Origin: an uncultured Gemmatimonadaceae bacterium
GTDB taxonomy: Bacteria; Gemmatimonadota; Gemmatimonadetes; Gemmatimonadales; Gemmatimonadaceae
Direction of reading: 5' to 3'
Assembly: GCA_963781585.1 (NCBI GenBank)
Contig: CAWAGQ010000006.1
Span: forward strand, 32,001-96,000
Length of the DNA: 64,000 nt
Shown: positions 1 to 64,000 of the stretch, one piece after another
Numbering within the stretch: the first letter of the stretch is position 1
Layout of the letters: the number at the start of each line of letters is the position of its first letter
Translations under genes and position numbers: made by a program
The notes under the pieces: model-generated
The model's input: only the letters and a program-made list of their open reading frames with translations
What the model was told of the DNA's origin: nothing
The model's database searches: none

Positions 1-191
1 AGGATGTGGCGACCGAGATCGAGCAGCGCCTCCAGCGCACGGCGCAGGAATGATTCGGCGGCGGCGACCGTTCGAGGATCGGCGCGAAAGTCGGCGGCAT
101 CCAGCGGCAGCGCGCGAATCGCCGCGATCATGCGTCGAATCCGCGCCGCCCGGTCGGCCACGACGCCCGCGCTGATCGGCGCCGGCGTCAT
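1..191 (-). CDS. HEPN/DUF86 (HepT-like) ribonuclease toxin, N-terminal part; runs off the window edge
   Basis: Own translation from ATG at 191: MTPAPISAGVVADRAARIRRMIAAIRALPLDAADFRADPRTVAAAESFLRRALEALLDLGRHI, DUF86-like; ATGA overlap with the MNT gene stop. Confidence 0.75.
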   Translation of the reverse strand, partial: MTPAPISAGVVADRAARIRRMIAAIRALPLDAADFRADPRTVAAAESFLRRALEALLDLGRHI

Positions 192-625
192 CGTCCGCCG
201 CCGCGCAACACGAGCTCCCGCCGCTCGCGCTCCAGCGGGGCCAGATCGCCAGCGCGGCGCAGAATGAACAACTCGTACTCTGCCTGATCGACCGGATCCG
301 CGCGGTAAAGCAGATTGCCCCGGATGACCGCCAACGCGAGGAACGGGCCCGCCTCCGTCACGACCAGCAGATCCACCTGTTTCACCCCAAGGGCATGCTC
401 GAGCGCGAGCGTCAACTCGACGCGTTCTGCCGGAGTCAACAGGCGATCGCGCACCGGTCTGACGGCGATATCGACGTCGGAGTCGGTCTGGGCCGCGGTA
501 TCGGCGTGCGGGGCGCCGGTCGCGATCTCGCCGGCGCGGCTGCCGAAGACGTAGATGTCGGCCAGGCCGAACTGCGTGGCGATCGCTTCGAGCCGCACCG
601 GAGGGCTCTCGCTGGTGGGTGCCAT
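188..625 (-). CDS. Minimal nucleotidyltransferase (MntA-like antitoxin)
   Basis: YVFGSRA...DSDVDIAV and VDLLV motifs; start taken at MAPTSES (625); coupled to the HEPN gene. Confidence 0.85.
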   Translation of the reverse strand: MAPTSESPPVRLEAIATQFGLADIYVFGSRAGEIATGAPHADTAAQTDSDVDIAVRPVRDRLLTPAERVELTLALEHALGVKQVDLLVVTEAGPFLALAVIRGNLLYRADPVDQAEYELFILRRAGDLAPLERERRELVLRGGGR

Positions 626-788
626 GGCGGGAATCCTACCCGACGGCGTGGGCGCCGCCAAGTTGGCTTGTGCGGGAGGCCTTCCAGCGCCGATCGCCGG
701 GCCGACGACAGGGACAGCGCCGGCGCTGCGGCTCGATGTCGTCGGTCTTCCTGCCACCGTGGCGCTCGCGTTACAGTCGTTAGGCTCT

Positions 789-1127
789 TCAGGTCGCGAT
801 GATCTCATTGAGTCCGTCGATCACCGACTCGAGGTCCTCAGGTGAGGCGCGGCCCAGACGTCTCCCCAGGCGTTGGACCGAGAGTGTACGGACCTGACTG
901 ATCTTGACCCAGGACCGCTTCGGCAGGCCGCGGCTCTGCAGTTCCAACGTGAGGGGGAAGCCCGCTCGTTGCGGCTGCGACGTGAGTGCCACCGCGATCA
1001 CTGTCCCGGAGCGTTCATTGAACACGTCGTGACTGAGGATCAGAACCGGTCGCAGTCCCGCCTGCTCGCGCCCGCGCGTGGGATTCAGATTGGCCCACCG
1101 GACCTCCCCTCTCAGTATTCGGGCCAT
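789..1127 (-). CDS. PemK/MazF family endoribonuclease toxin
   Basis: RGEVRWANLNPTRGREQAGLRPVLILS signature; start MARILRG at 1127. Confidence 0.93.
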   Translation of the reverse strand: MARILRGEVRWANLNPTRGREQAGLRPVLILSHDVFNERSGTVIAVALTSQPQRAGFPLTLELQSRGLPKRSWVKISQVRTLSVQRLGRRLGRASPEDLESVIDGLNEIIAT

Positions 1128-1354
1128 GCTTGCAGGTCGGCTCCCAACCCTTCGTCCGCGAGGCGTTGCTCGTCCGCGGCCTCCAGTTTGGCGCATTCGG
1201 CGGCCAATTGACGCCGATCCAGCCGTGCCAAGGTGTCGGTCACCGCGGCTTCGATTGCCTGGCTGCGATTCCGGAACTGTGCCGAGCGCACCAGTCGGTC
1301 GAGCCGCTGGAGGGTGGTGGCGTCGAGGGTGACGGCAACCTTGGCTTTCGGCAT
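1112..1354 (-). CDS. Ribbon-helix-helix antitoxin of the MazF pair
   Basis: KVAVTLD...LDRLV...NRSQAIEAAV RHH pattern, C-terminal WPEY; overlaps the toxin start. Confidence 0.85.
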   Translation of the reverse strand: MPKAKVAVTLDATTLQRLDRLVRSAQFRNRSQAIEAAVTDTLARLDRRQLAAECAKLEAADEQRLADEGLGADLQAWPEY

Positions 1355-1367
1355 CAGGACCTGCTCA

Positions 1368-1390
1368 GAGTATGATGTTTCATCATACTC
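1368..1390. promoter_or_regulatory. Probable TA autorepression operator
   Basis: Perfect inverted repeat GAGTATGATG-TTT-CATCATACTC 13 nt upstream of the antitoxin ATG. Confidence 0.7.
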
Positions 1391-1562
1391 GATCTGATCG
1401 CCCCCCGTCAACCTGTGGGGCGGTCACGCCCGTCGTTCGTCATCGCGGCTCGGCGAGCTCAATGGCGGCTCTTGAACCGCTGATGATGTGCGAGAGTCCG
1501 GCTGTTGGGAATCTGCCCGTGTGCCTGCCTGCTGATGCCCCCGGGCAGTCCGGTTTCACAAG

Positions 1563-1627
1563 TTCTCCAGAAATCCACGCCCTTTGCCAGAAATTGACGT
1601 TGTGTGCCTGATTGACCGTACCATAAT
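1563..1627 (+). promoter_or_regulatory. Direct-repeat promoter motif, copy 1
   Basis: CCAGAAAT at 1567 and 1587 (20 bp period), then TGACGT, then -10-like CATAAT at 1622. Confidence 0.7.
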
Positions 1628-1785
1628 GTACGAGCCCGCGACGGCGCGAGCATGATGAGTCAGCGATGGCGCGAGCAATTGCCGGGTCAGCCGCAAATGG
1701 TACGGCCATACGGCTGTCGATTCCTGACATCCATGTCGTGGCGACTGCCGCGAACGGCGCGCTAATTCTTCTGGAGGACACTGTC

Positions 1786-2076
1786 ATGACGGATCATCGA
1801 CTTCTGGTTCGGGCTGGGGTAGTCTTCGTGATTGGGCTGATCGCGATGCAAACGGGTCCCTCCAGTGCGCGCGCCGCCCCCGTTCTCGATGGATGCGATA
1901 GTCACGCGGCCTGCGCCTGTACGACGCTGGAGCCCGACTGCTTCTGGCTTGAGTACTTCGGTGAAGGCGACGCCGCCTGCCACGCCGCAGGCCTCGGCGA
2001 CTACTTGGGCTGCGTCGATCCACCGAATGAGATGTGCGGTGGTCAAGCGCTGATGGTGCGCTGTAACGTGGAGTGA
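1786..2076 (+). CDS. Small secreted Cys-rich peptide 1 (96 aa, 8 Cys)
   Basis: GGAGG RBS before ATG 1786; signal peptide ending ARA-A; acidic mature part with 8 Cys. Confidence 0.75.
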   Translation: MTDHRLLVRAGVVFVIGLIAMQTGPSSARAAPVLDGCDSHAACACTTLEPDCFWLEYFGEGDAACHAAGLGDYLGCVDPPNEMCGGQALMVRCNVE

Positions 2077-2132
2077 TCAATGGCACTCCCTGCATGATCT
2101 TGCTGGAACCTGAGCACTCGGTGTCGGAGGTA

Positions 2133-2939
2133 ATGCTCGCCTCGGCACGCCGTGGCCAGTTGATTCAAGCGAGGCTTGGTGCGGCAGCCATACTCCTGGC
2201 CCAATCGGCTGCGGCGCAAAGCGGCAGCCTGATCGGACGCATCTCGTCGGACTCCCTCAGGGGCGGCGCCATTGCGGCGGAAATCACCCTGCCGGCGCTT
2301 CACGCCGTCGCACACACGGACTCCCGCGGCCGCTACCGGGTAAGCGGGCTCGTGCCGGGACGGTATCTGGTCGAGGCACGGGCCGTCGGATTCAAGATGT
2401 CGGCCGACAGTGTGGACATTCCACGATCTGGGGAGGCGGTGCACGACTTCGCCCTCACGCGGTTTGTCGCCGCGCTGCCTCCCGTCGTGACGACGACTCC
2501 GGAAGTCCGGTACGTGTCGCCGGGGCTGCGGGGCTTCGAGACACGACGCCATCGCGGCTTCGGCCACTTCCTTGCCGAGGACATGCTTCGGAAGCATGAC
2601 GATGACCGGCTGTCCGATCTGTTGAGCACGCGGATCCCAGGGCTGTCAGTACAGCGCGCGAGCCAGAACGCGGCGTATGTCGCGTCGAGCCGGAAGCCGG
2701 AGGGTGGCGTTCGAGCCTTCGGCGGCGGTGGCCGGCCGATTCCCTGCTACGCGACGATCTACCTGGACGGTGCACTCCTCTACGACCCGACGCTCTCCGC
2801 GCAGCCGCCGCCCGACATCAACCAATTCACTGTCCATCAGTTGGGCGGGGTCGAGTTCTACGCAGGTTCGGCCACCACGCCGGAAGGGTTCAGGGTTTCG
2901 CCCTGCGGCACGCTGTTGCTGTGGACGCGTGAGCGCTGA
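2133..2939 (+). CDS. Secreted carboxypeptidase-regulatory-like domain + TonB-plug-like protein without barrel
   Basis: GGAGG RBS; signal peptide (SAAA-Q); TDSRGRY...LVPGRYLVEARAVGF; C-terminal IYLDG...GVEFYAG...CGTLLLWT. Confidence 0.75.
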   Translation: MLASARRGQLIQARLGAAAILLAQSAAAQSGSLIGRISSDSLRGGAIAAEITLPALHAVAHTDSRGRYRVSGLVPGRYLVEARAVGFKMSADSVDIPRSGEAVHDFALTRFVAALPPVVTTTPEVRYVSPGLRGFETRRHRGFGHFLAEDMLRKHDDDRLSDLLSTRIPGLSVQRASQNAAYVASSRKPEGGVRAFGGGGRPIPCYATIYLDGALLYDPTLSAQPPPDINQFTVHQLGGVEFYAGSATTPEGFRVSPCGTLLLWTRER

Positions 2940-3264
2940 CTCGCGCGCATCCGTCCCACCCAGCATTCCTGTAACGATCGCACCGGGCGATCTCGCCACG
3001 TGGTCGCCGACTCGGGCCGGACCGTGAGTCTGTCCCCTCCTCCCGCAGGCTGTCCCGCGCGAATCACACTGACCTGAACGGGCGCGTGTCGGACGACCCT
3101 GAGCCAGACACGCGGGCCGATGGTCCAGACACTGGAAGTGATCCGGGACGTGACGACGCCAGAGTTCTGGCAGGCTTGACTCCGGAAGCCGGGACGTCGC
3201 AGAGTGTGGGGGAGCGGCTTCCGCGCTTGCGCGACCGCCTCGTCGTCATGCAGGTGAGGTATCG

Positions 3265-4125
3265 ATGTCCACTTCATCCTCGTCGCGGTCAGTGCCTGAC
3301 ACAGGCTCACGGCGGGGAGCGGGCGACCGCGTTTCGCTCGAACAGCAGGTGCCCCGGGTGCCTGAGATCGTCGTGGACCTGGAAGCGCGCCCGCTGTGGA
3401 ACGAGATGGCGGAGGCGTTGGGCGCGATTACGGCGCGATTCATCGACGTGGCCGCAGCGGTACGCGAGGTCGATTCCGACGATGTTGGGCCTGCCTCCCT
3501 CGTCCTGTTGAGCGGGCGCACTGCGGACGGCGCGCCGAGCGAGCTGACGGTGCGCCGGCTGCGGACGCTGAACGTACACGTGCCCGTGTTGGTCGCCGTG
3601 GTCAACGTTCGGATGCGCGACGTTCCGGTGAAGGCCTACGCGCGCGCCGGCGTCGATGCCCTCTTCCTGATGGACATTCCCTTCGAGCGTGGGGAATTCG
3701 TGAAGGAGCTGCGCGCGCGACTCACGCTGCCCGTCCCTGCGCGCCTGCTCGATGCCCTCGGACGACTCCTCAGGCCGGGGGTCGGCAGGACGATCGGGTG
3801 CTGGTGCATGCGCAATGCTACGCGGACGTGTCCCGTGCGTCGCGTGGTCGACTACTTCCGAGTCGATGAGAGGCGGCTGGATAAGGAGGTGGAGACCCTC
3901 GGCCTTCCCCCGGTGGGGACGCTTCTCAGGCTCGGGTGTCACCATCGTGCGCTCGAGCTGGAAGCGAGCGGCGCGCTCTCCATGGAAGGGATTGCGGAGC
4001 AACTGGGTTTTCCCGACGCCAAGTCGCTGGCAGCAATGCGGCGGCACCTGCGAGGGTCACCACGTCTGGCAGCAGTCGCGTCGCCCATTCGGGAGCTTCT
4101 GATGATGGGGTTGGAGGAAGTTTAA
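3265..4125 (+). CDS. AraC-like HTH transcriptional regulator with degenerate receiver-like N-terminus
   Basis: C-terminal SMEGIAEQLGFPDAKSLAAMRRH resembles the second AraC HTH; VPVLV...AGVDALF is receiver-like; start uncertain. Confidence 0.7.
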   Translation: MSTSSSSRSVPDTGSRRGAGDRVSLEQQVPRVPEIVVDLEARPLWNEMAEALGAITARFIDVAAAVREVDSDDVGPASLVLLSGRTADGAPSELTVRRLRTLNVHVPVLVAVVNVRMRDVPVKAYARAGVDALFLMDIPFERGEFVKELRARLTLPVPARLLDALGRLLRPGVGRTIGCWCMRNATRTCPVRRVVDYFRVDERRLDKEVETLGLPPVGTLLRLGCHHRALELEASGALSMEGIAEQLGFPDAKSLAAMRRHLRGSPRLAAVASPIRELLMMGLEEV

Positions 4126-4258
4126 GGGCCATCGCAGGGTGCGGTGTACCACACCGGCATAGCCGGATGTGACGACAACGTGGCGCCACGGGACCGGTGA
4201 CTTCACGCGTTCAAATATTCTCCAGAAAGTTGCGCCATTCGCCAGAAAGTGACGTGGT
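4001..4258 (+). repeat. Direct repeat copy A (regulator 3' end plus downstream promoter)
   Basis: AACTGGGTTTTCC(C/T)GACGCCAAGTCGCTGGCAGCAATGCGGCGGCACCTGCG and further blocks shared with 6505-6765. Confidence 0.9.
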
Positions 4259-4284
4259 GTGCTGGGGGCTGCCAGTCGTAGCTT
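4218..4284 (+). promoter_or_regulatory. Direct-repeat promoter motif, copy 2
   Basis: CCAGAAAGT at 4222 and 4242 (20 bp period), GACGT, -10-like TAGCTT at 4279. Confidence 0.7.
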
Positions 4285-4334
4285 GGCACAACATGATGTT
4301 ATCCGTGAACTCTTGAACGGCATGGAGGCGTATC

Positions 4335-4595
4335 ATGTCGCAGCATCCCGTGCTCGTGCGCGCCGCGTTAGTGGTATTGATCGCGGCATTGTCGCTTATC
4401 TCACCGGCCCGCGCCGTTGCCGGCTCGGCGATGGTCTGCGCGACCATTTGCGGTGCTTGGATCATGTGCCCGGACGAGTTCGACCGCGACAACATGTGCT
4501 TCCAAGCTTGCGGCACCTTTTCGGTGACGGGGTGCTACATCTCCGGGGATCCAGGCTGCGAGCCTGGTTGGATTGCCTTCGACTGCGCCGGATAG
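4335..4595 (+). CDS. Small secreted Cys-rich peptide 2 (86 aa, 8 Cys)
   Basis: GGAGG RBS; signal peptide ending ARA/AVA; acidic mature part with 8 Cys. Confidence 0.8.
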   Translation: MSQHPVLVRAALVVLIAALSLISPARAVAGSAMVCATICGAWIMCPDEFDRDNMCFQACGTFSVTGCYISGDPGCEPGWIAFDCAG

Positions 4596-4703
4596 ACGGT
4601 CGTTCGTTAGGGCTCTCTACCCTACCGCACGAGGTCGTTGCTGGGCGGTACGCTCAACAGCGGGTCGAAAAGAGACCCGGCGCTCTTGACTGAGGACGCG
4701 GTT

Positions 4704-5405
4704 ATGCGTGATCGACTCGACAGGTGGGCGACGCCGGTCCTGCTGCTCGTGGCGCTCATAATGGCGGGAGCGGCATTGCGGCGGGAACTGCGAACACCGG
4801 CCACCGTCGCCGCAGCTAATAGCCGTCCAATAGCGCCGCCTCAGTATTATACGGAGTGGATGGGTCTCCTAGCGAGCGGCGTGCTCATCGGGGACTCCGC
4901 CGCGCCAGTGAAGGTGATCGAGTTCGCCGATCTTGAGTGCCCCGTCTGCCGGCAGTTTCACGAAAGATTGGCTGAGACACGGAGAAAGTTCCGCGACAAG
5001 GTCGCTATCGTTTTTGTCCATTACCCGCTATCATATCATCGCTTTGCACGCCCCGCGGCCCGCGCCGCCGAGTGTGCCTCGAGACAAGATAGGTTTGCCG
5101 AGTATGTGGACGTCGTCTACCGAAAACAAGATTCGCTCGGGTTGAAGTCGTGGGCGTCCTACGGTTCTGACGCGGCAGTCGCAGACACCGGCGCCCTCGC
5201 CCTCTGTGCGAGAGATACTGCACAGGTGACGCGGATCGAGCGGGGCGTGCAACTGGGATCGCATCTGGAAGTCCGTGGCACTCCTACAGTGCTGGTCAAC
5301 GGTTGGCGCTTCGCTGAGCCGCCGGGCGATTCAGTGCTGACTGAAGCAATTGCGAGGCTCCTAGCCGGCAAGTCGCTGTCGGCCAGACGCGCGACGGGTT
5401 CCTAA
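4704..5405 (+). CDS. Membrane-anchored DsbA/thioredoxin-fold oxidoreductase 1
   Basis: N-terminal TM, EFADLECPVC active site, cis-Pro loop GTPT. Confidence 0.9.
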   Translation: MRDRLDRWATPVLLLVALIMAGAALRRELRTPATVAAANSRPIAPPQYYTEWMGLLASGVLIGDSAAPVKVIEFADLECPVCRQFHERLAETRRKFRDKVAIVFVHYPLSYHRFARPAARAAECASRQDRFAEYVDVVYRKQDSLGLKSWASYGSDAAVADTGALALCARDTAQVTRIERGVQLGSHLEVRGTPTVLVNGWRFAEPPGDSVLTEAIARLLAGKSLSARRATGS

Positions 5406-5407
5406 GC

Positions 5408-6505
5408 GTGACGATGCACGACAGCCAACCTGCGCTTTCTCACCACGGCGGCTCTCGCACGGGCCGAGGTGTCTTCAAAGGTGCGCAGGTTCGAGTGGAA
5501 CCGCGGCGATTGCCCGCTCGGAGCACGAACAAATGTGGGGGTGAGACGCCGGTCGAATCGCTCGGCAGCTGGACAACTCGCTTCGTCAAGAGCGTCATTA
5601 CACTCGTGCGCCGATGTATCTCGAGCCCTCGGCTGCACGCGGTCGTATGTCTCGCACTGGGACTACCGGAGACGAAGAACGAGGCTCTGGCCCAGTCGCC
5701 GAAGCTCACTGTTTCCGTTCTGGTCTCCGATACCGTGCGGAAGGGTCTCGCGGACGTAGAGGTGTTCCTCATCCAAGACACGATCGGCGCCGTCATCGCG
5801 GGACGCACTGACGCGGCTGGGCGCTACGTGTTTGCGATCGATGCGGGCAGCGGTCACTACGCTGTTGCCGCCAGGAAGGTCGGCTTCTCTCCTGCCCGAA
5901 CCGACGTTCCGTCAACGCGCCAGGACACCGTTCAACTTGAACTCGTGCTCCTCGCCGTGCCCGCGATCGAGCTGGATCCTGTCCGCATCGCCGCTGCGCC
6001 ACGCGGCAAGAACTACTTTCTCGACTCCGCGGAGATCGCGCGCACAACTCGCCGTACCATTCTGAACGCCTACGATGCGCTGCGGAGACTGCGGCCGGAC
6101 ATGCTGGGCGATCGCGGACGATGCCAGGAGCCCGTCGATAATGTCTGGGTGAACGGGCGCCGCGTGCTCTGGATGGCGCGATTTCAGCCGGGTTATCCTT
6201 CGACGTCTGCGCTCACGAGTTCCGCCAGGCGAGGGACTGTGGTGCGAGTCGCCGCGTCAAGGGAACCCGCCATCGTCGACTCGATCCTGGCCTCGATCAA
6301 GAGGGAGCACATCGCGGAGATCCGATACGTGAACTGCTGGGACCACTCAATGGCTGGAATGGGCACGAGCAACGCGGTTTTCGTCGTCCTGAAGCCGGGC
6401 GTGGCGTTCGACTGGTTTCGAGGGAGCTATGTCGATACGGCGGACACGCTTCCCAGAAGACCTCCCCAACGACTGGAGCTGACCCGACTTCGTAGAGAGA
6501 GCTGA
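5408..6505 (+). CDS. Carboxypeptidase-regulatory-like domain + plug-like protein
   Basis: TDAAGRY...YAVAARKVGF; YDALRRLRPDML...VWVNG...IAEIRY; true start probably further downstream. Confidence 0.65.
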   Translation: MTMHDSQPALSHHGGSRTGRGVFKGAQVRVEPRRLPARSTNKCGGETPVESLGSWTTRFVKSVITLVRRCISSPRLHAVVCLALGLPETKNEALAQSPKLTVSVLVSDTVRKGLADVEVFLIQDTIGAVIAGRTDAAGRYVFAIDAGSGHYAVAARKVGFSPARTDVPSTRQDTVQLELVLLAVPAIELDPVRIAAAPRGKNYFLDSAEIARTTRRTILNAYDALRRLRPDMLGDRGRCQEPVDNVWVNGRRVLWMARFQPGYPSTSALTSSARRGTVVRVAASREPAIVDSILASIKREHIAEIRYVNCWDHSMAGMGTSNAVFVVLKPGVAFDWFRGSYVDTADTLPRRPPQRLELTRLRRES

Positions 6506-6765
6506 ACTGGGTTTTCCTGACGCCAAGTCGCTGGCAGCAATGCGGCGGCACCTGCGCCGCTCACCGCCCTTGAAAGCAGTAGCGCCGCCCATTCGGAAGC
6601 TTCTGATGATGGGGTTGGGCCAGAGGCGCACGGATCGGTAGTCTGACAGGGCGGTGTGGCGCCATCTCCAGAACGTGACGAGCAAACGCGGCTCCACCGG
6701 TCCTGCCCTCCACCGATTCGAATCTTCTCCAGAATGTTGCGCCATTCGCCAGAAAGTGACGTGGT
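6505..6765 (+). repeat. Direct repeat copy B
   Basis: Diverged copy of 4001-4258. Confidence 0.9.
6507..6641 (+). pseudogene. Orphan 3' fragment of a paralog of the AraC-like regulator
   Basis: Translates LGFPDAKSLAAMRRHLRRSPPLKAVAPPIRKLLMMGLGQRRTDR*, matching the C-terminus of 3265..4125; 5' part absent. Confidence 0.8.
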
Positions 6766-6790
6766 AGCTTTGCAGTGCCAAGCCTATCCT
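6725..6790 (+). promoter_or_regulatory. Direct-repeat promoter motif, copy 3
   Basis: CCAGAATGT at 6729, CCAGAAAGT at 6749, GACGT, -10-like TATCCT at 6785; extra half-site CCAGAACGTGACG at 6668. Confidence 0.7.
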
Positions 6791-6928
6791 GTGCACACCA
6801 ACGGGCTTGTTAGGGCGACAGGGGCATCGCAGGCGACGCCACGGATGGGTGGCTGCCGTACGCTGCCGCTCGCGCCGTGACCGTAGCAGCGGGACGCCTG
6901 GCGGTACTGGGAGAGGCAGGAGACGCCC

Positions 6929-7579
6929 ATGGTCGTTCGGTCTCGAAGCGGGAGTATTCGAAGCGCCGCGATGGATCTTACGCTGGTTGCCGCCGTGATT
7001 GTGGTGGCGTTCACCGTGGTCTCGAAGAACAGGCCACATCGTGTTCTCATTGCGCAGCGCGACTGGTCCGCGCTTCTCGCGACTGATCTGGTCAGCGGCC
7101 CGCCAACGGCAAAGGTCACCGTGGTGGAGTTCGTGGACTACCAGTGCCCGGTCTGCGCGACGCTGGAGCCCGTTCTGGCCGCGCTCCAACGAGAATACCC
7201 GAAATCTCTTCGTCGCGTTGTGCATCACTTTCCGATCCCGCGATTGCATCCGGACGCCGTATTGGCCTCCGCGGCGGTGCAGTGCGCGGCGCGCCAGGGC
7301 CGCTTCGCACAAATGCACGCCGCCGTACTGGCTCACCAGGAGATGGTCGGGAAGCCCGCTGGCATCGACTCACTTACTCAGCTCGCGAGGATTCCGGATT
7401 ACCCGGCGTTGACAGATTGCATGCGCCTTGCCCGGACGGACACGGTGATCGGTAACGACCGGTCTTTTGGCGCCAGCATCGGTGTGACGGGAACGCCCGC
7501 TTTCATCGTGAATCGGGAGTGGCTCCAGGGCGTGAGCGCGCCCGAATTGAGGACGTTCTTGTTGGCGAGGCTGAACTGA
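6929..7579 (+). CDS. Membrane-anchored DsbA/thioredoxin-fold oxidoreductase 2
   Basis: N-terminal TM, EFVDYQCPVC, GTPAF. Confidence 0.9.
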   Translation: MVVRSRSGSIRSAAMDLTLVAAVIVVAFTVVSKNRPHRVLIAQRDWSALLATDLVSGPPTAKVTVVEFVDYQCPVCATLEPVLAALQREYPKSLRRVVHHFPIPRLHPDAVLASAAVQCAARQGRFAQMHAAVLAHQEMVGKPAGIDSLTQLARIPDYPALTDCMRLARTDTVIGNDRSFGASIGVTGTPAFIVNREWLQGVSAPELRTFLLARLN

Positions 7580-7619
7580 GGATGCGGGAACGTCACCTTC
7601 AGAAAGGGAGGAATTCACG

Positions 7620-7910
7620 ATGTTTACCTATCGCCGCCGGCTACTGATCGCGGCACTCACGATGATCAGCTCCGCCAGTTTGCTCACGCGAACGGCGGCC
7701 TCGATGACCCCTGGTTGCCCTGAGAGCTGGAATGACCCGAATGGAGTGGACGGGTGGTCGCTCATGTTCCTTTGTGGAATGCAGGGGCCCTCCAACACGG
7801 GCTGCTATTACAACGGCATTGCAGACCCTCAGTGGGGCACTCTCAACTGCGACAACTATGAGTTCTATCCGGGCGGGTGTGATCAGCGCGGCTGCATGGT
7901 GACGGATTGA
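7620..7910 (+). CDS. Small secreted Cys-rich peptide 3 (96 aa, 6 Cys)
   Basis: GGAGGA RBS; RRR plus hydrophobic signal; mature part rich in G/N/D/W/Y with 6 Cys. Confidence 0.75.
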   Translation: MFTYRRRLLIAALTMISSASLLTRTAASMTPGCPESWNDPNGVDGWSLMFLCGMQGPSNTGCYYNGIADPQWGTLNCDNYEFYPGGCDQRGCMVTD

Positions 7911-8097
7911 CCATCCAAGGTCGAGCCTGGCGTCGCTGGCCAATCGAAGCGCAGTCTCCATGAAGGCTTAAGGAAGTCTTAATCGTCCTGCAATGGTGTA
8001 ACAACCTGGCGCGCGTATCTTTGGCCTGCGCCGATGTACCATGTCCGCGGCACTCGTCTCTCGACTGGCGCGCGTGCGTGTTTTCTCGGAGGATGAC

Positions 8098-8961
8098 ATG
8101 AAGACGCCGCGACGGATGTCACAGTGCGCCCGGCTGCTGCAAACGTGCAGCGTGATGTTGCTGGCAGGCGCCGCCGCGGCGCAGACCAGCGGGAACCGTA
8201 TCGTCAGCGGCATGACCGCTGACAGCACAGGACGCGTCGTGCCGTACGTTACAATCTGGTTCGGCGGAACAGCGCGCACAGTGAGTGACGATTCGGGACG
8301 GTTCCGCGTGGAGCTGCCGCGGGAGGCGGGAGTCACCGTGCAGTTGCGGCGGCTGGGTTTCGCCCCGACCGATGTTCGACTCGAACCCGGCGGCGACACC
8401 GCAGTGGCGATCACACTGGTACCGGTGCCGGCAAAACTGGCGGCGCTGCGCGTGCAGGCGGAACAGCAGGTGCGCAGCCTGCAGCTGCACGGGTTCTACG
8501 AGCGAATGGCCGAACAGGAGAAGTGGGGCGGGTCGGGGCAGTTCGTCACGCCGGAGGAGATCGAATTCCGCAAGTCGCCGCGAACCACCCAGTTGCTGGA
8601 CGGCCGGCACGGTGTGGCGCTCAAGGGCGTGGGAAGCTGCAACGTCCAGGTGCAGTGTTTCGTCCCGTTAGGCACGAACAACTGCATCATGCAGATATAC
8701 CTCAATGGGCAACGCCTGGTGCCGACTGGAGGCGCGGGCGCCACCGCCACGGGCGGTATGGTGGCGACGGCGTTCAGGGCCCTGTCGGGCCAGGCGGCCG
8801 TAGTGGGTGGTCTGGGTCCGAACAACGTCGTCTTCCTCGACGATTTCGTGCACCCCTCGGAGCTCGCCGGCATCGAGATCTATCAACGGGCGATGCAGGC
8901 ACCGCCGCAATACCAGATGCTCAATGGCAATTGCGGTGTGATTTTGGTGTGGACCAAATGA
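8098..8961 (+). CDS. Secreted carboxypeptidase-regulatory-like domain + TonB-plug-like protein without barrel
   Basis: GGAGGA RBS; signal (AAAA-Q); SDDSGRF...RRLGFAP; CIMQIYLNG...GIEIYQR...CGVILVWTK; paralog of 2133..2939. Confidence 0.75.
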   Translation: MKTPRRMSQCARLLQTCSVMLLAGAAAAQTSGNRIVSGMTADSTGRVVPYVTIWFGGTARTVSDDSGRFRVELPREAGVTVQLRRLGFAPTDVRLEPGGDTAVAITLVPVPAKLAALRVQAEQQVRSLQLHGFYERMAEQEKWGGSGQFVTPEEIEFRKSPRTTQLLDGRHGVALKGVGSCNVQVQCFVPLGTNNCIMQIYLNGQRLVPTGGAGATATGGMVATAFRALSGQAAVVGGLGPNNVVFLDDFVHPSELAGIEIYQRAMQAPPQYQMLNGNCGVILVWTK

Positions 8962-9029
8962 GAGTCGCGTTGCCGCTCATCGTCCGAGGACTGGGCGGGG
9001 CGGAGTAGTGTCCTTGTCGGGGCGCTCGC

Positions 9030-9371
9030 TCATCCTGCGTGCTGCCTTGCCGCCACCGCGAACGCCAGAAAGTACCGCCGCAACCCGTCCGCTGAATCCG
9101 GCGGTACCTCCGGATCAAAGAACAGCCGGCAGAACTCCTCGCGTGCACGCAACACCTCCCGCCGCCGCGGGCCCCGCCATCTCTCGTCACCCGCGGTGAA
9201 ATCGAACAACTCGAGCGCCCGCGCCAGCGCGTGGTCGAATCGACTCTGGTTCCCGGACTCCCACGCGCGGATCGAACGCTCCACCTCGCTCCCCACGTGA
9301 GCCAGCTGTTCCACGATCGACAGCGTGCGCCACCGGGCCACCCGGTCCGCCTGACGAGTCGCCTCCGTCAT
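9030..9371 (-). CDS. Conserved helical hypothetical protein, partner of DUF5674
   Basis: EQLAHVGSEVERSI...RALELFD...EVLRAREE; ATGA-coupled to the DUF5674 gene. Confidence 0.65.
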   Translation of the reverse strand: MTEATRQADRVARWRTLSIVEQLAHVGSEVERSIRAWESGNQSRFDHALARALELFDFTAGDERWRGPRRREVLRAREEFCRLFFDPEVPPDSADGLRRYFLAFAVAARQHAG

Positions 9372-9727
9372 GCGTCGCTCACGAGACGCGACAGGGTGCT
9401 CCGGACACGCTCGCGCAGCGCGGCGTCCTGAACGTCCCGACTCCGGTTCCCATCCGCCGGCCGCACGTTGATCATCGAGTCGAACTCGATCCACCCCTCG
9501 CCGTGCTCGGCCGGATAGAGGTTGATGCCCCAGAGGGAGGGCTGCCGCGATCCGTCATCCAGCAGCGCCGCTTCCTCGTCCGAGGCCAGCTCGCCTCCGA
9601 CCGCCATGACGTCCCTGTCGACATCGACCACCGCCTTCACCATATCCCCGAATTGTCGCTCCGCCATGGCACGGAGCTCCGCACGCGTGAGCGGACTGCG
9701 GACGAGGACGATGTCGCGACGTTCCAT
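9368..9727 (-). CDS. DUF5674 family protein
   Basis: MVKAVVDV...GGEL...LWGINLYP...FDSMINVRP..NRSR pattern. Confidence 0.75.
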   Translation of the reverse strand: MERRDIVLVRSPLTRAELRAMAERQFGDMVKAVVDVDRDVMAVGGELASDEEAALLDDGSRQPSLWGINLYPAEHGEGWIEFDSMINVRPADGNRSRDVQDAALRERVRSTLSRLVSDA

Positions 9728-10015
9728 GAGGCAGGGCTACTGTCGTTATTCCACGGACCGGGGTGCGCAAACTTGCCTCCGTCCCTGGTGCCGCTCAAGT
9801 GCACAGCCCAGCACATCGAGCCTCGAGAACCGCGGCATCATCAGGTCAGGCAAGCAGGTCGGCGCCGCGGTGCCTGTCGTCGAACGCCGCCGCAACACGG
9901 GCGCTTCGGTGGCCAGTCGCTCCGGTGAGACCCCCACCGTGGCGGCCTCGCCCGCCGGTCCCGTAGCTTAAACGGCACACAAGGCGCTCGGCTCTCCCCC
10001 AAACTTCGCACGCGA

Positions 10016-11734
10016 TTGGCACGATCCCAACCATCCGCCGCTCGCATCTCGCGTCTCGCGCTCACCGCCGCGCTCGCCGCTGCCCTCGCCTGTGCATCCG
10101 GTGCTCCACCGAACACGGGCACCGGTGCTGCCACCGTCCCGCCTCCACACAGCCAGGCCGAGCGCACCAACTACCGCGAGACCTCCACCCACGCCCAGGT
10201 CGTCGCCTTCATCGATTCGCTCAAGCTCCTCGGCCGTCCCATCGCGACCGGCAGCATCGGCACCACGTCGGAAGGACGCTCGCTCCCGTACGTCGTTGTC
10301 TCGCGCCCGCTCTTCGCCACCCCGGATGCCGCGCGCCGCTCAGGACGCCCCATCGTCTACGTCCAGGGCAACATTCACGCGGGCGAAGTCGAGGGAAAGG
10401 AAGCGCTCCTCGCGCTGGTGAGGGACCTCCTCCTCGATCCGCATCCCAACGTCCTCGACTCGATCGTCCTCATCGCCCAGCCCATCTACAACGCCGACGG
10501 CAACGACCATTTCGGTCCCCAGGCCCGCAACCGCGGCTCACAGAACGGCCCCGAGCTGGTCGGCACCCGCGCTAACGCCCAGGGCTACAACCTGAATCGC
10601 GATTACATGAAGCTCGACGCGCCCGAGTCGCGTGGCGCGCTCGCGATGTTCAACGCCTGGGACCCGCACGTCTTTGTCGACCTGCACACCACCGACGGCA
10701 GCTACCACGGCTACAACCTCACCTACGCGCCGTCGCTCAGCCCGGCCGCCGAGCTTCCAGGCTTCACCAATGGCGGCCTCTGGGCACATGACTCGCTGCT
10801 GCCTGAGCTCCGCCGCCGCCTCAACGCGCGCGACCACGTCGCCACCTTCGACTACGGCGACTTCCGCGGCGGCAACGATTCCGCCAGCGTCGCCCGCGGC
10901 TGGTATACGTTCGAGCACCTCCCGCGCTACGGCACCAACTACTACGGGCTCCGCGGACGCATCGGCATCCTGAGCGAAGCGTTCTCGCACGATCTGTTCG
11001 AGACGCGCGTGCACGCCACCTACGCGTTCGTGAAAGAGCTGCTCTCGCTGGTAGCCGAGCGTGGCGCGACCATCGCTGCCATGGCGCGACAGTCCGATGC
11101 CGCACTTCGTGCCGGGCGCAACATCCCGCCGATTCCGGTGCGCGCCAGGATGACCACGAATCGGAGCGACGACGTGGTGTATGAGGACCTCGAGCCTTCC
11201 ACCGATACGACCAACCGCGAGATCGGCGTCCGGCGCGGGATGCGCCGCACCGGCCGCTATCACACGCTTCGCATCCCCATCTACGACCGCTTCACGCCGA
11301 CCGTCACCCGACCCGCGCCATGGGGATACGCGCTCGCGCCCGGTGACACGTCGGCCGTGAATCTCCTCCGCCTGCACGGGATCGCCGTCGAGCGGATCGG
11401 TCGCCAATGGTCCGGCGACGCCGGCCCCCAGTTCCGCGTCGATTCCACCATCACCGACGCGCGCCCGTTCGAGCCCCAGGCCGCGATTCCGCGCCTGGAG
11501 GTCCGGCTCGTGGGCCGATGGGAATCAGGACAGACGGTCACGCTCGCTCCCGGCACCTGGATCGTCCGCGTGGCCCAGCCGCTTGGCGTGCTCGCGATGT
11601 ACCTGCTGGAGCCGGAGAGCGACGACGGGATCGTCGCCTGGGACATCGGCGGGCGCTCGAAGGGCGGCCCCGGGACCGCGCCGGTGGTTCGACTGGAGCA
11701 CCCGTTCCGGTCCGGTAGGGCGCCGGCGCCATGA
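10016..11734 (+). CDS. M14 family zinc carboxypeptidase, probable lipoprotein
   Basis: HAGEVEG (HxxE), NLNRD, VDLHT; lipobox-like ALAC. Confidence 0.9.
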   Translation: MARSQPSAARISRLALTAALAAALACASGAPPNTGTGAATVPPPHSQAERTNYRETSTHAQVVAFIDSLKLLGRPIATGSIGTTSEGRSLPYVVVSRPLFATPDAARRSGRPIVYVQGNIHAGEVEGKEALLALVRDLLLDPHPNVLDSIVLIAQPIYNADGNDHFGPQARNRGSQNGPELVGTRANAQGYNLNRDYMKLDAPESRGALAMFNAWDPHVFVDLHTTDGSYHGYNLTYAPSLSPAAELPGFTNGGLWAHDSLLPELRRRLNARDHVATFDYGDFRGGNDSASVARGWYTFEHLPRYGTNYYGLRGRIGILSEAFSHDLFETRVHATYAFVKELLSLVAERGATIAAMARQSDAALRAGRNIPPIPVRARMTTNRSDDVVYEDLEPSTDTTNREIGVRRGMRRTGRYHTLRIPIYDRFTPTVTRPAPWGYALAPGDTSAVNLLRLHGIAVERIGRQWSGDAGPQFRVDSTITDARPFEPQAAIPRLEVRLVGRWESGQTVTLAPGTWIVRVAQPLGVLAMYLLEPESDDGIVAWDIGGRSKGGPGTAPVVRLEHPFRSGRAPAP

Positions 11735-11824
11735 AGCGCCGACACCTGTGCAACGGGTCGCGCGCGCGGCGCTCTGCCTAACGCGCGGCTGTCCCGGTGC
11801 GCCCCCGGTCGTTCGTCCCGATGG

Positions 11825-13114
11825 CTACTCCGGACGACGCGGCTTGGCGGTCCGCCCCGAGCCTGATCCCGAACCGCTCGACGCGCTGCCGCCGGACTGC
11901 GATGCCGATCCTCCCGACGACCCCGACTGCGAGGACCCGGACGCCGTGGATCCGCGAGGGGCAGTGTAGCCGCGCCCTTTCACCACGCGCCCGTGACGGT
12001 CCTGCTCGGAGCTGTTGTCAACTGGAGGCTGCTTGACCACAACCACTACCGGCTGGTTTCCGTAATACCAGCCGCCGTAGCCGTACCGGTACCCATAGCC
12101 GCAGCCGGCCCCATACGGCGCGTAGCCGTACGGTGAGTAGCCGTACGGCGAAAAGCCGAACACCGAGAAGCCGAACGGATCGTAGCCGAACGGCTCATAG
12201 CAGTCGAAACGGGAGCCCGCGAATGAATTCCCGGCGTAGCCGCGTGTCGTCCGACCGGTTCCCGCACTGGCGGTCGGGTTGCCCACGACGCTCAGTTCCC
12301 CCGCCTGTGAGCGGTCCAGCGCGAACACCTTTGGGTACGAGAGCGCGACCATCACGTCAATCACGCTCGACGGCACCCCAGCCTGCTGCAAGCCGAGGAG
12401 CTGCTTCGCGTCGAGCGCGAACCCCTCACCACGTTCCGCGAGCCAGGTCTCGATCACGCCTGCGTCGAGGAAGCGCGATGCCTCCTCGACGTCGTGAGTG
12501 GTCAGCGGCGCGGCGGCCGCAATCCTGGCCGCATTCACCGCCAGGGAACGACCCTGCAACGCCGTTGCGATCTCCGCTGGGAGAGGGCCGTCGGCAGTCG
12601 CTGCTCGGTAGCGTGCCACGCGCACGCCGGTCCCGGTCCCCACGCTCACACCTTCGACGTCGATCCACTCACCGGACTGCGATATCGCCATCACGCCGTT
12701 CGATTGACGCGTCAGGCCGCCGGTGCAGGTGTAGTTCGATCGCAGGTACACCCGCTCTCCGCCGGACGACCACTGTGCCCGGTCAAAACCGGTGCACCCG
12801 TCTCTGGAGACCTGGCGTTCGGCGCCGGTGGCCTCGACCAGCTGCCGGGTCGCGATGCTGTCACCCACCACCGTGACGATCTCGACCGACGACGGGCCCG
12901 GGGCCGGAATCACGCAGACCCGCGGTGCTCCCATCGCGGCACCCGTCGCTGCCGACGCGGTTGCCACCGCTTCCCAGCAGCCAAGCCACGGCTGCCATCG
13001 CGGATCGCTGCTGGACTGCGCCAGCGCCGGCGTGGCGTACTGAAGAAACATCACGCCGCCCACCAATGCGGTCACGGTCGTGAACCGCCGGGTGTTGCTC
13101 GCGAGACTGGTCAT
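11825..13114 (-). CDS. Secreted hypothetical protein with Tyr/Gly/Pro repeats and Ser/Gly-rich tail
   Basis: Signal peptide (ALA-Q); WLGCW domain; YGYSP-type repeats; start at 13114 or 13123. Confidence 0.7.
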   Translation of the reverse strand: MTSLASNTRRFTTVTALVGGVMFLQYATPALAQSSSDPRWQPWLGCWEAVATASAATGAAMGAPRVCVIPAPGPSSVEIVTVVGDSIATRQLVEATGAERQVSRDGCTGFDRAQWSSGGERVYLRSNYTCTGGLTRQSNGVMAISQSGEWIDVEGVSVGTGTGVRVARYRAATADGPLPAEIATALQGRSLAVNAARIAAAAPLTTHDVEEASRFLDAGVIETWLAERGEGFALDAKQLLGLQQAGVPSSVIDVMVALSYPKVFALDRSQAGELSVVGNPTASAGTGRTTRGYAGNSFAGSRFDCYEPFGYDPFGFSVFGFSPYGYSPYGYAPYGAGCGYGYRYGYGGWYYGNQPVVVVVKQPPVDNSSEQDRHGRVVKGRGYTAPRGSTASGSSQSGSSGGSASQSGGSASSGSGSGSGRTAKPRRPE

Positions 13115-13127
13115 AATGCCCATCCTG

Positions 13128-13925
13128 TCAGAACCTGACGTAGAGACCGAGAGAACCGTCGTAGCCCGAGAGATCGATCCGATGGAAACCAGTGAAGTCC
13201 CTACCCATGCGCGCTCTCGCATAGGCATAGACGGCCTGGCCGGTGAGTCCGAAACGGGGACCAAGCGAAAGGTCCGCACCGGCGAACCCCTTCGCGGCCG
13301 GTGTCCACCCGGAGGATTCGAACTTGTCGGGGAATACAGCAAGAGTGCTCATGTCGATGAAATCGCCCTGCTGCCGGAACCGGTACCACATGACGCCAGC
13401 GCCCGCGCCCACGAACGGGGCGACTCGGGACGGTATCCACGCAAATCGCCCGACCGATCGGCCGCGATCCACGAGGTACAGCTTCGCGCTCGCCGTTATC
13501 GGAAGGCGCTCCAGCTTCGTGTTCTGCTCGATCGGCAGGTCGTTGTTGTCGACGAAATCCCGAAACTCCGACTGCGCGCTTCGGCCGGCGTACGACGTAC
13601 TGAACACCAGGTCCAGCCGCGGCCGGAGACGGAACGCCAGCTCCGCACCGAATGACGGGCTCCCGAAGGCGCCGTGTCCCAGGGTCAGCTCGTCCGTGAT
13701 GAACGAGAAGATGTCGCTGCCCGCCCGCGCCTGCGCGAACCCGCCGTAAAGGCCGAAACTTCCCACCGGTTCCTTGAACAGGAAGCCGTTTCCGGTTCCC
13801 TGCGCGTTGGTGGGAGCGGCGAGCATGAGAGCGATCGCGATCCCGGCAACATGGCCGACACGCTCGAGCCGAAACCAACGGAAGCGAGCGGCGAACACGC
13901 GGTGTACAGACAGCGTCGGCCTCAT
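13128..13925 (-). CDS. Outer-membrane beta-barrel protein
   Basis: GGAGAGG RBS; signal; amphipathic strands, PFVGAGAG, C-terminal LGLYVRF. Confidence 0.75.
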   Translation of the reverse strand: MRPTLSVHRVFAARFRWFRLERVGHVAGIAIALMLAAPTNAQGTGNGFLFKEPVGSFGLYGGFAQARAGSDIFSFITDELTLGHGAFGSPSFGAELAFRLRPRLDLVFSTSYAGRSAQSEFRDFVDNNDLPIEQNTKLERLPITASAKLYLVDRGRSVGRFAWIPSRVAPFVGAGAGVMWYRFRQQGDFIDMSTLAVFPDKFESSGWTPAAKGFAGADLSLGPRFGLTGQAVYAYARARMGRDFTGFHRIDLSGYDGSLGLYVRF

Positions 13926-14167
13926 CGGCCTCTCCAACGTGTGGGTGATCGACTCACCCATTCCTTCCATCTGATAGCATACCACGACGGGGCGGGCATC
14001 GGAAGCGATGGCGTTGCTTGGCACGGGTGCCTGACAGTACCCGCCGCTCCCGAGAGGATCCGCGTTCTCTTCGCTACCGATTTTCGTGAGTGCCACGCTC
14101 GACCCGGCGTGGCGGGCTCCGTAGGTTAACCGCATGGGGGATTGTGCATAACAGGCCTGGAAGACTG

Positions 14168-14243
14168 CCTGGCGGGAGAGACATCTTCGCCGACGAAGCC
14201 AAGGGGGTCACCTCCGTTCTCGAAGGCGCCAGTGGACCGGCGC
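14168..14243 (+). ncRNA. Glycine-riboswitch-like structured leader (variant, tentative)
   Basis: GCGGGAGAGAC...CGCCGACGAAGCCAA-[GGGGG TCA CCTCC]-GTTCTCGAAGGCG...GGACCG follows the order of glycine aptamer motifs with deviations. Confidence 0.35.
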
Positions 14244-14301
14244 GTGACCGGTCGCCTGGCGAATGCCGCATTCCGGGCCGGCGGTCCGACCCGGAAGGCC
14301 A

Positions 14302-15243
14302 ATGATCCGGCGCGCCCTTCTCGCCCTCTCCACGCATCCGCGGCTCTTCCGCTACGTGCGCGAGAGCAGGCTCGCCCGACGTCTGTCGCTCCGCTTCGTC
14401 GCCGGCGAAACGGTTGACGATGCGGTCGCCGCGGTGCGCACGCTGAACCAGCGCGGCATTGCCGCCTCAATGGACCAGCTCGGCGAGAGTGTCGCGAGCG
14501 TCCAGGCCGCGCGCACCACGGCCGCGCAGTACACCGCACTCCTCGACGGCATCGCCACCGAGCGACTCGCCGCCAACGTCTCCATCAAGCTCACGGCCCT
14601 CGGTCTCGACATCGACGAGGACCTGTGCGTGACAAACGTGCAGCAAATCCTTGGTCGCGCGCGCGAGCTCGGGGCCTTCGTGCGCATCGACATGGAAGGG
14701 TCGGCGTACACCGAGCGCACGATCACGCTCTTTCACGAGTGCTTCTATCCCGCATTCCCCGATAACGTCGGGATGGTGCTCCAGAGCTATCTCTATCGCA
14801 CGGCCGACGACGTCGAGGGCGCGATTGCGCGTGGGTGCCGGGTGCGGCTCTGCAAGGGGGCCTACCGCGAGCCGGCGTCGGTCGCCTACCCGCGCAAGCC
14901 GGACGTGGACGCGAACTACGTGCGCTGCCTGCACCGTCTGCTGCGTGCCGGCAACTATCCGGGCATCGCGACCCACGACGAGCGCATCATCCGGGAGACG
15001 ATCCGCTTGGCGCGCGCCGAAGCCATCGTCCCCGAACGCTTCGAATTCCAGATGCTCTACGGCGTGCGGCGCGATCTGCAGGAGCGTCTGGTGCGCGAAG
15101 GCTGGCGGATGCGCGTGTACGTGCCGTTCGGGAGCTACTGGTATCCCTACCTCATGCGCCGCCTCGCCGAGCGTCCGGCGAATGTGTTCTTCATCGTCGG
15201 CAACCTGGCGCGCGAGCGCATGCAGGGGCGAAAGGGGCCGTGA
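14302..15243 (+). CDS. Monofunctional proline dehydrogenase
   Basis: RFVAGE, SIKLT, RIDME, RLCKGAY, IATHD, FQMLYG, YVPFG..WYPYLMRRLAERP. Confidence 0.95.
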   Translation: MIRRALLALSTHPRLFRYVRESRLARRLSLRFVAGETVDDAVAAVRTLNQRGIAASMDQLGESVASVQAARTTAAQYTALLDGIATERLAANVSIKLTALGLDIDEDLCVTNVQQILGRARELGAFVRIDMEGSAYTERTITLFHECFYPAFPDNVGMVLQSYLYRTADDVEGAIARGCRVRLCKGAYREPASVAYPRKPDVDANYVRCLHRLLRAGNYPGIATHDERIIRETIRLARAEAIVPERFEFQMLYGVRRDLQERLVREGWRMRVYVPFGSYWYPYLMRRLAERPANVFFIVGNLARERMQGRKGP

Positions 15244-15378
15244 TCAGGAGAGGATCGCTCAGTGGCAGTCCACTGCCAACCGTAAGGCACTGGCGATTTC
15301 CTGTTTGCTGTTCGCCGTCCTCTGGGTGCCGCCCGCTTTGCTTGTGAGCTGCCATCTGTTCACCGTTCGCTGGTGACC

Positions 15379-15808
15379 ATGCCCGGTCAATTCCTCCCTC
15401 CCGACCACTCGGCTGGCGACCCGAACACCATCGGCGGCTACATGGCCGTCCATGGACGCCCGGCGGCGTTCGAGGGTTCGGACGGGATGTCGTACAGCGT
15501 GGCCATCGAGGCGGCGCGCAACTACGACGAGGGGCGGCCATGGGGTGCATACTTCCTCTTCCTCCGGTGGCGGCGCATCGGCCCGCAGGGGGTCGAGGGC
15601 CACCTCGAGACCGATTTCCTGGCGTTCGGCCAGTCGGCCGACGCGGCATCCGCGTGCGTTAGGCGCGATGCCGCTCAACAGCGTGCGCGAGGAACTGGAG
15701 CGGCTCATCGCCGCGCGACGGCCGTCCTCGGAGCGACGCTGGTGGGACGCCATGCGGGACGAGGGCGACGACGAGGGCGCGCCGGAGCAACCGGACACTC
15801 CGCAATGA
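15379..15808 (+). CDS. Hypothetical protein interrupted by a +1 frameshift near 15650
   Basis: MPGQFLPPDH...HLETDFLAFGQSADAA continues in the next frame as RALGAMPLNSVREELERLI...WWDAMRD..., ending at a TGA that overlaps the rsgA ATG. Confidence 0.6.
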
Positions 15809-16761
15809 CGCCTGCAGCCCACGGCGACCCGAAGTCCGCAATCGCCGGAGTGCACGGGCGCGTACTCCGTGGCACCGGAGGTATCTGGCACGTCCGCGGG
15901 GCCGACGGCTCGATCTACGAGGCCGCGCTCAAGGGGGGCGTGAAGCACGCCAGCGTCAGGAAGCTCGCGGTCGGCGACGAGGTCATTCTGCACGCTGACC
16001 GCGCCGGGGGTGTGAGCGCGATTGCCGAGATCCTGCCGCGGCGCTCTCAGCTCGCGCGTCGCACTCCCGGAGGCGGCTATGGCGAACGCGTGGTGGTGGC
16101 GAACGTCGATCAGGTGGTCGTGGTGTTCGCGATGCGGAAGCCGGAGCCGCATCCGCGCATGCTCGATCGCTTCCTCGTGATCGCGGAAGCCAACGACCTG
16201 CCGGCACGTATCGTGATCAACAAGGTGGACCTGGCGGGGCTTGAGGACGCGCAGGAACGCTTCGGCTTCTACTCGACCATCGGCTATCCGGTGCACTACA
16301 CGAGCGCCAAGTCCGGTCATGGGCTTGCTGAACTGCACGAGGCACTGCTCGGGAAGACGTCGGCCCTCACCGGCCCGTCGGGTGTGGGGAAGTCGTCGCT
16401 CCTGAACGCGATGTACCCGGGCCTCAATCTGCGTGTGGGCGAAATCAGCGAATCGGTCAACAAGGGACGACACACCACCGTGGGCGCTTCGATGCATCCG
16501 CTGCCGGACGCGGGATTCGTGGTCGATACCCCCGGCCTGCGGGAGATCGGACTCTGGGGACTCCGGGCGGACGCGCTGGACGAATGCTTCCCCGAGATGC
16601 GTGAGCGCCGCGCCACCTGTCATTTCGCCAACTGTCGTCATCTCACGGAGCCCGGGTGCGCCGTGCGAGGTGCCGTGGAAGCCGGCGCGGTGAGCGCGGA
16701 GCGCTACGCGTCCTACACGACGCTGATAGACGAAGTGCGGGAGACCGAGGGGATGCGGTAG
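15805..16761 (+). CDS. rsgA: Ribosome small subunit-dependent GTPase A
   Basis: Circularly permuted GTPase NKVD / GPSGVGKSS / GRHTT / DTPG and Zn finger CHFANCRHLTEPGC. Confidence 0.95.
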   Translation: MTPAAHGDPKSAIAGVHGRVLRGTGGIWHVRGADGSIYEAALKGGVKHASVRKLAVGDEVILHADRAGGVSAIAEILPRRSQLARRTPGGGYGERVVVANVDQVVVVFAMRKPEPHPRMLDRFLVIAEANDLPARIVINKVDLAGLEDAQERFGFYSTIGYPVHYTSAKSGHGLAELHEALLGKTSALTGPSGVGKSSLLNAMYPGLNLRVGEISESVNKGRHTTVGASMHPLPDAGFVVDTPGLREIGLWGLRADALDECFPEMRERRATCHFANCRHLTEPGCAVRGAVEAGAVSAERYASYTTLIDEVRETEGMR

Positions 16762-16846
16762 CGAGAGCGTGCGGGATCCTGAGGTGAACGTGGCAATCCG
16801 CTCTCACACCCGGCGCCCCCGGCGCAGGGATCAGCGCTCCACTTTG

Positions 16847-17482
16847 TCAGGGCGACAGGCGCTCGATCTCCCATCGATCGCCGTCACGCCGGTACCGCAC
16901 CCGGTCGTGCAGCCGGCTCGGCCGCCCCTGCCAGAACTCCAGCTCGTCAGGCGCGAGGCGAAACCCGCCCCAGTGCGGCGGAAGCGGCACGTCGCCGCCG
17001 GGGAATCTCGCGGCGGCTTCCTCCACCCGTGCCTCCAGCCACGCGCGCGCCGGGATCACCGCGCTCTGGGTCGACGCCCAGGCGCCCACCCGCGCGCCTG
17101 ACGGGCGGGTCCGGAAATACGCGGCTGACTCGGCCGGGCTGATCTTCTGCACGATGCCTTCGATGCGCACCTGACGCTCGATCTCCTTCCAGAAGAACAC
17201 CAGCGCGGCCCGCGGATTCCCCCGGAGTTCCTCCGCCTTGCGGCTGCGATAGTCGGTAAAGAAGACGAAACCGTCCGGCCCCACGTCCTTGAGCAGCACG
17301 ATCCGCGCCGACGGCCGCCCGTCGGTCGTGCTGGTCGCCAGGGTCATCGCGTTCGGATCCACCAGCTCGGCAGCCTGGGCCTGGGCGAACCAATGGCGGA
17401 ACTGCGTGATGGGATCGGGGTCGACATCGCTTGCGTCGAGCGACGCCATCGCGTATTCGCGTCGAAGATCGGACAGGGACAT
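16847..17482 (-). CDS. pdxH: Pyridoxamine 5'-phosphate oxidase
   Basis: [36 protein letters not shown]. Confidence 0.97.
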
Positions 17483-17629
17483 GAAGGGCGGGAATGAATG
17501 AAGGCGGTGGAAGATAGCAACGAACAGGCAACGGTTGACAGCGTTCGGTCGATGAGCTGTCCGCTGGTGCCCGTGCGCTATAGTTTCCGGGAACCCATCA
17601 CCACCAACCGGGCTTCGTGCGAGAAGGGA

Positions 17630-18232
17630 ATGGCGAACAGCGCCGAAGACAAGAAGAAGAAAGACGAGAGCTTCGCGCGTGAGGCGCTCCCCTGGATGGA
17701 CGACGTCTACCGGTTTGCGCTGTCCCTGACGCGCGACGCCTCGGACGCCGAGGACGTCGTACAGGAGACGTATCTGCGAGCCTACCGCTCGTGGCACACG
17801 TTTCAGTCGGGGAGCGACTGCCGGAGGTGGCTGTTCACGATCTGCCGGAATGCCTTTCTGCGCTCGCGGGAGCGTCAACGGTTCGAGGTGGATGCCGAGG
17901 ATGGCGACGCCGAAGCCGTGGCCGCGGTGCGGGTGCATCAACAGATGATGGATGACGGGACCGACCGGCTGCTCGCCAGGCTCGATCTCGGCCCCGCTCT
18001 CTCGAAGGCTCTTGCCGAGCTGGACGAACCGTTCCGCTCGGCGGTGGTCCTGGTGGACGTGGAGGATCAATCGTACGAACACGCATCGGAAGTCCTCGGC
18101 GTGCCGATCGGCACCGTGCGTTCCCGGCTCTTTCGCGGGCGGCGCCAGCTGCAGGAAAAGCTCATGCGTCATGCGCGCGACGCCGGATTCGCCACGGCGG
18201 GCGACGCATCGAAGGCGGTGACCGATGACTGA
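17630..18232 (+). CDS. ECF sigma factor (SigR/SigH-like)
   Basis: [33 protein letters not shown]. Confidence 0.93.
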
Positions 18233-18482
18233 CGACGTCCCCGACATCGACTGCCCGACCGCGCTGCGCCAGCTCTGGGACTACCTGGACCAGGAGCTGA
18301 CCGAGGACCGGATGGCGATGATGCGCCAGCACATGGCGAAATGCCGCGCCTGCCTGCCCCACCACGATTTCGACAAGCAGTTCCTCTCGGCCGTGCGTGC
18401 CACCCGCCGGGAGCAGCTGATGCCTCCCGAAGTCAAGTCGCGGGTGATGGAGCTTCTGGCCGAAGCGGGATACGCTGGCTAG
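18225..18482 (+). CDS. Zinc-binding anti-sigma factor (ZAS, RsrA/RshA-like)
   Basis: C...LWDYLDQEL...HMAKCRAC (HxxxCxxC); overlaps the sigma gene. Confidence 0.9.
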
Positions 18483-18530
18483 GCAGCGCGCCCAGAACAA
18501 CGAAACCGGACGGCCGATCGGCGAGGGGAC

Positions 18531-18929
18531 TCAGGCCGGTGCCTCGAATCCGTCCTCGCGCAGCAACACGCGGTCGAACGTGTGAACCGACTCACATCCC
18601 CGCGCCAGGCTCTCCTCGCGAATGAGATAGTCGGCGAAGTCCCCTTTCCCGGCCGCAAACGCCTCGAGCGCACGCATCAGCTGCTCGGGTGCGCCGAACG
18701 CAAGGTGCTTCGCGCGCATCAGCTCAAGCAGGAGCGAGAGAATCTGGGCCTTGGGGACGCGATAGCTGGCCGACAACACCCAGACGAGCTCGCAGATCAC
18801 GATGCTGGAGACGAAGAGCTCCTTCCGCGCGGCAATGGCGCGGTCGACGAGCGCCGCGGCCGCCGCCGACTGACGCTCGTCGTCCTCCACGAGGAATCGG
18901 ACCAGCACGTTGGTGTCGAGTCCGATCAC
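18531..18929 (-). CDS. vapC: PIN-domain VapC toxin
   Basis: GLDTNVLVR, E(L)VWVL, DFADYLI, TFD. Confidence 0.92.
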   Translation of the reverse strand: MIGLDTNVLVRFLVEDDERQSAAAAALVDRAIAARKELFVSSIVICELVWVLSASYRVPKAQILSLLLELMRAKHLAFGAPEQLMRALEAFAAGKGDFADYLIREESLARGCESVHTFDRVLLREDGFEAPA

Positions 18930-19174
18930 TGACGCGATCCCGCCTTGCGTACGGCCGCATTCATGTCGTCCACGGTCACGCTCCTGATCGTCGGTTTGAC
19001 GATCCCACGTAACGCCCGAAGGTCCACATTCTCGGGCTCGACCGTCACGACCCCGTCATCCCGGATCCGGAACGCCAGCCGATCGCCGGGATGCACGCCG
19101 AGGGCTTCCCGGACCCGCATCGGCACCGTGATCTGACCTTTTCTGGTGAGTTTCGCGGCCATTTCCTTACTCAA
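18926..19174 (-). CDS. AbrB/MazE-type antitoxin
   Basis: KLTRKGQITVPMRVREALGVHPGD; alternative start ATG 19162. Confidence 0.9.
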   Translation of the reverse strand: MSKEMAAKLTRKGQITVPMRVREALGVHPGDRLAFRIRDDGVVTVEPENVDLRALRGIVKPTIRSVTVDDMNAAVRKAGSRQ

Positions 19175-19267
19175 TGACTCATTCCTTACCGATGGTAATG
19201 CTTGCTCCGGCTCGACGCAAGACGCCCGCGGGAGAATCCCCCGAATCCGGCCCGCCGCATTCCCTCA

Positions 19268-19296
19268 TTGACATAGGGGGGAGGGGTATCTAGTCT
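19268..19296 (+). promoter_or_regulatory. Sigma70 promoter of the cop operon with probable CsoR operator
   Basis: TTGACA-17 nt-TAGTCT; spacer TAGGGGGGAGGGGTATC is a G-tract like CsoR/RcnR sites. Confidence 0.75.
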
Positions 19297-19351
19297 CCGC
19301 TTCGGAGCGTCGGGATCGCGTGTCCCAGCGGACCACTCGGAGGAAAGTCCC

Positions 19352-19564
19352 ATGAAGCGAGTCAGTCTCGCCATCACCGGCATGCATTGCGGCCACTGCG
19401 TCCACGCGGTGCGCGAAGCCCTGGCGGCGGTGCCGGGGGTGCAGGTGGAACAGGTGGGGATCGGGTCGGCCAGCGTGTCGATGAACGACGACTCGGCCGG
19501 CGTCACTCCGCTGATCGACGCCGTATATGAGGCCGGCTACGAAGCGGAGGAAGCGCTACGATGA
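19352..19564 (+). CDS. copZ: Copper chaperone (HMA domain)
   Basis: GMHCGHC, 70 aa. Confidence 0.88.
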   Translation: MKRVSLAITGMHCGHCVHAVREALAAVPGVQVEQVGIGSASVSMNDDSAGVTPLIDAVYEAGYEAEEALR

Positions 19565-19938
19565 CGGCCGCGGACTGGTTCGTCGCGGCAGGCGGCCTGG
19601 CCGCCATTGCCGCGGTGATCTGGTGGTTCTTCGTCGCCGGCCGCCACGCTGTGGCCGCCAGCGAGCTCGCGTCCGGACTGCAGCAGGTGACCATCACCGT
19701 ACGCGGCGGCTATGAACCGAGCCGCGTCTACCTGCGGGCGGGACGCCCGGCCCGGCTGGTCTTCGACCGTCAGGAGCGCGCCGGCTGTTCCGAAGAAGTC
19801 GTCTTTCCCGCGTTCGGCGTGCGCCGGTTTCTGCCGCCGTTCGAGAAAACGACCATCGATCTCGAGCCGGCCGAGCCCGGCCGCTACGAGTTCACCTGCG
19901 GCATGAGCATGCTGCGTGGGATGCTGGAGGTGGAGTGA
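19561..19938 (+). CDS. Membrane-anchored cupredoxin-domain protein (CupA-like)
   Basis: N-terminal TM; GGYEP...GCSEEV...FTCGMSM. Confidence 0.88.
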
Positions 19939-22577
19939 AGAACGATGGGAAGCGCACCGCCGCCGGCGACGCCGAGCGCCCCGACCCCGACGCGACGGTG
20001 GAGCAGCCGACGCGTCCTGCGCGTCCGGTTCATCGCTCCGCCCTCGTCACCCGGCTCATGGCGTCCGGCAATCATCCCGCGGTACGGGGCGCCGCGTCCG
20101 AACCGTCGGGGGACGCGGCTGCCGCTGATGCGTGCGAGCTGACCGATGGAGGGCCGGGATCCGACGCGACCGGCGAGAGGTCGGAGGTCGGAGATCGGAC
20201 GCCGCGGGACGGACGTCGCAAGTCGGACATCGGAGATCGCCTCGCGCCGTCGCGCCTCACCATCGCGGTGACCGGCATGCACTGCGCGGCGTGTCAGGCA
20301 CGGGTGCAACGCGTGCTCGAGCGCACCCCGGGCGTACAGTCCGCCACCGTCAGTCTCCTGACCGACAGCGCGGCGGTCCGGTTCGATCCCGCCGTGGTCG
20401 ACGCCCCTGCACTCGTCGAGCGCATTCGGGGCACGGGTTACGGCGCCGAGCTGCCGGTCGAGGAGCGGGGCGCACTGGAGGAGCAGCGCGCGCAGGATGA
20501 CGCGCGCGAGGCCGAGTTTCGCGACCTGAAGAAGAAGGCGATCGTCGCGCTCATCGCCGGCGCGATCGCGATGCTCGTCTCGATTCCAATCATGACCGGG
20601 GGCACACACGCGGGCACCGGAGTCACCGATCCCGTGATGCACTGGGCCACGCAGACCATCGACCCCGTGCTCCGGCGCATCGCGCCATGGCTATACGCCG
20701 TGTCGCCCCGCCTGATGGCGTTCCTCCTGCTCGGTATGACGACGGTGGTGATGGCGTGGGCCGGGCGACACTTCTACACGCGCGCCTGGTTGGCCTTCCG
20801 GCATCATTCGGCCGACATGAACACGTTGATCGCCGTCGGCACGGGCGCCGCCTACACCTTCTCCCTCGTGGCCACCGTGGCGCCCGGTCTCTTCCTGAGC
20901 CGGGGTCTCGCGCCGGATCTGTACTTCGAGGCGGTGGTCATCCTCATCGGGTTCATCCTGCTGGGGAACGCCCTCGAGGCGCGCGCCAAGGGGCGGACGT
21001 CGGCGGCACTGCGGCGGCTGGTGAACCTGCGGCCACGCACCGCACGCGTGGAGCGCGACGGCGAGGAACAGGACGTGGCGGTGGAAGACGTGAACCCCGG
21101 GGACGTGGTCTCGGTGCGCCCTGGGGAACGGATTCCGGTGGACGGCGAGGTGACGAGCGGCACCAGCAGCGTGGACGAATCGATGCTCACGGGCGAGCCG
21201 CTGCCGGTGGAGAAGCGACCCGGCGGTCACGTCATCGGCGGCACGGTGAACGGCCTCGGCGCATTCCGGTACCGGGCCACCACGTTAGGCGCCGATAGCG
21301 TGCTGGCCCAGATCGTGAAGCTGATGCGCGATGCGCAGGGTTCGCGCGCTCCGATTCAGAATCTCGCCGATCGCGTCAGTGCGGTGTTCGTCCCGGTGGT
21401 CATCTCCATCGCCATCGCCGTGTTCGTCATCTGGTTCGTCGCCTCGGGGAACGCGCCGCTGCTGCGCGCGGTGGGCGCGTCGGTCGCCGTCCTGGTGATC
21501 GCCTGTCCCTGCGCCATGGGACTGGCCGTACCGACGGCGGTCATGGTGGCGTCGGGGAAAGGCGCCGAGCTCGGGATTCTCATCAAGGGCGGTCAGGCGC
21601 TGGAGCGCGCACACCAGATCGACACGGTGGTCCTCGACAAGACAGGAACGCTGACCGAGGGGCGGCCGGTGATGACCGATGTCCTGGTCACGCCGGCGTT
21701 CGACCAAGGCGACGTGCTGCGGCTCGCCGCGTCGCTCGAGCGGTCATCCGAACATCCGTTGGCCACGGCTCTGGTCGACGCGGCCCGCGACCGTGGGCTC
21801 AGTCTGGCCGACGCCGAGTCGTTCACGTCAGTCACCGGCCGGGGCGTGGTGGGGAAGGTGGACGGCCGGGACGTAGCCATCGGCAACGCCGCACTGTTGC
21901 GCGATCGCGGGATCGCGCCGTCACCCCTGGATGCGCGGGCGACCGGTCTGGCGGCCGACGCCCGGACGACGATGTTCGTTGCCGTCGACGGTCAGCTGGC
22001 CGGGCTGGTCGCGGTCGCCGACCCGCTCAAGAAGTCGTCGGTGGAGGCGGTGGCGGCGCTGCGCGAGATGGGACTGGACGTGGTACTCCTTACCGGCGAT
22101 GTGGAGGCGACGGCCCGCGCGATCGCCCGGCACGCGGGCATCGAACGCATCGTGGCGGGCGTCCTGCCGTCCGGCAAGGTCGACGAAATCACCCGCCTGC
22201 AGAAGGAAGGGCGCGTGGTGGCCATGGTGGGCGACGGGATAAACGATGCGCCCGCGCTCGCCCAGTCCGACGTCGGGATCGCGATCGGAACCGGCACCGA
22301 CATCGCCATCGACGCCAGCGACATCACCCTCATGCGGGGTGACGTGCGCGGCGTGGCCCAAGCCATCAAACTGGCACGCCGGACGATGCGCACCATGAAG
22401 CAGAACCTCTTCTGGGCTTTCGTCTACAACGTGATCGGCATCCCGATCGCGGCGGGCATTCTGTACCCGGCCTTCGGGCTGATGCTGAGTCCCATTCTCG
22501 CCGGTGCGGCAATGGCCATGAGCTCGGTCAGCGTCGTGACCAACAGCCTGCGCCTGGGCACGTTCCGCCCGGCCTGA
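19935..22577 (+). CDS. copA: Cu(I)-translocating P1B-type ATPase
   Basis: [38 protein letters not shown]. Confidence 0.96.
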
Positions 22578-22596
22578 CGACTACAGGAGACCGTCG

Positions 22597-22974
22597 ATGC
22601 CGACTCGCGCCATCAAGCCAGACGGAAGCGGTCATGCTGCCGAAGCATGCGGATGCGCCGTCGGCCATGCCGCCGCAGCTGGCGGGCGCAAGGCCGTGGG
22701 CGTCGACCCGGGAATCCGCGATCGCAATCTGAAACGGCTGCGGCGTATCGAGGGCCAGGTGCGCGGGCTGCAGAAGATGGTCAGCGAGGACCGCTACTGC
22801 GCCGACATCATGACCCAGATCTCGTCGGTGCACGAAGCACTCCGCGCGGTGAGCCGCGAACTGATGCGAAACCACCTGCGCCACTGCGCCAGCTCGGCGA
22901 TCAAGGCGGGGCCCGACGACGCCGAGGCGATGTACGACGAGCTGATCGGGCTGATGTACACGCACCTGCGGTAG
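22597..22974 (+). CDS. csoR: CsoR family metal-sensing repressor
   Basis: RLRRIEGQVRG...RYCAD...NHLRHC. Confidence 0.93.
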   Translation: MPTRAIKPDGSGHAAEACGCAVGHAAAAGGRKAVGVDPGIRDRNLKRLRRIEGQVRGLQKMVSEDRYCADIMTQISSVHEALRAVSRELMRNHLRHCASSAIKAGPDDAEAMYDELIGLMYTHLR

Positions 22975-23005
22975 GGCAGCGGTCCCTCGGGACGCGACCC
23001 CCGCG

Positions 23006-23347
23006 TCAGGCCCGGCCGAGCACGCGGGCGATGGCGAGCGAGACGCGGTCGTACCCGGACACCACCTCGCCGAGCTGCTTCCGTCCCGACGAGGTGATCG
23101 TGTAGTAGCGGGCACGACGCTTGGTCGGGCTCAACTTCCACTTCGCGGTCGCCCAGCCCTTGCTCAGCAGCCGTTCCAGCGCCGGGTACAGGGAGCCCTG
23201 CTCGACCTGCAGCACGCCGTCGGACAGCCGCGCGATGTGCTGTCCGATGGCGTAGCCATGCAACGGGCCGAGCGTGAGCGTCTGGAGCACCAGCATGTCG
23301 AGGGTGCCCTGGAGCAGGTCGGATCGTTGTGGAGTGCGAGCAGGCAT
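23006..23347 (-). CDS. PadR family transcriptional regulator
   Basis: LLQGTLDMLVL...HGYAI...GSLYPAL...ARYYTIT..GRKQL. Confidence 0.93.
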   Translation of the reverse strand: MPARTPQRSDLLQGTLDMLVLQTLTLGPLHGYAIGQHIARLSDGVLQVEQGSLYPALERLLSKGWATAKWKLSPTKRRARYYTITSSGRKQLGEVVSGYDRVSLAIARVLGRA

Positions 23348-23700
23348 ACCCAGACCATCGACGGTTAGACGCTCTACATTTAGCCCTCGAACGGAGGCGA
23401 TGACAAGTCGTGGCGTATCGGCCTGAGGCGTCGGCACCGGGTGCGGTGCGGCGCCTGGCCTCTCTCGAGTGGTGACGGCAGCGGCTCCAGGGATTCACGC
23501 TGGGGTCGTTGACAACGTTCGGTCGGAGAGGCAGGCAAACCTCACGGCCCGTCGGGGATCGCCCTACCCTGGACGTCAGGCCTTCACCCTTGATCCCCGT
23601 GTTCGCGCGGTCTAGGGTCAATCGTCAGGTTGGTGGAAGCCGCAGTTCCCGTCCACGCCGAGTTCCAGGCACCTTCTTGCACTTCTCCTTTTCGCGTTCG

Positions 23701-24108
23701 ATGCCTGGGGTGTGGCGGACGATAGCTCTTGCCACGTCACTGGCCTTCCTGCAGACGCTGGGCGCCCCCGGCAGCTTCGCGTGCGGAGCGATGCCGGCGG
23801 CCCATGTCGGCGCGCACGCGGGGATGAGTGCGTCGAATCAGGCGACGGGCGAGCGCCACGATTGCGCAGGTGTGACGGCGAACGATCCGGCGTGCCCGCA
23901 GTGCGCGCAGTCGTCTCAACCATCGTGTCCCGGACTTCCGGGAACGGGAGCCTGCGGTGCCATCGCGGGGTGCGGCGTGGCGGCGTTCACGGTCGCGACG
24001 GCCTTGCCGACGATGCTCGCGGTCGCGGCGCCTAACGAAGCTCTCCCCCTCCGGCAGCGCGAACTCGCTCGTCCCACCGCGCCCGAGCCCCCTCCGCCGC
24101 GGGCGTAG
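23701..24108 (+). CDS. DUF2946/CutF-like exported Cys/His-rich protein
   Basis: Signal-like N-terminus, CPQC and other Cys, C-terminal PEPPPPRA, directly upstream of the metal efflux operon. Confidence 0.6.
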   Translation: MPGVWRTIALATSLAFLQTLGAPGSFACGAMPAAHVGAHAGMSASNQATGERHDCAGVTANDPACPQCAQSSQPSCPGLPGTGACGAIAGCGVAAFTVATALPTMLAVAAPNEALPLRQRELARPTAPEPPPPRA

Positions 24109-24224
24109 TCTCCTACACATCGCTGTAACGGCGTACTGCGCCGGCGGAACATCCCGCCGCGCACGCGACAGCCGCACGACGGGCCGGTCATGGTCGTCGC
24201 GCACCAGAGGGAGACCAACAATCC

Positions 24225-25715
24225 ATGTGTTCACATGCAGGACGGCGTCGAGTCCGTGCGGCTCATCGCCTGACCATCAGCGGGATACTCTTCGGGGCGA
24301 TCATCGTCAGCGCCGGCTCGCCGTGGCCAGCCAGGGCGCAGTCAGCGACCGGGTCTGTCTCAGGAGCGCCCAGCGCTGACGGCGGCGCATCGCTTACGCG
24401 CGGGTCGCCGAGGCCGTCCCCCATCCACTCGGCTTCAGGCGTCTCCAGCGCGGCCGTCTCGCGCTCTGCGTCGACGCCTGCTCCGGACGGTGCCATCCTT
24501 CGCCTCGGCGACGTGTACGCCGGCGTGCGTGACCGCAACCCCAAAGTGGCTGCCGCGCGTTCGCTTGCCGATGCCGTGCGTTCGCGCGTGCCGGGCGCAT
24601 CGCTGCCACCGGATCCGCAGCTCCAACTCGCCTTCATGAACTACGGCGTGCCCGATCTGCGGCCGATGGATCCCACCGGCATGCCAAAGCTTCAGGTGAT
24701 GCAGATGGTGCCCCTCGCCGGCAAACTCGGCCTCTCGGGCCGCATCGCCGCGGCGCAGGCCGATGCGGAAGGCGAGCGCGCAGCGGACGTGCAGTGGGAA
24801 CTGCGCACTGCTGCCGCGATGGCGTTCTACGACTTCTACCAGGCTGACCGTTCGATTGCCGTCGCGGTCGAGACGCGCCGCCTGCTCCAGGACATCGCCG
24901 CCGTCGCGGCGGCGATGTACGAAGTTGGCGAGGGTCGCCAGACCGACGTGCTCCGTGCGCAGGTCGAAATCGCGCGGATGACGGAGGAGATCACACGGAT
25001 GGAAGCGACGCGGGCGGCCGCCGGCGCGCGGCTCAACGCACTGCTCGATCGCCAACCCGACGCTGCGGTGGAAACGGTGTCGCTGCCCCGCTTTCCGGAA
25101 GCCCTGCCCACAGCGGACTCGCTCACGAGCATGGCGTCAACGAATCGGTCGATGATCCGTGCTGGCGAACAGGACGTGCGTGCCGCCGACGCAATGGCGA
25201 CCCGCGCCAGACGCGAGCTCGTCCCCGACCTGACGATCGGGCTTCAGTACGGACAGCGCAGTGCCGCCATGGGGACCGAGCACATGGCGAGCCTCATGCT
25301 GGGCGCGTCCATCCCGGTGTTCGCGGGGCGGCGACAGTTGAAAATGCGTGACGAGGCGGACGCGATGCGCGACATGGCGCAGGCCGACCTCCGCTACATG
25401 CGCGCCGACACGCGCGGACGCGTTGGCGAGGCGTACGCCGCAGTTACCCAGGCGCGCAATCTGGAGCGCCTCTATGCAGCCACCGTGTTGCCGCAGGCCG
25501 ACGCCACGGTGGCGTCGGCGACGGCAGCGTATCGCGTGGGCCAGGTGGACTTCATGACGCTGCTCGACGACCGCATGACCGTGAATCGCTATCGGCAGGA
25601 CTTCATCGCCCTCCAGGCTGCGGAAGGAAAGGCCTGGGCGGAGCTCGAGATGCTCACCGGTACGGAACTCTTCGATGCCAATGCCAGCGCGCTCACGAAT
25701 GGAGACGCACGATGA
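24225..25715 (+). CDS. TolC/CusC-like outer membrane efflux protein
   Basis: NP..AA...LPPDPQL; YEVGEGRQTDVLRAQ; YRVGQVDFMTLLD; start uncertain. Confidence 0.9.
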   Translation: MCSHAGRRRVRAAHRLTISGILFGAIIVSAGSPWPARAQSATGSVSGAPSADGGASLTRGSPRPSPIHSASGVSSAAVSRSASTPAPDGAILRLGDVYAGVRDRNPKVAAARSLADAVRSRVPGASLPPDPQLQLAFMNYGVPDLRPMDPTGMPKLQVMQMVPLAGKLGLSGRIAAAQADAEGERAADVQWELRTAAAMAFYDFYQADRSIAVAVETRRLLQDIAAVAAAMYEVGEGRQTDVLRAQVEIARMTEEITRMEATRAAAGARLNALLDRQPDAAVETVSLPRFPEALPTADSLTSMASTNRSMIRAGEQDVRAADAMATRARRELVPDLTIGLQYGQRSAAMGTEHMASLMLGASIPVFAGRRQLKMRDEADAMRDMAQADLRYMRADTRGRVGEAYAAVTQARNLERLYAATVLPQADATVASATAAYRVGQVDFMTLLDDRMTVNRYRQDFIALQAAEGKAWAELEMLTGTELFDANASALTNGDAR

Positions 25716-27193
25716 TCGACATGCGCAGTGATTCGATGGCGGCGACAGCCGAACTGCCAACTGAAGACCACACCGTCGCTGCCCAAGTACCGGCGAGGGA
25801 TTCAGTCGCAATCGATGACCCGTCTCCTTTCGGCGCGTCCAGCGGCGGTGTCGCGGGGATGGTGGCGCGTATCGCGTTGATCACCGCACTGCTCGTGGTA
25901 GCGACGGGCGCCGCCTTTTACTTCGCCCGCGGGCGAAGCACGAGTGACACCGCCACCGCGCATAATCATGGCGCCACTGCCGTCGCGGACGATGCCGCTC
26001 CCGTGATGCTCGACGGCGATGCGGCGCGCCGGATCGGAGTGACCTACGCCGGCGCGACGATGGGAACGCTCGAGGCCGAGGTGCGAACCGTCGGCCAGAT
26101 CACGTACGACGAAACGCGCCAGGCCGCGATCGCGCCGAAGATCGACGGCTGGGTGGACCGCCTGTTCGTGGACTTCACCGGTCAGCAGGTCGAGGAAGGG
26201 CAGCCGCTTCTGAGCATATACTCTCCGTTGCTGGTTGCGGCGCAGGAGGAGCTGCTCCTTGCCGCGCGGCTGTCACATGACGTGGCGGATGGTACCTCCG
26301 AAGCGAAGCGGTCGGCGGACGATCTGCTCGCGGCCTCGCGTCGCCGGCTGCTGTACTGGGATATCCCGGTGAGTGAGGTGGAGCGGATCGAACGAACCGG
26401 CGAGGTCACCAAGACGCTGACGCTGCGATCGCCGGTGCGCGGCGTCGTGCTGGAGAAGTCGGTGGTCGCCGGCCAGCGCATCATGGCGGGCCAGTCGGTC
26501 TACCAGGTCGCCGACCTGAGCACGGTGTGGGTGGAAGGCGAGGTATTCGAGCGCGACATGTCGTTCATGCGCTCCGGTACGAGAGTGACCGTCGACGTGC
26601 AAGCGTATCCCGGTGAGCAGTGGAACGGACGCGTGACGTACGTCTACCCCACCGTGGACCCCGGGACGCGCGCTGTCCGGATCCGCGTGGCGCTGCCGAA
26701 CCCGGGACTTCGGCTCAAACCGGGGATGTACGCCACGATCCACGTTCCGGGAGCGCAGCGCGCGGGCGTGATCTCCATACCTCGCGCGGCGGTGCTGGCG
26801 AGCGGCCGGAGAACCGTCGCGTTCGTCAGACGTCCCGACGGCATGCTCGAGCCACGGGAGATCGTCACCGGCGTAGCGAACGACGACCGGGTGGAGATCC
26901 TGCGTGGTCTCGCGGCCGGCGACACGGTGGTGGCATCGGCGACGTTCCTGATCGATGCAGAATCGAACCTCGGCGCCGCGCTCGGCGCGATGGCGGGGAT
27001 GCCGGGAATGGAGCAACCCGGAGGGCAGACACATGAGGCCACAGGCCAGAGGCCAGCGACCGGAGGCCAGAGAAACGCCGGTGCGAGCGGAGCCGCTGGC
27101 GCTCCGGAATTTCCTGCCGGCGCGGCGATGGACATGCCCGGCATGACGCATCCGGTGCCAGCCACTCCCGCCGTGAAGAAAGGAAAGGAGTAG
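25712..27193 (+). CDS. cusB: CusB-like RND periplasmic adaptor
   Basis: GWVDRLFV, YSPLL, ADLSTVWVE, LKPGMYA, FLIDAES; Met-rich tail. Confidence 0.88.
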   Translation: MIDMRSDSMAATAELPTEDHTVAAQVPARDSVAIDDPSPFGASSGGVAGMVARIALITALLVVATGAAFYFARGRSTSDTATAHNHGATAVADDAAPVMLDGDAARRIGVTYAGATMGTLEAEVRTVGQITYDETRQAAIAPKIDGWVDRLFVDFTGQQVEEGQPLLSIYSPLLVAAQEELLLAARLSHDVADGTSEAKRSADDLLAASRRRLLYWDIPVSEVERIERTGEVTKTLTLRSPVRGVVLEKSVVAGQRIMAGQSVYQVADLSTVWVEGEVFERDMSFMRSGTRVTVDVQAYPGEQWNGRVTYVYPTVDPGTRAVRIRVALPNPGLRLKPGMYATIHVPGAQRAGVISIPRAAVLASGRRTVAFVRRPDGMLEPREIVTGVANDDRVEILRGLAAGDTVVASATFLIDAESNLGAALGAMAGMPGMEQPGGQTHEATGQRPATGGQRNAGASGAAGAPEFPAGAAMDMPGMTHPVPATPAVKKGKE

Positions 27194-27197
27194 CATC

Positions 27198-30100
27198 ATG
27201 CTCAAGCGCATCATCGAATGGTCGGTCGCCAACAAGCTGCTCGTGGTGCTGTTCACGCTCGCGGCGGCGCTGGGCGGCATCTGGGCAGTACGTCGCACGC
27301 CGCTCGAAGCACTCCCCGACCTCTCCGACGTGCAGGTCATCGTGCAGACCGATTACAACGAGCAGGCGCCGCAGATCGTGGAGGACCAGGTCACCTACCC
27401 GATCACCGCCGAGATGCTGAAGGTGCCCGGCGCGCGCGTGGTCCGCGGCTACTCGTTCTTCGGCGTGTCGTTCGTGTACGTGATCTTCCAGGATGGCACC
27501 GACCTGTACTGGGCGCGATCACGGGTTCTCGAGTACCTCAATGGAATCGCGGCCAGGCTGCCCGCAAGCGTATCACCGCGCCTGGGACCGGACGCCACCG
27601 GACTGGGATGGGTCTTCCAGTACGCGCTCGAAGACACGAGCGGACGTCTCGATCTCGCGCAGTTGCGCAGCTTGCAGGACTGGTACCTGCGCTACGCGCT
27701 GACGGCGGTGCCCGGGGTGTCTGAAGTGGCGTCCGTGGGGGGATTCGAGAAGCAGTACCAGGTGGACGTGGATCCCGAAAAGCTGCTGGCCTACGGGATC
27801 CCGGTCACGCGTGTGATGGAGGCCATCCGTAACGCGAACGCTGATGTCGGCGCGATGGTGCTCGAGCTCGCCGACCGCGAGTACATGGTGCGTGGGCTGG
27901 GGTACCTCGAGTCGATCGGCGACATCGAGAACGTGGTGGTGGGGGCCACGGCGTCGGGGACGCCGATCCGCGTGGCCGAGCTCGGGCGGGTGTCGGTCGG
28001 TCCGGCGGTGCGGCGGGGCGTGGCCGACCTCGATGGCCGGGGTGACGCAGTGGGAGGGATCGTGGTGATGCGGTTTGGCGAGAACGCGCTTGCCACCATC
28101 GAGCGGGTGAAGGCGAAGCTGGTCGAGGTGGAGAGAGGCCTGCCGCCGGGGGTGGTGATCCGGCCGGTCTACGATCGCTCCGATCTCATTCACCGTGCCA
28201 TCGAGACGCTGCGCGGGAAGTTGTTCGAGGAGAGCCTGATCGTGGCGCTGGTCTGTCTGGTCTTCCTCTTCCACGCGCGGTCCGCGCTGGTCGCCATTCT
28301 CACGCTCCCGTTAGGCGTGCTGATCGCCTTCATCGCGATGCGCTGGGTGGGGGTGGGCGCGGACATCATGTCGCTGGGCGGTATCGCCATCGCGATCGGC
28401 GCCATGATCGACGCCGCGATCGTGATGATCGAGAACATGCACAAGCACATCGAGCGGGCGCAGGGCAGCACCCCGATGGTCCGGGCGGTCCGACCCCGCC
28501 GGCTTTCTCTCGCGCGAATCCTCGGACGCCCCACTGTCGACTCCGATTCGGGCGACGCGGATGTGCGGTGCACGATCCCCGCATCGCGGCGCTGGCAGAT
28601 CGTCGTCGATTCGTCGAAGGAAGTGGGTCCGGCGCTCTTCTTCTCGCTGCTCATCATCACGGTGTCGTTCCTGCCGGTGTTCACGCTGGAAGGGCAGGAG
28701 GGACGCTTGTTCCGGCCGCTCGCGTTCACCAAGACATTTGCGATGGCCGGCGCCAGTCTGCTGTCGGTGACCATCGTGCCGGTGATGATGGGCCTCTTCA
28801 TCCGCGGACGGATCTACCGGGAGCGGGCCAATCCGGTGAACCGGGCGCTCATCAGGGTCTACCGTCCGGTCATCGAATTCGTGCTTCGCCATCGGCTCGG
28901 CGTGATCGTGGCGAGCGGAATGGTGCTGATCCTCACCTGGATCCCTTGGAGCCGCATCGGCAGCGAGTTCATGCCACCTCTGGAGGAAGGCAGCATCCTC
29001 TACATGCCCACCACGCTTCCGGGCGTGAGCGTCGCCCGCGCGCGCGCGATCCTGCAGACCCAGGACTCGATTCTCAAGTCCTTCCCCGAGGTGGAGCACG
29101 TGTGGGGGAAGAGCGGGCGCGCGAACACCGCAACCGATCCGGCCGGACTCGACATGATCGAGACGACCATCACCCTCAAGCCACGGACGGAGTGGCGGCA
29201 GGGACTGACCTTCGACCGTCTCGTCGCGGCGATGGATTCGGCCGTACGGCTTCCGGGCGTCTCCAACTCGTGGACGATGCCGATCAAGGGGCGCATCGAC
29301 ATGCTCGCCACGGGCATCCGCACCGCCGTCGGCATCAAGATCTTCGGACCGGACCTGGGCACCCTGGAGCGCCTGGGAAAGGAAGTCGAGGATGCGGTCC
29401 GCATGGTTCCCGGAACGCGAACCGCATTCGCCGAACGCGCCGAGTCGGGATCGTACCTCGACATCGCGATCGACCGGGCGGCGGCGGCCCGCTACGGGCT
29501 GAACGTGGGTGACGTGCAGGCCGTGATCGCCTCGGCCATCGGCGGCATGACGATCACGCAGACCGTGGAGGGTCGCGAACGGTACGCGGTCCGCGTGCGC
29601 TATCCGCAGGAGTTGCGTGACAGTCCCGAACGCCTGGCAAGCGTGCTGGTACAGGTCCGGACCGGGGCGCCGCCGAAGGCTGGTGCGCAACAGGCGGACA
29701 TGAATGCTGACGGGATGGGCGGGATGTCGGCGCCGGCGTCCGGCGCGGCAGCGCAGATCCCGTTAGGCCAGGTGGCGACGATCCGCGAGGTACCTGGCCC
29801 CATGGTCGTGCGCACCGAGGGCGCGGTGCCCACGGCCTGGGTGTACGTGGACATCGCTGGCCGCGACATCGGGAGCTACGTGCGCGAGGCGAGGCAGCAC
29901 GTGCAGGACATGGTGGTGCTGCCGCAGGGATACACCCTCACCTGGAGCGGCCAGTACGAATACATGCAGCGAGCCCGCGAACGCATGAAGCTGGTCGTGC
30001 CCGCCACGCTGGCGATCGTGTTCCTGCTCCTGTATTTCAATTTCCGGAGCGTGGCAGAGACGGCCATTGTCATGCTGTCGCTCCCGTTCGCCCTCGTCGG

Positions 30101-30620
30101 CGGCATCTGGTTTCTCTGGGCACTCCACTACAACTGGTCGGTGGCGGTGGCGATCGGGTTCATCGCGCTGGCCGGCGTCGCGGCCGAGACGGGCGTCGTG
30201 ATGCTGATCTTTCTCGATCTGGCGTGGCGGGCCAGGACGTGGCGAGCCGGCCGTCCCACGCTGAGGGAGCTGTACGACGCGGTGATCGAGGGAGCCGTGG
30301 AGCGCGTGCGCCCGCGCATGATGACGACGGCCGCGATCATGGCCGGCCTGCTCCCCATTCTCTGGGGAACGGGCGCCGGCGCGAGCGTCATGAAGCGCAT
30401 TGCCGCGCCGATGGTGGGCGGCATGATCAGCAGTACGATCCTGACGCTGGTCGTGATCCCGGCCATCTACGCATTCTGGAAGGAGCGCGAGGTGCGAGCG
30501 GCGCAACGACGTGCCGCAGCGCGCGCGCCGGCGGTGGGCGCGGCGCTCGCCTTCGCTGTTGCTTCGAACATTCCGTCGCCCTCGCGGTCGCCGGGTCGCG
30601 AAGACAAGGAGGAACCATGA
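27198..30620 (+). CDS. cusA: CusA/CzcA heavy-metal RND permease (Cu/Ag type)
   Basis: ALPDLSDVQVI, GPDATGLGW, GSEFMPPL, DMIET, RIDMLATG, AAETGVVM. Confidence 0.95.
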   Translation: MLKRIIEWSVANKLLVVLFTLAAALGGIWAVRRTPLEALPDLSDVQVIVQTDYNEQAPQIVEDQVTYPITAEMLKVPGARVVRGYSFFGVSFVYVIFQDGTDLYWARSRVLEYLNGIAARLPASVSPRLGPDATGLGWVFQYALEDTSGRLDLAQLRSLQDWYLRYALTAVPGVSEVASVGGFEKQYQVDVDPEKLLAYGIPVTRVMEAIRNANADVGAMVLELADREYMVRGLGYLESIGDIENVVVGATASGTPIRVAELGRVSVGPAVRRGVADLDGRGDAVGGIVVMRFGENALATIERVKAKLVEVERGLPPGVVIRPVYDRSDLIHRAIETLRGKLFEESLIVALVCLVFLFHARSALVAILTLPLGVLIAFIAMRWVGVGADIMSLGGIAIAIGAMIDAAIVMIENMHKHIERAQGSTPMVRAVRPRRLSLARILGRPTVDSDSGDADVRCTIPASRRWQIVVDSSKEVGPALFFSLLIITVSFLPVFTLEGQEGRLFRPLAFTKTFAMAGASLLSVTIVPVMMGLFIRGRIYRERANPVNRALIRVYRPVIEFVLRHRLGVIVASGMVLILTWIPWSRIGSEFMPPLEEGSILYMPTTLPGVSVARARAILQTQDSILKSFPEVEHVWGKSGRANTATDPAGLDMIETTITLKPRTEWRQGLTFDRLVAAMDSAVRLPGVSNSWTMPIKGRIDMLATGIRTAVGIKIFGPDLGTLERLGKEVEDAVRMVPGTRTAFAERAESGSYLDIAIDRAAAARYGLNVGDVQAVIASAIGGMTITQTVEGRERYAVRVRYPQELRDSPERLASVLVQVRTGAPPKAGAQQADMNADGMGGMSAPASGAAAQIPLGQVATIREVPGPMVVRTEGAVPTAWVYVDIAGRDIGSYVREARQHVQDMVVLPQGYTLTWSGQYEYMQRARERMKLVVPATLAIVFLLLYFNFRSVAETAIVMLSLPFALVGGIWFLWALHYNWSVAVAIGFIALAGVAAETGVVMLIFLDLAWRARTWRAGRPTLRELYDAVIEGAVERVRPRMMTTAAIMAGLLPILWGTGAGASVMKRIAAPMVGGMISSTILTLVVIPAIYAFWKEREVRAAQRRAAARAPAVGAALAFAVASNIPSPSRSPGREDKEEP

Positions 30621-30695
30621 GGCGCGGGAATTCGAAGATCACGCGCGTGCTCGCGTTACCCGCTGGCTCCGGTCACAGACGGGCACGGAGCCGCG

Positions 30696-31190
30696 TCACG
30701 CGCCGTCTGAATCGGTCGCTCGCACGGATTCCTTGGCGCCGCCTCGCTCTCCGTTCAACTCCAGGCTCCACTCGATCGGAATCGCCGGATCGAGCGAGTC
30801 GCGCACCGAGCAGTACTTGTTCAGCGCCAGATCGATCGCGCGCTCGGCGTGCTCTCGCTCGATCCCCTCGCCGGTGACCTGGAAGTCGAGGCGAACCCCG
30901 GTCACCCGCGCCGGGATGGCGCCGGCCCGGTCCGCATGGACATCGATGTCGAGCGACGCCGCGGGCGTCCGGCGCTTTTCGAGAATGGAAACCACGTCGA
31001 TCGCCGAACAGGTCGCCAGCGCGCATAGCAGCGTCTCAACGGGACCGGGACCCGACTTCCCAGACCCGTCGATGCGAATCCATGGACGCTCCGGGTGCCC
31101 CGCCTCGAACACCTCGTCACCGATCCAGCGCGCATGTACGTGATTGACGCGCTTCTTCCCGGTGGCGATGTACTCTCGTGTGACGCTCAT
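30696..31190 (-). CDS. OsmC/YhfA family protein
   Basis: GPVETLLCALATCSAIDV...KYCSV. Confidence 0.9.
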   Translation of the reverse strand: MSVTREYIATGKKRVNHVHARWIGDEVFEAGHPERPWIRIDGSGKSGPGPVETLLCALATCSAIDVVSILEKRRTPAASLDIDVHADRAGAIPARVTGVRLDFQVTGEGIEREHAERAIDLALNKYCSVRDSLDPAIPIEWSLELNGERGGAKESVRATDSDGA

Positions 31191-31222
31191 ATTCGATTAG
31201 GGTGCGGTATCCGGAAGTCTGA

Positions 31223-31340
31223 TCAGCGATCAGCAGTAAGCTACGCTGTCAGCGATCGGCGGCGGGATCTCAGCTGACTGCCGACCGCTGACCGCTGACC
31301 ATCGACCGCTGACCACCGACCGCTGACCACCGACCGCTGG
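31223..31340. repeat. Heptamer tandem arrays in opposite orientations
   Basis: Ten units CC(G/A)C(T/C)GA-like at 31271-31340; complementary TCAGCGA/TCGGCGG units at 31223-31262. Confidence 0.85.
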
Positions 31341-31347
31341 CCTGGCC

Positions 31348-32253
31348 CTACGGCTTCTCCCCCTTCCGAATGGGTGAACGTACCGCATTCCCCCACTCGG
31401 TCCAGCTTCCATCGTAGTTCCGCACGTGCTCGTAGCCGAGGAGATACGTCAGCACAAACCAGGTATGCGATGACCGCTCACCGATACGGCAGTACGCGAC
31501 GACGTCATCGTCAGGTCGCAGCCCCTGCTCCTTTTCGTAGATCGCACGCAGCTCGTCGGCGGTCTTGAACGTCCCGTCCTGATTCACCGCTCGCCCCCAC
31601 GGAATGCTCTTCGCGCCGGGGATGTGTCCGCCGCGCAGCGTTCCCTCCTGCGGATAGTCGGGCATGTGCGTCCGCTCGCCCGTGTACTCCTGGGGTGACC
31701 GCACGTCCACCAGCGGCCCCCGCCTTGCATCCACGTGCTCGCGTACTTGCGCGAAGAACGCCCGGATGGGCGCGTCGGACCGCTCCGGCGCCACATATCG
31801 TGTCGCGGCGAATGTGGGAACCTCCGTCGACATCGGCCGATGCTCCAGCTCCCACTTGGTGCGCCCGCCGTCGAGCACCTTGGCGTTGATGAACCCGAAC
31901 AACTGGAAGACCCAGAAGGCGTAACAGGCCCACCAGTTGTTCTTGTCCCCGTAGAACACAACCAGCGTGCTGTCGTCGATCCCTTTGCGTCGCAGCAGGT
32001 CCTGGAAGGTCGCCCTGTCCACGTAGTCGCGGATCACCGGATCATTCAGGTCCTGGTGCCAGTCGACCTTCTGGGCGTTGGGGATATGTCCCATGTCGTA
32101 GAGCAGCACATCCTCGTCGCTCTCGATCACGCGCAGGTTGGGGTCATTCAGATGCGTTGCCAGCCAGTCGGTGGTAACGAGGTATTCAGGGTGGACGTAG
32201 CCCTTGTCAACGACGGCGGCAGTGGTCGTTGGGGTCGTGGGTGTGACAGTCAT
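31348..32253 (-). CDS. Tandem rhodanese sulfurtransferase (SseA/CysA-like)
   Basis: GHIPNA, LDGG, GHIPGA, active site [16 protein letters not shown]. Confidence 0.95.
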
Positions 32254-32639
32254 CTGGCCTCCTTAAGCGTCCGAATATCCGATAACATTAATCGGGAATT
32301 GCCGGCCTTGGGAGAGAAGAGCAAACGGGACCGTGGTGCCGACGCGGAGTGGTGGTGCCGGCGGCACTGGTGATGGCGGCGAGGCGACGGCCGTCCTCCC
32401 GTTGTCCTGCTCAAAGGCGCGAGCGCGGGCGCTGCGCGCCGGGTAACTGGACCTGGCGGTCTGGTCCTGATCGCACTGGAAATCGTGCTGGCGATCGTGC
32501 GATGATGCGATGATATGGCCGGTGGTCGAAACGCCAGGCGCGAGCCGACCTCCAGCCCGTCAGTCCCAGCTTCGGTCTGATCCCCTCTGACCTCCGACCT
32601 CTGCCACTCGATCCCGCGCCGAACGACCCGCGTCCCTTC

Positions 32640-32990
32640 ATGGAGCCCTACGCGCACCACGTGCTGGTGTGCACGGGGCAATTCTGCTCGCCCAACCGGG
32701 AGGGGCGCGCCCTGTATGCGCACCTCGCGGCGCTGCTCGAGCGCGAAGATCTCCTCTTCGGCCCCCGTCGGGTCAAACGCGGCGAGACCCCGTGTCTTGG
32801 CGTCTGCGCCGGAGGCCCGATCGTGGTCGTCTACCCCGAAGGCGTCTGGTACGCCGCCGTCACGCCGTCGCTGCTGGAGCGGATCGTGATAGAGCATCTG
32901 AAGGGTGGGCGGGTGGTCGAAGACGCCGTGTTCCATCGACTTCACCAGCGCCCGTCGTCACATCCTCCACCGTCAGGCCGCTCGCGATAG
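32640..32990 (+). CDS. Thioredoxin-like [2Fe-2S] ferredoxin
   Basis: [10 protein letters not shown]...[20 protein letters not shown]. Confidence 0.92.
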
Positions 32991-33010
32991 CTGTTAAGTT
33001 TGGGGCGGCC

Positions 33011-33733
33011 ATGCAACTCACGCTGCGCGAGGCGGCAAAATACCTGGACGTGAGCGAGAACTCGCTCCGCCGCTGGATCACGGAACGGGATCTTCCCGTT
33101 CACACGATGAATGAGCGGCTGTACCTGAATGCGGTGGAGCTGTGGGAATGGGCTGTGGAGCACGGCGTCCACGTGTCTCGCCGCCTCATGGAGCATGCAC
33201 GGCGCGCTCCCGATCCGGTGCCCCCCATCTCGGAATTGCTGCGGGCGGGTGGCGTGTTTCACGACGTGGAGGCCGCTGACAAGCCGGCGCTCCTCCGGGA
33301 GATCGTCGCCCGTCTGGCCCTTCCCCCGGAGCAGAACCGCGACGCCCTGCTGAGTGTCCTCGAAGCACGCGAAGCGATGGGTTCCACCGGCATCGGCGAC
33401 GGGATCGCGATTCCGCACGTGCGGAATCCGATCGTTCTTCACGTAGAGCGGCCGTTCGTCGCGCTTTGTCTGCTGCGTCACGCGGTGGAGTTCGACGCGA
33501 TCGACGGCAAGCCGGTACACGCGCTCTTCATCGTGGTCAGTCCCACCGTTCCCATGCACTTGCGCATCCTTGGTCAGCTCGGCTTCCTGCTGCGCGACCA
33601 GATACTGCGGCGCATGCTCCGCGATCGCATGACGGCGGACGATATACTCGGCCGCATCGAGATGCTCGAGTCCACGCACACCACGGGGTCATTCTCGCTG
33701 GGTGCGTCCCCCGCCGATCGGACCGGCGGGTAG
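33011..33733 (+). CDS. HTH (excisionase-like) + PTS EIIA domain protein
   Basis: LTLREAAKYLDVSENSLRRWI; RE..GSTGIGDGIAIPH. Confidence 0.9.
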   Translation: MQLTLREAAKYLDVSENSLRRWITERDLPVHTMNERLYLNAVELWEWAVEHGVHVSRRLMEHARRAPDPVPPISELLRAGGVFHDVEAADKPALLREIVARLALPPEQNRDALLSVLEAREAMGSTGIGDGIAIPHVRNPIVLHVERPFVALCLLRHAVEFDAIDGKPVHALFIVVSPTVPMHLRILGQLGFLLRDQILRRMLRDRMTADDILGRIEMLESTHTTGSFSLGASPADRTGG

Positions 33734-35703
33734 TGGCGCTGTTCTTCGCTGGGCTCGGCCTGATCATCGCCGGCGCCATCGTCGCGACAATCCTCCGTGA
33801 ATGGGATGGAGCAGACACGCTCCTACAGGTCCTGGTCGTCACCGGGTGCGTTCTGTCGGGCGTCACAGCCGTGTCGGTGCTGGTGCAGGGCACACATCCC
33901 CAGTACGTGCTGCAGGCGTCGGTGCCCGGCGGTGACTGGGTGTTCGGCATCGATGCGCTTTCGGCGGTGTTCCTCCTGGTCATCCTGGGCGTAGGCGCAA
34001 CCACGCTGCGTTTCGGCGTCGTGTATCTCGCGGCGTACCGCGGGCGGCGGCCGATCTGGTTCTCGCACGCCGCGTACGCCGTTCTCCTTGTCGCTCTCGC
34101 TCTGGTCGTGGTCGCGCGCTCGGTGGTGCCGTTCCTGTCGGCCTGGGAGATCATGGCGGTCGGTTCCTACTTCCTCATCGTCTTCGAGGATGACAAAGCC
34201 GAAGTGCGGCGTGCGGGTCTGGTGTACCTCGTCGCCACGCATTTCGGGACGCTGGCGCTCTTCGCCATGTTCGCGACCTGGGCGTTGGGAGCGCACGCCG
34301 CGGACTGGTCGTTCGCGTCGCTCGCTGTGGTGGCGCCTCGGCTGGCGGGCGGCGGTTTCGTGCTCACGCTGGCCGTGATCGGGTTCGGCGTGAAGGCTGG
34401 ACTCGTCCCGCTGCACTTCTGGCTGCCCCCGGCCCATGCCGCCTCGCCCACGCATGTGTCGGCGATTCTCTCCGGCGTTGTGATCAAGGCCGGCATCTAT
34501 GGTCTGCTGCGGGTGCTCACGATGCTTGGCGGCGGTCCCGCCTGGTGGGGATGGGGATTGCTGCTGGTGGGTGCGGCATCAGGCGTGCTGGGGGTCCTGT
34601 GGGCCCTGGCGCAGCACGACCTCAAACGCCTGCTCGCGTATCACAGCGTCGAGAACATCGGCATCATTCTGATGGGAACGGCGGTCGGTGCGTTAGGCAC
34701 GCACTACGGGCATCCGGTCGTGGCGACCATCGGCTACGCCGGCGCCGTGCTGCACACCATCAACCATGCGCTCTTCAAGAGCGTCCTCTTCCTGGCAGGG
34801 GGCTCGGTGTATCGGGCGACCGAGACCAGGGAACTGGAGCAGCTCGGCGGGCTCGCGCGGGCGCTGCCGTACACTACGGTCGCCTTTGTCATCGGCGCCG
34901 TGGCCATCATCGGATTGCCGCCCCTCAACGGTTTCGTGAGCGAATGGCTCGTGTACCAGGCCTTGTTGCGCGCGTCCCAGTCGGCCGACGTGCTTCGTCT
35001 CGCCGTCCTCGGCGTGCCCGCCCTGGCGTTGATCGGCGCGCTGGCCCTCGCGTGCTTCGCCAAGGTCATCGGGGTGGTCTTCCTGGGGAGACCGCGAAGC
35101 GCACGCGCGCGAGGCGTGACCGAGATGCCGCTCCGCCCGCTCCTGGCGCCCATGTACGTTCTTGCCGGCCTCTGCGTTCTGCTGGGTGTCGCGGTGCCTC
35201 TGGGGGTGGCCCCTTCCCTGCGCGCGGGAGCGATCGCGGCGCACGCGACAGCGGCCCATCTGGGTGACGCGCGGGCGCTGCTCGTGGACGCGCGCGTGAT
35301 CGGCACGCTGGCTGCCGCCATGCTCGCACTCATTCTAGTGGTCTGGGTCGGCCGTTGGCTGCTGCAGGCGCGCGCGCCCCGGAGGACCGGCGCGACGTGG
35401 AGCTGCGGATATACCGGAGTCACCTCGCGCATGCAGTACACCGCGTCGTCGTTCGCGGCGCCGCTTCTCACCGCCTTCGGACGCCTGAGCGGAGTACAGA
35501 CCCGGCGATCGCCAACCTCGTTCGCGACGCATCCGTACGATCTCGTGCTCGATCGCCTGGCCGCGCCGGTCTGGGCACGCGTCCGTCGAGCCGCCCTGCG
35601 CCTGCGCCCTCTGCAGCAGGGCCGGCTCTACGCGTACCTCATCTACGTCATGGCGGCTCTGCTCACGCTCCTCGGTTACCTCGCCCTCGCATCGCGCCCA
35701 TGA
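33733..35703 (+). CDS. hyfB: HyfB-like antiporter subunit of an Ehr complex
   Basis: WEIM, KAGLVPLHFWLP.AH, LKRLLAYHSVENIG, NHALFK, WSCGY, MQYTASSF; GTG overlaps the upstream TAG. Confidence 0.85.
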   Translation: MALFFAGLGLIIAGAIVATILREWDGADTLLQVLVVTGCVLSGVTAVSVLVQGTHPQYVLQASVPGGDWVFGIDALSAVFLLVILGVGATTLRFGVVYLAAYRGRRPIWFSHAAYAVLLVALALVVVARSVVPFLSAWEIMAVGSYFLIVFEDDKAEVRRAGLVYLVATHFGTLALFAMFATWALGAHAADWSFASLAVVAPRLAGGGFVLTLAVIGFGVKAGLVPLHFWLPPAHAASPTHVSAILSGVVIKAGIYGLLRVLTMLGGGPAWWGWGLLLVGAASGVLGVLWALAQHDLKRLLAYHSVENIGIILMGTAVGALGTHYGHPVVATIGYAGAVLHTINHALFKSVLFLAGGSVYRATETRELEQLGGLARALPYTTVAFVIGAVAIIGLPPLNGFVSEWLVYQALLRASQSADVLRLAVLGVPALALIGALALACFAKVIGVVFLGRPRSARARGVTEMPLRPLLAPMYVLAGLCVLLGVAVPLGVAPSLRAGAIAAHATAAHLGDARALLVDARVIGTLAAAMLALILVVWVGRWLLQARAPRRTGATWSCGYTGVTSRMQYTASSFAAPLLTAFGRLSGVQTRRSPTSFATHPYDLVLDRLAAPVWARVRRAALRLRPLQQGRLYAYLIYVMAALLTLLGYLALASRP

Positions 35704-36638
35704 CGGCGGACCTGGCAACGCGACCGGCGTTCCTGTCGGCGCTCGTGGCATGGGTCCTCCTGCTGCTGGCGGCTCCGCTCATTCCGGGAGTGGCGACCAG
35801 GACAAAGGCTCTGCTCACCGGCCGACGTGGCGCTCCCGTGTGGCAGCTCTACGCGGATCTGTGGAAGCTCCTGCGGCGCGGCACGGTCTACAGCGTCACG
35901 ACCACAGCGATCTTCCGACTCGTTCCGGTAGTGCTCCTGGTGACCACGACACTCGCCGCCGCGCTCGTGCCGCTCGATGGCCGGCGGTCGCTCATCGGTT
36001 TCTCGGGAGACGCGGTCGCCTTTGTGTACCTGCTGGCCCTGGGGCGCCTGCTCCTGGTGCTGGGGGCGTTCGACACGGGCTCGAGCTTCGCGGGCATGGG
36101 TGCCAGTCGGGAAGTGACGCTGGCGAGTCTGGTCGAGCCGGGACTCTTCATTTCGCTGGCGACCCTGGTCGTGGCGACGCATCGCCTGACGTTGACCGGG
36201 ATGCTCGGCGCTGAGCTCTGGAGCCAACCCCGGCTCGTTGCGCCAACCGTCCTGCTGCTCGCCGGCAGCATCTTCGTGCTGATGCTCGCGGAATGCGCTC
36301 GCGTGCCCGTGGACGACCCCGCGACCCACCTCGAGCTGACGATGATCCATGAAGTCATGGTGCTCGATCACAGCGGCCCCGATCTGGCGCTGATTCTGTA
36401 CTCCGGCGCGCTCAAGCTCGGCCTGTTCGCTGCGTTGCTGGTGGGCCTCGTCCTGCGGAGGACGACCGTCCCGGCGTGGCTCGCATCGCTCGAACTTCTG
36501 CTCGGACTTCTGGTGGCCGGTACCGCTATTGGCGTCGTGGAAGGATCCACGGCGCGTCTCCGCCTGCCGAAGGTCCCCTTGTACATCGCCGGAGGCGCGG
36601 CACTGGCGTGTTTCGGACTGATTCTGGTGCTCCAGTAG
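35700..36638 (+). CDS. hyfC: HyfC/NuoH-like membrane subunit
   Basis: GRRGAP, GMGASRE, RVPVDDPATHLELTMIHE. Confidence 0.88.
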   Translation: MTADLATRPAFLSALVAWVLLLLAAPLIPGVATRTKALLTGRRGAPVWQLYADLWKLLRRGTVYSVTTTAIFRLVPVVLLVTTTLAAALVPLDGRRSLIGFSGDAVAFVYLLALGRLLLVLGAFDTGSSFAGMGASREVTLASLVEPGLFISLATLVVATHRLTLTGMLGAELWSQPRLVAPTVLLLAGSIFVLMLAECARVPVDDPATHLELTMIHEVMVLDHSGPDLALILYSGALKLGLFAALLVGLVLRRTTVPAWLASLELLLGLLVAGTAIGVVEGSTARLRLPKVPLYIAGGAALACFGLILVLQ

Positions 36639-36654
36639 CCATCGCGACACTCGT

Positions 36655-37293
36655 ATGGAATCGTTCACCCAACTGATTCTCTTCCTGCTGGTGCTTGCGG
36701 ACTTTGCGGCGCTTGGCATGTCGCGGCTCACCGCCTGCATCCGCGCGGTCGCGTTCCAGGGTCTGTTGCTGGGCGTGTTACCACTCGTGCTGCACACGTC
36801 GTATTCGCTGCACACCATCGCGCTCGGCGCCGGTACGGTGCTCATCAAGGCGGTCGTGCTGCCGGCCTCCCTGCGGTACGCCATCCGCGAGGCGGCCGTG
36901 CGCCGTGAGGTCGAACCGCTGATCGGCTACTCGGGTTCGGTGCTGCTCGGACTCGGCGCCCTCGCCGTGGCCTTCGTCGTCTCGGGGATGCTCCCGGTGC
37001 GCGTTGCGGAATCGCCGCTGCTCATTCCGGTCGCGCTGTTCACGCTGATGACGGGCCTGGTGATTCTCATTACCCGCATCAAGGCGCTGATGCAGGTCGT
37101 CGGCTACCTGATGCTGGAGAACGGCATCTACCTGTTCGGCCTCACGCAGGCGCAGCGCGTCCCGTTCCTGGTCGAGATCGGCGTTCTGCTCGACGTCTTC
37201 GTGGCCGTGTTCATCATGGGGATTGTGGTCTTTCACATCAACCGCGAGTTCGATTCCATCTCGGCGGCGCGGTTGACGGATCTTCGCGAGTGA
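36655..37293 (+). CDS. hyfE: HyfE-like membrane subunit
   Basis: QVVGYLMLENGI...EIGVLLDV. Confidence 0.88.
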   Translation: MESFTQLILFLLVLADFAALGMSRLTACIRAVAFQGLLLGVLPLVLHTSYSLHTIALGAGTVLIKAVVLPASLRYAIREAAVRREVEPLIGYSGSVLLGLGALAVAFVVSGMLPVRVAESPLLIPVALFTLMTGLVILITRIKALMQVVGYLMLENGIYLFGLTQAQRVPFLVEIGVLLDVFVAVFIMGIVVFHINREFDSISAARLTDLRE

Positions 37294-38724
37294 TCCTCAT
37301 CCTTCTCATTCTGCTGCCGGCCGCGGCGGCGGTCGCCGCGTACCGGATTCGCAGCCTCGCGCGCAGCGCGATCCTGTTGTTCAGCGTCTGCGGCCTCCAC
37401 GCGCTCCTCGTCGTGGCCCTCTGGCTGCGTCCCGATGACAGCGCGCTGAACAGTTGGCTCGCCGCCGATCCCCTGGGGCGGATCGTGATTTCCGTGGTGA
37501 GCCTGCTCTTCCTGGCCGTCGCGCACTACTCGATCGGGTTCCTGCGCCGCGCCGTCGCCCCGGGCGGGCGCGCGTTCGCGAGCTGCATGCTCAGCTTCCT
37601 GGCAGCGTGCTCACTTGTCGCGCTGAGCCATCACCTGGCTCTTCTCTGGATCGGACTCGAGGCGACGACGCTGGCGGTCGCGCCGCTGATCTTCGACCGT
37701 CACGACCGCCGCTCGCTGGAGGCGGTGTGGAAGTACCTCGTGCTCTCCTCAGTGGGCATCGCGTTTGCCCTCCTCGGTGTGTTTCTGCTGGCCACTGCGC
37801 AGCCGTCGGGCGCGGCCGCCGGCCGCCCACTGATTCTCGATGACATGATTGCCCATGCCGGCCTGCTCGACGCCGCGTGGTTGCGGATGGCCTTCGTCTT
37901 CATCGCGATCGGTTTCGGGACCAAGATGGGTCTTGCCCCCATGCACTCGTGGAAGCCCGACACGTACGGCGAGGCGCCGAGCCTGGTGGGCGGCCTGATG
38001 GCCGGCGCGCTCACGACGTGCGCGTTCCTCGGCCTCGCCCGGGTGTGCGCCATCTGCTTCGCCGCCGGGCTCGGCCCGTTCGTACGCCCGGTGCTGATCG
38101 TGTTCGGGCTGGTCTCGCTGCTCATCGCCGCGGCGTTCATTATCGGACAGGGTGATGCCAAGCGCCTGCTCGCCTATTCAAGCGTGGAGCACATGGGACT
38201 CCTCGTGCTCGGGCTCGGACTGGGCGGCGTGGGCACCTATGGCGCATTGCTTCATTCAGTCAACAATGGCCTCGTGAAGGGTCTGGCCTTTCTGGCGGTC
38301 GGCAACGTGGTGCTCGTGACCGGCACGTCCACCGCGAGTGACGTTCGCGGACTCGTGCGAACCTTCCCCGCCACCGGCGCCCTGCTCGTCGTGGCGCTGT
38401 TCGCGCTCACCGGGTCGCCTCCGTTCGGTCTGTTCCTGAGCGAGTTCGCGATTCTCGGTGCCGCGTTCGGCGGTCCGCATCCCTGGATCGGCACGGTGAC
38501 GATCGCGCTTCTGGCCATCAGCTTCGTCGGAATCGCGGGGATGATCCTCGGGATGGTCCTTGGGCAGCCCGATGCCGCGACGCGCCGCGCCGATAACCGG
38601 GGACTGACGCCTCGCGCCCCTCGTGCTCGGGTGTCTGGTGCTCATGCTCGGGGTGTACGTTCCGCCGCCGTTGGCGCACGCCCTTTCACGGGCCGCTACC
38701 GCGTTAGGCGGCCTGGCGCCATGA
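37290..38724 (+). CDS. hyfF: HyfF-like antiporter subunit, +1 frameshift near 38610
   Basis: EATTL, EAVWKY, GFGTKMG, KRLLAYSSVEHMG; the last TM helix LAPLVLGCLVLMLGVYVP is in the next frame and ends at TGA 38722-38724. Confidence 0.8.
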
Positions 38725-40232
38725 GCGACGCAGAGCTTCACCCGATCGGCAACCGGCGCACTGCACGCCTGAGTGACGTCCCAGCGCCGCCCGTGGAGCG
38801 CTTCCGCACAATCGTCGGCGATGCGGTGGCCGACGGCGCACGCATCGTCGCCCTGTTCGGTCTGCCGGAAGATCCGGCACGGCTGCGACTCATCGCCGTG
38901 CTGGCCGACGACGAGCGCAATCAGCTCGGCGCGCTCAGCACGGTGGTCGGCGATCGATACCCCGCGCTCACGCCCGACTGTCCACAGGCGTCGCTCTTCG
39001 AGCGGGAGCTCGCCGAGCAGTGTGGTGTCACGCCCGGCGGACATCCCGCCCTGAAGCCGGTGCGACGACATCCGGCAGACCACGCTCCAGAGTCATGGCC
39101 GGTCGGCGCACACTCTCGTGACGACTACCCTTTCTTCAAGCTGACCGGCGAAGAGGTGCATGAAGTGGCCGTGGGACCGGTACACGCCGGCGTCATCGAG
39201 CCGGGCCACTTCCGCTTCCAGGCGCACGGCGAGCAGGTACTGCACCTGGAGATCGTCCTCGGGTACCAGCACCGTGGAGTGGAGCGGCTCCTCGAGCGGC
39301 TCCCGCGTGAGAAGGCCATCCTGGTGGCCGAGTCGATCGCCGGAGACATGGTCGTCGCACACTCCAGTGCGTGCTGTGGTGCGCTGGAAGCGTTGGCCCG
39401 GAGTCACAAGAGCCCTCGCGCGCAGAGCATCCGGGGCGTCGCGCTGGAACTCGAACGCGTTGCCAATCACCTCGGTGACCTTGGCGCCCTCGCTGGCGAC
39501 GTGGCGTACCAGCCCGCGGCGGCGTATTTCGGGCGTCTCCGCGGCGATTGCCTGAATCTCCTCCTGACCATGTCGGGCAGTCGCTACGGTCGCGGACTCG
39601 TCAGGCCGGGTGGGGCGGCCTTCGATCTGAGCGACGAGCTGGCCGACGAAATCGAAGGACGGGTGCGCCGACTGGAAGCCGAAGTCGAGCCCGTGGCCGA
39701 GCTGTTCTTCAATGCGTCATCGGTGCAGTCGCGTCTGGAAGGAGTCGGCGTAGTGACACCGGACCTCTGCCGCCGGCTGGGCTTCGTGGGTCCGGTGGCG
39801 CGTGCCTGCGACGTACCGCGTGATGCCCGGCACGATCACCCCTATGGAGTCTTTCGGTTCGCGCAGATTCCCGTCGCCGGCGCCTGGGGTGGCGACGTCC
39901 TGTCTCGCGCTCTGGTACGGCGGCTCGAGATTCAGCGGTCGCTCGAATTCGTCCGAGAGCAGGTGGCATCGCTACCACGCGGCGACGTCCGCGTGCCGTG
40001 CGGCCCCCTCCGTCCGGACGAGTTGGCGGTGGCCCTGGAGGAAAGCTGGCGGGGCGAGGTGGTCCACGTCGTGCTCACCGATTCCCACGGTCGCGTGCGG
40101 AGGCACAAGGTGATCGACCCTTCGTTCCACAACTGGAGCGCGCTCGCCCTGGCCATGCCGGGAAACGAAATCTCGGATTTTCCCCTCTGTAACAAGAGCT
40201 TCAACCTCTCGTATGCCGGACACGATCTGTGA
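38721..40232 (+). CDS. hyfG: HyfG/NuoCD-like large subunit lacking NiFe ligands (Ehr large subunit)
   Basis: VGPVHAGVIEPGHFRF, ELERVANHLGD, DPSFHNW, C-terminus DFPLCNKSFNLSYAGHDL; no CxxC motifs. Confidence 0.85.
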   Translation: MSDAELHPIGNRRTARLSDVPAPPVERFRTIVGDAVADGARIVALFGLPEDPARLRLIAVLADDERNQLGALSTVVGDRYPALTPDCPQASLFERELAEQCGVTPGGHPALKPVRRHPADHAPESWPVGAHSRDDYPFFKLTGEEVHEVAVGPVHAGVIEPGHFRFQAHGEQVLHLEIVLGYQHRGVERLLERLPREKAILVAESIAGDMVVAHSSACCGALEALARSHKSPRAQSIRGVALELERVANHLGDLGALAGDVAYQPAAAYFGRLRGDCLNLLLTMSGSRYGRGLVRPGGAAFDLSDELADEIEGRVRRLEAEVEPVAELFFNASSVQSRLEGVGVVTPDLCRRLGFVGPVARACDVPRDARHDHPYGVFRFAQIPVAGAWGGDVLSRALVRRLEIQRSLEFVREQVASLPRGDVRVPCGPLRPDELAVALEESWRGEVVHVVLTDSHGRVRRHKVIDPSFHNWSALALAMPGNEISDFPLCNKSFNLSYAGHDL

Positions 40233-40243
40233 GCGAACGCTGA

Positions 40244-41011
40244 ATGCTTGACGCGCTGCGCCTGCGGTTGGCCCTTGGGAAGCGCACCATCGCGTTTCCG
40301 GATGGCACGCCATCGCTTCCCGCGCGCTACCGGGGTCGTCCCGTGCTCGACTGCAAGGGCTGTGGCGGTCCACCCTGTCCCGCGGGCGGCGACGTCGTCC
40401 CGTCGGAGCTAGTTCGAGATGACGGCAGCGGACGCGCGATGCTCGACCTCGGGGCTTGCCTCTTCTCGCCCGAGGAGGCCATCGGAACCGAAACATGCGG
40501 AATCCGGTTCACAGGCGACTATCGCATGGCCACGCGCACCCGCGATGGCCTCGTCACACCCGATGGCGAAGTGGCGCTGGCGTCATCTCTCGGTTGGCGA
40601 ATGAAGTCGCTGCTCGGCCGATCGCTCCGTCTGCGCTCCGTCGTGGCGGGAAGCTGCAACGGGTGCGAGGGAGAACTGACGGCGCTCGGGAACGCGGTGT
40701 TCGACATGGCGCGTTTCGGCGTGCAATTCGTGGCCTCGCCCCGCCACGCCGACGGTATCGTGATTACCGGAGCCGTGAACATCAATATGCGTGAAGCGCT
40801 GGAGCGAACCTACGAGGCAGTGCCGGATCCGCGCCTGGTCATCGCCGTCGGCGCCTGCGCGGCTAGCGGAGGCCCATTCCGGGAGAGTCCGGAGGTGGCG
40901 GGCGGCGTTCCGGAGACCATCCCGGTCGACCTGTGGATACCGGGGTGCCCACCCCATCCGCTCACCATTCTGGATGGACTGCTGCGCCTCCTCGGGCGGA
41001 TGGGGTCGTGA
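40244..41011 (+). CDS. hyfI: HyfI/NuoB-like Fe-S small subunit with degenerate ferredoxin-like N-terminus
   Basis: AGSCNGCE, SPRHADG, GACA, IPGCPPHP. Confidence 0.88.
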   Translation: MLDALRLRLALGKRTIAFPDGTPSLPARYRGRPVLDCKGCGGPPCPAGGDVVPSELVRDDGSGRAMLDLGACLFSPEEAIGTETCGIRFTGDYRMATRTRDGLVTPDGEVALASSLGWRMKSLLGRSLRLRSVVAGSCNGCEGELTALGNAVFDMARFGVQFVASPRHADGIVITGAVNINMREALERTYEAVPDPRLVIAVGACAASGGPFRESPEVAGGVPETIPVDLWIPGCPPHPLTILDGLLRLLGRMGS

Positions 41012-41100
41012 GCGGGCGGCGGCTGTCGGCAGGCGCGGCCGTTGGCATGAATAGGCGATACGTTGATGGCTCATAGCTGCGAGGCTGATACCTGACCGCT

Positions 41101-41394
41101 TCAGCATTTCCCGACCTCGTCCATCAAGGCCCGGAGATGCCGCTTCCAGACGTGGATGGCAAAGCGCCGGAAATTGGCCAGGCTCGCCGGCTCGTCCGCC
41201 AGGAAACGCGCCACGCGCCTCCGCCCCTTCCTTAGATTGCAGGCTCTACAGGCCGTCACTAAGTTGCCACCCGATCGGTCGCCACCGCGGGAGCGCGGCT
41301 GAACATGGTCAACCGACAGCTCCTCGGGCGGCAGGACCCGGCCACAATACACGCACCGGTATTCGTCGCGCGCGAAGATCTCGTCTCGTGTCAT
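41101..41394 (-). CDS. HNH endonuclease (McrA-like)
   Basis: RDEYRCVYCG...DHVQPRSRGG...NLVTACRACNLRKG. Confidence 0.9.
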   Translation of the reverse strand: MTRDEIFARDEYRCVYCGRVLPPEELSVDHVQPRSRGGDRSGGNLVTACRACNLRKGRRRVARFLADEPASLANFRRFAIHVWKRHLRALMDEVGKC

Positions 41395-41530
41395 GGAGAA
41401 TCCGTTGAGTTCGCGCCGTCTGATGATGGGGGCCGCCAAGCGCTACCTTCTCGATGCCCTCGACAAGGATCGCCGCGCGGCCGACGACGAACCGCCCCGC
41501 CTCACCGCTCGCGCCATAGAGAGAACTCGC

Positions 41531-41713
41531 ATGCCACGGACACGGGAAAAGATTCTCGGTAATCTGGATGAGATGTATCGCGAAGCCTTCGAGCGCGCCA
41601 AGACGTCGGGCGACGACTCCCAGATGGCCAGCCTCGATTTCGCCTATCGGCGCGAGCAGCTGTATTTCGAGATTCTGCTCGACATTCGCGACGCGATGGA
41701 GCGGCGCTCGTAG
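41531..41713 (+). CDS. Small helical hypothetical protein
   Basis: MPRTREKILGNLDEMYREAF...EILLDIRD; GC-typical codons; start may lie upstream. Confidence 0.55.
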   Translation: MPRTREKILGNLDEMYREAFERAKTSGDDSQMASLDFAYRREQLYFEILLDIRDAMERRS

Positions 41714-41803
41714 CGGTCCGCACGTACCGCGCGCCCGCGGCCGGGTGGAATTGAGCCGCGGGTCCTCCATCGTCAGGCGCGTTCCGCCTCCTTCCCCCCG
41801 CAC

Positions 41804-43483
41804 ATGCGCTGCCGCGCGGCCTTCGCCGCTCTCGCCCTCAGTGCCTGGAACCCCGCCGTGAGTGCGGCCCAATCTCCCCACATCACCCTGGCCGTGGTGA
41901 ACGCCCGGGTCTGGACCGGCGATGCGCGCCGGCCGTGGGCCGACGCCGTCGCCATCGCCGGTGACCGGATCGCCGCCGTGGGCTCCTCGGCCGAGATCCG
42001 GAAGCTCGCCGGTGAGGCGCGAACGATCGATGCCGGCGGGCAGTTCGTGGTACCGGGGTTCATCGATTCTCACGTGCACTTCCTCGAGGGCGGATTCCGG
42101 CTCTCGTCGGTACAGCTGCGTGACGCCGGTACGCCCGCGGAGTTCGTTCAACGCATCCGGGAATTCGCTGCCACGGTTCCGAAGGGCGCGTGGATCACCG
42201 GCGGCGACTGGGATCATCAGCGTTGGGGCGGGGAGCTTCCCGAGCGCTCGTGGATCGACTCGGTGACCCCCGACAATCCGGTCTGGGTGAATCGTCTCGA
42301 TGGCCACATGGCGCTGGCCAATTCGGCTGCGCTGCGCGCCGCCGCGGTCACGCGCGCCACCGCCGACATCGCGGGGGGCACGATTGTGCGCGATGCGACC
42401 GGCGAGCCCACCGGCATTCTCAAGGACAACGCGCAGAACCTGGTTGAGCGCGTCGTGCCCGCGCCTCCCGCGTTACTCGAGGATCGCGCCCTCGATGCGG
42501 CGATGGCCTACGTGGCGGCGCAGGGGGTGACCTCGGTGCACCACATGGGCACCTGGCATGACCTGGCGGTGTTCGAGCGGGCGCATGCGGCCGGCCGGTT
42601 GCGCACGCGGATCTACGCGGCGGTGCCGCTCGCGACCTGGGCGCGCCTGCGCGACACGGTCGCCGCCCGCGGCCGCGGCGATGAGTGGCTGCGGATCGGC
42701 GCGCTGAAAGGCTTCGTCGATGGGTCGTTAGGCTCGCACACCGCGGCCATGTTCGACCCGTTCACCGATGCGCCCACCGATCGCGGACTGTTCGTGAATA
42801 CGCCCGACGACCTCTATCGGTGGACATCCGGCGCCGACAAGGCCGGGCTCCACGTCATCGTCCACGCCATCGGGGACCGCGCCATCGCCACCCAGCTCGA
42901 CATCTACCAGCGGGTCGAGCAGGAAGACGGTCCGCGCGACCGGCGCTTCCGTATCGAGCACGCGCAGCACATCGCCCCAAGAGATTTTCCGCGCTTCGCG
43001 GCGCTGGGCGTGGTGGCGAGCATGCAACCCTACCACGCCATCGACGACGGACGCTGGGCCGAAAAGGTGATCGGTCCCGAGCGGGCGAAGGGGACATACG
43101 CGTTTCGCACCCTGCTCGATCGCGGCGCCACACTTGCGTTCGGCAGCGACTGGTTCGTGGCGCCGCCAACCCCGCTGGACGGCATCTACGCTGCCGTCAC
43201 CCGCCGCACCCTCGACGACGCGCACCCCGATGGTTGGATTCCCGAACAGAAGATCACGGTCGAGGAGGCGCTCCGCGCGTACACGGCTGGAGGTGCCTTC
43301 GCGTCCTTCGAGGAAGCCGAGAAGGGAGTCCTGGCGCCCGGCAAGCTCGCCGATCTGGTGATGATCGACCACGACCTCACGCGCATTCCAGCGGTGGAGA
43401 TTCGAAGCGCGCATGTGGTCATGACGGTGGTGGGCGGCAGGATTGTCTACCAGCGGCCGAAGGAGTCTCGCGAGTCGAATTGA
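41804..43483 (+). CDS. Amidohydrolase 3 family (YtcJ-like)
   Basis: PGFIDSHVH, HAIGD, RIEHAQ, FGSDW, GKLADLV. Confidence 0.93.
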   Translation: MRCRAAFAALALSAWNPAVSAAQSPHITLAVVNARVWTGDARRPWADAVAIAGDRIAAVGSSAEIRKLAGEARTIDAGGQFVVPGFIDSHVHFLEGGFRLSSVQLRDAGTPAEFVQRIREFAATVPKGAWITGGDWDHQRWGGELPERSWIDSVTPDNPVWVNRLDGHMALANSAALRAAAVTRATADIAGGTIVRDATGEPTGILKDNAQNLVERVVPAPPALLEDRALDAAMAYVAAQGVTSVHHMGTWHDLAVFERAHAAGRLRTRIYAAVPLATWARLRDTVAARGRGDEWLRIGALKGFVDGSLGSHTAAMFDPFTDAPTDRGLFVNTPDDLYRWTSGADKAGLHVIVHAIGDRAIATQLDIYQRVEQEDGPRDRRFRIEHAQHIAPRDFPRFAALGVVASMQPYHAIDDGRWAEKVIGPERAKGTYAFRTLLDRGATLAFGSDWFVAPPTPLDGIYAAVTRRTLDDAHPDGWIPEQKITVEEALRAYTAGGAFASFEEAEKGVLAPGKLADLVMIDHDLTRIPAVEIRSAHVVMTVVGGRIVYQRPKESRESN

Positions 43484-43523
43484 CACGACGCGCACCTGGC
43501 CGTTGAATACGCGGGCGGAGACC

Positions 43524-43551
43524 GTCCCGACCTCCGACCTCCGACCTCTGG
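43524..43551 (+). repeat. Heptamer tandem repeat
   Basis: GTCCCGA CCTCCGA CCTCCGA CCTCTGG just before the sdhC ATG. Confidence 0.7.
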
Positions 43552-43555
43552 CCTG

Positions 43556-44362
43556 ATGTCCTCACGATCTCTTCCCGTACTCGAGCGCCGCGGCTATGGC
43601 GAGACTCTCCGCCGAGACGCCTGGTGGGTCCCGAATATCCCGCCCCAGATCATCCTCACCGCGTTCCTCATCTACGCCACCTGGGCTGCGTTCCAGAACG
43701 CGGACTACACCTTCGGACCTTACCTCTCCCCCTTTTATTCGCCCGAGCTGTTCGGGAGCTCTCCGCATGCGTGGTTCGGGCCCCGACCGGACGGTTGGCC
43801 CGTGTGGCTCCCGTTTTCTCCGGCGCTGATCATCCTTCCCGTTCCTGCCCTCTTCCGCTTCAGCTGCTACTACTACCGCGGCAGCTACTACAAGGCGTTC
43901 TGGCAGGATCCACCCGCGTGCGCCGTGGGCGAGCCACGCAAACACTACCGCGGTGAGCGGACCTTCCCCCTCGTGCTGCAGAATTTCCATCGATACGGCC
44001 TGCTCCTCTCCGCGATCTTCCTCGTCATCCTGACCTTCGACGCGGCCCACGCTTTCTGGTTCACCGACCCGGTTACCGGTGCCGCGCACTTCGGTATCGG
44101 ACTCGGCTCCATCATCATGGCGGTGAACGTCATCCTGCTTGCCGGATACACGTTCGGCTGCCACGCCACGCGCCACATCGTCGGTGGCATTGTCGATGAG
44201 GTCTCGCTGTCGCGGCCGCGGTGGCTGCTCTACGCCATCTCCAGCGTGTTCAATCGTGCGCACATGAAGTGGGCCTGGGTGAGCTTGTTCTCGGTGGCGC
44301 TGACCGATCTTTACATCCGTCTCTGCGCCATGGGCGTCCTGAGCGACTTGAGACTGCTCTGA
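43556..44362 (+). CDS. sdhC: Succinate dehydrogenase membrane anchor, Sdh1 (Rv0249c-like) type
   Basis: YLSPFYSP, FRFSCYYYR, PPACAVGE, NFHRY, GCHATRH, HMKWAW. Confidence 0.8.
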   Translation: MSSRSLPVLERRGYGETLRRDAWWVPNIPPQIILTAFLIYATWAAFQNADYTFGPYLSPFYSPELFGSSPHAWFGPRPDGWPVWLPFSPALIILPVPALFRFSCYYYRGSYYKAFWQDPPACAVGEPRKHYRGERTFPLVLQNFHRYGLLLSAIFLVILTFDAAHAFWFTDPVTGAAHFGIGLGSIIMAVNVILLAGYTFGCHATRHIVGGIVDEVSLSRPRWLLYAISSVFNRAHMKWAWVSLFSVALTDLYIRLCAMGVLSDLRLL

Positions 44363-46173
44363 TGCCCGATTTCGAGTCGGTCGAACACGATGTGCTGGTG
44401 ATCGGCGCCGGGGGAGCGGGATTGCGCGCCGCCATCGCCGCGGCCTCGCACGGTGCGCGGGTCGGGCTGGTGTCGAAATCCCTGCTGGGCAAGGCCCACA
44501 CGGTCATGGCCGAGGGCGGAGCGGCGGCCGCGCTCGCCAACGTCGACGATCGCGACAGCTGGCGCGTGCACTTCGCCGACACCATGCGCGGCGGGCAGTA
44601 CGTCAACAACTGGCGCATGGCCGAGCTCCACGCCAGGGAAGCACCCGACCGCGTGCGCGAGCTCGAGGCGTGGGGTGCCCTGTTCGATCGCACCCCCGAC
44701 GGCCGCATTCTCCAGCGGAACTTCGGCGGCCACAAGTATCCGCGGCTGGCGCACGTCGGTGACCGGACAGGTCTGGAGATGATCCGCACGCTGCAGGATC
44801 ACGGCATCCATCAGGGCATCGACGTGCACATGGAGTGCACCATCGTGTCGCTCCTGAAGGACGGCGATCGGGTGGCCGGCGCGTTCGGGTATGAGCGCGA
44901 GCGCGGCCGGTTTCGCCTTTTTCGTGCGGCCGCTGTGGTGCTCGCTACCGGCGGCATCGGCCGGGCGTACCGGATCACCAGCAACAGCTGGGAGTACACC
45001 GGTGACGGTCACGCCCTCGCCTATCACGCCGGCGCCGACCTGAAGGACATGGAATTCGTGCAGTTCCATCCCACCGGGATGATCTGGCCGCCGAGCGTGC
45101 GCGGCATCCTCGTGACCGAGGCGGTGCGCGGCGAGGGCGGCGTGCTGCGCAACAGCCAGGGCCGGCGATTCATGTTCGACGACGTGCCCGAACTGTATCG
45201 CGCGCAGACCGCCGACAACGAAGAGGAGGGGTGGCGCTACACGCAGGGCGATCGCGCCGCCCGCCGTCCGCCGGAGCTGCTCACGCGCGACCACGTGGCC
45301 CGGTGCATCCTGCGCGAGGTCCGGGAAGGGCGGGGGAGTCCGCACGGCGGTGTGTTTCTCGATATCGCCTGGATCCGGAACAGGCTGCCTAACGCCGCCG
45401 AGCACATCCGGAAGAAGCTGCCCAGCATGTACCACCAGTTCAAGCAGCTGGCCGACATCGACATCACCACCACGCCGATGGAGATCGGACCCACCACGCA
45501 CTACGTGATGGGCGGCGTGAGCGTCGACGGCGATACCCAGATGTCCACCGTGCCGGGCCTGTTCGCCTGCGGCGAATGCGCCGCCGGCCTCCACGGCGCC
45601 AACCGACTGGGCGGCAACTCGCTCTCCGATCTCCTGGTCTTCGGCAAGCGCGCCGGCGACCACGCAGCGGAATTCGCGAGTGAGCACGGAACCACCAGGG
45701 TCGACCCGCGAGTGGCGGAACAGGTCGCCACGGCATCCCTCGCTCCGTTCGAGCGCACCGGCGGCGAATCGCCATTCGCCATCCAGCACGATCTGCAGGG
45801 CATGATGCAGGACCTGGTCGGCATCGTTCGGCGCGAGGAGGAAATGCGCCGCGCCCTCGACGGCATCGCGGAACTGCAGCGCCGAGCCGAGGCCGCCGGC
45901 GTGCCGGGCAACCGGGAGTACAACCCCGGGTGGCACACCGCGCTCGACCTCGCCAACCTGTTCACGGTCTCCGAGGCAATTACCCGCTCCGCCCTGGCGA
46001 GAAAGGAGAGCCGCGGCGGACACTTCCGCGAAGACCACCCCGCGAAGGACCCAAGCTACGCGGTGTTCAATATCATCGTCCGACGGACGCCCGGCGGCGC
46101 CATGGAGCTCGAGCGCGTGCCCATTCCCGCCATGCCTGACGAGTTGAAGAAAGTGATCGACGAGGAGAAGTGA
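44362..46173 (+). CDS. sdhA: Succinate dehydrogenase/fumarate reductase flavoprotein
   Basis: GAGGAG, KAHTVMAEGG, QFHPTG, HYVMGG, HGANRLGGNSL, ESRGGH. Confidence 0.95.
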   Translation: MPDFESVEHDVLVIGAGGAGLRAAIAAASHGARVGLVSKSLLGKAHTVMAEGGAAAALANVDDRDSWRVHFADTMRGGQYVNNWRMAELHAREAPDRVRELEAWGALFDRTPDGRILQRNFGGHKYPRLAHVGDRTGLEMIRTLQDHGIHQGIDVHMECTIVSLLKDGDRVAGAFGYERERGRFRLFRAAAVVLATGGIGRAYRITSNSWEYTGDGHALAYHAGADLKDMEFVQFHPTGMIWPPSVRGILVTEAVRGEGGVLRNSQGRRFMFDDVPELYRAQTADNEEEGWRYTQGDRAARRPPELLTRDHVARCILREVREGRGSPHGGVFLDIAWIRNRLPNAAEHIRKKLPSMYHQFKQLADIDITTTPMEIGPTTHYVMGGVSVDGDTQMSTVPGLFACGECAAGLHGANRLGGNSLSDLLVFGKRAGDHAAEFASEHGTTRVDPRVAEQVATASLAPFERTGGESPFAIQHDLQGMMQDLVGIVRREEEMRRALDGIAELQRRAEAAGVPGNREYNPGWHTALDLANLFTVSEAITRSALARKESRGGHFREDHPAKDPSYAVFNIIVRRTPGGAMELERVPIPAMPDELKKVIDEEK

Positions 46174-46943
46174 TGTCCACGACCACGTTTCGTATCTGGC
46201 GCGGCACCGACGGGGAAGGCGCCTTCGCGGACTACCCCACCGAAATCACCGAGGGGATGGTCGTGCTCGATGCCGTGCATCAGATCCAGGCTGAACAGGC
46301 GAACGACCTCGCGGTGCGGTGGAATTGCAAGGCCGGGAAGTGCGGCTCGTGCTCCGCCGAGATCAACGGCATGCCGAAACTGATGTGCATGACGCGGATG
46401 AGCGGACTTCCCGCCGACGAGCCCGTCACCATCGAGCCGATGCGCGCCTTTCCGCACGTCAAGGATCTGGTGACCGACGTGTCGTGGAACTACAAGGTGA
46501 AGAAACGCATCCGCAAGTTCGCCCCCAGGCCCCCCGACGCTCCCGACGGTACCTGGCGGATGTTCCAGAAGGACGTCGATCGGGTGCAGGAATTCCGCAA
46601 GTGCATCGAATGCTTCCTCTGCCAGGACGTCTGCCACGTCCTCCGCGATCACCACCAGCACGACGACTTCATCGGACCGCGACACTTTGTCTACTCGGCG
46701 GCCCTCGAGATGCACCCGCTGGATACGGAGGACCGCATCGGCGACCTCAAAGGCGAACAGGCCATCGGCTACTGCAACATCACGAAGTGCTGTACGCGAG
46801 TGTGTCCCGAGAACATTACTATCACCGACAACGCGATCATTCCGCTGAAGGAGCGTGTGGTTGACGAGTTCTATGATCCGGTGGTGAAACTGGTGCGGCT
46901 GATGCGCGGCAAAGGGAGACGCTCAACGGGACCGGGCGGGTGA
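46173..46943 (+). CDS. sdhB: Succinate dehydrogenase Fe-S subunit
   Basis: CKAGKCGSC, CIECFLCQDVC, CNITKCCTRVCP. Confidence 0.95.
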   Translation: MSTTTFRIWRGTDGEGAFADYPTEITEGMVVLDAVHQIQAEQANDLAVRWNCKAGKCGSCSAEINGMPKLMCMTRMSGLPADEPVTIEPMRAFPHVKDLVTDVSWNYKVKKRIRKFAPRPPDAPDGTWRMFQKDVDRVQEFRKCIECFLCQDVCHVLRDHHQHDDFIGPRHFVYSAALEMHPLDTEDRIGDLKGEQAIGYCNITKCCTRVCPENITITDNAIIPLKERVVDEFYDPVVKLVRLMRGKGRRSTGPGG

Positions 46944-46984
46944 AGAATGCAGGAAAAGACTTATCGCCGGAGCCCGGACCTGCG

Positions 46985-47019
46985 ACTCTCACCTCTGACC
47001 TCTGACCTCTGACCTCTGG
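46985..47019 (+). repeat. Heptamer tandem repeat
   Basis: ACTCTCA (CCTCTGA)x3 CCTCTGG. Confidence 0.8.
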
Positions 47020-47053
47020 CTGTATTGTCTGACCTTCGGCCTATGATCAGCCT

Positions 47054-47554
47054 ATGAGCTATCTCAAACCCATCACCCTCGCCGGCGTCCCTGCCGCGCT
47101 GCAGAAGGCCAACCGCTACCGTCTGCTGAACGACTCCTCAGCCGCGGAGAGCATCTGCCTCGACATCCTCGGGGTGGATCCGAAGAACACCGAGGCACTG
47201 GTGACCCTCATACTCGCCATTACCGATCAGTTCGATCACGGGCACGCAGACCAGCAACGCCGCGCGCGCGACACCGCCGAGCAATTGAGCGATCCGTACG
47301 CCAAGGCGTACTACAGCGGGCTCGTCTGCGAACGGTGGGCGAAGGCTGTTCTTCGGCGCGCCGTCCCGGGCGCCGGCGAACTGGCATACGGGTGGATCGA
47401 GAAAGCCATGGCGCTGTACGCAGAAGCGGAGAAGATCCGGCCCGTTGGCGACGACGACGCCATTCTTCGCTGGAACAGCTGCGTGCGCCTCATCCAGTCG
47501 GACGCGCGGTTGCAGCCGCACGAGGCGCAATCATACGAGCCGAGTTTCGAATAG
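47054..47554 (+). CDS. Conserved TPR-like helical protein
   Basis: KANRYRLLN...AESICLDIL...DAILRWNSC. Confidence 0.75.
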   Translation: MSYLKPITLAGVPAALQKANRYRLLNDSSAAESICLDILGVDPKNTEALVTLILAITDQFDHGHADQQRRARDTAEQLSDPYAKAYYSGLVCERWAKAVLRRAVPGAGELAYGWIEKAMALYAEAEKIRPVGDDDAILRWNSCVRLIQSDARLQPHEAQSYEPSFE

Positions 47555-47573
47555 CGTCAGCGCGGGAAGCGAA

Positions 47574-47612
47574 AATGAAGACGCCGGCGTCCACCACGCC
47601 GGCGTCTTCATT
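47574..47612. terminator. Probable bidirectional terminator
   Basis: Perfect 17-bp inverted repeat AATGAAGACGCCGGCGT-CCACC-ACGCCGGCGTCTTCATT between convergent ORFs. Confidence 0.8.
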
Positions 47613-47632
47613 CTTCCGGTGCTGACGAATCG

Positions 47633-47812
47633 TCAGAGCGCCGGGCGCACGGATATCAAAAGGAAGAGCGCCGCGGCCACGACCGCCGTCCCGAGCAGGA
47701 GCAGAACCAGTCTCAACCGGCCTGAGCCGGTTGCCTTCGGCACCTGCGTCTCGGCGGCAAACTCCTTCTGCCAGAGTGGGTGCCGGTGTACTTCGAGGTG
47801 ACTGATCGTCAT
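47633..47812 (-). CDS. 59-aa small protein with C-terminal TM helix (absent from the ORF track)
   Basis: MTISHLEVHRHPLWQKEFAAETQVPKATGSGRLRLVLLLLGTAVVAAALFLLISVRPAL*, GGAAGG RBS, ends just before the terminator. Confidence 0.5.
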   Translation of the reverse strand: MTISHLEVHRHPLWQKEFAAETQVPKATGSGRLRLVLLLLGTAVVAAALFLLISVRPAL

Positions 47813-48111
47813 GTGCCCTTCCGCCGTCAGGGTGCATGCAGGGCGGGTGACAATCGCCCGCGCCTGTCGTGAAGCAAGCCCCGGACCGTGACGGTTTCCG
47901 GCTCTGCCCGGTCACGGAATGGCACTCCGACCAGCAGGATCGTGGCTGAGGCGACACAGTTGTGGCGGAGGTGGGACAACACGACGGTGAGCCTGACCAA
48001 TGCGAGGCGGCGACTCCGCTCTGGCGCGAGTGTCGGCGCGGACGATGTCGCCGGTGTCAGAGCCAACGTCGATTGGGTCGCCAGTCCAACGCCGCCCTGC
48101 CTGACGCGGTG

Positions 48112-50220
48112 CTAGAAGCGAACGATTTCCTGATACGCCGCCACAAAGTCGTCGACCTGCGGCAGAATCGCGTCTTCAAGCCTGGGCGCGTAGCCGACGA
48201 ATGTGTCCGACGACCCGATCCGCCGCACCGGGGCGTCGAGCCAGGCGAAGCACTCATTCGCGATCCGGCTCGCGATCTCCGAGCCGTACCCCCACGACAG
48301 CGCGTCTTCGTATGCCACGATCACCCGGTTCGTTTTCTTCACGGAAGCGAACACCGTCTCGCGGTCCCACGGCGAGAGCGACCGCAGATCGATCACCTCC
48401 ACCGAAATGCCCTCGTCAGCCACCTTGTTCGCGGCCGTGAATGCGCGGTGCACAGTGGCCCCGTACGTCACCAGCGTCACATCCGTCCCCTCCCGCACCA
48501 CCTTCGCCTTTCCGAACGGGATCATGAAGTTCGGTCCGGGATACGCCGCCTTGTTGTACGTCTGCCGGTACAGATGCTTGTGCTCGAGAAACATCACCGG
48601 ATCGTCGCACCGGATGGCCGTTCGCAGGAGCCCGTTCGCGTCGAGCGCCGTGGCCGGGCAGATCACGCGCAGGCCAGGGCACTGGGTGAACAACGAGGCG
48701 CCGGTCTGTGAATGATAGATGGCGCCCCGGATGTAACCGCCGTAGGTCGTCCGCACGACCACCGGCGCGCTGAACGCGTTGTTGGACCGCCAGCGCATCG
48801 TCGCCAGCTCGTTGCGGAGCTGCATGTACGCCGGCCAGATATAGTCGAAGAACTGAATCTCGACCACCGGCTTGAACCCGCGCAGCGCGAGGCCGACCGC
48901 GCGCCCGATGATGTTCGCCTCGGCCAGCGGCGAGTTGTACACGCGATCGGCGCCGAATTCCTTCTGCAGCCCCCACGTCACCTTGAACACCCCGCCTTTC
49001 CCCTTCACCTTGCCGAGGTACTGGTCGCGCGACACGTCGGCCACATCCTGCCCGAAGACGATGATCTTCCCGTCCCGCCGCATCTCGTCGCGCATGCAGG
49101 AATTCAGCAGGTCCACCATCGTGGTCTCGTTCCCGGAGAACTGGGGATCGTCCTCGGTATCGAACTGTTCGCTGGTGGGATCGACATCCGGGGAATAGAC
49201 CCCGACGTACACCGACGCCGGCTCCGGCTGTTCCCTGCCTAACGCATCGTCGGTGGCGGCCTGCACCACGCTCTCCACGTCGCCGCGAATGCGCTCGAGA
49301 TCGGCCTCGGATGCGTGCCCCTCTTTCACCAGCCACGCCGGGTACGTCGTCACCGGATCGCGCGCCGCATCTGCACTCCGCTCCTCCGGCGGCCGATAGA
49401 GCACCTCGTCGTCCGACAGTGAATGCGAATAGGGACGGATCACGTGCGCGTGCACCAGCGCCGGACCCTGTCCGCTCCGCACGTATTGCACCGCGTTCGC
49501 CATCACCGCATGACTGGCGGGGAAGTCGCAGCCGTCGACTTCCTGAATGAACAAGCCCGGGAAGCCTGTCACCAGCTTCGAGATCGAGCCCCCCGCGGTC
49601 TGCACCTCGACCGGGACCGAGATCGCGTACCCGTTGTCCTCGACGAGATACAGCACCGGGAGCTTGAGATTGCACGCGCTGTTGAGCGATTCCCAGAACT
49701 CGCCTTCGCTCGTGGTCCCATCTCCAGCCGACACGAAGACGATCTCGTCCTCGTGCAACCCCACATCGAGTCCGAGTCGCCGGGCGCGCATGATTCCTTC
49801 GGCGCACCCCACCGCGGGCAGGAACTGCGTGCCGGTCGGTGACGACGACGACACGATGTTCAGCGCCTTGTGCCCCCAGTGGCTCGGCATCTGCCGTCCG
49901 CCGGAATTCGGGTCAATGGCGGCACCCACCGCGGAATACAACATCTCTTCCGGCGTCATCCCCAGCGACAGGCAGAGCGCGCGATCCCGGTAGTACGGGA
50001 AGAACCAGTCGTACGATGGTCGGAGGAGCATCCCGGCCGCCGCCAGCACCGCCTCGTGACCCGCGCCGGAAATCTGAAACCAGATCCGGTTCTGACGCTT
50101 GAGCTGGATCTCCTTGTCGTCCAGCCGCCGGGACAGGAGAATCGTGCGGTACGCCGACAACAACTGGTCGCGGCTCAGGTCGGTAACAGTTGGCCGCTGG
50201 GCTCTGAGTCTTGTGGGCAT
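48112..50220 (-). CDS. 2-oxoacid dehydrogenase E1, fused alpha/beta subunits
   Basis: ThDP motif GDGTTSEG...[30 protein letters not shown]. Confidence 0.95.
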
Positions 50221-50558
50221 GCGTGTCGATGCGTGGGTGATGCGCACACAGCTTGGATGAAAATAGTGTGGGCGCGACCGCCTGACATCCGGGATTCCAC
50301 CGCTCCCCGGACCGACCGACCGCCCGCACCGGCAGGGCCCTCCTAACAACCCGCACGGCATAGTGTTGCGTCGCCACCGGGCCTGCGGCGTTGCGGCCGC
50401 GCGCGCTGAGGATCGTGACGTCGGAGCCGCCTGGCATCCGGGAGAATCCGCCGGTCACCCGCGTCCTTCTCTCGAATCGCGTGCCGCGCTCCTCTGCCGA
50501 CGGATCCCATGGCATCCGACATGCGCTATACTGAGACGAATTCGCACTGGGGAGCGAC

Positions 50559-51050
50559 ATGTCGGATTTCGTGGCGCACTGCATCTTCTGCGAGATCATC
50601 CGTGGGGGCGGCGAAGTCTCCATCTGCTACGAGGATTCCGACGCTATCGCCTTCATGGACATCCAACCGGTGAACGCAGGTCACGTCCTGGTCGTCCCGC
50701 GCGAGCACTACGAGTCACTGAATGACGTGCCGCCGGCCCTGGCGATGCATCTGTTCGAAGTCGCCCTGAAGCTCGGCCCCATCATTCGCCGGGTCGGGAA
50801 CTCCGACGACCTCAACGTGGTGGTGAGCAGTGGCGAGGCGGCGGGCCAGAACGTCTTCCACTACCACGTGCACGTGATCCCGCGGAAGGCAAACGACGGG
50901 TTCGATATCCCCCTGCCGTTCGACGGTTCGAGAATGCCCGACCGGACCTTGCTCGACGCCACCGCCGCGCGGATCATCACCGCGCTCCGGGATCCCGCCC
51001 GCCGCACCAGTCGCAAGACGCCGGTCACCCCGCCGCGCGCGGTCGTCTGA
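50559..51050 (+). CDS. HIT family hydrolase
   Basis: CIFC, GHVLVVP, HYHVH. Confidence 0.95.
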   Translation: MSDFVAHCIFCEIIRGGGEVSICYEDSDAIAFMDIQPVNAGHVLVVPREHYESLNDVPPALAMHLFEVALKLGPIIRRVGNSDDLNVVVSSGEAAGQNVFHYHVHVIPRKANDGFDIPLPFDGSRMPDRTLLDATAARIITALRDPARRTSRKTPVTPPRAVV

Positions 51051-51053
51051 GCA

Positions 51054-51968
51054 TCAGCCCGCGAGCACCGGCTGAGCGCCCGGTCTTCCGCCTGCATGTG
51101 CCGTGAACAGGCGCGGGCGCTGCGCCCCCTCCCACGCCAGCATCGCGCGCTTCCGCTCAAGGCCCCAACGATAGCCGCCTAACGCACCGGTGTTCCGGAG
51201 TACGCGGTGGCAGGGGATCACGAATGCCACCGGATTCCGCCCCACCGCCGTCCCCACGGCGCGCACCGACTGCGGCGCCCCGATCGCCGCCGCCACGTCC
51301 CCGTACGTCGTCACCGTGCCGGCCGGGACGCGCAGCAAGGCCTCCCACACCTTCACCTGGAAATTCGTCCCGCGCACCAGGAGCGCGAGTGGCACCAGCC
51401 CCGCCCGATCACGGATCTCCAGTGGCGTGAAGATCCGCCGTGCCACGGACGCCGTCGCCCGCGGTCTCTGCTCAATGGTCGCATTGGGCCAGCGTTCAGC
51501 CAGGTCGCCGATGGCGGCCGTCCTGGTGCCCTCGAAGAACGACAGCCCGCAGATGCCGCGGTCGGTGATGGCTAGGAGACACTCACCGAACGGGGTGTCG
51601 TGGAACCCCGCACTGATGCGCAACCCGCTGCCGCTGGTGCGATACTCTCCCGGCGTCACCGCCTCGAGCGTCACGAACAGATCGTGAAGCCGGCCGCCAC
51701 TCGACAGTCCCGCGTCGTACGTGGCGTCCAGAAGATTGCGCGACCGTCGCAACAGATCCTTGGCGTAGCCGAGCGCGAGCATCTGCGAGAACCGCTTGGG
51801 GCTGATGCCCGCCCAGCGCGTGAACAGCCGCTGGAAATGGAATGGGCTCAGGCCGACATGTCGGGCGACCTCATCGAGACTTGGCTGCGCCGGGGAACGC
51901 GCGTCGAGATACCGGATTGCGCGCTCGATGCGATGGTAATCGGTGGTGTTGGATGCGGAGATGGTCAT
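51054..51968 (-). CDS. Ada-like AraC HTH + O6-methylguanine methyltransferase
   Basis: LSPFHFQRLF; GTNFQVKVW...NPVAFVIPCHRV. Confidence 0.93.
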   Translation of the reverse strand: MTISASNTTDYHRIERAIRYLDARSPAQPSLDEVARHVGLSPFHFQRLFTRWAGISPKRFSQMLALGYAKDLLRRSRNLLDATYDAGLSSGGRLHDLFVTLEAVTPGEYRTSGSGLRISAGFHDTPFGECLLAITDRGICGLSFFEGTRTAAIGDLAERWPNATIEQRPRATASVARRIFTPLEIRDRAGLVPLALLVRGTNFQVKVWEALLRVPAGTVTTYGDVAAAIGAPQSVRAVGTAVGRNPVAFVIPCHRVLRNTGALGGYRWGLERKRAMLAWEGAQRPRLFTAHAGGRPGAQPVLAG

Positions 51969-52080
51969 GGTTCACTCACTGTGTGCAGCGAGATCTAGCA
52001 GCACGCGGCGGCAGGGCCAACCCGGATCTTGCGACGTCGACACGCCGGCGGACGCGGGCTCGCAAAAAGCGTCGGTGGAA

Positions 52081-52143
52081 TCAACTAATGCTCTAGTTGA
52101 CAAGTCAAAAGGCGTCCTGTAGGTTCTACTAAACTGCTAGTAG
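52081..52143 (+). promoter_or_regulatory. blaI promoter with two palindromic operators
   Basis: TCAACTA-N6-TAGTTGA (52081-52100), TTGACA 52097 -17 nt- TAGGTT 52120, CTACTA-N6-TAGTAG (52126-52143). Confidence 0.8.
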
Positions 52144-52184
52144 CAAGGGTTACTATCCGCCGGTCGCGGTCTCAGTTTGACCGA

Positions 52185-52233
52185 CTTTGGCCTTTGGCCT
52201 TTGGCCTTTGGCCTTTGGCCTTTGGCCCTCGGC
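52185..52233 (+). repeat. Heptamer tandem repeat
   Basis: (CTTTGGC)x6 plus CCTCGGC in the blaI 5' UTR. Confidence 0.9.
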
Positions 52234-52250
52234 CTCCGCTCTCCCACTCC

Positions 52251-52634
52251 ATGCCTGACATCTCTTTCACCGATCGCGAGCTGGACGTGATGGCCGTGCT
52301 GTGGCAGCGCGGTCCCTCCACTGTGGCCGAAGTGCGTGAGCTGCTCGCCGATCCGCTGGCCTACACGACCGTGCTGACCGTGCTGCGCACGCTCGAGGCC
52401 AAGGGCTATGTCGCGCATGAGCACGAGGGCAAGGCGCATCGCTACCGCCCTTTGGTGGCCCGGGAGGCCGCGGGCACGAGTGCGCTCGGTCAGGTGCTCG
52501 ACAAGATCTTCGACGGCTCTCGCGAGATGTTGCTCGCGAACCTCGTGCGCGAACGCGGCATCGATGACGTGGAGCTCCGGCGTCTTCGTCGAGTGCTCGA
52601 CGAACGAGCGACGAGACAGAGGGAAAGAAAATGA
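52251..52634 (+). CDS. BlaI/MecI/CopY family repressor
   Basis: FTDRELDVMAVLW...LAYTTVLTVLRTLEAKG. Confidence 0.93.
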   Translation: MPDISFTDRELDVMAVLWQRGPSTVAEVRELLADPLAYTTVLTVLRTLEAKGYVAHEHEGKAHRYRPLVAREAAGTSALGQVLDKIFDGSREMLLANLVRERGIDDVELRRLRRVLDERATRQRERK

Positions 52635-54076
52635 TCGCCCTCATGGCATACGGCACGCTGGTCGCTCTTTGCGCCGCCGTCTCGGCTCTCGCGCTGGAGC
52701 CGTTGGTGCGTGCCCGCGGATCGGGAACGCGCTGGATCTGGTGTGCTGCACTGGGTGTGAGCGTGCTCGGATGCGCGGCGGCGATGTTCGTGCCGCGCGA
52801 CGTCGCGAGTGACCACGCGCTTCTCCCTGCGCCGCAAGCGAGGCCTGTCCTCGCAATGCCGCCGGAAGTGTCGAGCCCCAGGTTTTCTGGCTGGGGACGA
52901 CGCTTCGACGACGGTCTCGCGGTCGCCTGGGCGGCGGTGAGCGTCGTGTTGCTCGGTGTCCTGCTCGCCGGGATGCGTCGCATCGATCGGGAACGTCGAC
53001 ACGCGCGGCCGCTCATCGGCAGCGGTGCGACGGTGCTGGTGACCGAACATCTCGGACCCGCGGTCGCTGGGTTCGTGCGGCCTGCGATTCTCGTTCCCCG
53101 CTGGGTGCTTGCGCTGGATGCCGTTCCGCGTCGGCTCCTGCTGACGCATGAGATCGAGCACCTGCGGGCCGGTGATGGGCGGTTGCTCTGGCTGAGCGCG
53201 GTCGTCGCCGCGCTCCTGCCATGGAATCCCGCCGTCTGGCTCATCGCACGGCGTCTCCGCCTGGCGGTGGAGGTTGACTGCGATGTACGCGTGCTGGCCC
53301 GGATCCCCGACGTGCGGGCCTACGGGGATCTCCTCCTCCTGACCGCCGCTCGGCGCGCGCCGGACCGCACGGTCGTGCTGGCCACCGTGCCCGGCGCTTC
53401 CACTGAACTTTCCCGGAGGATTCACGCGATGATCGATCGTCGTCCGCTCTCGAAACGATGGCCCATCGTGCGCATTGCCGTGGCGTTAGGTGCTGTGGTG
53501 GTGGCATGCGAGTCGCCCAGGCCGGAGCCGGTGGCGCCAGTGGACTTCGCCCGTACGCTGACCGGGTCCGCGAACAGCGAGAACCTGCCGAAGGGCTATC
53601 GTGAGATACCCGTCCTCAAGGCGTCCGACTCGGCGTTCGTGGACTATCTCCGGCGGTTTCACCCGGAACTCCTCTCCACGACCTCATCCAGTCCCGTGGT
53701 CCGCGTCTTCACCTATGCGGGTCAATTGGTCCAGGTCGGGCGCCCCGGTCTGTCAGGGCACATGTACGACGGGAGCGGACGGCTGCTGGCGAAGGCCGGC
53801 CTCGACAACATCGACCCGAACGACATCGGGAGCATCGAGGTGGTCAAAGGCCGCAAGCTCCCGGCCCCGCTGAGCGGCGGCTTGATCACCATCTTACTCA
53901 AGGAGCCCGCGGGAGCCTTGCCCGCCAAGCCAACGGCGGAAGGCGTGTGTCAGAACGGCTTCCGGCGTCGCGTCGGCTATGTGCCGGAACGGTGCGGTTC
54001 CCCCACAGTCGTGCTTCGTGAGACAGGCAAGGTCCCCAAGGTACTGCAGAAGGGAGACACCAGCCTCCCTCGGTGA
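52631..54076 (+). CDS. BlaR1-like M56 metallopeptidase with C-terminal plug-like motif
   Basis: GPAVAG, HEIEH, PWNP, EVDCD; IDPNDIGSIEVVKG. Confidence 0.88.
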   Translation: MIALMAYGTLVALCAAVSALALEPLVRARGSGTRWIWCAALGVSVLGCAAAMFVPRDVASDHALLPAPQARPVLAMPPEVSSPRFSGWGRRFDDGLAVAWAAVSVVLLGVLLAGMRRIDRERRHARPLIGSGATVLVTEHLGPAVAGFVRPAILVPRWVLALDAVPRRLLLTHEIEHLRAGDGRLLWLSAVVAALLPWNPAVWLIARRLRLAVEVDCDVRVLARIPDVRAYGDLLLLTAARRAPDRTVVLATVPGASTELSRRIHAMIDRRPLSKRWPIVRIAVALGAVVVACESPRPEPVAPVDFARTLTGSANSENLPKGYREIPVLKASDSAFVDYLRRFHPELLSTTSSSPVVRVFTYAGQLVQVGRPGLSGHMYDGSGRLLAKAGLDNIDPNDIGSIEVVKGRKLPAPLSGGLITILLKEPAGALPAKPTAEGVCQNGFRRRVGYVPERCGSPTVVLRETGKVPKVLQKGDTSLPR

Positions 54077-54081
54077 CCGCG

Positions 54082-54390
54082 CTACTGCCTCGACCAGAAC
54101 TCCGCATCATCGACGCGGGCACGCAGGGTGAGCGCGTCTCCGTCTGCCGCGATCTCCACATCCGCTGCGCGGAGCGGCGGGCCGCCGTCGTCCGCCAACT
54201 CGAACGCCAGGGTGTCGCGCGCCCTCACATAGCGCTCCGGATTCGTGACTCGCAGCGTGAAAATCGGCTCGATCAGCGCGTATCCGGTTCCGGGGTGAAA
54301 CACGCCTCCCACGAACCGTGTCGACGGGTCACGGTCTTCGAGCTCCGACCTGCCGAGCACGATGCCGTGGAGTTTCAGGGCGTACGTCAT
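54082..54390 (-). CDS. Hypothetical protein
   Basis: MTYALKLHGIVLGRSELE...; follows nadE on the same strand. Confidence 0.55.
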   Translation of the reverse strand: MTYALKLHGIVLGRSELEDRDPSTRFVGGVFHPGTGYALIEPIFTLRVTNPERYVRARDTLAFELADDGGPPLRAADVEIAADGDALTLRARVDDAEFWSRQ

Positions 54391-54406
54391 CGGCGACCGC
54401 GTCGCG

Positions 54407-56296
54407 TCAGTAGTCCACCGGCCGCAAATAGGACTCGCCGATCGCCGTGTGACTGAGGAGCGCGACCGTGGGCAGCTTGCGCTTCCAATGCGTTCCCTCG
54501 AGCCGATTGCGGACCAGCTCCACCTCGAACTGGTCGAACCCGCGCGAGCCGAGATCGGCGACTGAATATCCCCACAGCAACCAGTTGAGAATCGTGTCAG
54601 CTTTCGCGTAGCTGATGCCGAGGTCCGTCTCGTCGGTCTGTCCATCGACCAGATCGGCGGTCGCCGGCTTGGTGATGATCTCCTCCGGCACGCCCAGGTG
54701 ACGCGCCAGGGCCCACACCTGCGTTTTGAAGAGATCTCCCAGCGGGTTGATGGGTGGCGAATCGTCGGCGTGCCAGGTGAAGTACCCGAACAGGCGCTCG
54801 GTCTTGTTCCCGGTGCCTAACGGGACGCCCCGTTCGGCCGCCGACAGATCGAACAGGGCGATCATCCGCATCCGGGAGATCACGTTCCCTCGCCGGGTGC
54901 CGTCGGCCGTCGGCTCCTGCGCGAGGTAGCCGTCCACGGCCGCCGTCAGGTCAATGGTGCGGGTTCGGATCCCGAGCGCGTCGATCACCATCTGCGCATG
55001 TGCGAGGCTGTCGGGGCGCGATGTGCGGTAGGGAAGGCGAACCCCGAGCACGTTTTCGGCCCCGATCGCGCGCGCGGCCAGAAACGTCGTCACTGCCGAG
55101 TCCACGCCTCCCGACAAGCCGACTACGGCGCGCTCGAAACCTCGTCGCTGCATCTCGTCGCGAATGAACCGGACGAGCCACTCTTCGACCATGGGTGCGT
55201 CGATGTCGAGCGATGGCGGCTGGCCATGGGCGACACAGGGCACGTGCAGCGCGGGAATGATCCGGGTGGCGTTCGATTGGTGGGAGTCGAAGTCCGTCGG
55301 CGCGCCAGATTCTGTATTGGGGGGGGCCCCCCAGGCTCCTGTTCCTCGCGACGGCCGCTCCTCCGGTGGATCGAACGCCGCCATCCCCCCCTCCCCCCGT
55401 TCCACCGCCTCCATTGCCCGATGCAGGTGCGGCAGCGCCGTGCGCAGATCCGACAGCAGGGGCATATCCGCTCGCGCCCGGGCGATGTCGCCCAGGTCGA
55501 TGGCGAGCGTCACGATTGCCTCGTCAAATGCCGGCGCCCGCACCCGGAGATCGCCACGGGGACCGGCCACGCATGATCCGCCGGCAAAGACCTTCCCGCC
55601 TTCGCTTCCCGCCAGGTTGGCCAGCGACACAAAGACCCCGTGTTCATCGGCCATGTCCCGCACCAGACGCTCCCAACGCGCCACGCTCCCCGGGCCCGGC
55701 ACGCCGTCCAGCGACTGTAGCCCGCGTGCCGGCGCGGCTGAAGCAAGAAAGATGATCTGCGCGTCATCCAGCGCAGCGATCGCGCTCGAGAGGCTGTGCC
55801 AGGCGTCCTCGCAGATCAGCATCGCCGCACGTCCCCACGGCGTGTCGAACGCACGAATGTCGTGCCCCCGCTCGACAAACCGTTCCTCGTCGAACAGGCC
55901 GTACGTCGGGAGGAAGTTCTTGCGATGCACGTGGAGTACCCGAGGCGCCCCCTCGCCAAGCCGGATGTACGCCGAGCTGTTGTACAGCGTGTCGCGCCAC
56001 CGCTCGTAAAAGCCTACCACCACGTCGAGAGGGCGCCTGGCCCGCTCATCGCCGATGCTCTCCGCGTAGGCCGCATCCAGGTCGCGGGCCACCGTCCCCG
56101 CCGTCACCGCCACATCGCGCACTCCCCCTTCGACGAAGTAGCCGCTCAGCACGGTCTCCGGGAAATGCACTACATGCGGATGCGGCGACAGCATGCGCAG
56201 TTGCGCAAATACGTCGCTCAGGCGCGCGAGATTCGCCTCGTAGTCGCCTTTGAACGGGTGCAGCTGTGCTATGGCCAGGGTGAGCAGCCGGGACAT
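54407..56296 (-). CDS. nadE: Glutamine-dependent NAD+ synthetase
   Basis: Nitrilase-fold triad FPE / RKNFLP / ICED plus GLSGGVDS, GTGNKTE, DLFKT. Confidence 0.95.
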   Translation of the reverse strand: MSRLLTLAIAQLHPFKGDYEANLARLSDVFAQLRMLSPHPHVVHFPETVLSGYFVEGGVRDVAVTAGTVARDLDAAYAESIGDERARRPLDVVVGFYERWRDTLYNSSAYIRLGEGAPRVLHVHRKNFLPTYGLFDEERFVERGHDIRAFDTPWGRAAMLICEDAWHSLSSAIAALDDAQIIFLASAAPARGLQSLDGVPGPGSVARWERLVRDMADEHGVFVSLANLAGSEGGKVFAGGSCVAGPRGDLRVRAPAFDEAIVTLAIDLGDIARARADMPLLSDLRTALPHLHRAMEAVERGEGGMAAFDPPEERPSRGTGAWGAPPNTESGAPTDFDSHQSNATRIIPALHVPCVAHGQPPSLDIDAPMVEEWLVRFIRDEMQRRGFERAVVGLSGGVDSAVTTFLAARAIGAENVLGVRLPYRTSRPDSLAHAQMVIDALGIRTRTIDLTAAVDGYLAQEPTADGTRRGNVISRMRMIALFDLSAAERGVPLGTGNKTERLFGYFTWHADDSPPINPLGDLFKTQVWALARHLGVPEEIITKPATADLVDGQTDETDLGISYAKADTILNWLLWGYSVADLGSRGFDQFEVELVRNRLEGTHWKRKLPTVALLSHTAIGESYLRPVDY

Positions 56297-56516
56297 GGCA
56301 GAGAAGTTGGGGGCTGGTGAAATCGCGAGCAACAGCGACCTTTCGCTTCTCGTCGCGACGTACGGCGACGCGGCTGGCCAGGCCGCACGTTTTTGTGTCG
56401 CAGGTCACCCCGCCAGCCGGTGGAACGCCACACATCAGCCGGGTACGTACTGAGCGCGTTGTCCCGCTGGGCCGCGCTGTCTCAACCACATTCCGTCCCC
56501 ACCGCACGAGCGGCTC

Positions 56517-58634
56517 GTGGCCCGTGGCGTATGGTCTCCGGTTTTGACCTGTGGCCTATGGCCCTGGCCCCATATTTGTCTCGTGTCACTCCCTCGAATT
56601 CTGCCCGCGGCACTCAGGCGGCCGGCCCGCGCTATCCGCCCGGCGCTGTTCCTCGTCACCGCGCTGTCGTCGGCAACCGCGCAGCAATCTCGACCCTCCT
56701 CAGGAGAGCCGTGGCAGATCATCCAACCGCTCCAGTCCACCTTCGTCTTCGCGCGTGACGGCTCGCTCATCGGCGAGATCGGTCGTGAATGGCGGTCGAG
56801 CATCTCCATCCGCACCCTGCCGAAATACGTCCCCGAGGCGTTCATAGCGGTCGAGGATCAGCGGTTCTATCAGCACGACGGCGTCGACATCGTAGGACTC
56901 GCGGGTGCCATCAAGGACGCCGTGCGCGGGAGTCCGCGCGGCGCCAGTACCATCACGCAGCAGCTGGTGGGCAACATGCACCCCGACATCATCGATCGCC
57001 GCGACATCAGCCTCGGGCGCAAGCTCCGCGAGCAGGCCGCTGCGAGAGAGATGGAGAAGCACTACACGAAGGAGCAGATCCTCGAGGCGTATCTCAACCA
57101 GCTCGACTTCGGCCACCGCTGGTTCGGTATCGAAACCGCCGCTCGCCACTATTTCGGCAAGGGCGCGGCGCAGCTGTCGGTTGCGGAGGCGGCGACGCTG
57201 GCCGCCATCATCAATGGTCCCAGCTACTACGATCCGGTCACGCACCCCGATCGCGCCCGCGGCCGGCGCAATCTCGTCCTGTCGCTCATGGCTGACCAGA
57301 AGTACCTGACCTCCGAACAAGCGGCCGCCGCGCGCCGCGATCCGCTCGAGATCGCGAAGGACGGAGGCTACGCCGCTCCCGCTCCGTACTTCGTGGACGT
57401 GGTGCGCGTTCAGGCCGAGCGCGCCGGCGTGCCGGTTACCGCCGGCGGCTATCGCGTCTACACGACGCTCGATCCCTCGGTGCAGCGTGCCGCCGTCACC
57501 GCCCTGGTCGACGGAACGCTCGAGATCGAGCGTCAGCCAGGCTATCGGCATCCCACGTTTCAGCACCGCACACCCGGGAGGAGCGACTATTTGCAGGGCG
57601 CGGTAGTCGCCCTCGATCCGTTCACCGGTGACGTGCGGGCGCTGGTCGGCGGTCGCGACTACGCGGCCTCGCCATTCGACCGGGCCGTTGATGCGATGCG
57701 CCAGCCCGGTTCGGCGTTCAAGCCGATCGTCTATGCGACCGCCATCGCCGACAGCCTCCCTCCGAATCTCGTCGTGTCAGACACCGCCATCGCCATCCCA
57801 TTGCCGAACCACACGGTCTACAAGCCGGAAAACTCGGACGGCGCGTACCTCGGCAACCTGACAATGCGCGAAGCCCTCGCGCGCTCGCGCAACGTCGTCG
57901 CCGTGCAGATCGGCCAGCGGGTTGGTATGGAATCGGTGATCGCGACGGCGAGAAGCATGGGAATCACGGCGCCCATCGAGCCCTATCCCTCCAGTGCGAT
58001 CGGCGCCGCGGCGGTGCAGCCGCTCGATCTCGTGGCTGCCTACGCGACGATCGCGAACCTCGGCGCGCGCGTCGAGGCACGGTTCATCACGTATATCGAG
58101 GACGCCGGGGGACACACCGTCTGGCAGAACCCCATTGTCCAGCCGCAGGAGGTGCTCGACCCACAGGTCGCCTTCATTGTCCGTGACATGATGCGGGACG
58201 TGGTGGAGCGCGGCACCGCCACCGCGGTCCGGCGCTTCCTTCCGGAGTCGGTGCCGGTGGCCGGCAAGACCGGCACGACCAACGACAACGCCGACGTCTG
58301 GTTCGTGGGCATGACGCCCGATCTCGTGGCCGGCGTGTGGCTCGGCTTCGATCGACCCGCTCCCATTGCACCCGGTGCCGCGGGCGGCACGCTGGCCGCC
58401 CCGATCTGGGGCAGGATGCTGGCCCTCGCCGGCGAGACCGGCGCCGGGGCGCCGTGGTCGCCGCCGGTGCAGCTGGTGACCGCCGAACTCGATCGCGACA
58501 CTGGCCAGCCCGTGACCGTCCTTACTCCGCCAGACCGCCGCTACACGGAGTACTTCCTCCCCGGAACCGAGCCGCTCTTCCTGCACCTCGACTCCTGGTC
58601 GCTCTTTCGTGGTCGTGCGCTCCAGCCTCGTTAG
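56517..58634 (+). CDS. Class A penicillin-binding protein (PBP1A family)
   Basis: EDQRFYQH, GASTITQQ, RKLRE; SAFK, SRN, KTG; start uncertain. Confidence 0.95.
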   Translation: MARGVWSPVLTCGLWPWPHICLVSLPRILPAALRRPARAIRPALFLVTALSSATAQQSRPSSGEPWQIIQPLQSTFVFARDGSLIGEIGREWRSSISIRTLPKYVPEAFIAVEDQRFYQHDGVDIVGLAGAIKDAVRGSPRGASTITQQLVGNMHPDIIDRRDISLGRKLREQAAAREMEKHYTKEQILEAYLNQLDFGHRWFGIETAARHYFGKGAAQLSVAEAATLAAIINGPSYYDPVTHPDRARGRRNLVLSLMADQKYLTSEQAAAARRDPLEIAKDGGYAAPAPYFVDVVRVQAERAGVPVTAGGYRVYTTLDPSVQRAAVTALVDGTLEIERQPGYRHPTFQHRTPGRSDYLQGAVVALDPFTGDVRALVGGRDYAASPFDRAVDAMRQPGSAFKPIVYATAIADSLPPNLVVSDTAIAIPLPNHTVYKPENSDGAYLGNLTMREALARSRNVVAVQIGQRVGMESVIATARSMGITAPIEPYPSSAIGAAAVQPLDLVAAYATIANLGARVEARFITYIEDAGGHTVWQNPIVQPQEVLDPQVAFIVRDMMRDVVERGTATAVRRFLPESVPVAGKTGTTNDNADVWFVGMTPDLVAGVWLGFDRPAPIAPGAAGGTLAAPIWGRMLALAGETGAGAPWSPPVQLVTAELDRDTGQPVTVLTPPDRRYTEYFLPGTEPLFLHLDSWSLFRGRALQPR

Positions 58635-60132
58635 GCTCGGAACTCCACTCTGCTGGTTCCTGCTGGCAGGGCTCACGGGGGCCTGCCGGGACAATCCCGC
58701 CGGCCCCCCGCCTGACGCCACACTTACCCTCGCCACGTCCGGCAATCCCGGTGTGGTTCGAACGGCGGTCGCGCCGGTTCCGACGTTTGTCCTCCGAGAT
58801 GCCGCGGGCCGGGTGCTGGCCGGATTCCCCGTCTCGATTGCCGTGGCTGCGGGCGGCGGCACCCTTCGCGATGCTCCGCGCAATACCGCCGCCGGTCCGA
58901 CTCCGGTGGGCGAGTGGATCCTCGGCGCGAGCGCCGGGCACAATGCGCTCGTCGTCAGGATCGGCGCCCTCCCCCCTCTCCGCATCGAAGTCACCGCCTT
59001 GCCCGATCTGCCGGCGGACATGACGCCGGAATTCGGAGCGGATCAGACAGGCTTCGCGGGCGACAACCTCCCGCAGTCCCTCGCCGCAAAGGTCTTCGAC
59101 CGCTTCGGCAACGGCGTGCCCGGCGTCGTCGTCACGTTTGCAGCGGAGTCCGGAGGGGGTAGCATCTCGGAATCCACCGTGACGACGGATGGAAATGGCA
59201 TCGCGGGAGGTCCGACCTGGCACCTGGGACGCAACGGCGGAGACCAGGTCGTGATCGCCACCGCCGGCGCGTTGACGACGACCTTCACCGCCACCATTCG
59301 ATCCAGCTTCGATCCGGTCGTTCGCTTCATTGGATCCGCACCGTCGCCAACCATCGCCGCGGCGTTCGACTACGCGGTTCAGCGTGTGCATGCGGCGGTC
59401 ACCAGCGACATCCCCGATGTCGCCCTCCAGGGCTTCGATCTCGCACGCTGCGGGATCTCGGCTCCATCGATCACCGAGGTCGTGGACGACATGGTCATCT
59501 ATGCCGTGGTAGCTCCGATCGATGGCATCGGGGGGATCGTGGGCTCCGCCGGCCCGTGCCTGCAGCGCACGCTGTCGGGCTACACCGTCATCGGTGTCAT
59601 GCGATTCGACGAGGCCGACCTTGACGCGCTCGCGCTGACCCAGCGACTCAACGCCGTCGTCCTCCACGAGATGCTGCATCTGGTCGGCGTTGGCATCCTC
59701 TGGAATACCGTTGGGCTCCTCGCCGGAAGCGGGACCGGCGATCCGCGATTCCTCGGCAACCTGGCTGCAGAGCGCTGCGTCCTGCTCGGCGGAGCTGAAC
59801 CGTGCGGCGTCGGGAGCGTTCCGGTCGAGAACATCGGCGGCCCCGGAACCGTGGATCTCCACTGGCGAGAGTCGGTCTTCCACTCCGAACTGATGACGAG
59901 CTTTCTCGAGCCGACGCCCAACATGCCCCTGTCGGAGATGACCCTCGCGTCGCTGGCCGATATTGGCCTCACTCCCAATTACCACGCGGCAGACCCTTAC
60001 ATGGTCCCCGCTTCGTCTCCGGGCATCGCGCCACGGCTGTCCGGCGTTCCGGGCGCTCCCTGGGAGACGATCCAACCGCCGCGTTTCGAGATCACTCCGG
60101 AAGGCTGGGTCCGTCCGATCCGTTCGAGATGA
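58609..60132 (+). CDS. Lipoprotein with Ig-like domains and leishmanolysin-like (M8) zinc protease domain
   Basis: Lipobox-like TGAC; DRFGNGVPGVVVTF Ig repeat; HEMLH, HWRE..F..ELM, SLADIG. Confidence 0.8.
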   Translation: MVVRSSLVRLGTPLCWFLLAGLTGACRDNPAGPPPDATLTLATSGNPGVVRTAVAPVPTFVLRDAAGRVLAGFPVSIAVAAGGGTLRDAPRNTAAGPTPVGEWILGASAGHNALVVRIGALPPLRIEVTALPDLPADMTPEFGADQTGFAGDNLPQSLAAKVFDRFGNGVPGVVVTFAAESGGGSISESTVTTDGNGIAGGPTWHLGRNGGDQVVIATAGALTTTFTATIRSSFDPVVRFIGSAPSPTIAAAFDYAVQRVHAAVTSDIPDVALQGFDLARCGISAPSITEVVDDMVIYAVVAPIDGIGGIVGSAGPCLQRTLSGYTVIGVMRFDEADLDALALTQRLNAVVLHEMLHLVGVGILWNTVGLLAGSGTGDPRFLGNLAAERCVLLGGAEPCGVGSVPVENIGGPGTVDLHWRESVFHSELMTSFLEPTPNMPLSEMTLASLADIGLTPNYHAADPYMVPASSPGIAPRLSGVPGAPWETIQPPRFEITPEGWVRPIRSR

Positions 60133-60135
60133 CTC

Positions 60136-61386
60136 CTACTCGTGTCGGATCGCGTCGATCGGACTGAGTCGCGCGGCGCGCCGGGCCGGATAGGTACCGA
60201 ACACGAGCCCGATGGTGATGGCGGAGACCGCGGCCACCAGCGCGGTGTTGGGAGACAGCGTCACCGCAAGTCCTTCGGGCGCGGAGAGACTCTTGATGAT
60301 CAGAATGGTGATCTCGGACAGCGCGACACCGAGCAGCACACCGGTCGCGCTGCCAATGCCCGAGACGACGACCGTTTCCGTGAGAAATTGCAGGTGGATA
60401 TCGCTTGCACGCGCGCCGACGGCCTTTCGCACGCCGATCTCCCGGGTCCGTTCGGTGACTGACGCCAGCATGATGTTCATGATCCCGATACCGCCCACCA
60501 GCAGCGAGATGCCGGCGAGCGCACCCAGGAAGAGCTTGAAGACGAGGATGCCCTTCGCCACTTCTTCCAGCCGGGATTCCTGAGCGAGGACATCGACCCG
60601 ATGCTCCCACCGGCCATATCGCCGGCCGAGCCAGTCCTCGATGCCGTCGCGCATCGGTCCTACCGCTTCCACGCTGCGTGCCCGCAACAGGATGTTGGGT
60701 GTGGAGCGGGTGACATCGCTCCCGAACACATACGCGGCGGCTTCGTACGGGACGTGTGCCTCGTACGTGCGTTCTCCCTTGTACGACGCCAGCACGCCGA
60801 TCACTTCTCGCGGTGTGCCATGCACCCGCACGAAGTCTCCGATCAGGTCTACCGGGCGACGCGCGCCGGCGATCTCGCTGGCCAGCTTGTAGGACAGCAC
60901 GATGACGGGTGCGTTGCGCGCCGCTTCGGCCGCCGTAAAAAAGCGGCCGTCGGCGAACTCGAGGTGGAGAAAACGGTCACTTCCGGGAGTCGACGCCGTG
61001 ACCGTCGCGCGGCGCTCGAGACCCGATCGCCCCCACATCACGTCACTCTGGCCCTGGAGCGTCATCGAAACCGCACCGACCGCGGGAATCTCGTCGGCCA
61101 ACGCGCGCGCGTCGCGCGGCGTGAAGATCGGGTAGTTGCGCACCGGAGTGAACTGGCCGTTCACGTATTCGTAGGTACGTGCCCGCACGATCACCGTCTG
61201 GACGTCGGTCGTGCGCTCCAGTTCGTTGCGGGCGAACTTCTCCATGGCGTCGCCGAGCGAGAGCACGGCCACCAGTGCGCCCACGCCGATGATGACCCCC
61301 AGGGTGGAGAGCACCGTCCGCAAAGGATTTACCCGGAGGGTGTCGAATCCGACGGCAAAGGCGGTCGCGATGGGAGCGATGCGCAC
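60136..61386 (-). CDS. MacB/FtsX-type ABC transporter permease
   Basis: LRTVLSTLGVIIGV, GGIGIMNIMLASVTERTREIG, YPARRAA. Confidence 0.93.
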   Translation of the reverse strand: MRIAPIATAFAVGFDTLRVNPLRTVLSTLGVIIGVGALVAVLSLGDAMEKFARNELERTTDVQTVIVRARTYEYVNGQFTPVRNYPIFTPRDARALADEIPAVGAVSMTLQGQSDVMWGRSGLERRATVTASTPGSDRFLHLEFADGRFFTAAEAARNAPVIVLSYKLASEIAGARRPVDLIGDFVRVHGTPREVIGVLASYKGERTYEAHVPYEAAAYVFGSDVTRSTPNILLRARSVEAVGPMRDGIEDWLGRRYGRWEHRVDVLAQESRLEEVAKGILVFKLFLGALAGISLLVGGIGIMNIMLASVTERTREIGVRKAVGARASDIHLQFLTETVVVSGIGSATGVLLGVALSEITILIIKSLSAPEGLAVTLSPNTALVAAVSAITIGLVFGTYPARRAARLSPIDAIRHE

Positions 61387-61541
61387 GGAGCGGGAGTTTT
61401 TGAGTGTGCTAGGAGTACCCTCGGGTACGATGCGCCGTGAAGCGACGTTTCACGAGGGTGCGGAGGCGATTGGGCCTCAAGGCACAAGCGACCCGGGAAT
61501 CCTCCCGGGTCGCTTGGTTCGGCTGCGCGGCGGGTGCGGGT

Positions 61542-64000
61542 TCAGGCCACGCCGGCCTCCACCTCCTCTGCTTCCACGCGGGCGTCGGCCCCGGTCTCGT
61601 GTTCCGGCACGAGCGCAATGCGCAGCACGTCCGAGAGGGTTTCGACCGGATGGAAGGTGAGCTGCTGTCGCACCTCCTCGGGCACGTCCTCGAGGTCGCC
61701 CTCGTTGTCCTTGGGCAGAATGATGTGCATGATGCCGGCGCGATGCGCGCCCAGCACCTTCTCCTTCAGTCCTCCGATCGGCAGTACCCGCCCGCGCAGC
61801 GTGATCTCCCCGGTCATTGCCACATCGCGCCGGACCGGACGGCCCGACATCTCGGAGACGAGGGCGGTTGCGATGGCGATACCGGCTGACGGGCCATCCT
61901 TGGGGATGGCGCCGGCGGGTACGTGAATGTGGGCCTCCATCGCTCCTTCCAGCCGCTGGGCCGGGATACCTAACGACGACGCATTGTTGGTGGCATAAGT
62001 CAGCGCCGCGCGGGCGCTTTCCTTCATGACGTCGCCGAGCTGCCCGGTCAGAATCAGCGTCATCGGTCCCGACTGGGGCGCAGAATCGCCGTTGTCGGAC
62101 GACGGCGGGCGCTGGCGGCGGCGAATGGACGCCTCGACGAACATGATGTCGCCCCCCATCGGCGTGTAGTACATGCCGGTGGCGATGCCGACCTCGTTCT
62201 TCTCGTTGGCCCGCTCCGGATGGACCTTGGGCCGCCCGAGGAGCTGTCGCACCTCGTCCGCGTCCACCTGATTGTCGGCGATAATGCCGCCGTCACCGGC
62301 GGCTACCCGGCGCGCCAGTTTCCTGCACACCGCGCCGATCTGCCGCTCGAGCTGACGAACGCCGCTCTCGCGCGTGTAGTTCGTCACGACCGACATCACC
62401 GCGTCGTCGGCGAACCCCACGCCCTTGTCGCCCAGGCCGTTTTCCTCGAGCTGGCGCGGGATCAGGTACTTCTTCGCGATCTCCGCCTTCTCCCGCTCGG
62501 TGTAGCCGGAGAACTCCACCATCTCCATCCGGTCGAACAACGGCCCGGGGATGTTCTGCATGAAATTCGCGGTGGCGACGAACAGCACCTCGCTGAGGTC
62601 GAACGGCACGCCCAGATAGTGATCGGTGAAGCTGTCGTTCTGCGCCGGGTCGAGCACCTCGAGCAGGGCCGCCGAGGGGTCGCCCTGGAACGACACGCCG
62701 AGCTTGTCGACTTCGTCGAGGAGGAAGACCGGATTCTTCGTCCCGGCCTGCTTCATACCCTGGATGATGCGTCCCGGCATGGCCCCGACGTACGTCCGGC
62801 GGTGTCCGCGGATGTCGGCTTCGTCGCGCGCGCCACCTAACGATACTCGGACGTACTGGCGGCCGAGTGACCGCGCGATCGACTTTGCGATCGAGGTCTT
62901 GCCCACACCGGGAGGACCGACAAACAGCAGGATGGGTCCCTTGGCCATTGCCCGTGCCTTGGCCTCACGCGCGTCGGTGATCGTCCGGTCTTCACCGTTT
63001 CCGCCCACCGGCGATGCCGTCGGCTCGTCGCCGCCCTTTGCTCGACCCGCTGCCGGGAATTCTCCCGTCCGGATGACCTCCTCCGCCTGCTGGCGGGCGC
63101 GGAGCTGGCGCACCGCCAGAAACTCCAGGACGCGGTCCTTCACGTCCTGCAGCCCGTAGTGGTCCTCGTCCAGAATCGTGGCGGCGTGCGTCAGATCGAG
63201 CTGATCGTCCGACCGCTTGCTCCAGGGCAACTCGGCGATCCACTCGAGGTAGGTGCGGATGACTTGTGCTTCCATCGACTCGCGCCCGGTACGCTCCAGG
63301 CGACCAAGCTCGCGTTCCACTTCGGCCCGCGCCTCTTTGGGAAGGTCGAGCGCCCGCAGCTTCTCGCGCAGCTCCTCAACCTCCTTTGCCTGATCGTCGT
63401 CACCCAGCTCCTTCTGGATCGCCTTCATCTGCTCGCGCAGGAACATCTCGCGCTGGCGTTCCCCCAGTTCCTCCTGCACCTGCGACTTGATCTCCTCCTG
63501 CGCCTCGAGCATCCCGATCTGCCTCTGGACGTGAACCAGAACTCGGCGAAGCCGCTCCTCCACGCTCAGCGTCTCCAGGAGCCCCTGCTTCTCCGGAACC
63601 GGGAGCTCGATGTACCCCGCAACCAGATCGGCGAATCGGCCCGGGTCCTCCACGGAGTCGAGCACCTGGTGCACGACCTCCTCGGGAAGACCGCGCTTCT
63701 CACCGAGTTCCGCAGCCCGCTCGCGCGTTTCCTTGTGAAGCGCCTCGAACGCGGAATCGGCCTCGTTCAGCGGAGTCATCTCTTCGGTCGGCATGACCAC
63801 CGCGTTGAGGTATCCTTCGTTCATCGTGTATTGCAGGGAGGTGGCGCGTTGCTCGCCTTGCAGAAGAAGCTGCACGCCTCCCAGCCCGCGCTGGATCTGG
63901 CCGATGCGTGCGATCACACCCATCGAGTAGAGAATTTCCGGGGCGGGCTCGTCGGTATTGTCGCGCTGCGCCACGGCGAAGACGAGCCGATCCCCCTTGA
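61542..64000 (-). CDS. lon: ATP-dependent protease La, 5' end outside the window
   Basis: GPPGVGKTS, LLDEVDK, PKDGPSAG, GLKEK; frame open to the window edge. Confidence 0.97.
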   Translation of the reverse strand, partial: KGDRLVFAVAQRDNTDEPAPEILYSMGVIARIGQIQRGLGGVQLLLQGEQRATSLQYTMNEGYLNAVVMPTEEMTPLNEADSAFEALHKETRERAAELGEKRGLPEEVVHQVLDSVEDPGRFADLVAGYIELPVPEKQGLLETLSVEERLRRVLVHVQRQIGMLEAQEEIKSQVQEELGERQREMFLREQMKAIQKELGDDDQAKEVEELREKLRALDLPKEARAEVERELGRLERTGRESMEAQVIRTYLEWIAELPWSKRSDDQLDLTHAATILDEDHYGLQDVKDRVLEFLAVRQLRARQQAEEVIRTGEFPAAGRAKGGDEPTASPVGGNGEDRTITDAREAKARAMAKGPILLFVGPPGVGKTSIAKSIARSLGRQYVRVSLGGARDEADIRGHRRTYVGAMPGRIIQGMKQAGTKNPVFLLDEVDKLGVSFQGDPSAALLEVLDPAQNDSFTDHYLGVPFDLSEVLFVATANFMQNIPGPLFDRMEMVEFSGYTEREKAEIAKKYLIPRQLEENGLGDKGVGFADDAVMSVVTNYTRESGVRQLERQIGAVCRKLARRVAAGDGGIIADNQVDADEVRQLLGRPKVHPERANEKNEVGIATGMYYTPMGGDIMFVEASIRRRQRPPSSDNGDSAPQSGPMTLILTGQLGDVMKESARAALTYATNNASSLGIPAQRLEGAMEAHIHVPAGAIPKDGPSAGIAIATALVSEMSGRPVRRDVAMTGEITLRGRVLPIGGLKEKVLGAHRAGIMHIILPKDNEGDLEDVPEEVRQQLTFHPVETLSDVLRIALVPEHETGADARVEAEEVEAGVA

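Follow-up and report, generated by a model that had tools for sequence, protein, structure and literature searches.

The octamer CGTTAGGC is written into the genome of this Gemmatimonadaceae bacterium about once every 4 kb. It is conserved at silent positions over a footprint of 8 bp, enters genes through rare codons, is evenly spaced, is absent from low-GC islands and exhibits a patchy distribution among related genomes. The analysis supports a signal that acts at the level of DNA and is not a codon or protein artefact. The signal is tentatively read, with somewhat less than even confidence, as an uptake-sequence-like self tag that is recognised by a putative reader. No paper describing CGTTAGGC was found in the literature search.

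Copies of the octamer in the window

The window, which is the whole 64-kb stretch of DNA that was analysed, contains 16 exact copies of CGTTAGGC, ten on the plus strand and six on the minus strand, and every copy listed in the preliminary description was located. Dinucleotide shuffling of the window gave a mean of 1.09 copies (standard deviation 1.03, maximum 4), and 0 of the 100 shuffles contained at least 16. The copies are given below with their frames, which were read against ORF-based gene calls made in this analysis, and are followed by variants that differ from the word.

778..785, plus strand: antisense to the called gene 188-808 (minus strand), where it reads G-CCT-AAC-G (Pro-Asn)
8666..8673, plus strand: sense CCG-TTA-GGC (Pro-Leu-Gly) in gene 8041-8961, encoding a CarboxypepD_reg domain protein
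11776..11783, minus strand: outside the gene calls
15657..15664, plus strand: sense C-GTT-AGG-C (Val-Arg, with rare GTT and AGG) in ORF 15373-16761
21283..21290, plus strand: sense ACG-TTA-GGC in the copA-like P-type ATPase gene 19935-22577
24030..24037, minus strand: outside the gene calls
28309..28316, plus strand: CCG-TTA-GGC in the cusA/AcrB-family gene 27198-30620
29761..29768, plus strand: CCG-TTA-GGC, the second copy in the cusA/AcrB-family gene 27198-30620
34691..34698, plus strand: GCG-TTA-GGC in the Proton_antipo_M gene 33466-35703
38702..38709, plus strand: C-GTT-AGG-C in the hyfB-like gene 37290-40232
42726..42733, plus strand: TCG-TTA-GGC in the amidohydrolase gene 41804-43483
45387..45394, minus strand: antisense to ORF 44221-46173 (plus strand), where it reads G-CCT-AAC-G (Pro-Asn)
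49237..49244, minus strand: GCG-TTA-GGC in the E1 dehydrogenase gene 48112-50361 (minus strand)
51177..51184, minus strand: GCG-TTA-GGC in gene 51054-51968 (minus strand)
54815..54822, minus strand: CCG-TTA-GGC in nadE 54407-56332 (minus strand)
58629..58636, plus strand: CGT-TAG-GC, in which TAG is the stop codon of the PBP1A-like gene 56517-58634
53484..53491, plus strand: one-off variant CGTTAGGT, read as GCG-TTA-GGT
61968 and 62835: variants of the same class as CGTTAGGT, in lon

The frame classes described previously were reproduced, with NCG-TTA-GGC in 9 of the 16 copies, CCT-AAC in two antisense copies and the PBP1A stop codon in one. Two further copies occupy a GTT-AGG frame that the preliminary description did not list, and the remaining two fall outside the gene calls. 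The six additional GTTAGG cores were also recovered. The CGTTAGGT class is the most frequent decay product of CGTTAGGC. Pfam agrees with the names copA, cusA, hyfB, E1, nadE and PBP1A at the level of -like identities, and the ORF on the strand opposite to the frame named sdhA matched no Pfam family.

Abundance, placement and conservation of the octamer

The assembly that contains the window (G000; G and C numbers denote genomes and contigs) carries 1442 copies of CGTTAGGC in 5.72 Mb. Copy density is 0.19–0.34 per kb on each of the 17 contigs, so the enrichment extends to the rest of the genome. A third-order Markov model predicts 50.6 copies, so that the excess is 28.5-fold; no other 8-mer counted 200 times or more reaches as high an observed/expected ratio. 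A Markov model of maximal order, derived from the 7-mers, predicts 1416.6 copies and leaves no excess; because the 7-mer sub-words share the same excess, this null carries no weight against the enrichment. Called coding sequences hold 717 sense and 310 antisense copies, against 14.0 ± 3.1 and 29.2 ± 7.9 after within-gene synonymous shuffling and 12.3 and 17.3 after codon-order shuffling (20 shuffles each). The enrichment, whose loss under such a codon-aware null the preliminary description had named as a refutation, thus survives both. None of the 24 one-mismatch variants exhibits a comparable excess, the most frequent being the GC-richer words CGTCAGGC (1519) and CGTTCGGC (987), and the flanks of the copies carry little information, with C preceding the word in only 12%.

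Within called genes, 681 of the 1274 TTA codons (53%), a fraction that had been proposed for measurement, lie inside CGTTAGGC. All stop-free frames are used by the word, with counts of 681/4365 for the [SPTA]LG frame, 248/1024 for PN[VADEG], 62/2209 for [SCRG]LT and 36/3410 for VR[LPHQR]. Among stop codons, 61 of 1103 TAG and 39 of 269 TAA are provided by the word.

The octamer is not a palindrome, its reverse complement being GCCTAACG, and it is found 724 times on the forward and 718 times on the reverse strand. Short true intergenic gaps contain 0.275 copies per kb, compared to 0.252 genome-wide. On contig C4, 121 of 158 copies (77%) in leading-strand genes and 30 of 44 copies (68%) in lagging-strand genes are sense, so that both gene classes share one sense preference, and unannotated sites number 34 leading to 28 lagging. 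Co-orientation of the word with local GC skew is 53%. The word is therefore not polarised like Chi or KOPS, as had been noted from the window. Spacing was compared with 300 simulations that drew the same numbers from compatible sites. Gaps shorter than 500 bp number 68 against 171.5 ± 11 simulated (minimum 142) and gaps of 1–4 kb number 730 against 590, so the copies are spaced more evenly than random. The richest genome, G009, exhibits the same even spacing (gap CV 0.83). Nineteen motif-free stretches exceed 18 kb, among which those of lowest GC content (0.62–0.65, compared to 0.67 genome-wide) stand out, and CGTTAGGC is absent from these low-GC islands. Hairpin-forming inverted pairs of the word occur at only three loci in 5.7 Mb. 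The DNA-level signal inferred in the preliminary description is thereby borne out.

Constraint was tested directly on two related genomes of this bin, of which 588 kb could be aligned at 88.3% identity. Of the sites in this alignment, 130 occur in both genomes and 54 in one alone, so that 83% are kept, compared to 44.8% of control octamers. Identity is 0.93–0.99 at positions within CGTTAGGC and 0.71–0.83 at flanking third codon positions; the conserved footprint is exactly 8 bp and includes all eight bases. Conservation of the flanks of shared sites was not above that around control sites. Orthologues are recoded from CTC or CTG to TTA, from GTG-CGC to GTT-AGG and from CTG to CTA, and at some sites amino-acid changes accompany the gain of the word. 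Orthologous sites in nadE, E1 and lon are common to several genera. The E1 copy at 49237 is also found in the homeologous contig C2 and in G009, and the site in 14 other tabled genomes is a CTN Leu codon followed in 13 of the 14 by a residue other than Gly, mostly GCG Ala. The copy at 51177 is likewise common to the C2 homeolog and G009. The nadE copy at 54815 is shared with the C2 homeolog, G009, G005 and G016, and 9 of 12 other tabled genomes have the triplet CCN-CTS-GGN at this site.

Distribution, attC identity and candidate machinery

The phylogenetic distribution of CGTTAGGC is patchy within one order of Gemmatimonadota, a point missed by the preliminary description. Word-rich genomes are scattered in three families of this order, and their sister genera are without the word and do not carry a dialect of it. 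The cultured Gemmatirosa kalamazoonensis (KBS708) is among the word-rich genomes, and its megaplasmids also carry the word, with counts of 30 for plasmid 1 and 20 for plasmid 2 over the initial 50 kb of each.

The octamer is also identical, in the same order, to the R' core of integron attC sites, which had likewise gone unnoticed. The core site is given as GTTRRRY and the inverse core as RYYYAAC in PMC3053210, and the GTTAGGC contained in CGTTAGGC fits the former. Word-poor relatives carry few copies, and these form the 3' termini of true attC sites within cassette arrays. Contig G021:C95 carries 26 same-strand copies at steps of roughly 400–700 bp with a few longer gaps, spanning about 24 kb in total. 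The attC sites of G021 are 90–103 nt from the inverse core GCCTAAC through to CGTTAGGC, with bottom-strand folding energies of −27 to −31 kcal/mol; arrays in G019 were assigned to attC by common sequence context. An anchor lying beyond the octamer was used to collect 36 attC 3' halves, of which 31 end in CGTTAGGC and five in CGTTAGAC. By our own arithmetic, the chance that an arbitrary 8-mer matches the attC octamer in either orientation is about 3 in 100,000. G000 encodes an intact intI (C7:185885-186829; 434.5 bits, cut-off 265) adjoining attC-like sites. An integrase above the cut-off was identified in 18 of 31 genomes, many of them word-poor; among word-rich genomes the search found none in G005 (93% complete), G015 (79%) or G013 (99%), and only three out-of-frame pieces in G009. 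Integrase presence does not track word abundance. The dispersed copies in G000 have no partner inverse core, hairpin or conserved flanks.

Competence genes, whose profile had been suggested as a check, are equally present in word-poor relatives: ComEC is encoded in 30 of 31 genomes, PilM in 31 of 31, and DprA and a ComEA-type HHH_3 domain each in 5 of 5. Being present nearly everywhere, they do not discriminate between genomes and do not explain the patchy distribution. One pilin candidate was tested, and full-length matches were limited to G016, G002, G025, G029 and G019, with none in G009, G005 or G014. The methylation-related search covered Vsr, C5 methylase and N6_Mtase. Vsr is encoded in 4 of 31 genomes (G000, G002, G007 and G028), three of which are word-poor; C5 methylase is encoded in 4 of 31 and not in G009, G005, G014 or G001; N6_Mtase is encoded in 14 of 31, with none in G000, G005, G014, G015 or G030. 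The preliminary description had compared the word to uptake sequences or HIP1; that analogy holds for abundance, symmetry, frames, spacing and silent conservation, and its methylation-linked repair option is not supported, as none of the three families searched tracks the word. RecC was found in one of 31 genomes (G014), and of the five genomes G000, G009, G005, G003 and G007 the word-poor G003 alone yielded an AddAB-like pair with PDDEXK_1, G000 having only weak matches in ORFs of approximately 560 aa. Among the gene families searched, no gene was found whose presence tracks CGTTAGGC.

Possible readers of the word

Under the self-tag reading, a putative sequence-specific protein would read the whole octamer on DNA in a strand-symmetric manner, and the force keeping the word would act per stretch of DNA and not per codon. 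Cells equipped with type IV pili and ComEC would favour word-bearing DNA in uptake and subsequently recombine it. By molecular drive, word-bearing alleles would displace word-less ones, and the word would come to occupy all reading frames that the proteins tolerate. Neisseriaceae and Pasteurellaceae have uptake sequences for which biased uptake and drive of this kind have been demonstrated. For the bacteria studied here we infer that the reader is part of the uptake or recombination machinery and that DNA uptake is biased at all; the literature search found no uptake bias or competence for any Gemmatimonadota.

CGTTAGGC resembles these uptake sequences (DUS/USS) in that both are short non-palindromic words present at 0.2–1.3 per kb on both strands, both occupy coding DNA in several frames at codon and amino-acid cost, and both are more evenly spaced than chance. 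Both are also kept at orthologous sites of related species, common to several genera and missing from foreign islands. Unlike DUS/USS, the word is wholly absent from sister genera instead of being replaced by a dialect, its density is not higher between genes, and the one tested pilin does not track it. Terminator-like inverted pairs, which are frequent downstream of genes and typical of Neisseria DUS, are almost absent here, and this counts against an uptake tag, as does the flank identity around shared sites, which is not raised and gives no sign of recent exchange. The similar coding and intergenic densities are not what pure drive against coding constraint would predict. An uptake tag also leaves the integron core identity as a coincidence or in need of an added assumption.

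A related reading, possible though unlikely, is that the genome-wide word represents a second role acquired by the integron recombination core site through a reader of the attC R' box, which would bias DNA acquisition or recombination towards cassette-bearing DNA. The DNA recognition of tyrosine recombinases could have given rise to this reader or evolved alongside it, and the reader may itself be mobile. Its activity would incidentally have driven the site of the integron into thousands of chromosomal places in carrier lineages. Such reuse would explain why the two sequences are the same as well as why the word is patchily distributed, and if true would tie the recognition of self DNA to the capture of integron cassettes.

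Because the word is an integron core site, the reader might instead be a tyrosine-recombinase-type protein (an integron integrase, Xer-family paralogue or derivative), with the copies serving as binding or recombination-related sites linked to integron activity, for instance the capture or exchange of cassettes. The attC arrays of word-poor relatives, the low chance of an octamer match and the intact intI beside attC-like sites point this way. We consider it distinctly unlikely, however, since integrases occur in many word-poor genomes and are absent or broken in G005, G015, G013 and G009, and since the dispersed copies lack the inverse core and hairpin, have flanks unlike those of attC (the preceding C) and lie in conserved genes that cassette insertion would disrupt. 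A further point against it is that the genomic targets of integrases (attG), according to bioRxiv 10.1101/2022.09.11.507474, require no more than GWT. A site for a chromosome-organising or housekeeping DNA-binding protein, needed about once per few kb and kept by ordinary selection without drive, would fit the even spacing with few long gaps, the equal coding and intergenic density, the strand symmetry and the presence of the word on the G. kalamazoonensis megaplasmids. This too is a decidedly doubtful explanation, as very weak selection per site would have to overcome the rarest codons and some amino-acid changes, sister genera manage without the word, and no candidate protein emerged.

Still less probable is a HIP1-like methyltransferase target whose frequency is raised by modification-linked repair or selection. 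HIP1 (GCGATCGC, cyanobacteria) is described in PMC5861425 and PMC13756078 as recognised by methylases and conserved under selection, with its function unsettled; HIP1 and CGTTAGGC are both hyper-abundant, conserved octamers of one phylum-level group with quasi-regular spacing. HIP1, in contrast, is a palindrome recognised by cognate methylases, whereas CGTTAGGC is asymmetric and the searched methylase and Vsr families do not follow the rich genomes. The recoding comprises transitions and transversions at several positions, which single-mismatch repair bias would not yield. As the most over-represented octamer, conserved in resident DNA and missing from islands, the word could also be imagined to stop a helicase-nuclease and stimulate recombination in the manner of Chi, protecting self DNA at double-strand breaks or on cell entry; two-ended breaks would need both orientations. 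This is very improbable given the scarcity of RecC, the restriction of the AddAB-like pair to one word-poor genome of the five searched and its absence from the rich genomes searched. Chi and KOPS/AIMS are likewise over-represented 8-mers of resident DNA, but CGTTAGGC has none of their replication-linked polarity. A 28-fold excess built on rare codons is also far above any known for Chi sites. Action at the RNA or translation level, such as a regulatory rare TTA codon comparable to bldA in Streptomyces, might be suggested by the share of TTA codons inside the word and the single tRNA-Leu(UAA) gene. It has almost no probability and is in our view refuted by the frame and strand counts: TTA is in frame in only 681 of the 1442 copies; the word also occurs antisense, in the GTT-AGG and CTA-ACG frames, at stop codons and between genes; copies between tandem genes (22 sense, 18 antisense) are without sense bias; and the footprint covers all eight bases.

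To our knowledge, only two families, Neisseriaceae and Pasteurellaceae, have sequence-specific genome self tags of demonstrated function, and thirty years have not settled what HIP1 does. CGTTAGGC adds a third, unrelated self-tag-like case in an abundant and little-studied soil phylum. Its sharply defined 8-bp footprint is a useful property, and the word-rich and word-poor sister genera provide a natural contrast for finding a reader gene. As a cultured carrier exists in G. kalamazoonensis KBS708, the question is testable at the bench. The attC core identity was unexpected and, if causal, would join DNA uptake specificity with integron cassette traffic, two fields so far separate. The word also marks resident versus foreign DNA and could aid the binning of Gemmatimonadota metagenomes and the search for horizontal transfer in them.

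The integron attC site, in which the R' box is bound and cut by IntI, matches the word in sequence and differs from its dispersed copies, which are without a cassette. The NTS/SRM repeats, as described in PMC11893778, are abundant genomic repeats read by dedicated Ssn single-strand nucleases that modulate transformation. The NTS are hairpin-forming and approximately 30 bp in length, whereas CGTTAGGC is a bare 8-mer that forms no hairpin and lies mostly inside genes.

Abundance and reading frames of the octamer

The window contains 16 exact copies of the octamer CGTTAGGC, 10 on the forward strand and 6 on the reverse strand, each where the preliminary description had placed it, and the six additional GTTAGG cores reported there are also present. 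Dinucleotide-preserving shuffles contain a mean of 1.09 copies and a maximum of 4, with 0/100 shuffles reaching 16.

Frames of the window copies (own ORF-based gene calls)
NCG-TTA-GGC: 9/16
C-GTT-AGG-C: 2/16
Antisense G-CCT-AAC-G: 2/16
TAG stop of a PBP1A-like gene: 1/16
Beyond the gene calls: 2/16

The TTA frame, the antisense CCT-AAC frame and the PBP1A stop agree with the preliminary description, to which the two C-GTT-AGG-C copies are an addition. Of its gene identities, the copA-, cusA-, hyfB-, E1-, nadE- and PBP1A-like ones are backed by Pfam, which also confirms a lon-like gene in the window; close relatives of the Lon protein carry the label Gemmatimonadaceae or Gemmatimonadales. The region 37290–40232 (+) is a single 980-aa ORF in which a Proton_antipo_M (hyfB/nuoL-like) membrane domain is fused to Complex1_49kDa (NuoD/large hydrogenase subunit-like).

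The assembly that carries the window as C6:32001-96000 (G000; 5.72 Mb, 17 contigs, 67% GC) contains 1442 copies (724 forward, 718 reverse), with a density of 0.19–0.34 per kb on every contig, so the excess extends through the rest of the genome. A third-order Markov model expects 50.6 copies, and the resulting 28.5-fold ratio is the highest among the 8-mers of G000 that occur 200 times or more. A maximal-order model based on 7-mers predicts 1416.6 copies because the sub-words share the same excess, and this null is uninformative for the word. None of the 24 variants with one mismatch is enriched to a comparable degree; the commonest are the GC-richer words CGTCAGGC (1519) and CGTTCGGC (987). 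The flanks of the word carry little information besides codon periodicity. A second family of over-represented 8-mers in G000 stems from the heptamer AAAGGCC and its variants repeated in tandem; 36 arrays have two or more exact units, the longest 14 (for example C5:172128-172225, C2:97252-97293 and C4:471313-471340).

Genes were called as long ORFs scored by codon usage, a crude procedure that under-calls (3543 genes, 76.7% of the DNA). The called coding sequences hold 717 sense and 310 antisense copies, as against 14.0 and 29.2 after synonymous shuffling within genes and 12.3 and 17.3 after codon-order shuffling (20 shuffles each). The excess is thus retained under the codon-aware nulls that the preliminary description had proposed, and the dinucleotide, synonymous and codon-order shuffles together rule out chance or a codon artefact. 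The share of TTA codons lying inside the word, which it had also proposed to count, is 681/1274 in called genes; among the others are 85 CG-TTA-GGT and 46 TG-TTA-GGC. The tRNA scan finds one tRNA-Leu(UAA) gene among 63 tRNAs of G000, against these 1274 codons.

Frames of the copies in G000
NCG-TTA-GGC, sense: 681
Beyond gene calls: 356
G-CCT-AAC-G, antisense: 247
GC-CTA-ACG, antisense: 62
CGT-TAG, sense: 59
C-GTT-AGG-C, sense: 35
GCC-TAA, antisense: 2

By direct count at gene ends, the word supplies 61/1103 TAG and 39/269 TAA stops. It occupies 681/4365 (15.6%) of the [SPTA]LG peptides and 248/1024 (24%) of PN[VADEG], falling to 62/2209 (2.8%) of [SCRG]LT and 36/3410 (1%) of VR[LPHQR]. Since occupancy differs by frame, the sense excess reflects which frames are affordable and not a strand preference. 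Where called genes lie no more than 400 bp apart, the DNA between them holds 0.275 copies per kb, vs 0.252 in the genome as a whole. Tandem genes have 22 sense vs 18 antisense copies between them, which rules out a transcription- or RNA-level strand preference and makes an effect of the word on RNA or translation scarcely credible. Orientation agrees with the local GC skew at 53% of sites. On contig C4, where the skew switches near 575 kb, the sense fraction is 121/158 in leading-strand genes and 30/44 in lagging-strand genes, and unannotated sites divide 34 vs 28 by replication strand. These counts rule out replication polarity of the Chi/KOPS type, bearing out the earlier claim that the word is unpolarised, and leave a Chi-like site very improbable.

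Spacing, conservation and origin of the sites

Gap lengths were compared with 300 simulations in which the same numbers per class were drawn from all compatible sites.

Gaps between copies in G000
Less than 200 bp: observed 20, simulated 69.7 +/- 7.2
Less than 500 bp: observed 68, simulated 171.5 +/- 11 (minimum 142)
1–4 kb: observed 730, simulated 590 +/- 17
At least 8 kb: observed 140, simulated 184.5 +/- 7.7

A few very long gaps bring the overall gap CV to 1.0. There are 19 word-free stretches longer than 18 kb, and the GC content of the lowest ones (0.62–0.65 vs 0.67 for the genome) suggests that these are acquired islands. A 24.6-kb word-free stretch of lower GC (C7:457886-482458) holds a C5 cytosine methylase gene followed directly by a Vsr endonuclease gene, a pair of the Dcm-Vsr type (C7:477177-478451).

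G000 is a mixed bin with a stated contamination of 7.19%. Some 580 kb occurs in two copies of 88–90% identity, and therefore two related genomes were binned together. The second copy of window positions 44001–64000 is C2:89107-109072.

Homeologous contig pairs in G000
C5/C8: 338 kb
C2/C6: 181 kb, including the second copy of the right end of the window (89%)
C17/C11: 60 kb

In non-overlapping HSPs of at least 1500 bp (588 kb aligned, 88.3% identity), the word is present in both homeologs at 130 sites and in one only at 54, a retention of 83%, compared with 44.8% (32457/72404) for control octamers. The one-sided sites are mostly one transition off, as CGTTAGGT (13) or CGTCAGGC (10). Identity per position within the word is 0.93–0.99, including the three silent positions, vs 0.71–0.83 at the flanking third codon positions; the conserved footprint is therefore exactly 8 bp. 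This footprint and the background flanks rule out a longer repeat or mobile element beneath the dispersed copies. For the 67/130 shared sites that lie in HSPs of 4000 bp or longer and no closer than 1500 bp to an HSP end, flanking identity is 0.893, vs 0.894 for conserved control octamers, so the word is not merely located in conserved DNA, and the flanks of these 67 sites bear no mark of recent exchange.

Codon alignments of four syntenic genes in 19 genome rows show how sites arise. At conserved [SPTA]-Leu-Gly, leucine is encoded by CTC or CTG in genomes poor in the word and by TTA in rich ones; nadE codons 504–506, for instance, read CCG-TTA-GGC in G000, its homeolog and the relatives G009, G005 and G016. 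In G009, GTG-CGC has become GTT-AGG in lon at 287–290 and 538–541, CTG or CTC has become CTA, and the amino acids of E1 286–288 have changed from VMA to CLT. A further E1 change, Ala-Leu-Ala to Ala-Leu-Gly, is common to G000 and G009. Several changes of different kinds per site argue for recognition of the whole word over a repair bias at single mismatches. The sharing of sites among rich genera is more than we would expect by chance in this small sample (3, 4, 10, 2, 2, 2, 1 and 1 sites per genome in the four genes).

Distribution of the octamer in the phylum

Copies were counted in 30 relatives (G001–G030) against a reversed-word control.

Relatives with raised counts
G009: 6360 copies, 1.25 per kb
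G001: 915 copies, same genus as G000, 64% complete
G005: 605 copies
G015: 516 copies
G014: 460 copies
G030: 345 copies, different family
G013: 194 copies, weakly raised
G016: 173 copies, weakly raised

The remaining 22/30 relatives have at most 65 copies each, under the control. When 200 more genomes, sampled evenly from the phylum, were counted, a clear excess was found in four additional genera of the family of the window (G114, G124, G158, G186). In genus g67 of family f2, G166, G204 and G211 lie above the control, and G165 (337 vs 575) and G145 (181 vs 452) do not. None of 62 genomes from families f4–f12 shows an excess. Word-poor rows of this survey include G008, G078, G117 and G196; G008 is also a word-poor row in the counts of relatives, in several of the gene searches and in the codon alignments and tree, and no finding depends solely on these four. 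Copies in G204, G030, G013 and G016 are scattered over both strands. Gemmatirosa kalamazoonensis KBS708, a cultured and non-pathogenic isolate from soil, has 30 copies on plasmid 1 and 20 on plasmid 2 within the first 50 kb of each, vs 0 of the reversed word.

A midpoint-rooted tree of E1, nadE, PBP1A and Lon (19 rows; G014, G007 and G015 with partial data) separates the rich genomes from one another. Rich and poor genomes are neighbours in the pairs G009/G007, G005/G003 and G013/G008, and G014 groups with G012 and G017. The word is the top 8-mer in samples of G009 (199 copies in 182.6 kb, gap CV 0.83) and G005 (27 copies in 160 kb). The same G005 sample (C2 and C13) contains CGTTTGGC 30 times vs 5.7 expected, a 5-fold excess; this octamer is one letter off the word, is scattered over both strands, mostly with a T in front of it, and may be a dialect or unrelated to the word. 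No dispersed abundant 8-mer, as a dialect in poor relatives, occurs in 200-kb samples of G003 and G017. The over-represented 8-mers of G017 are rotations of ACTAGTG and AGCCAAT, which from their sequence are read as putative heptamer tandems.

Integron sites and candidate readers

In poor relatives the few copies are clustered on a single strand. Contig C95 of G021 has 26 same-strand copies from 188 to 23663 in steps of about 400–700 bp with a few longer gaps, and similar runs occur at G021:C80, G021:C43 and G019:C3. The G021 runs are typical integron cassette arrays. Each G021 copy ends a 90–103-nt element starting with GCCTAAC (GTCTAAC in 1/6 folded), and the bottom strand of the C95 elements, the only ones folded, forms a bulged attC hairpin (-27 to -31 kcal/mol). 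The G019:C3 run has the conserved 3'-half context of the G021 arrays.

Large chromosomal arrays with very uniform attC sites
G021:C95:1-24000, chromosomal because C95 also bears comEC at 42 kb
G021:C80:1-5900, adjoined by a partial intI at C80:6419-7300
G021:C43
G019:C3:900-7800

An anchor lying outside the octamer retrieved 36 attC 3' halves, of which 31 terminate in CGTTAGGC and the other 5 in CGTTAGAC. The published integron core is GTTRRRY and the inverse core RYYYAAC (PMC3053210). The dispersed word and the R' box of attC sites in this order are thus one and the same sequence. By our arithmetic an arbitrary octamer would match with a chance of about 3 in 100,000, somewhat higher given the many famous motifs that might have been recognised. 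Searches of the attC arrays against Rfam matched only one tRNA, and blastn of one G021 attC against a plasmid collection gave no match.

G000 has its own integron outside the window (C7:168001-188000), with an intact intI at C7:185885-186829 (-), attC-like sites on the same strand at 170123, 172173, 175436 and 182755, and cassettes encoding BrnA-antitoxin and PIN proteins as well as two PD40-repeat Ser/Thr kinases. A mobile unit is present in identical copies at C7:172353-174475 and C7:182952-185074, each made up of a tyrosine recombinase (301 aa) and, after it, an IS91-family Y2 transposase (Zn_Tnp_IS91 + Y2_Tnp), with the octamer between the two genes; the recombinase gene recurs at C13:309021-309851 with identical match scores. 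In the whole assembly only three loci combine inverse core and core in a hairpin, which rules out that the dispersed copies mark solo cassettes or attC sites.

Candidate genes in G000 and its relatives
Vsr: 4/31 genomes (G000, G002, G007, G028)
C5 methylase: 4/31 genomes
N6_Mtase: 14/31 at E <= 1e-10; none in G000, G005, G014, G015, G030
RecC: 1/31 genomes
AddAB-like PDDEXK_1 pair: G003 only, among five genomes (G003:C2:295772-299604, two ORFs of about 1100 aa)
ComEC: 30/31 genomes
PilM: 31/31 genomes
DprA: 5/5 genomes
HHH_3: 5/5 genomes
One pilin candidate, full-length: G016, G002, G025, G029, G019 only

The order Gemmatimonadales seems to be largely without RecBCD. The presence of IntI, Vsr, C5 methylase, N6_Mtase, ComEC, PilM, RecC, PDDEXK_1, DprA, HHH_3 or the one pilin does not track the word. 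For the Vsr, C5 methylase and N6_Mtase genes this makes a methylation system like HIP1 quite unlikely. The identity with the R' box favours a reader of the tyrosine-recombinase type tied to integrons. Against it, published genomic integrase targets require no more than GWT (bioRxiv 10.1101/2022.09.11.507474), and integrase presence is apart from abundance: it exceeds the NCBIfam cut-off in 18/31 genomes, many of them poor, the same search finds none in the rich G005, G015 and G013, and that of G009 is in three out-of-frame pieces. Such a reader is improbable, and we would give a housekeeping DNA-binding protein a similarly low chance of reading the word. The uptake sequences of Neisseriaceae and Pasteurellaceae are the closest system to a word that is whole-octamer, strand-symmetric, evenly spaced and actively maintained, and we tentatively favour their mechanism for it, as the leading reading at somewhat less than even odds. 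None of the papers listed by literature searches on the word itself, or on Gemmatimonadota in combination with uptake sequences, HIP1, integrons or transformation, describes it, and the listed matches to its letters are all primers or unrelated.

By analogy with the Ssn paper, the densest clusters of G000 were examined for a reader gene with copies of the word on its flanks, and none was found there. The densest, C6:212984-213854, has as neighbours a Gly-zipper protein and a fragment with a beta-lactamase fold. A further cluster, at C13:313-317 kb, adjoins a partial integrase match (C13:299277-299408) and the third copy of the tyrosine recombinase gene; because its copies are intergenic and on the same strand, we read it as putatively cassette array-like.
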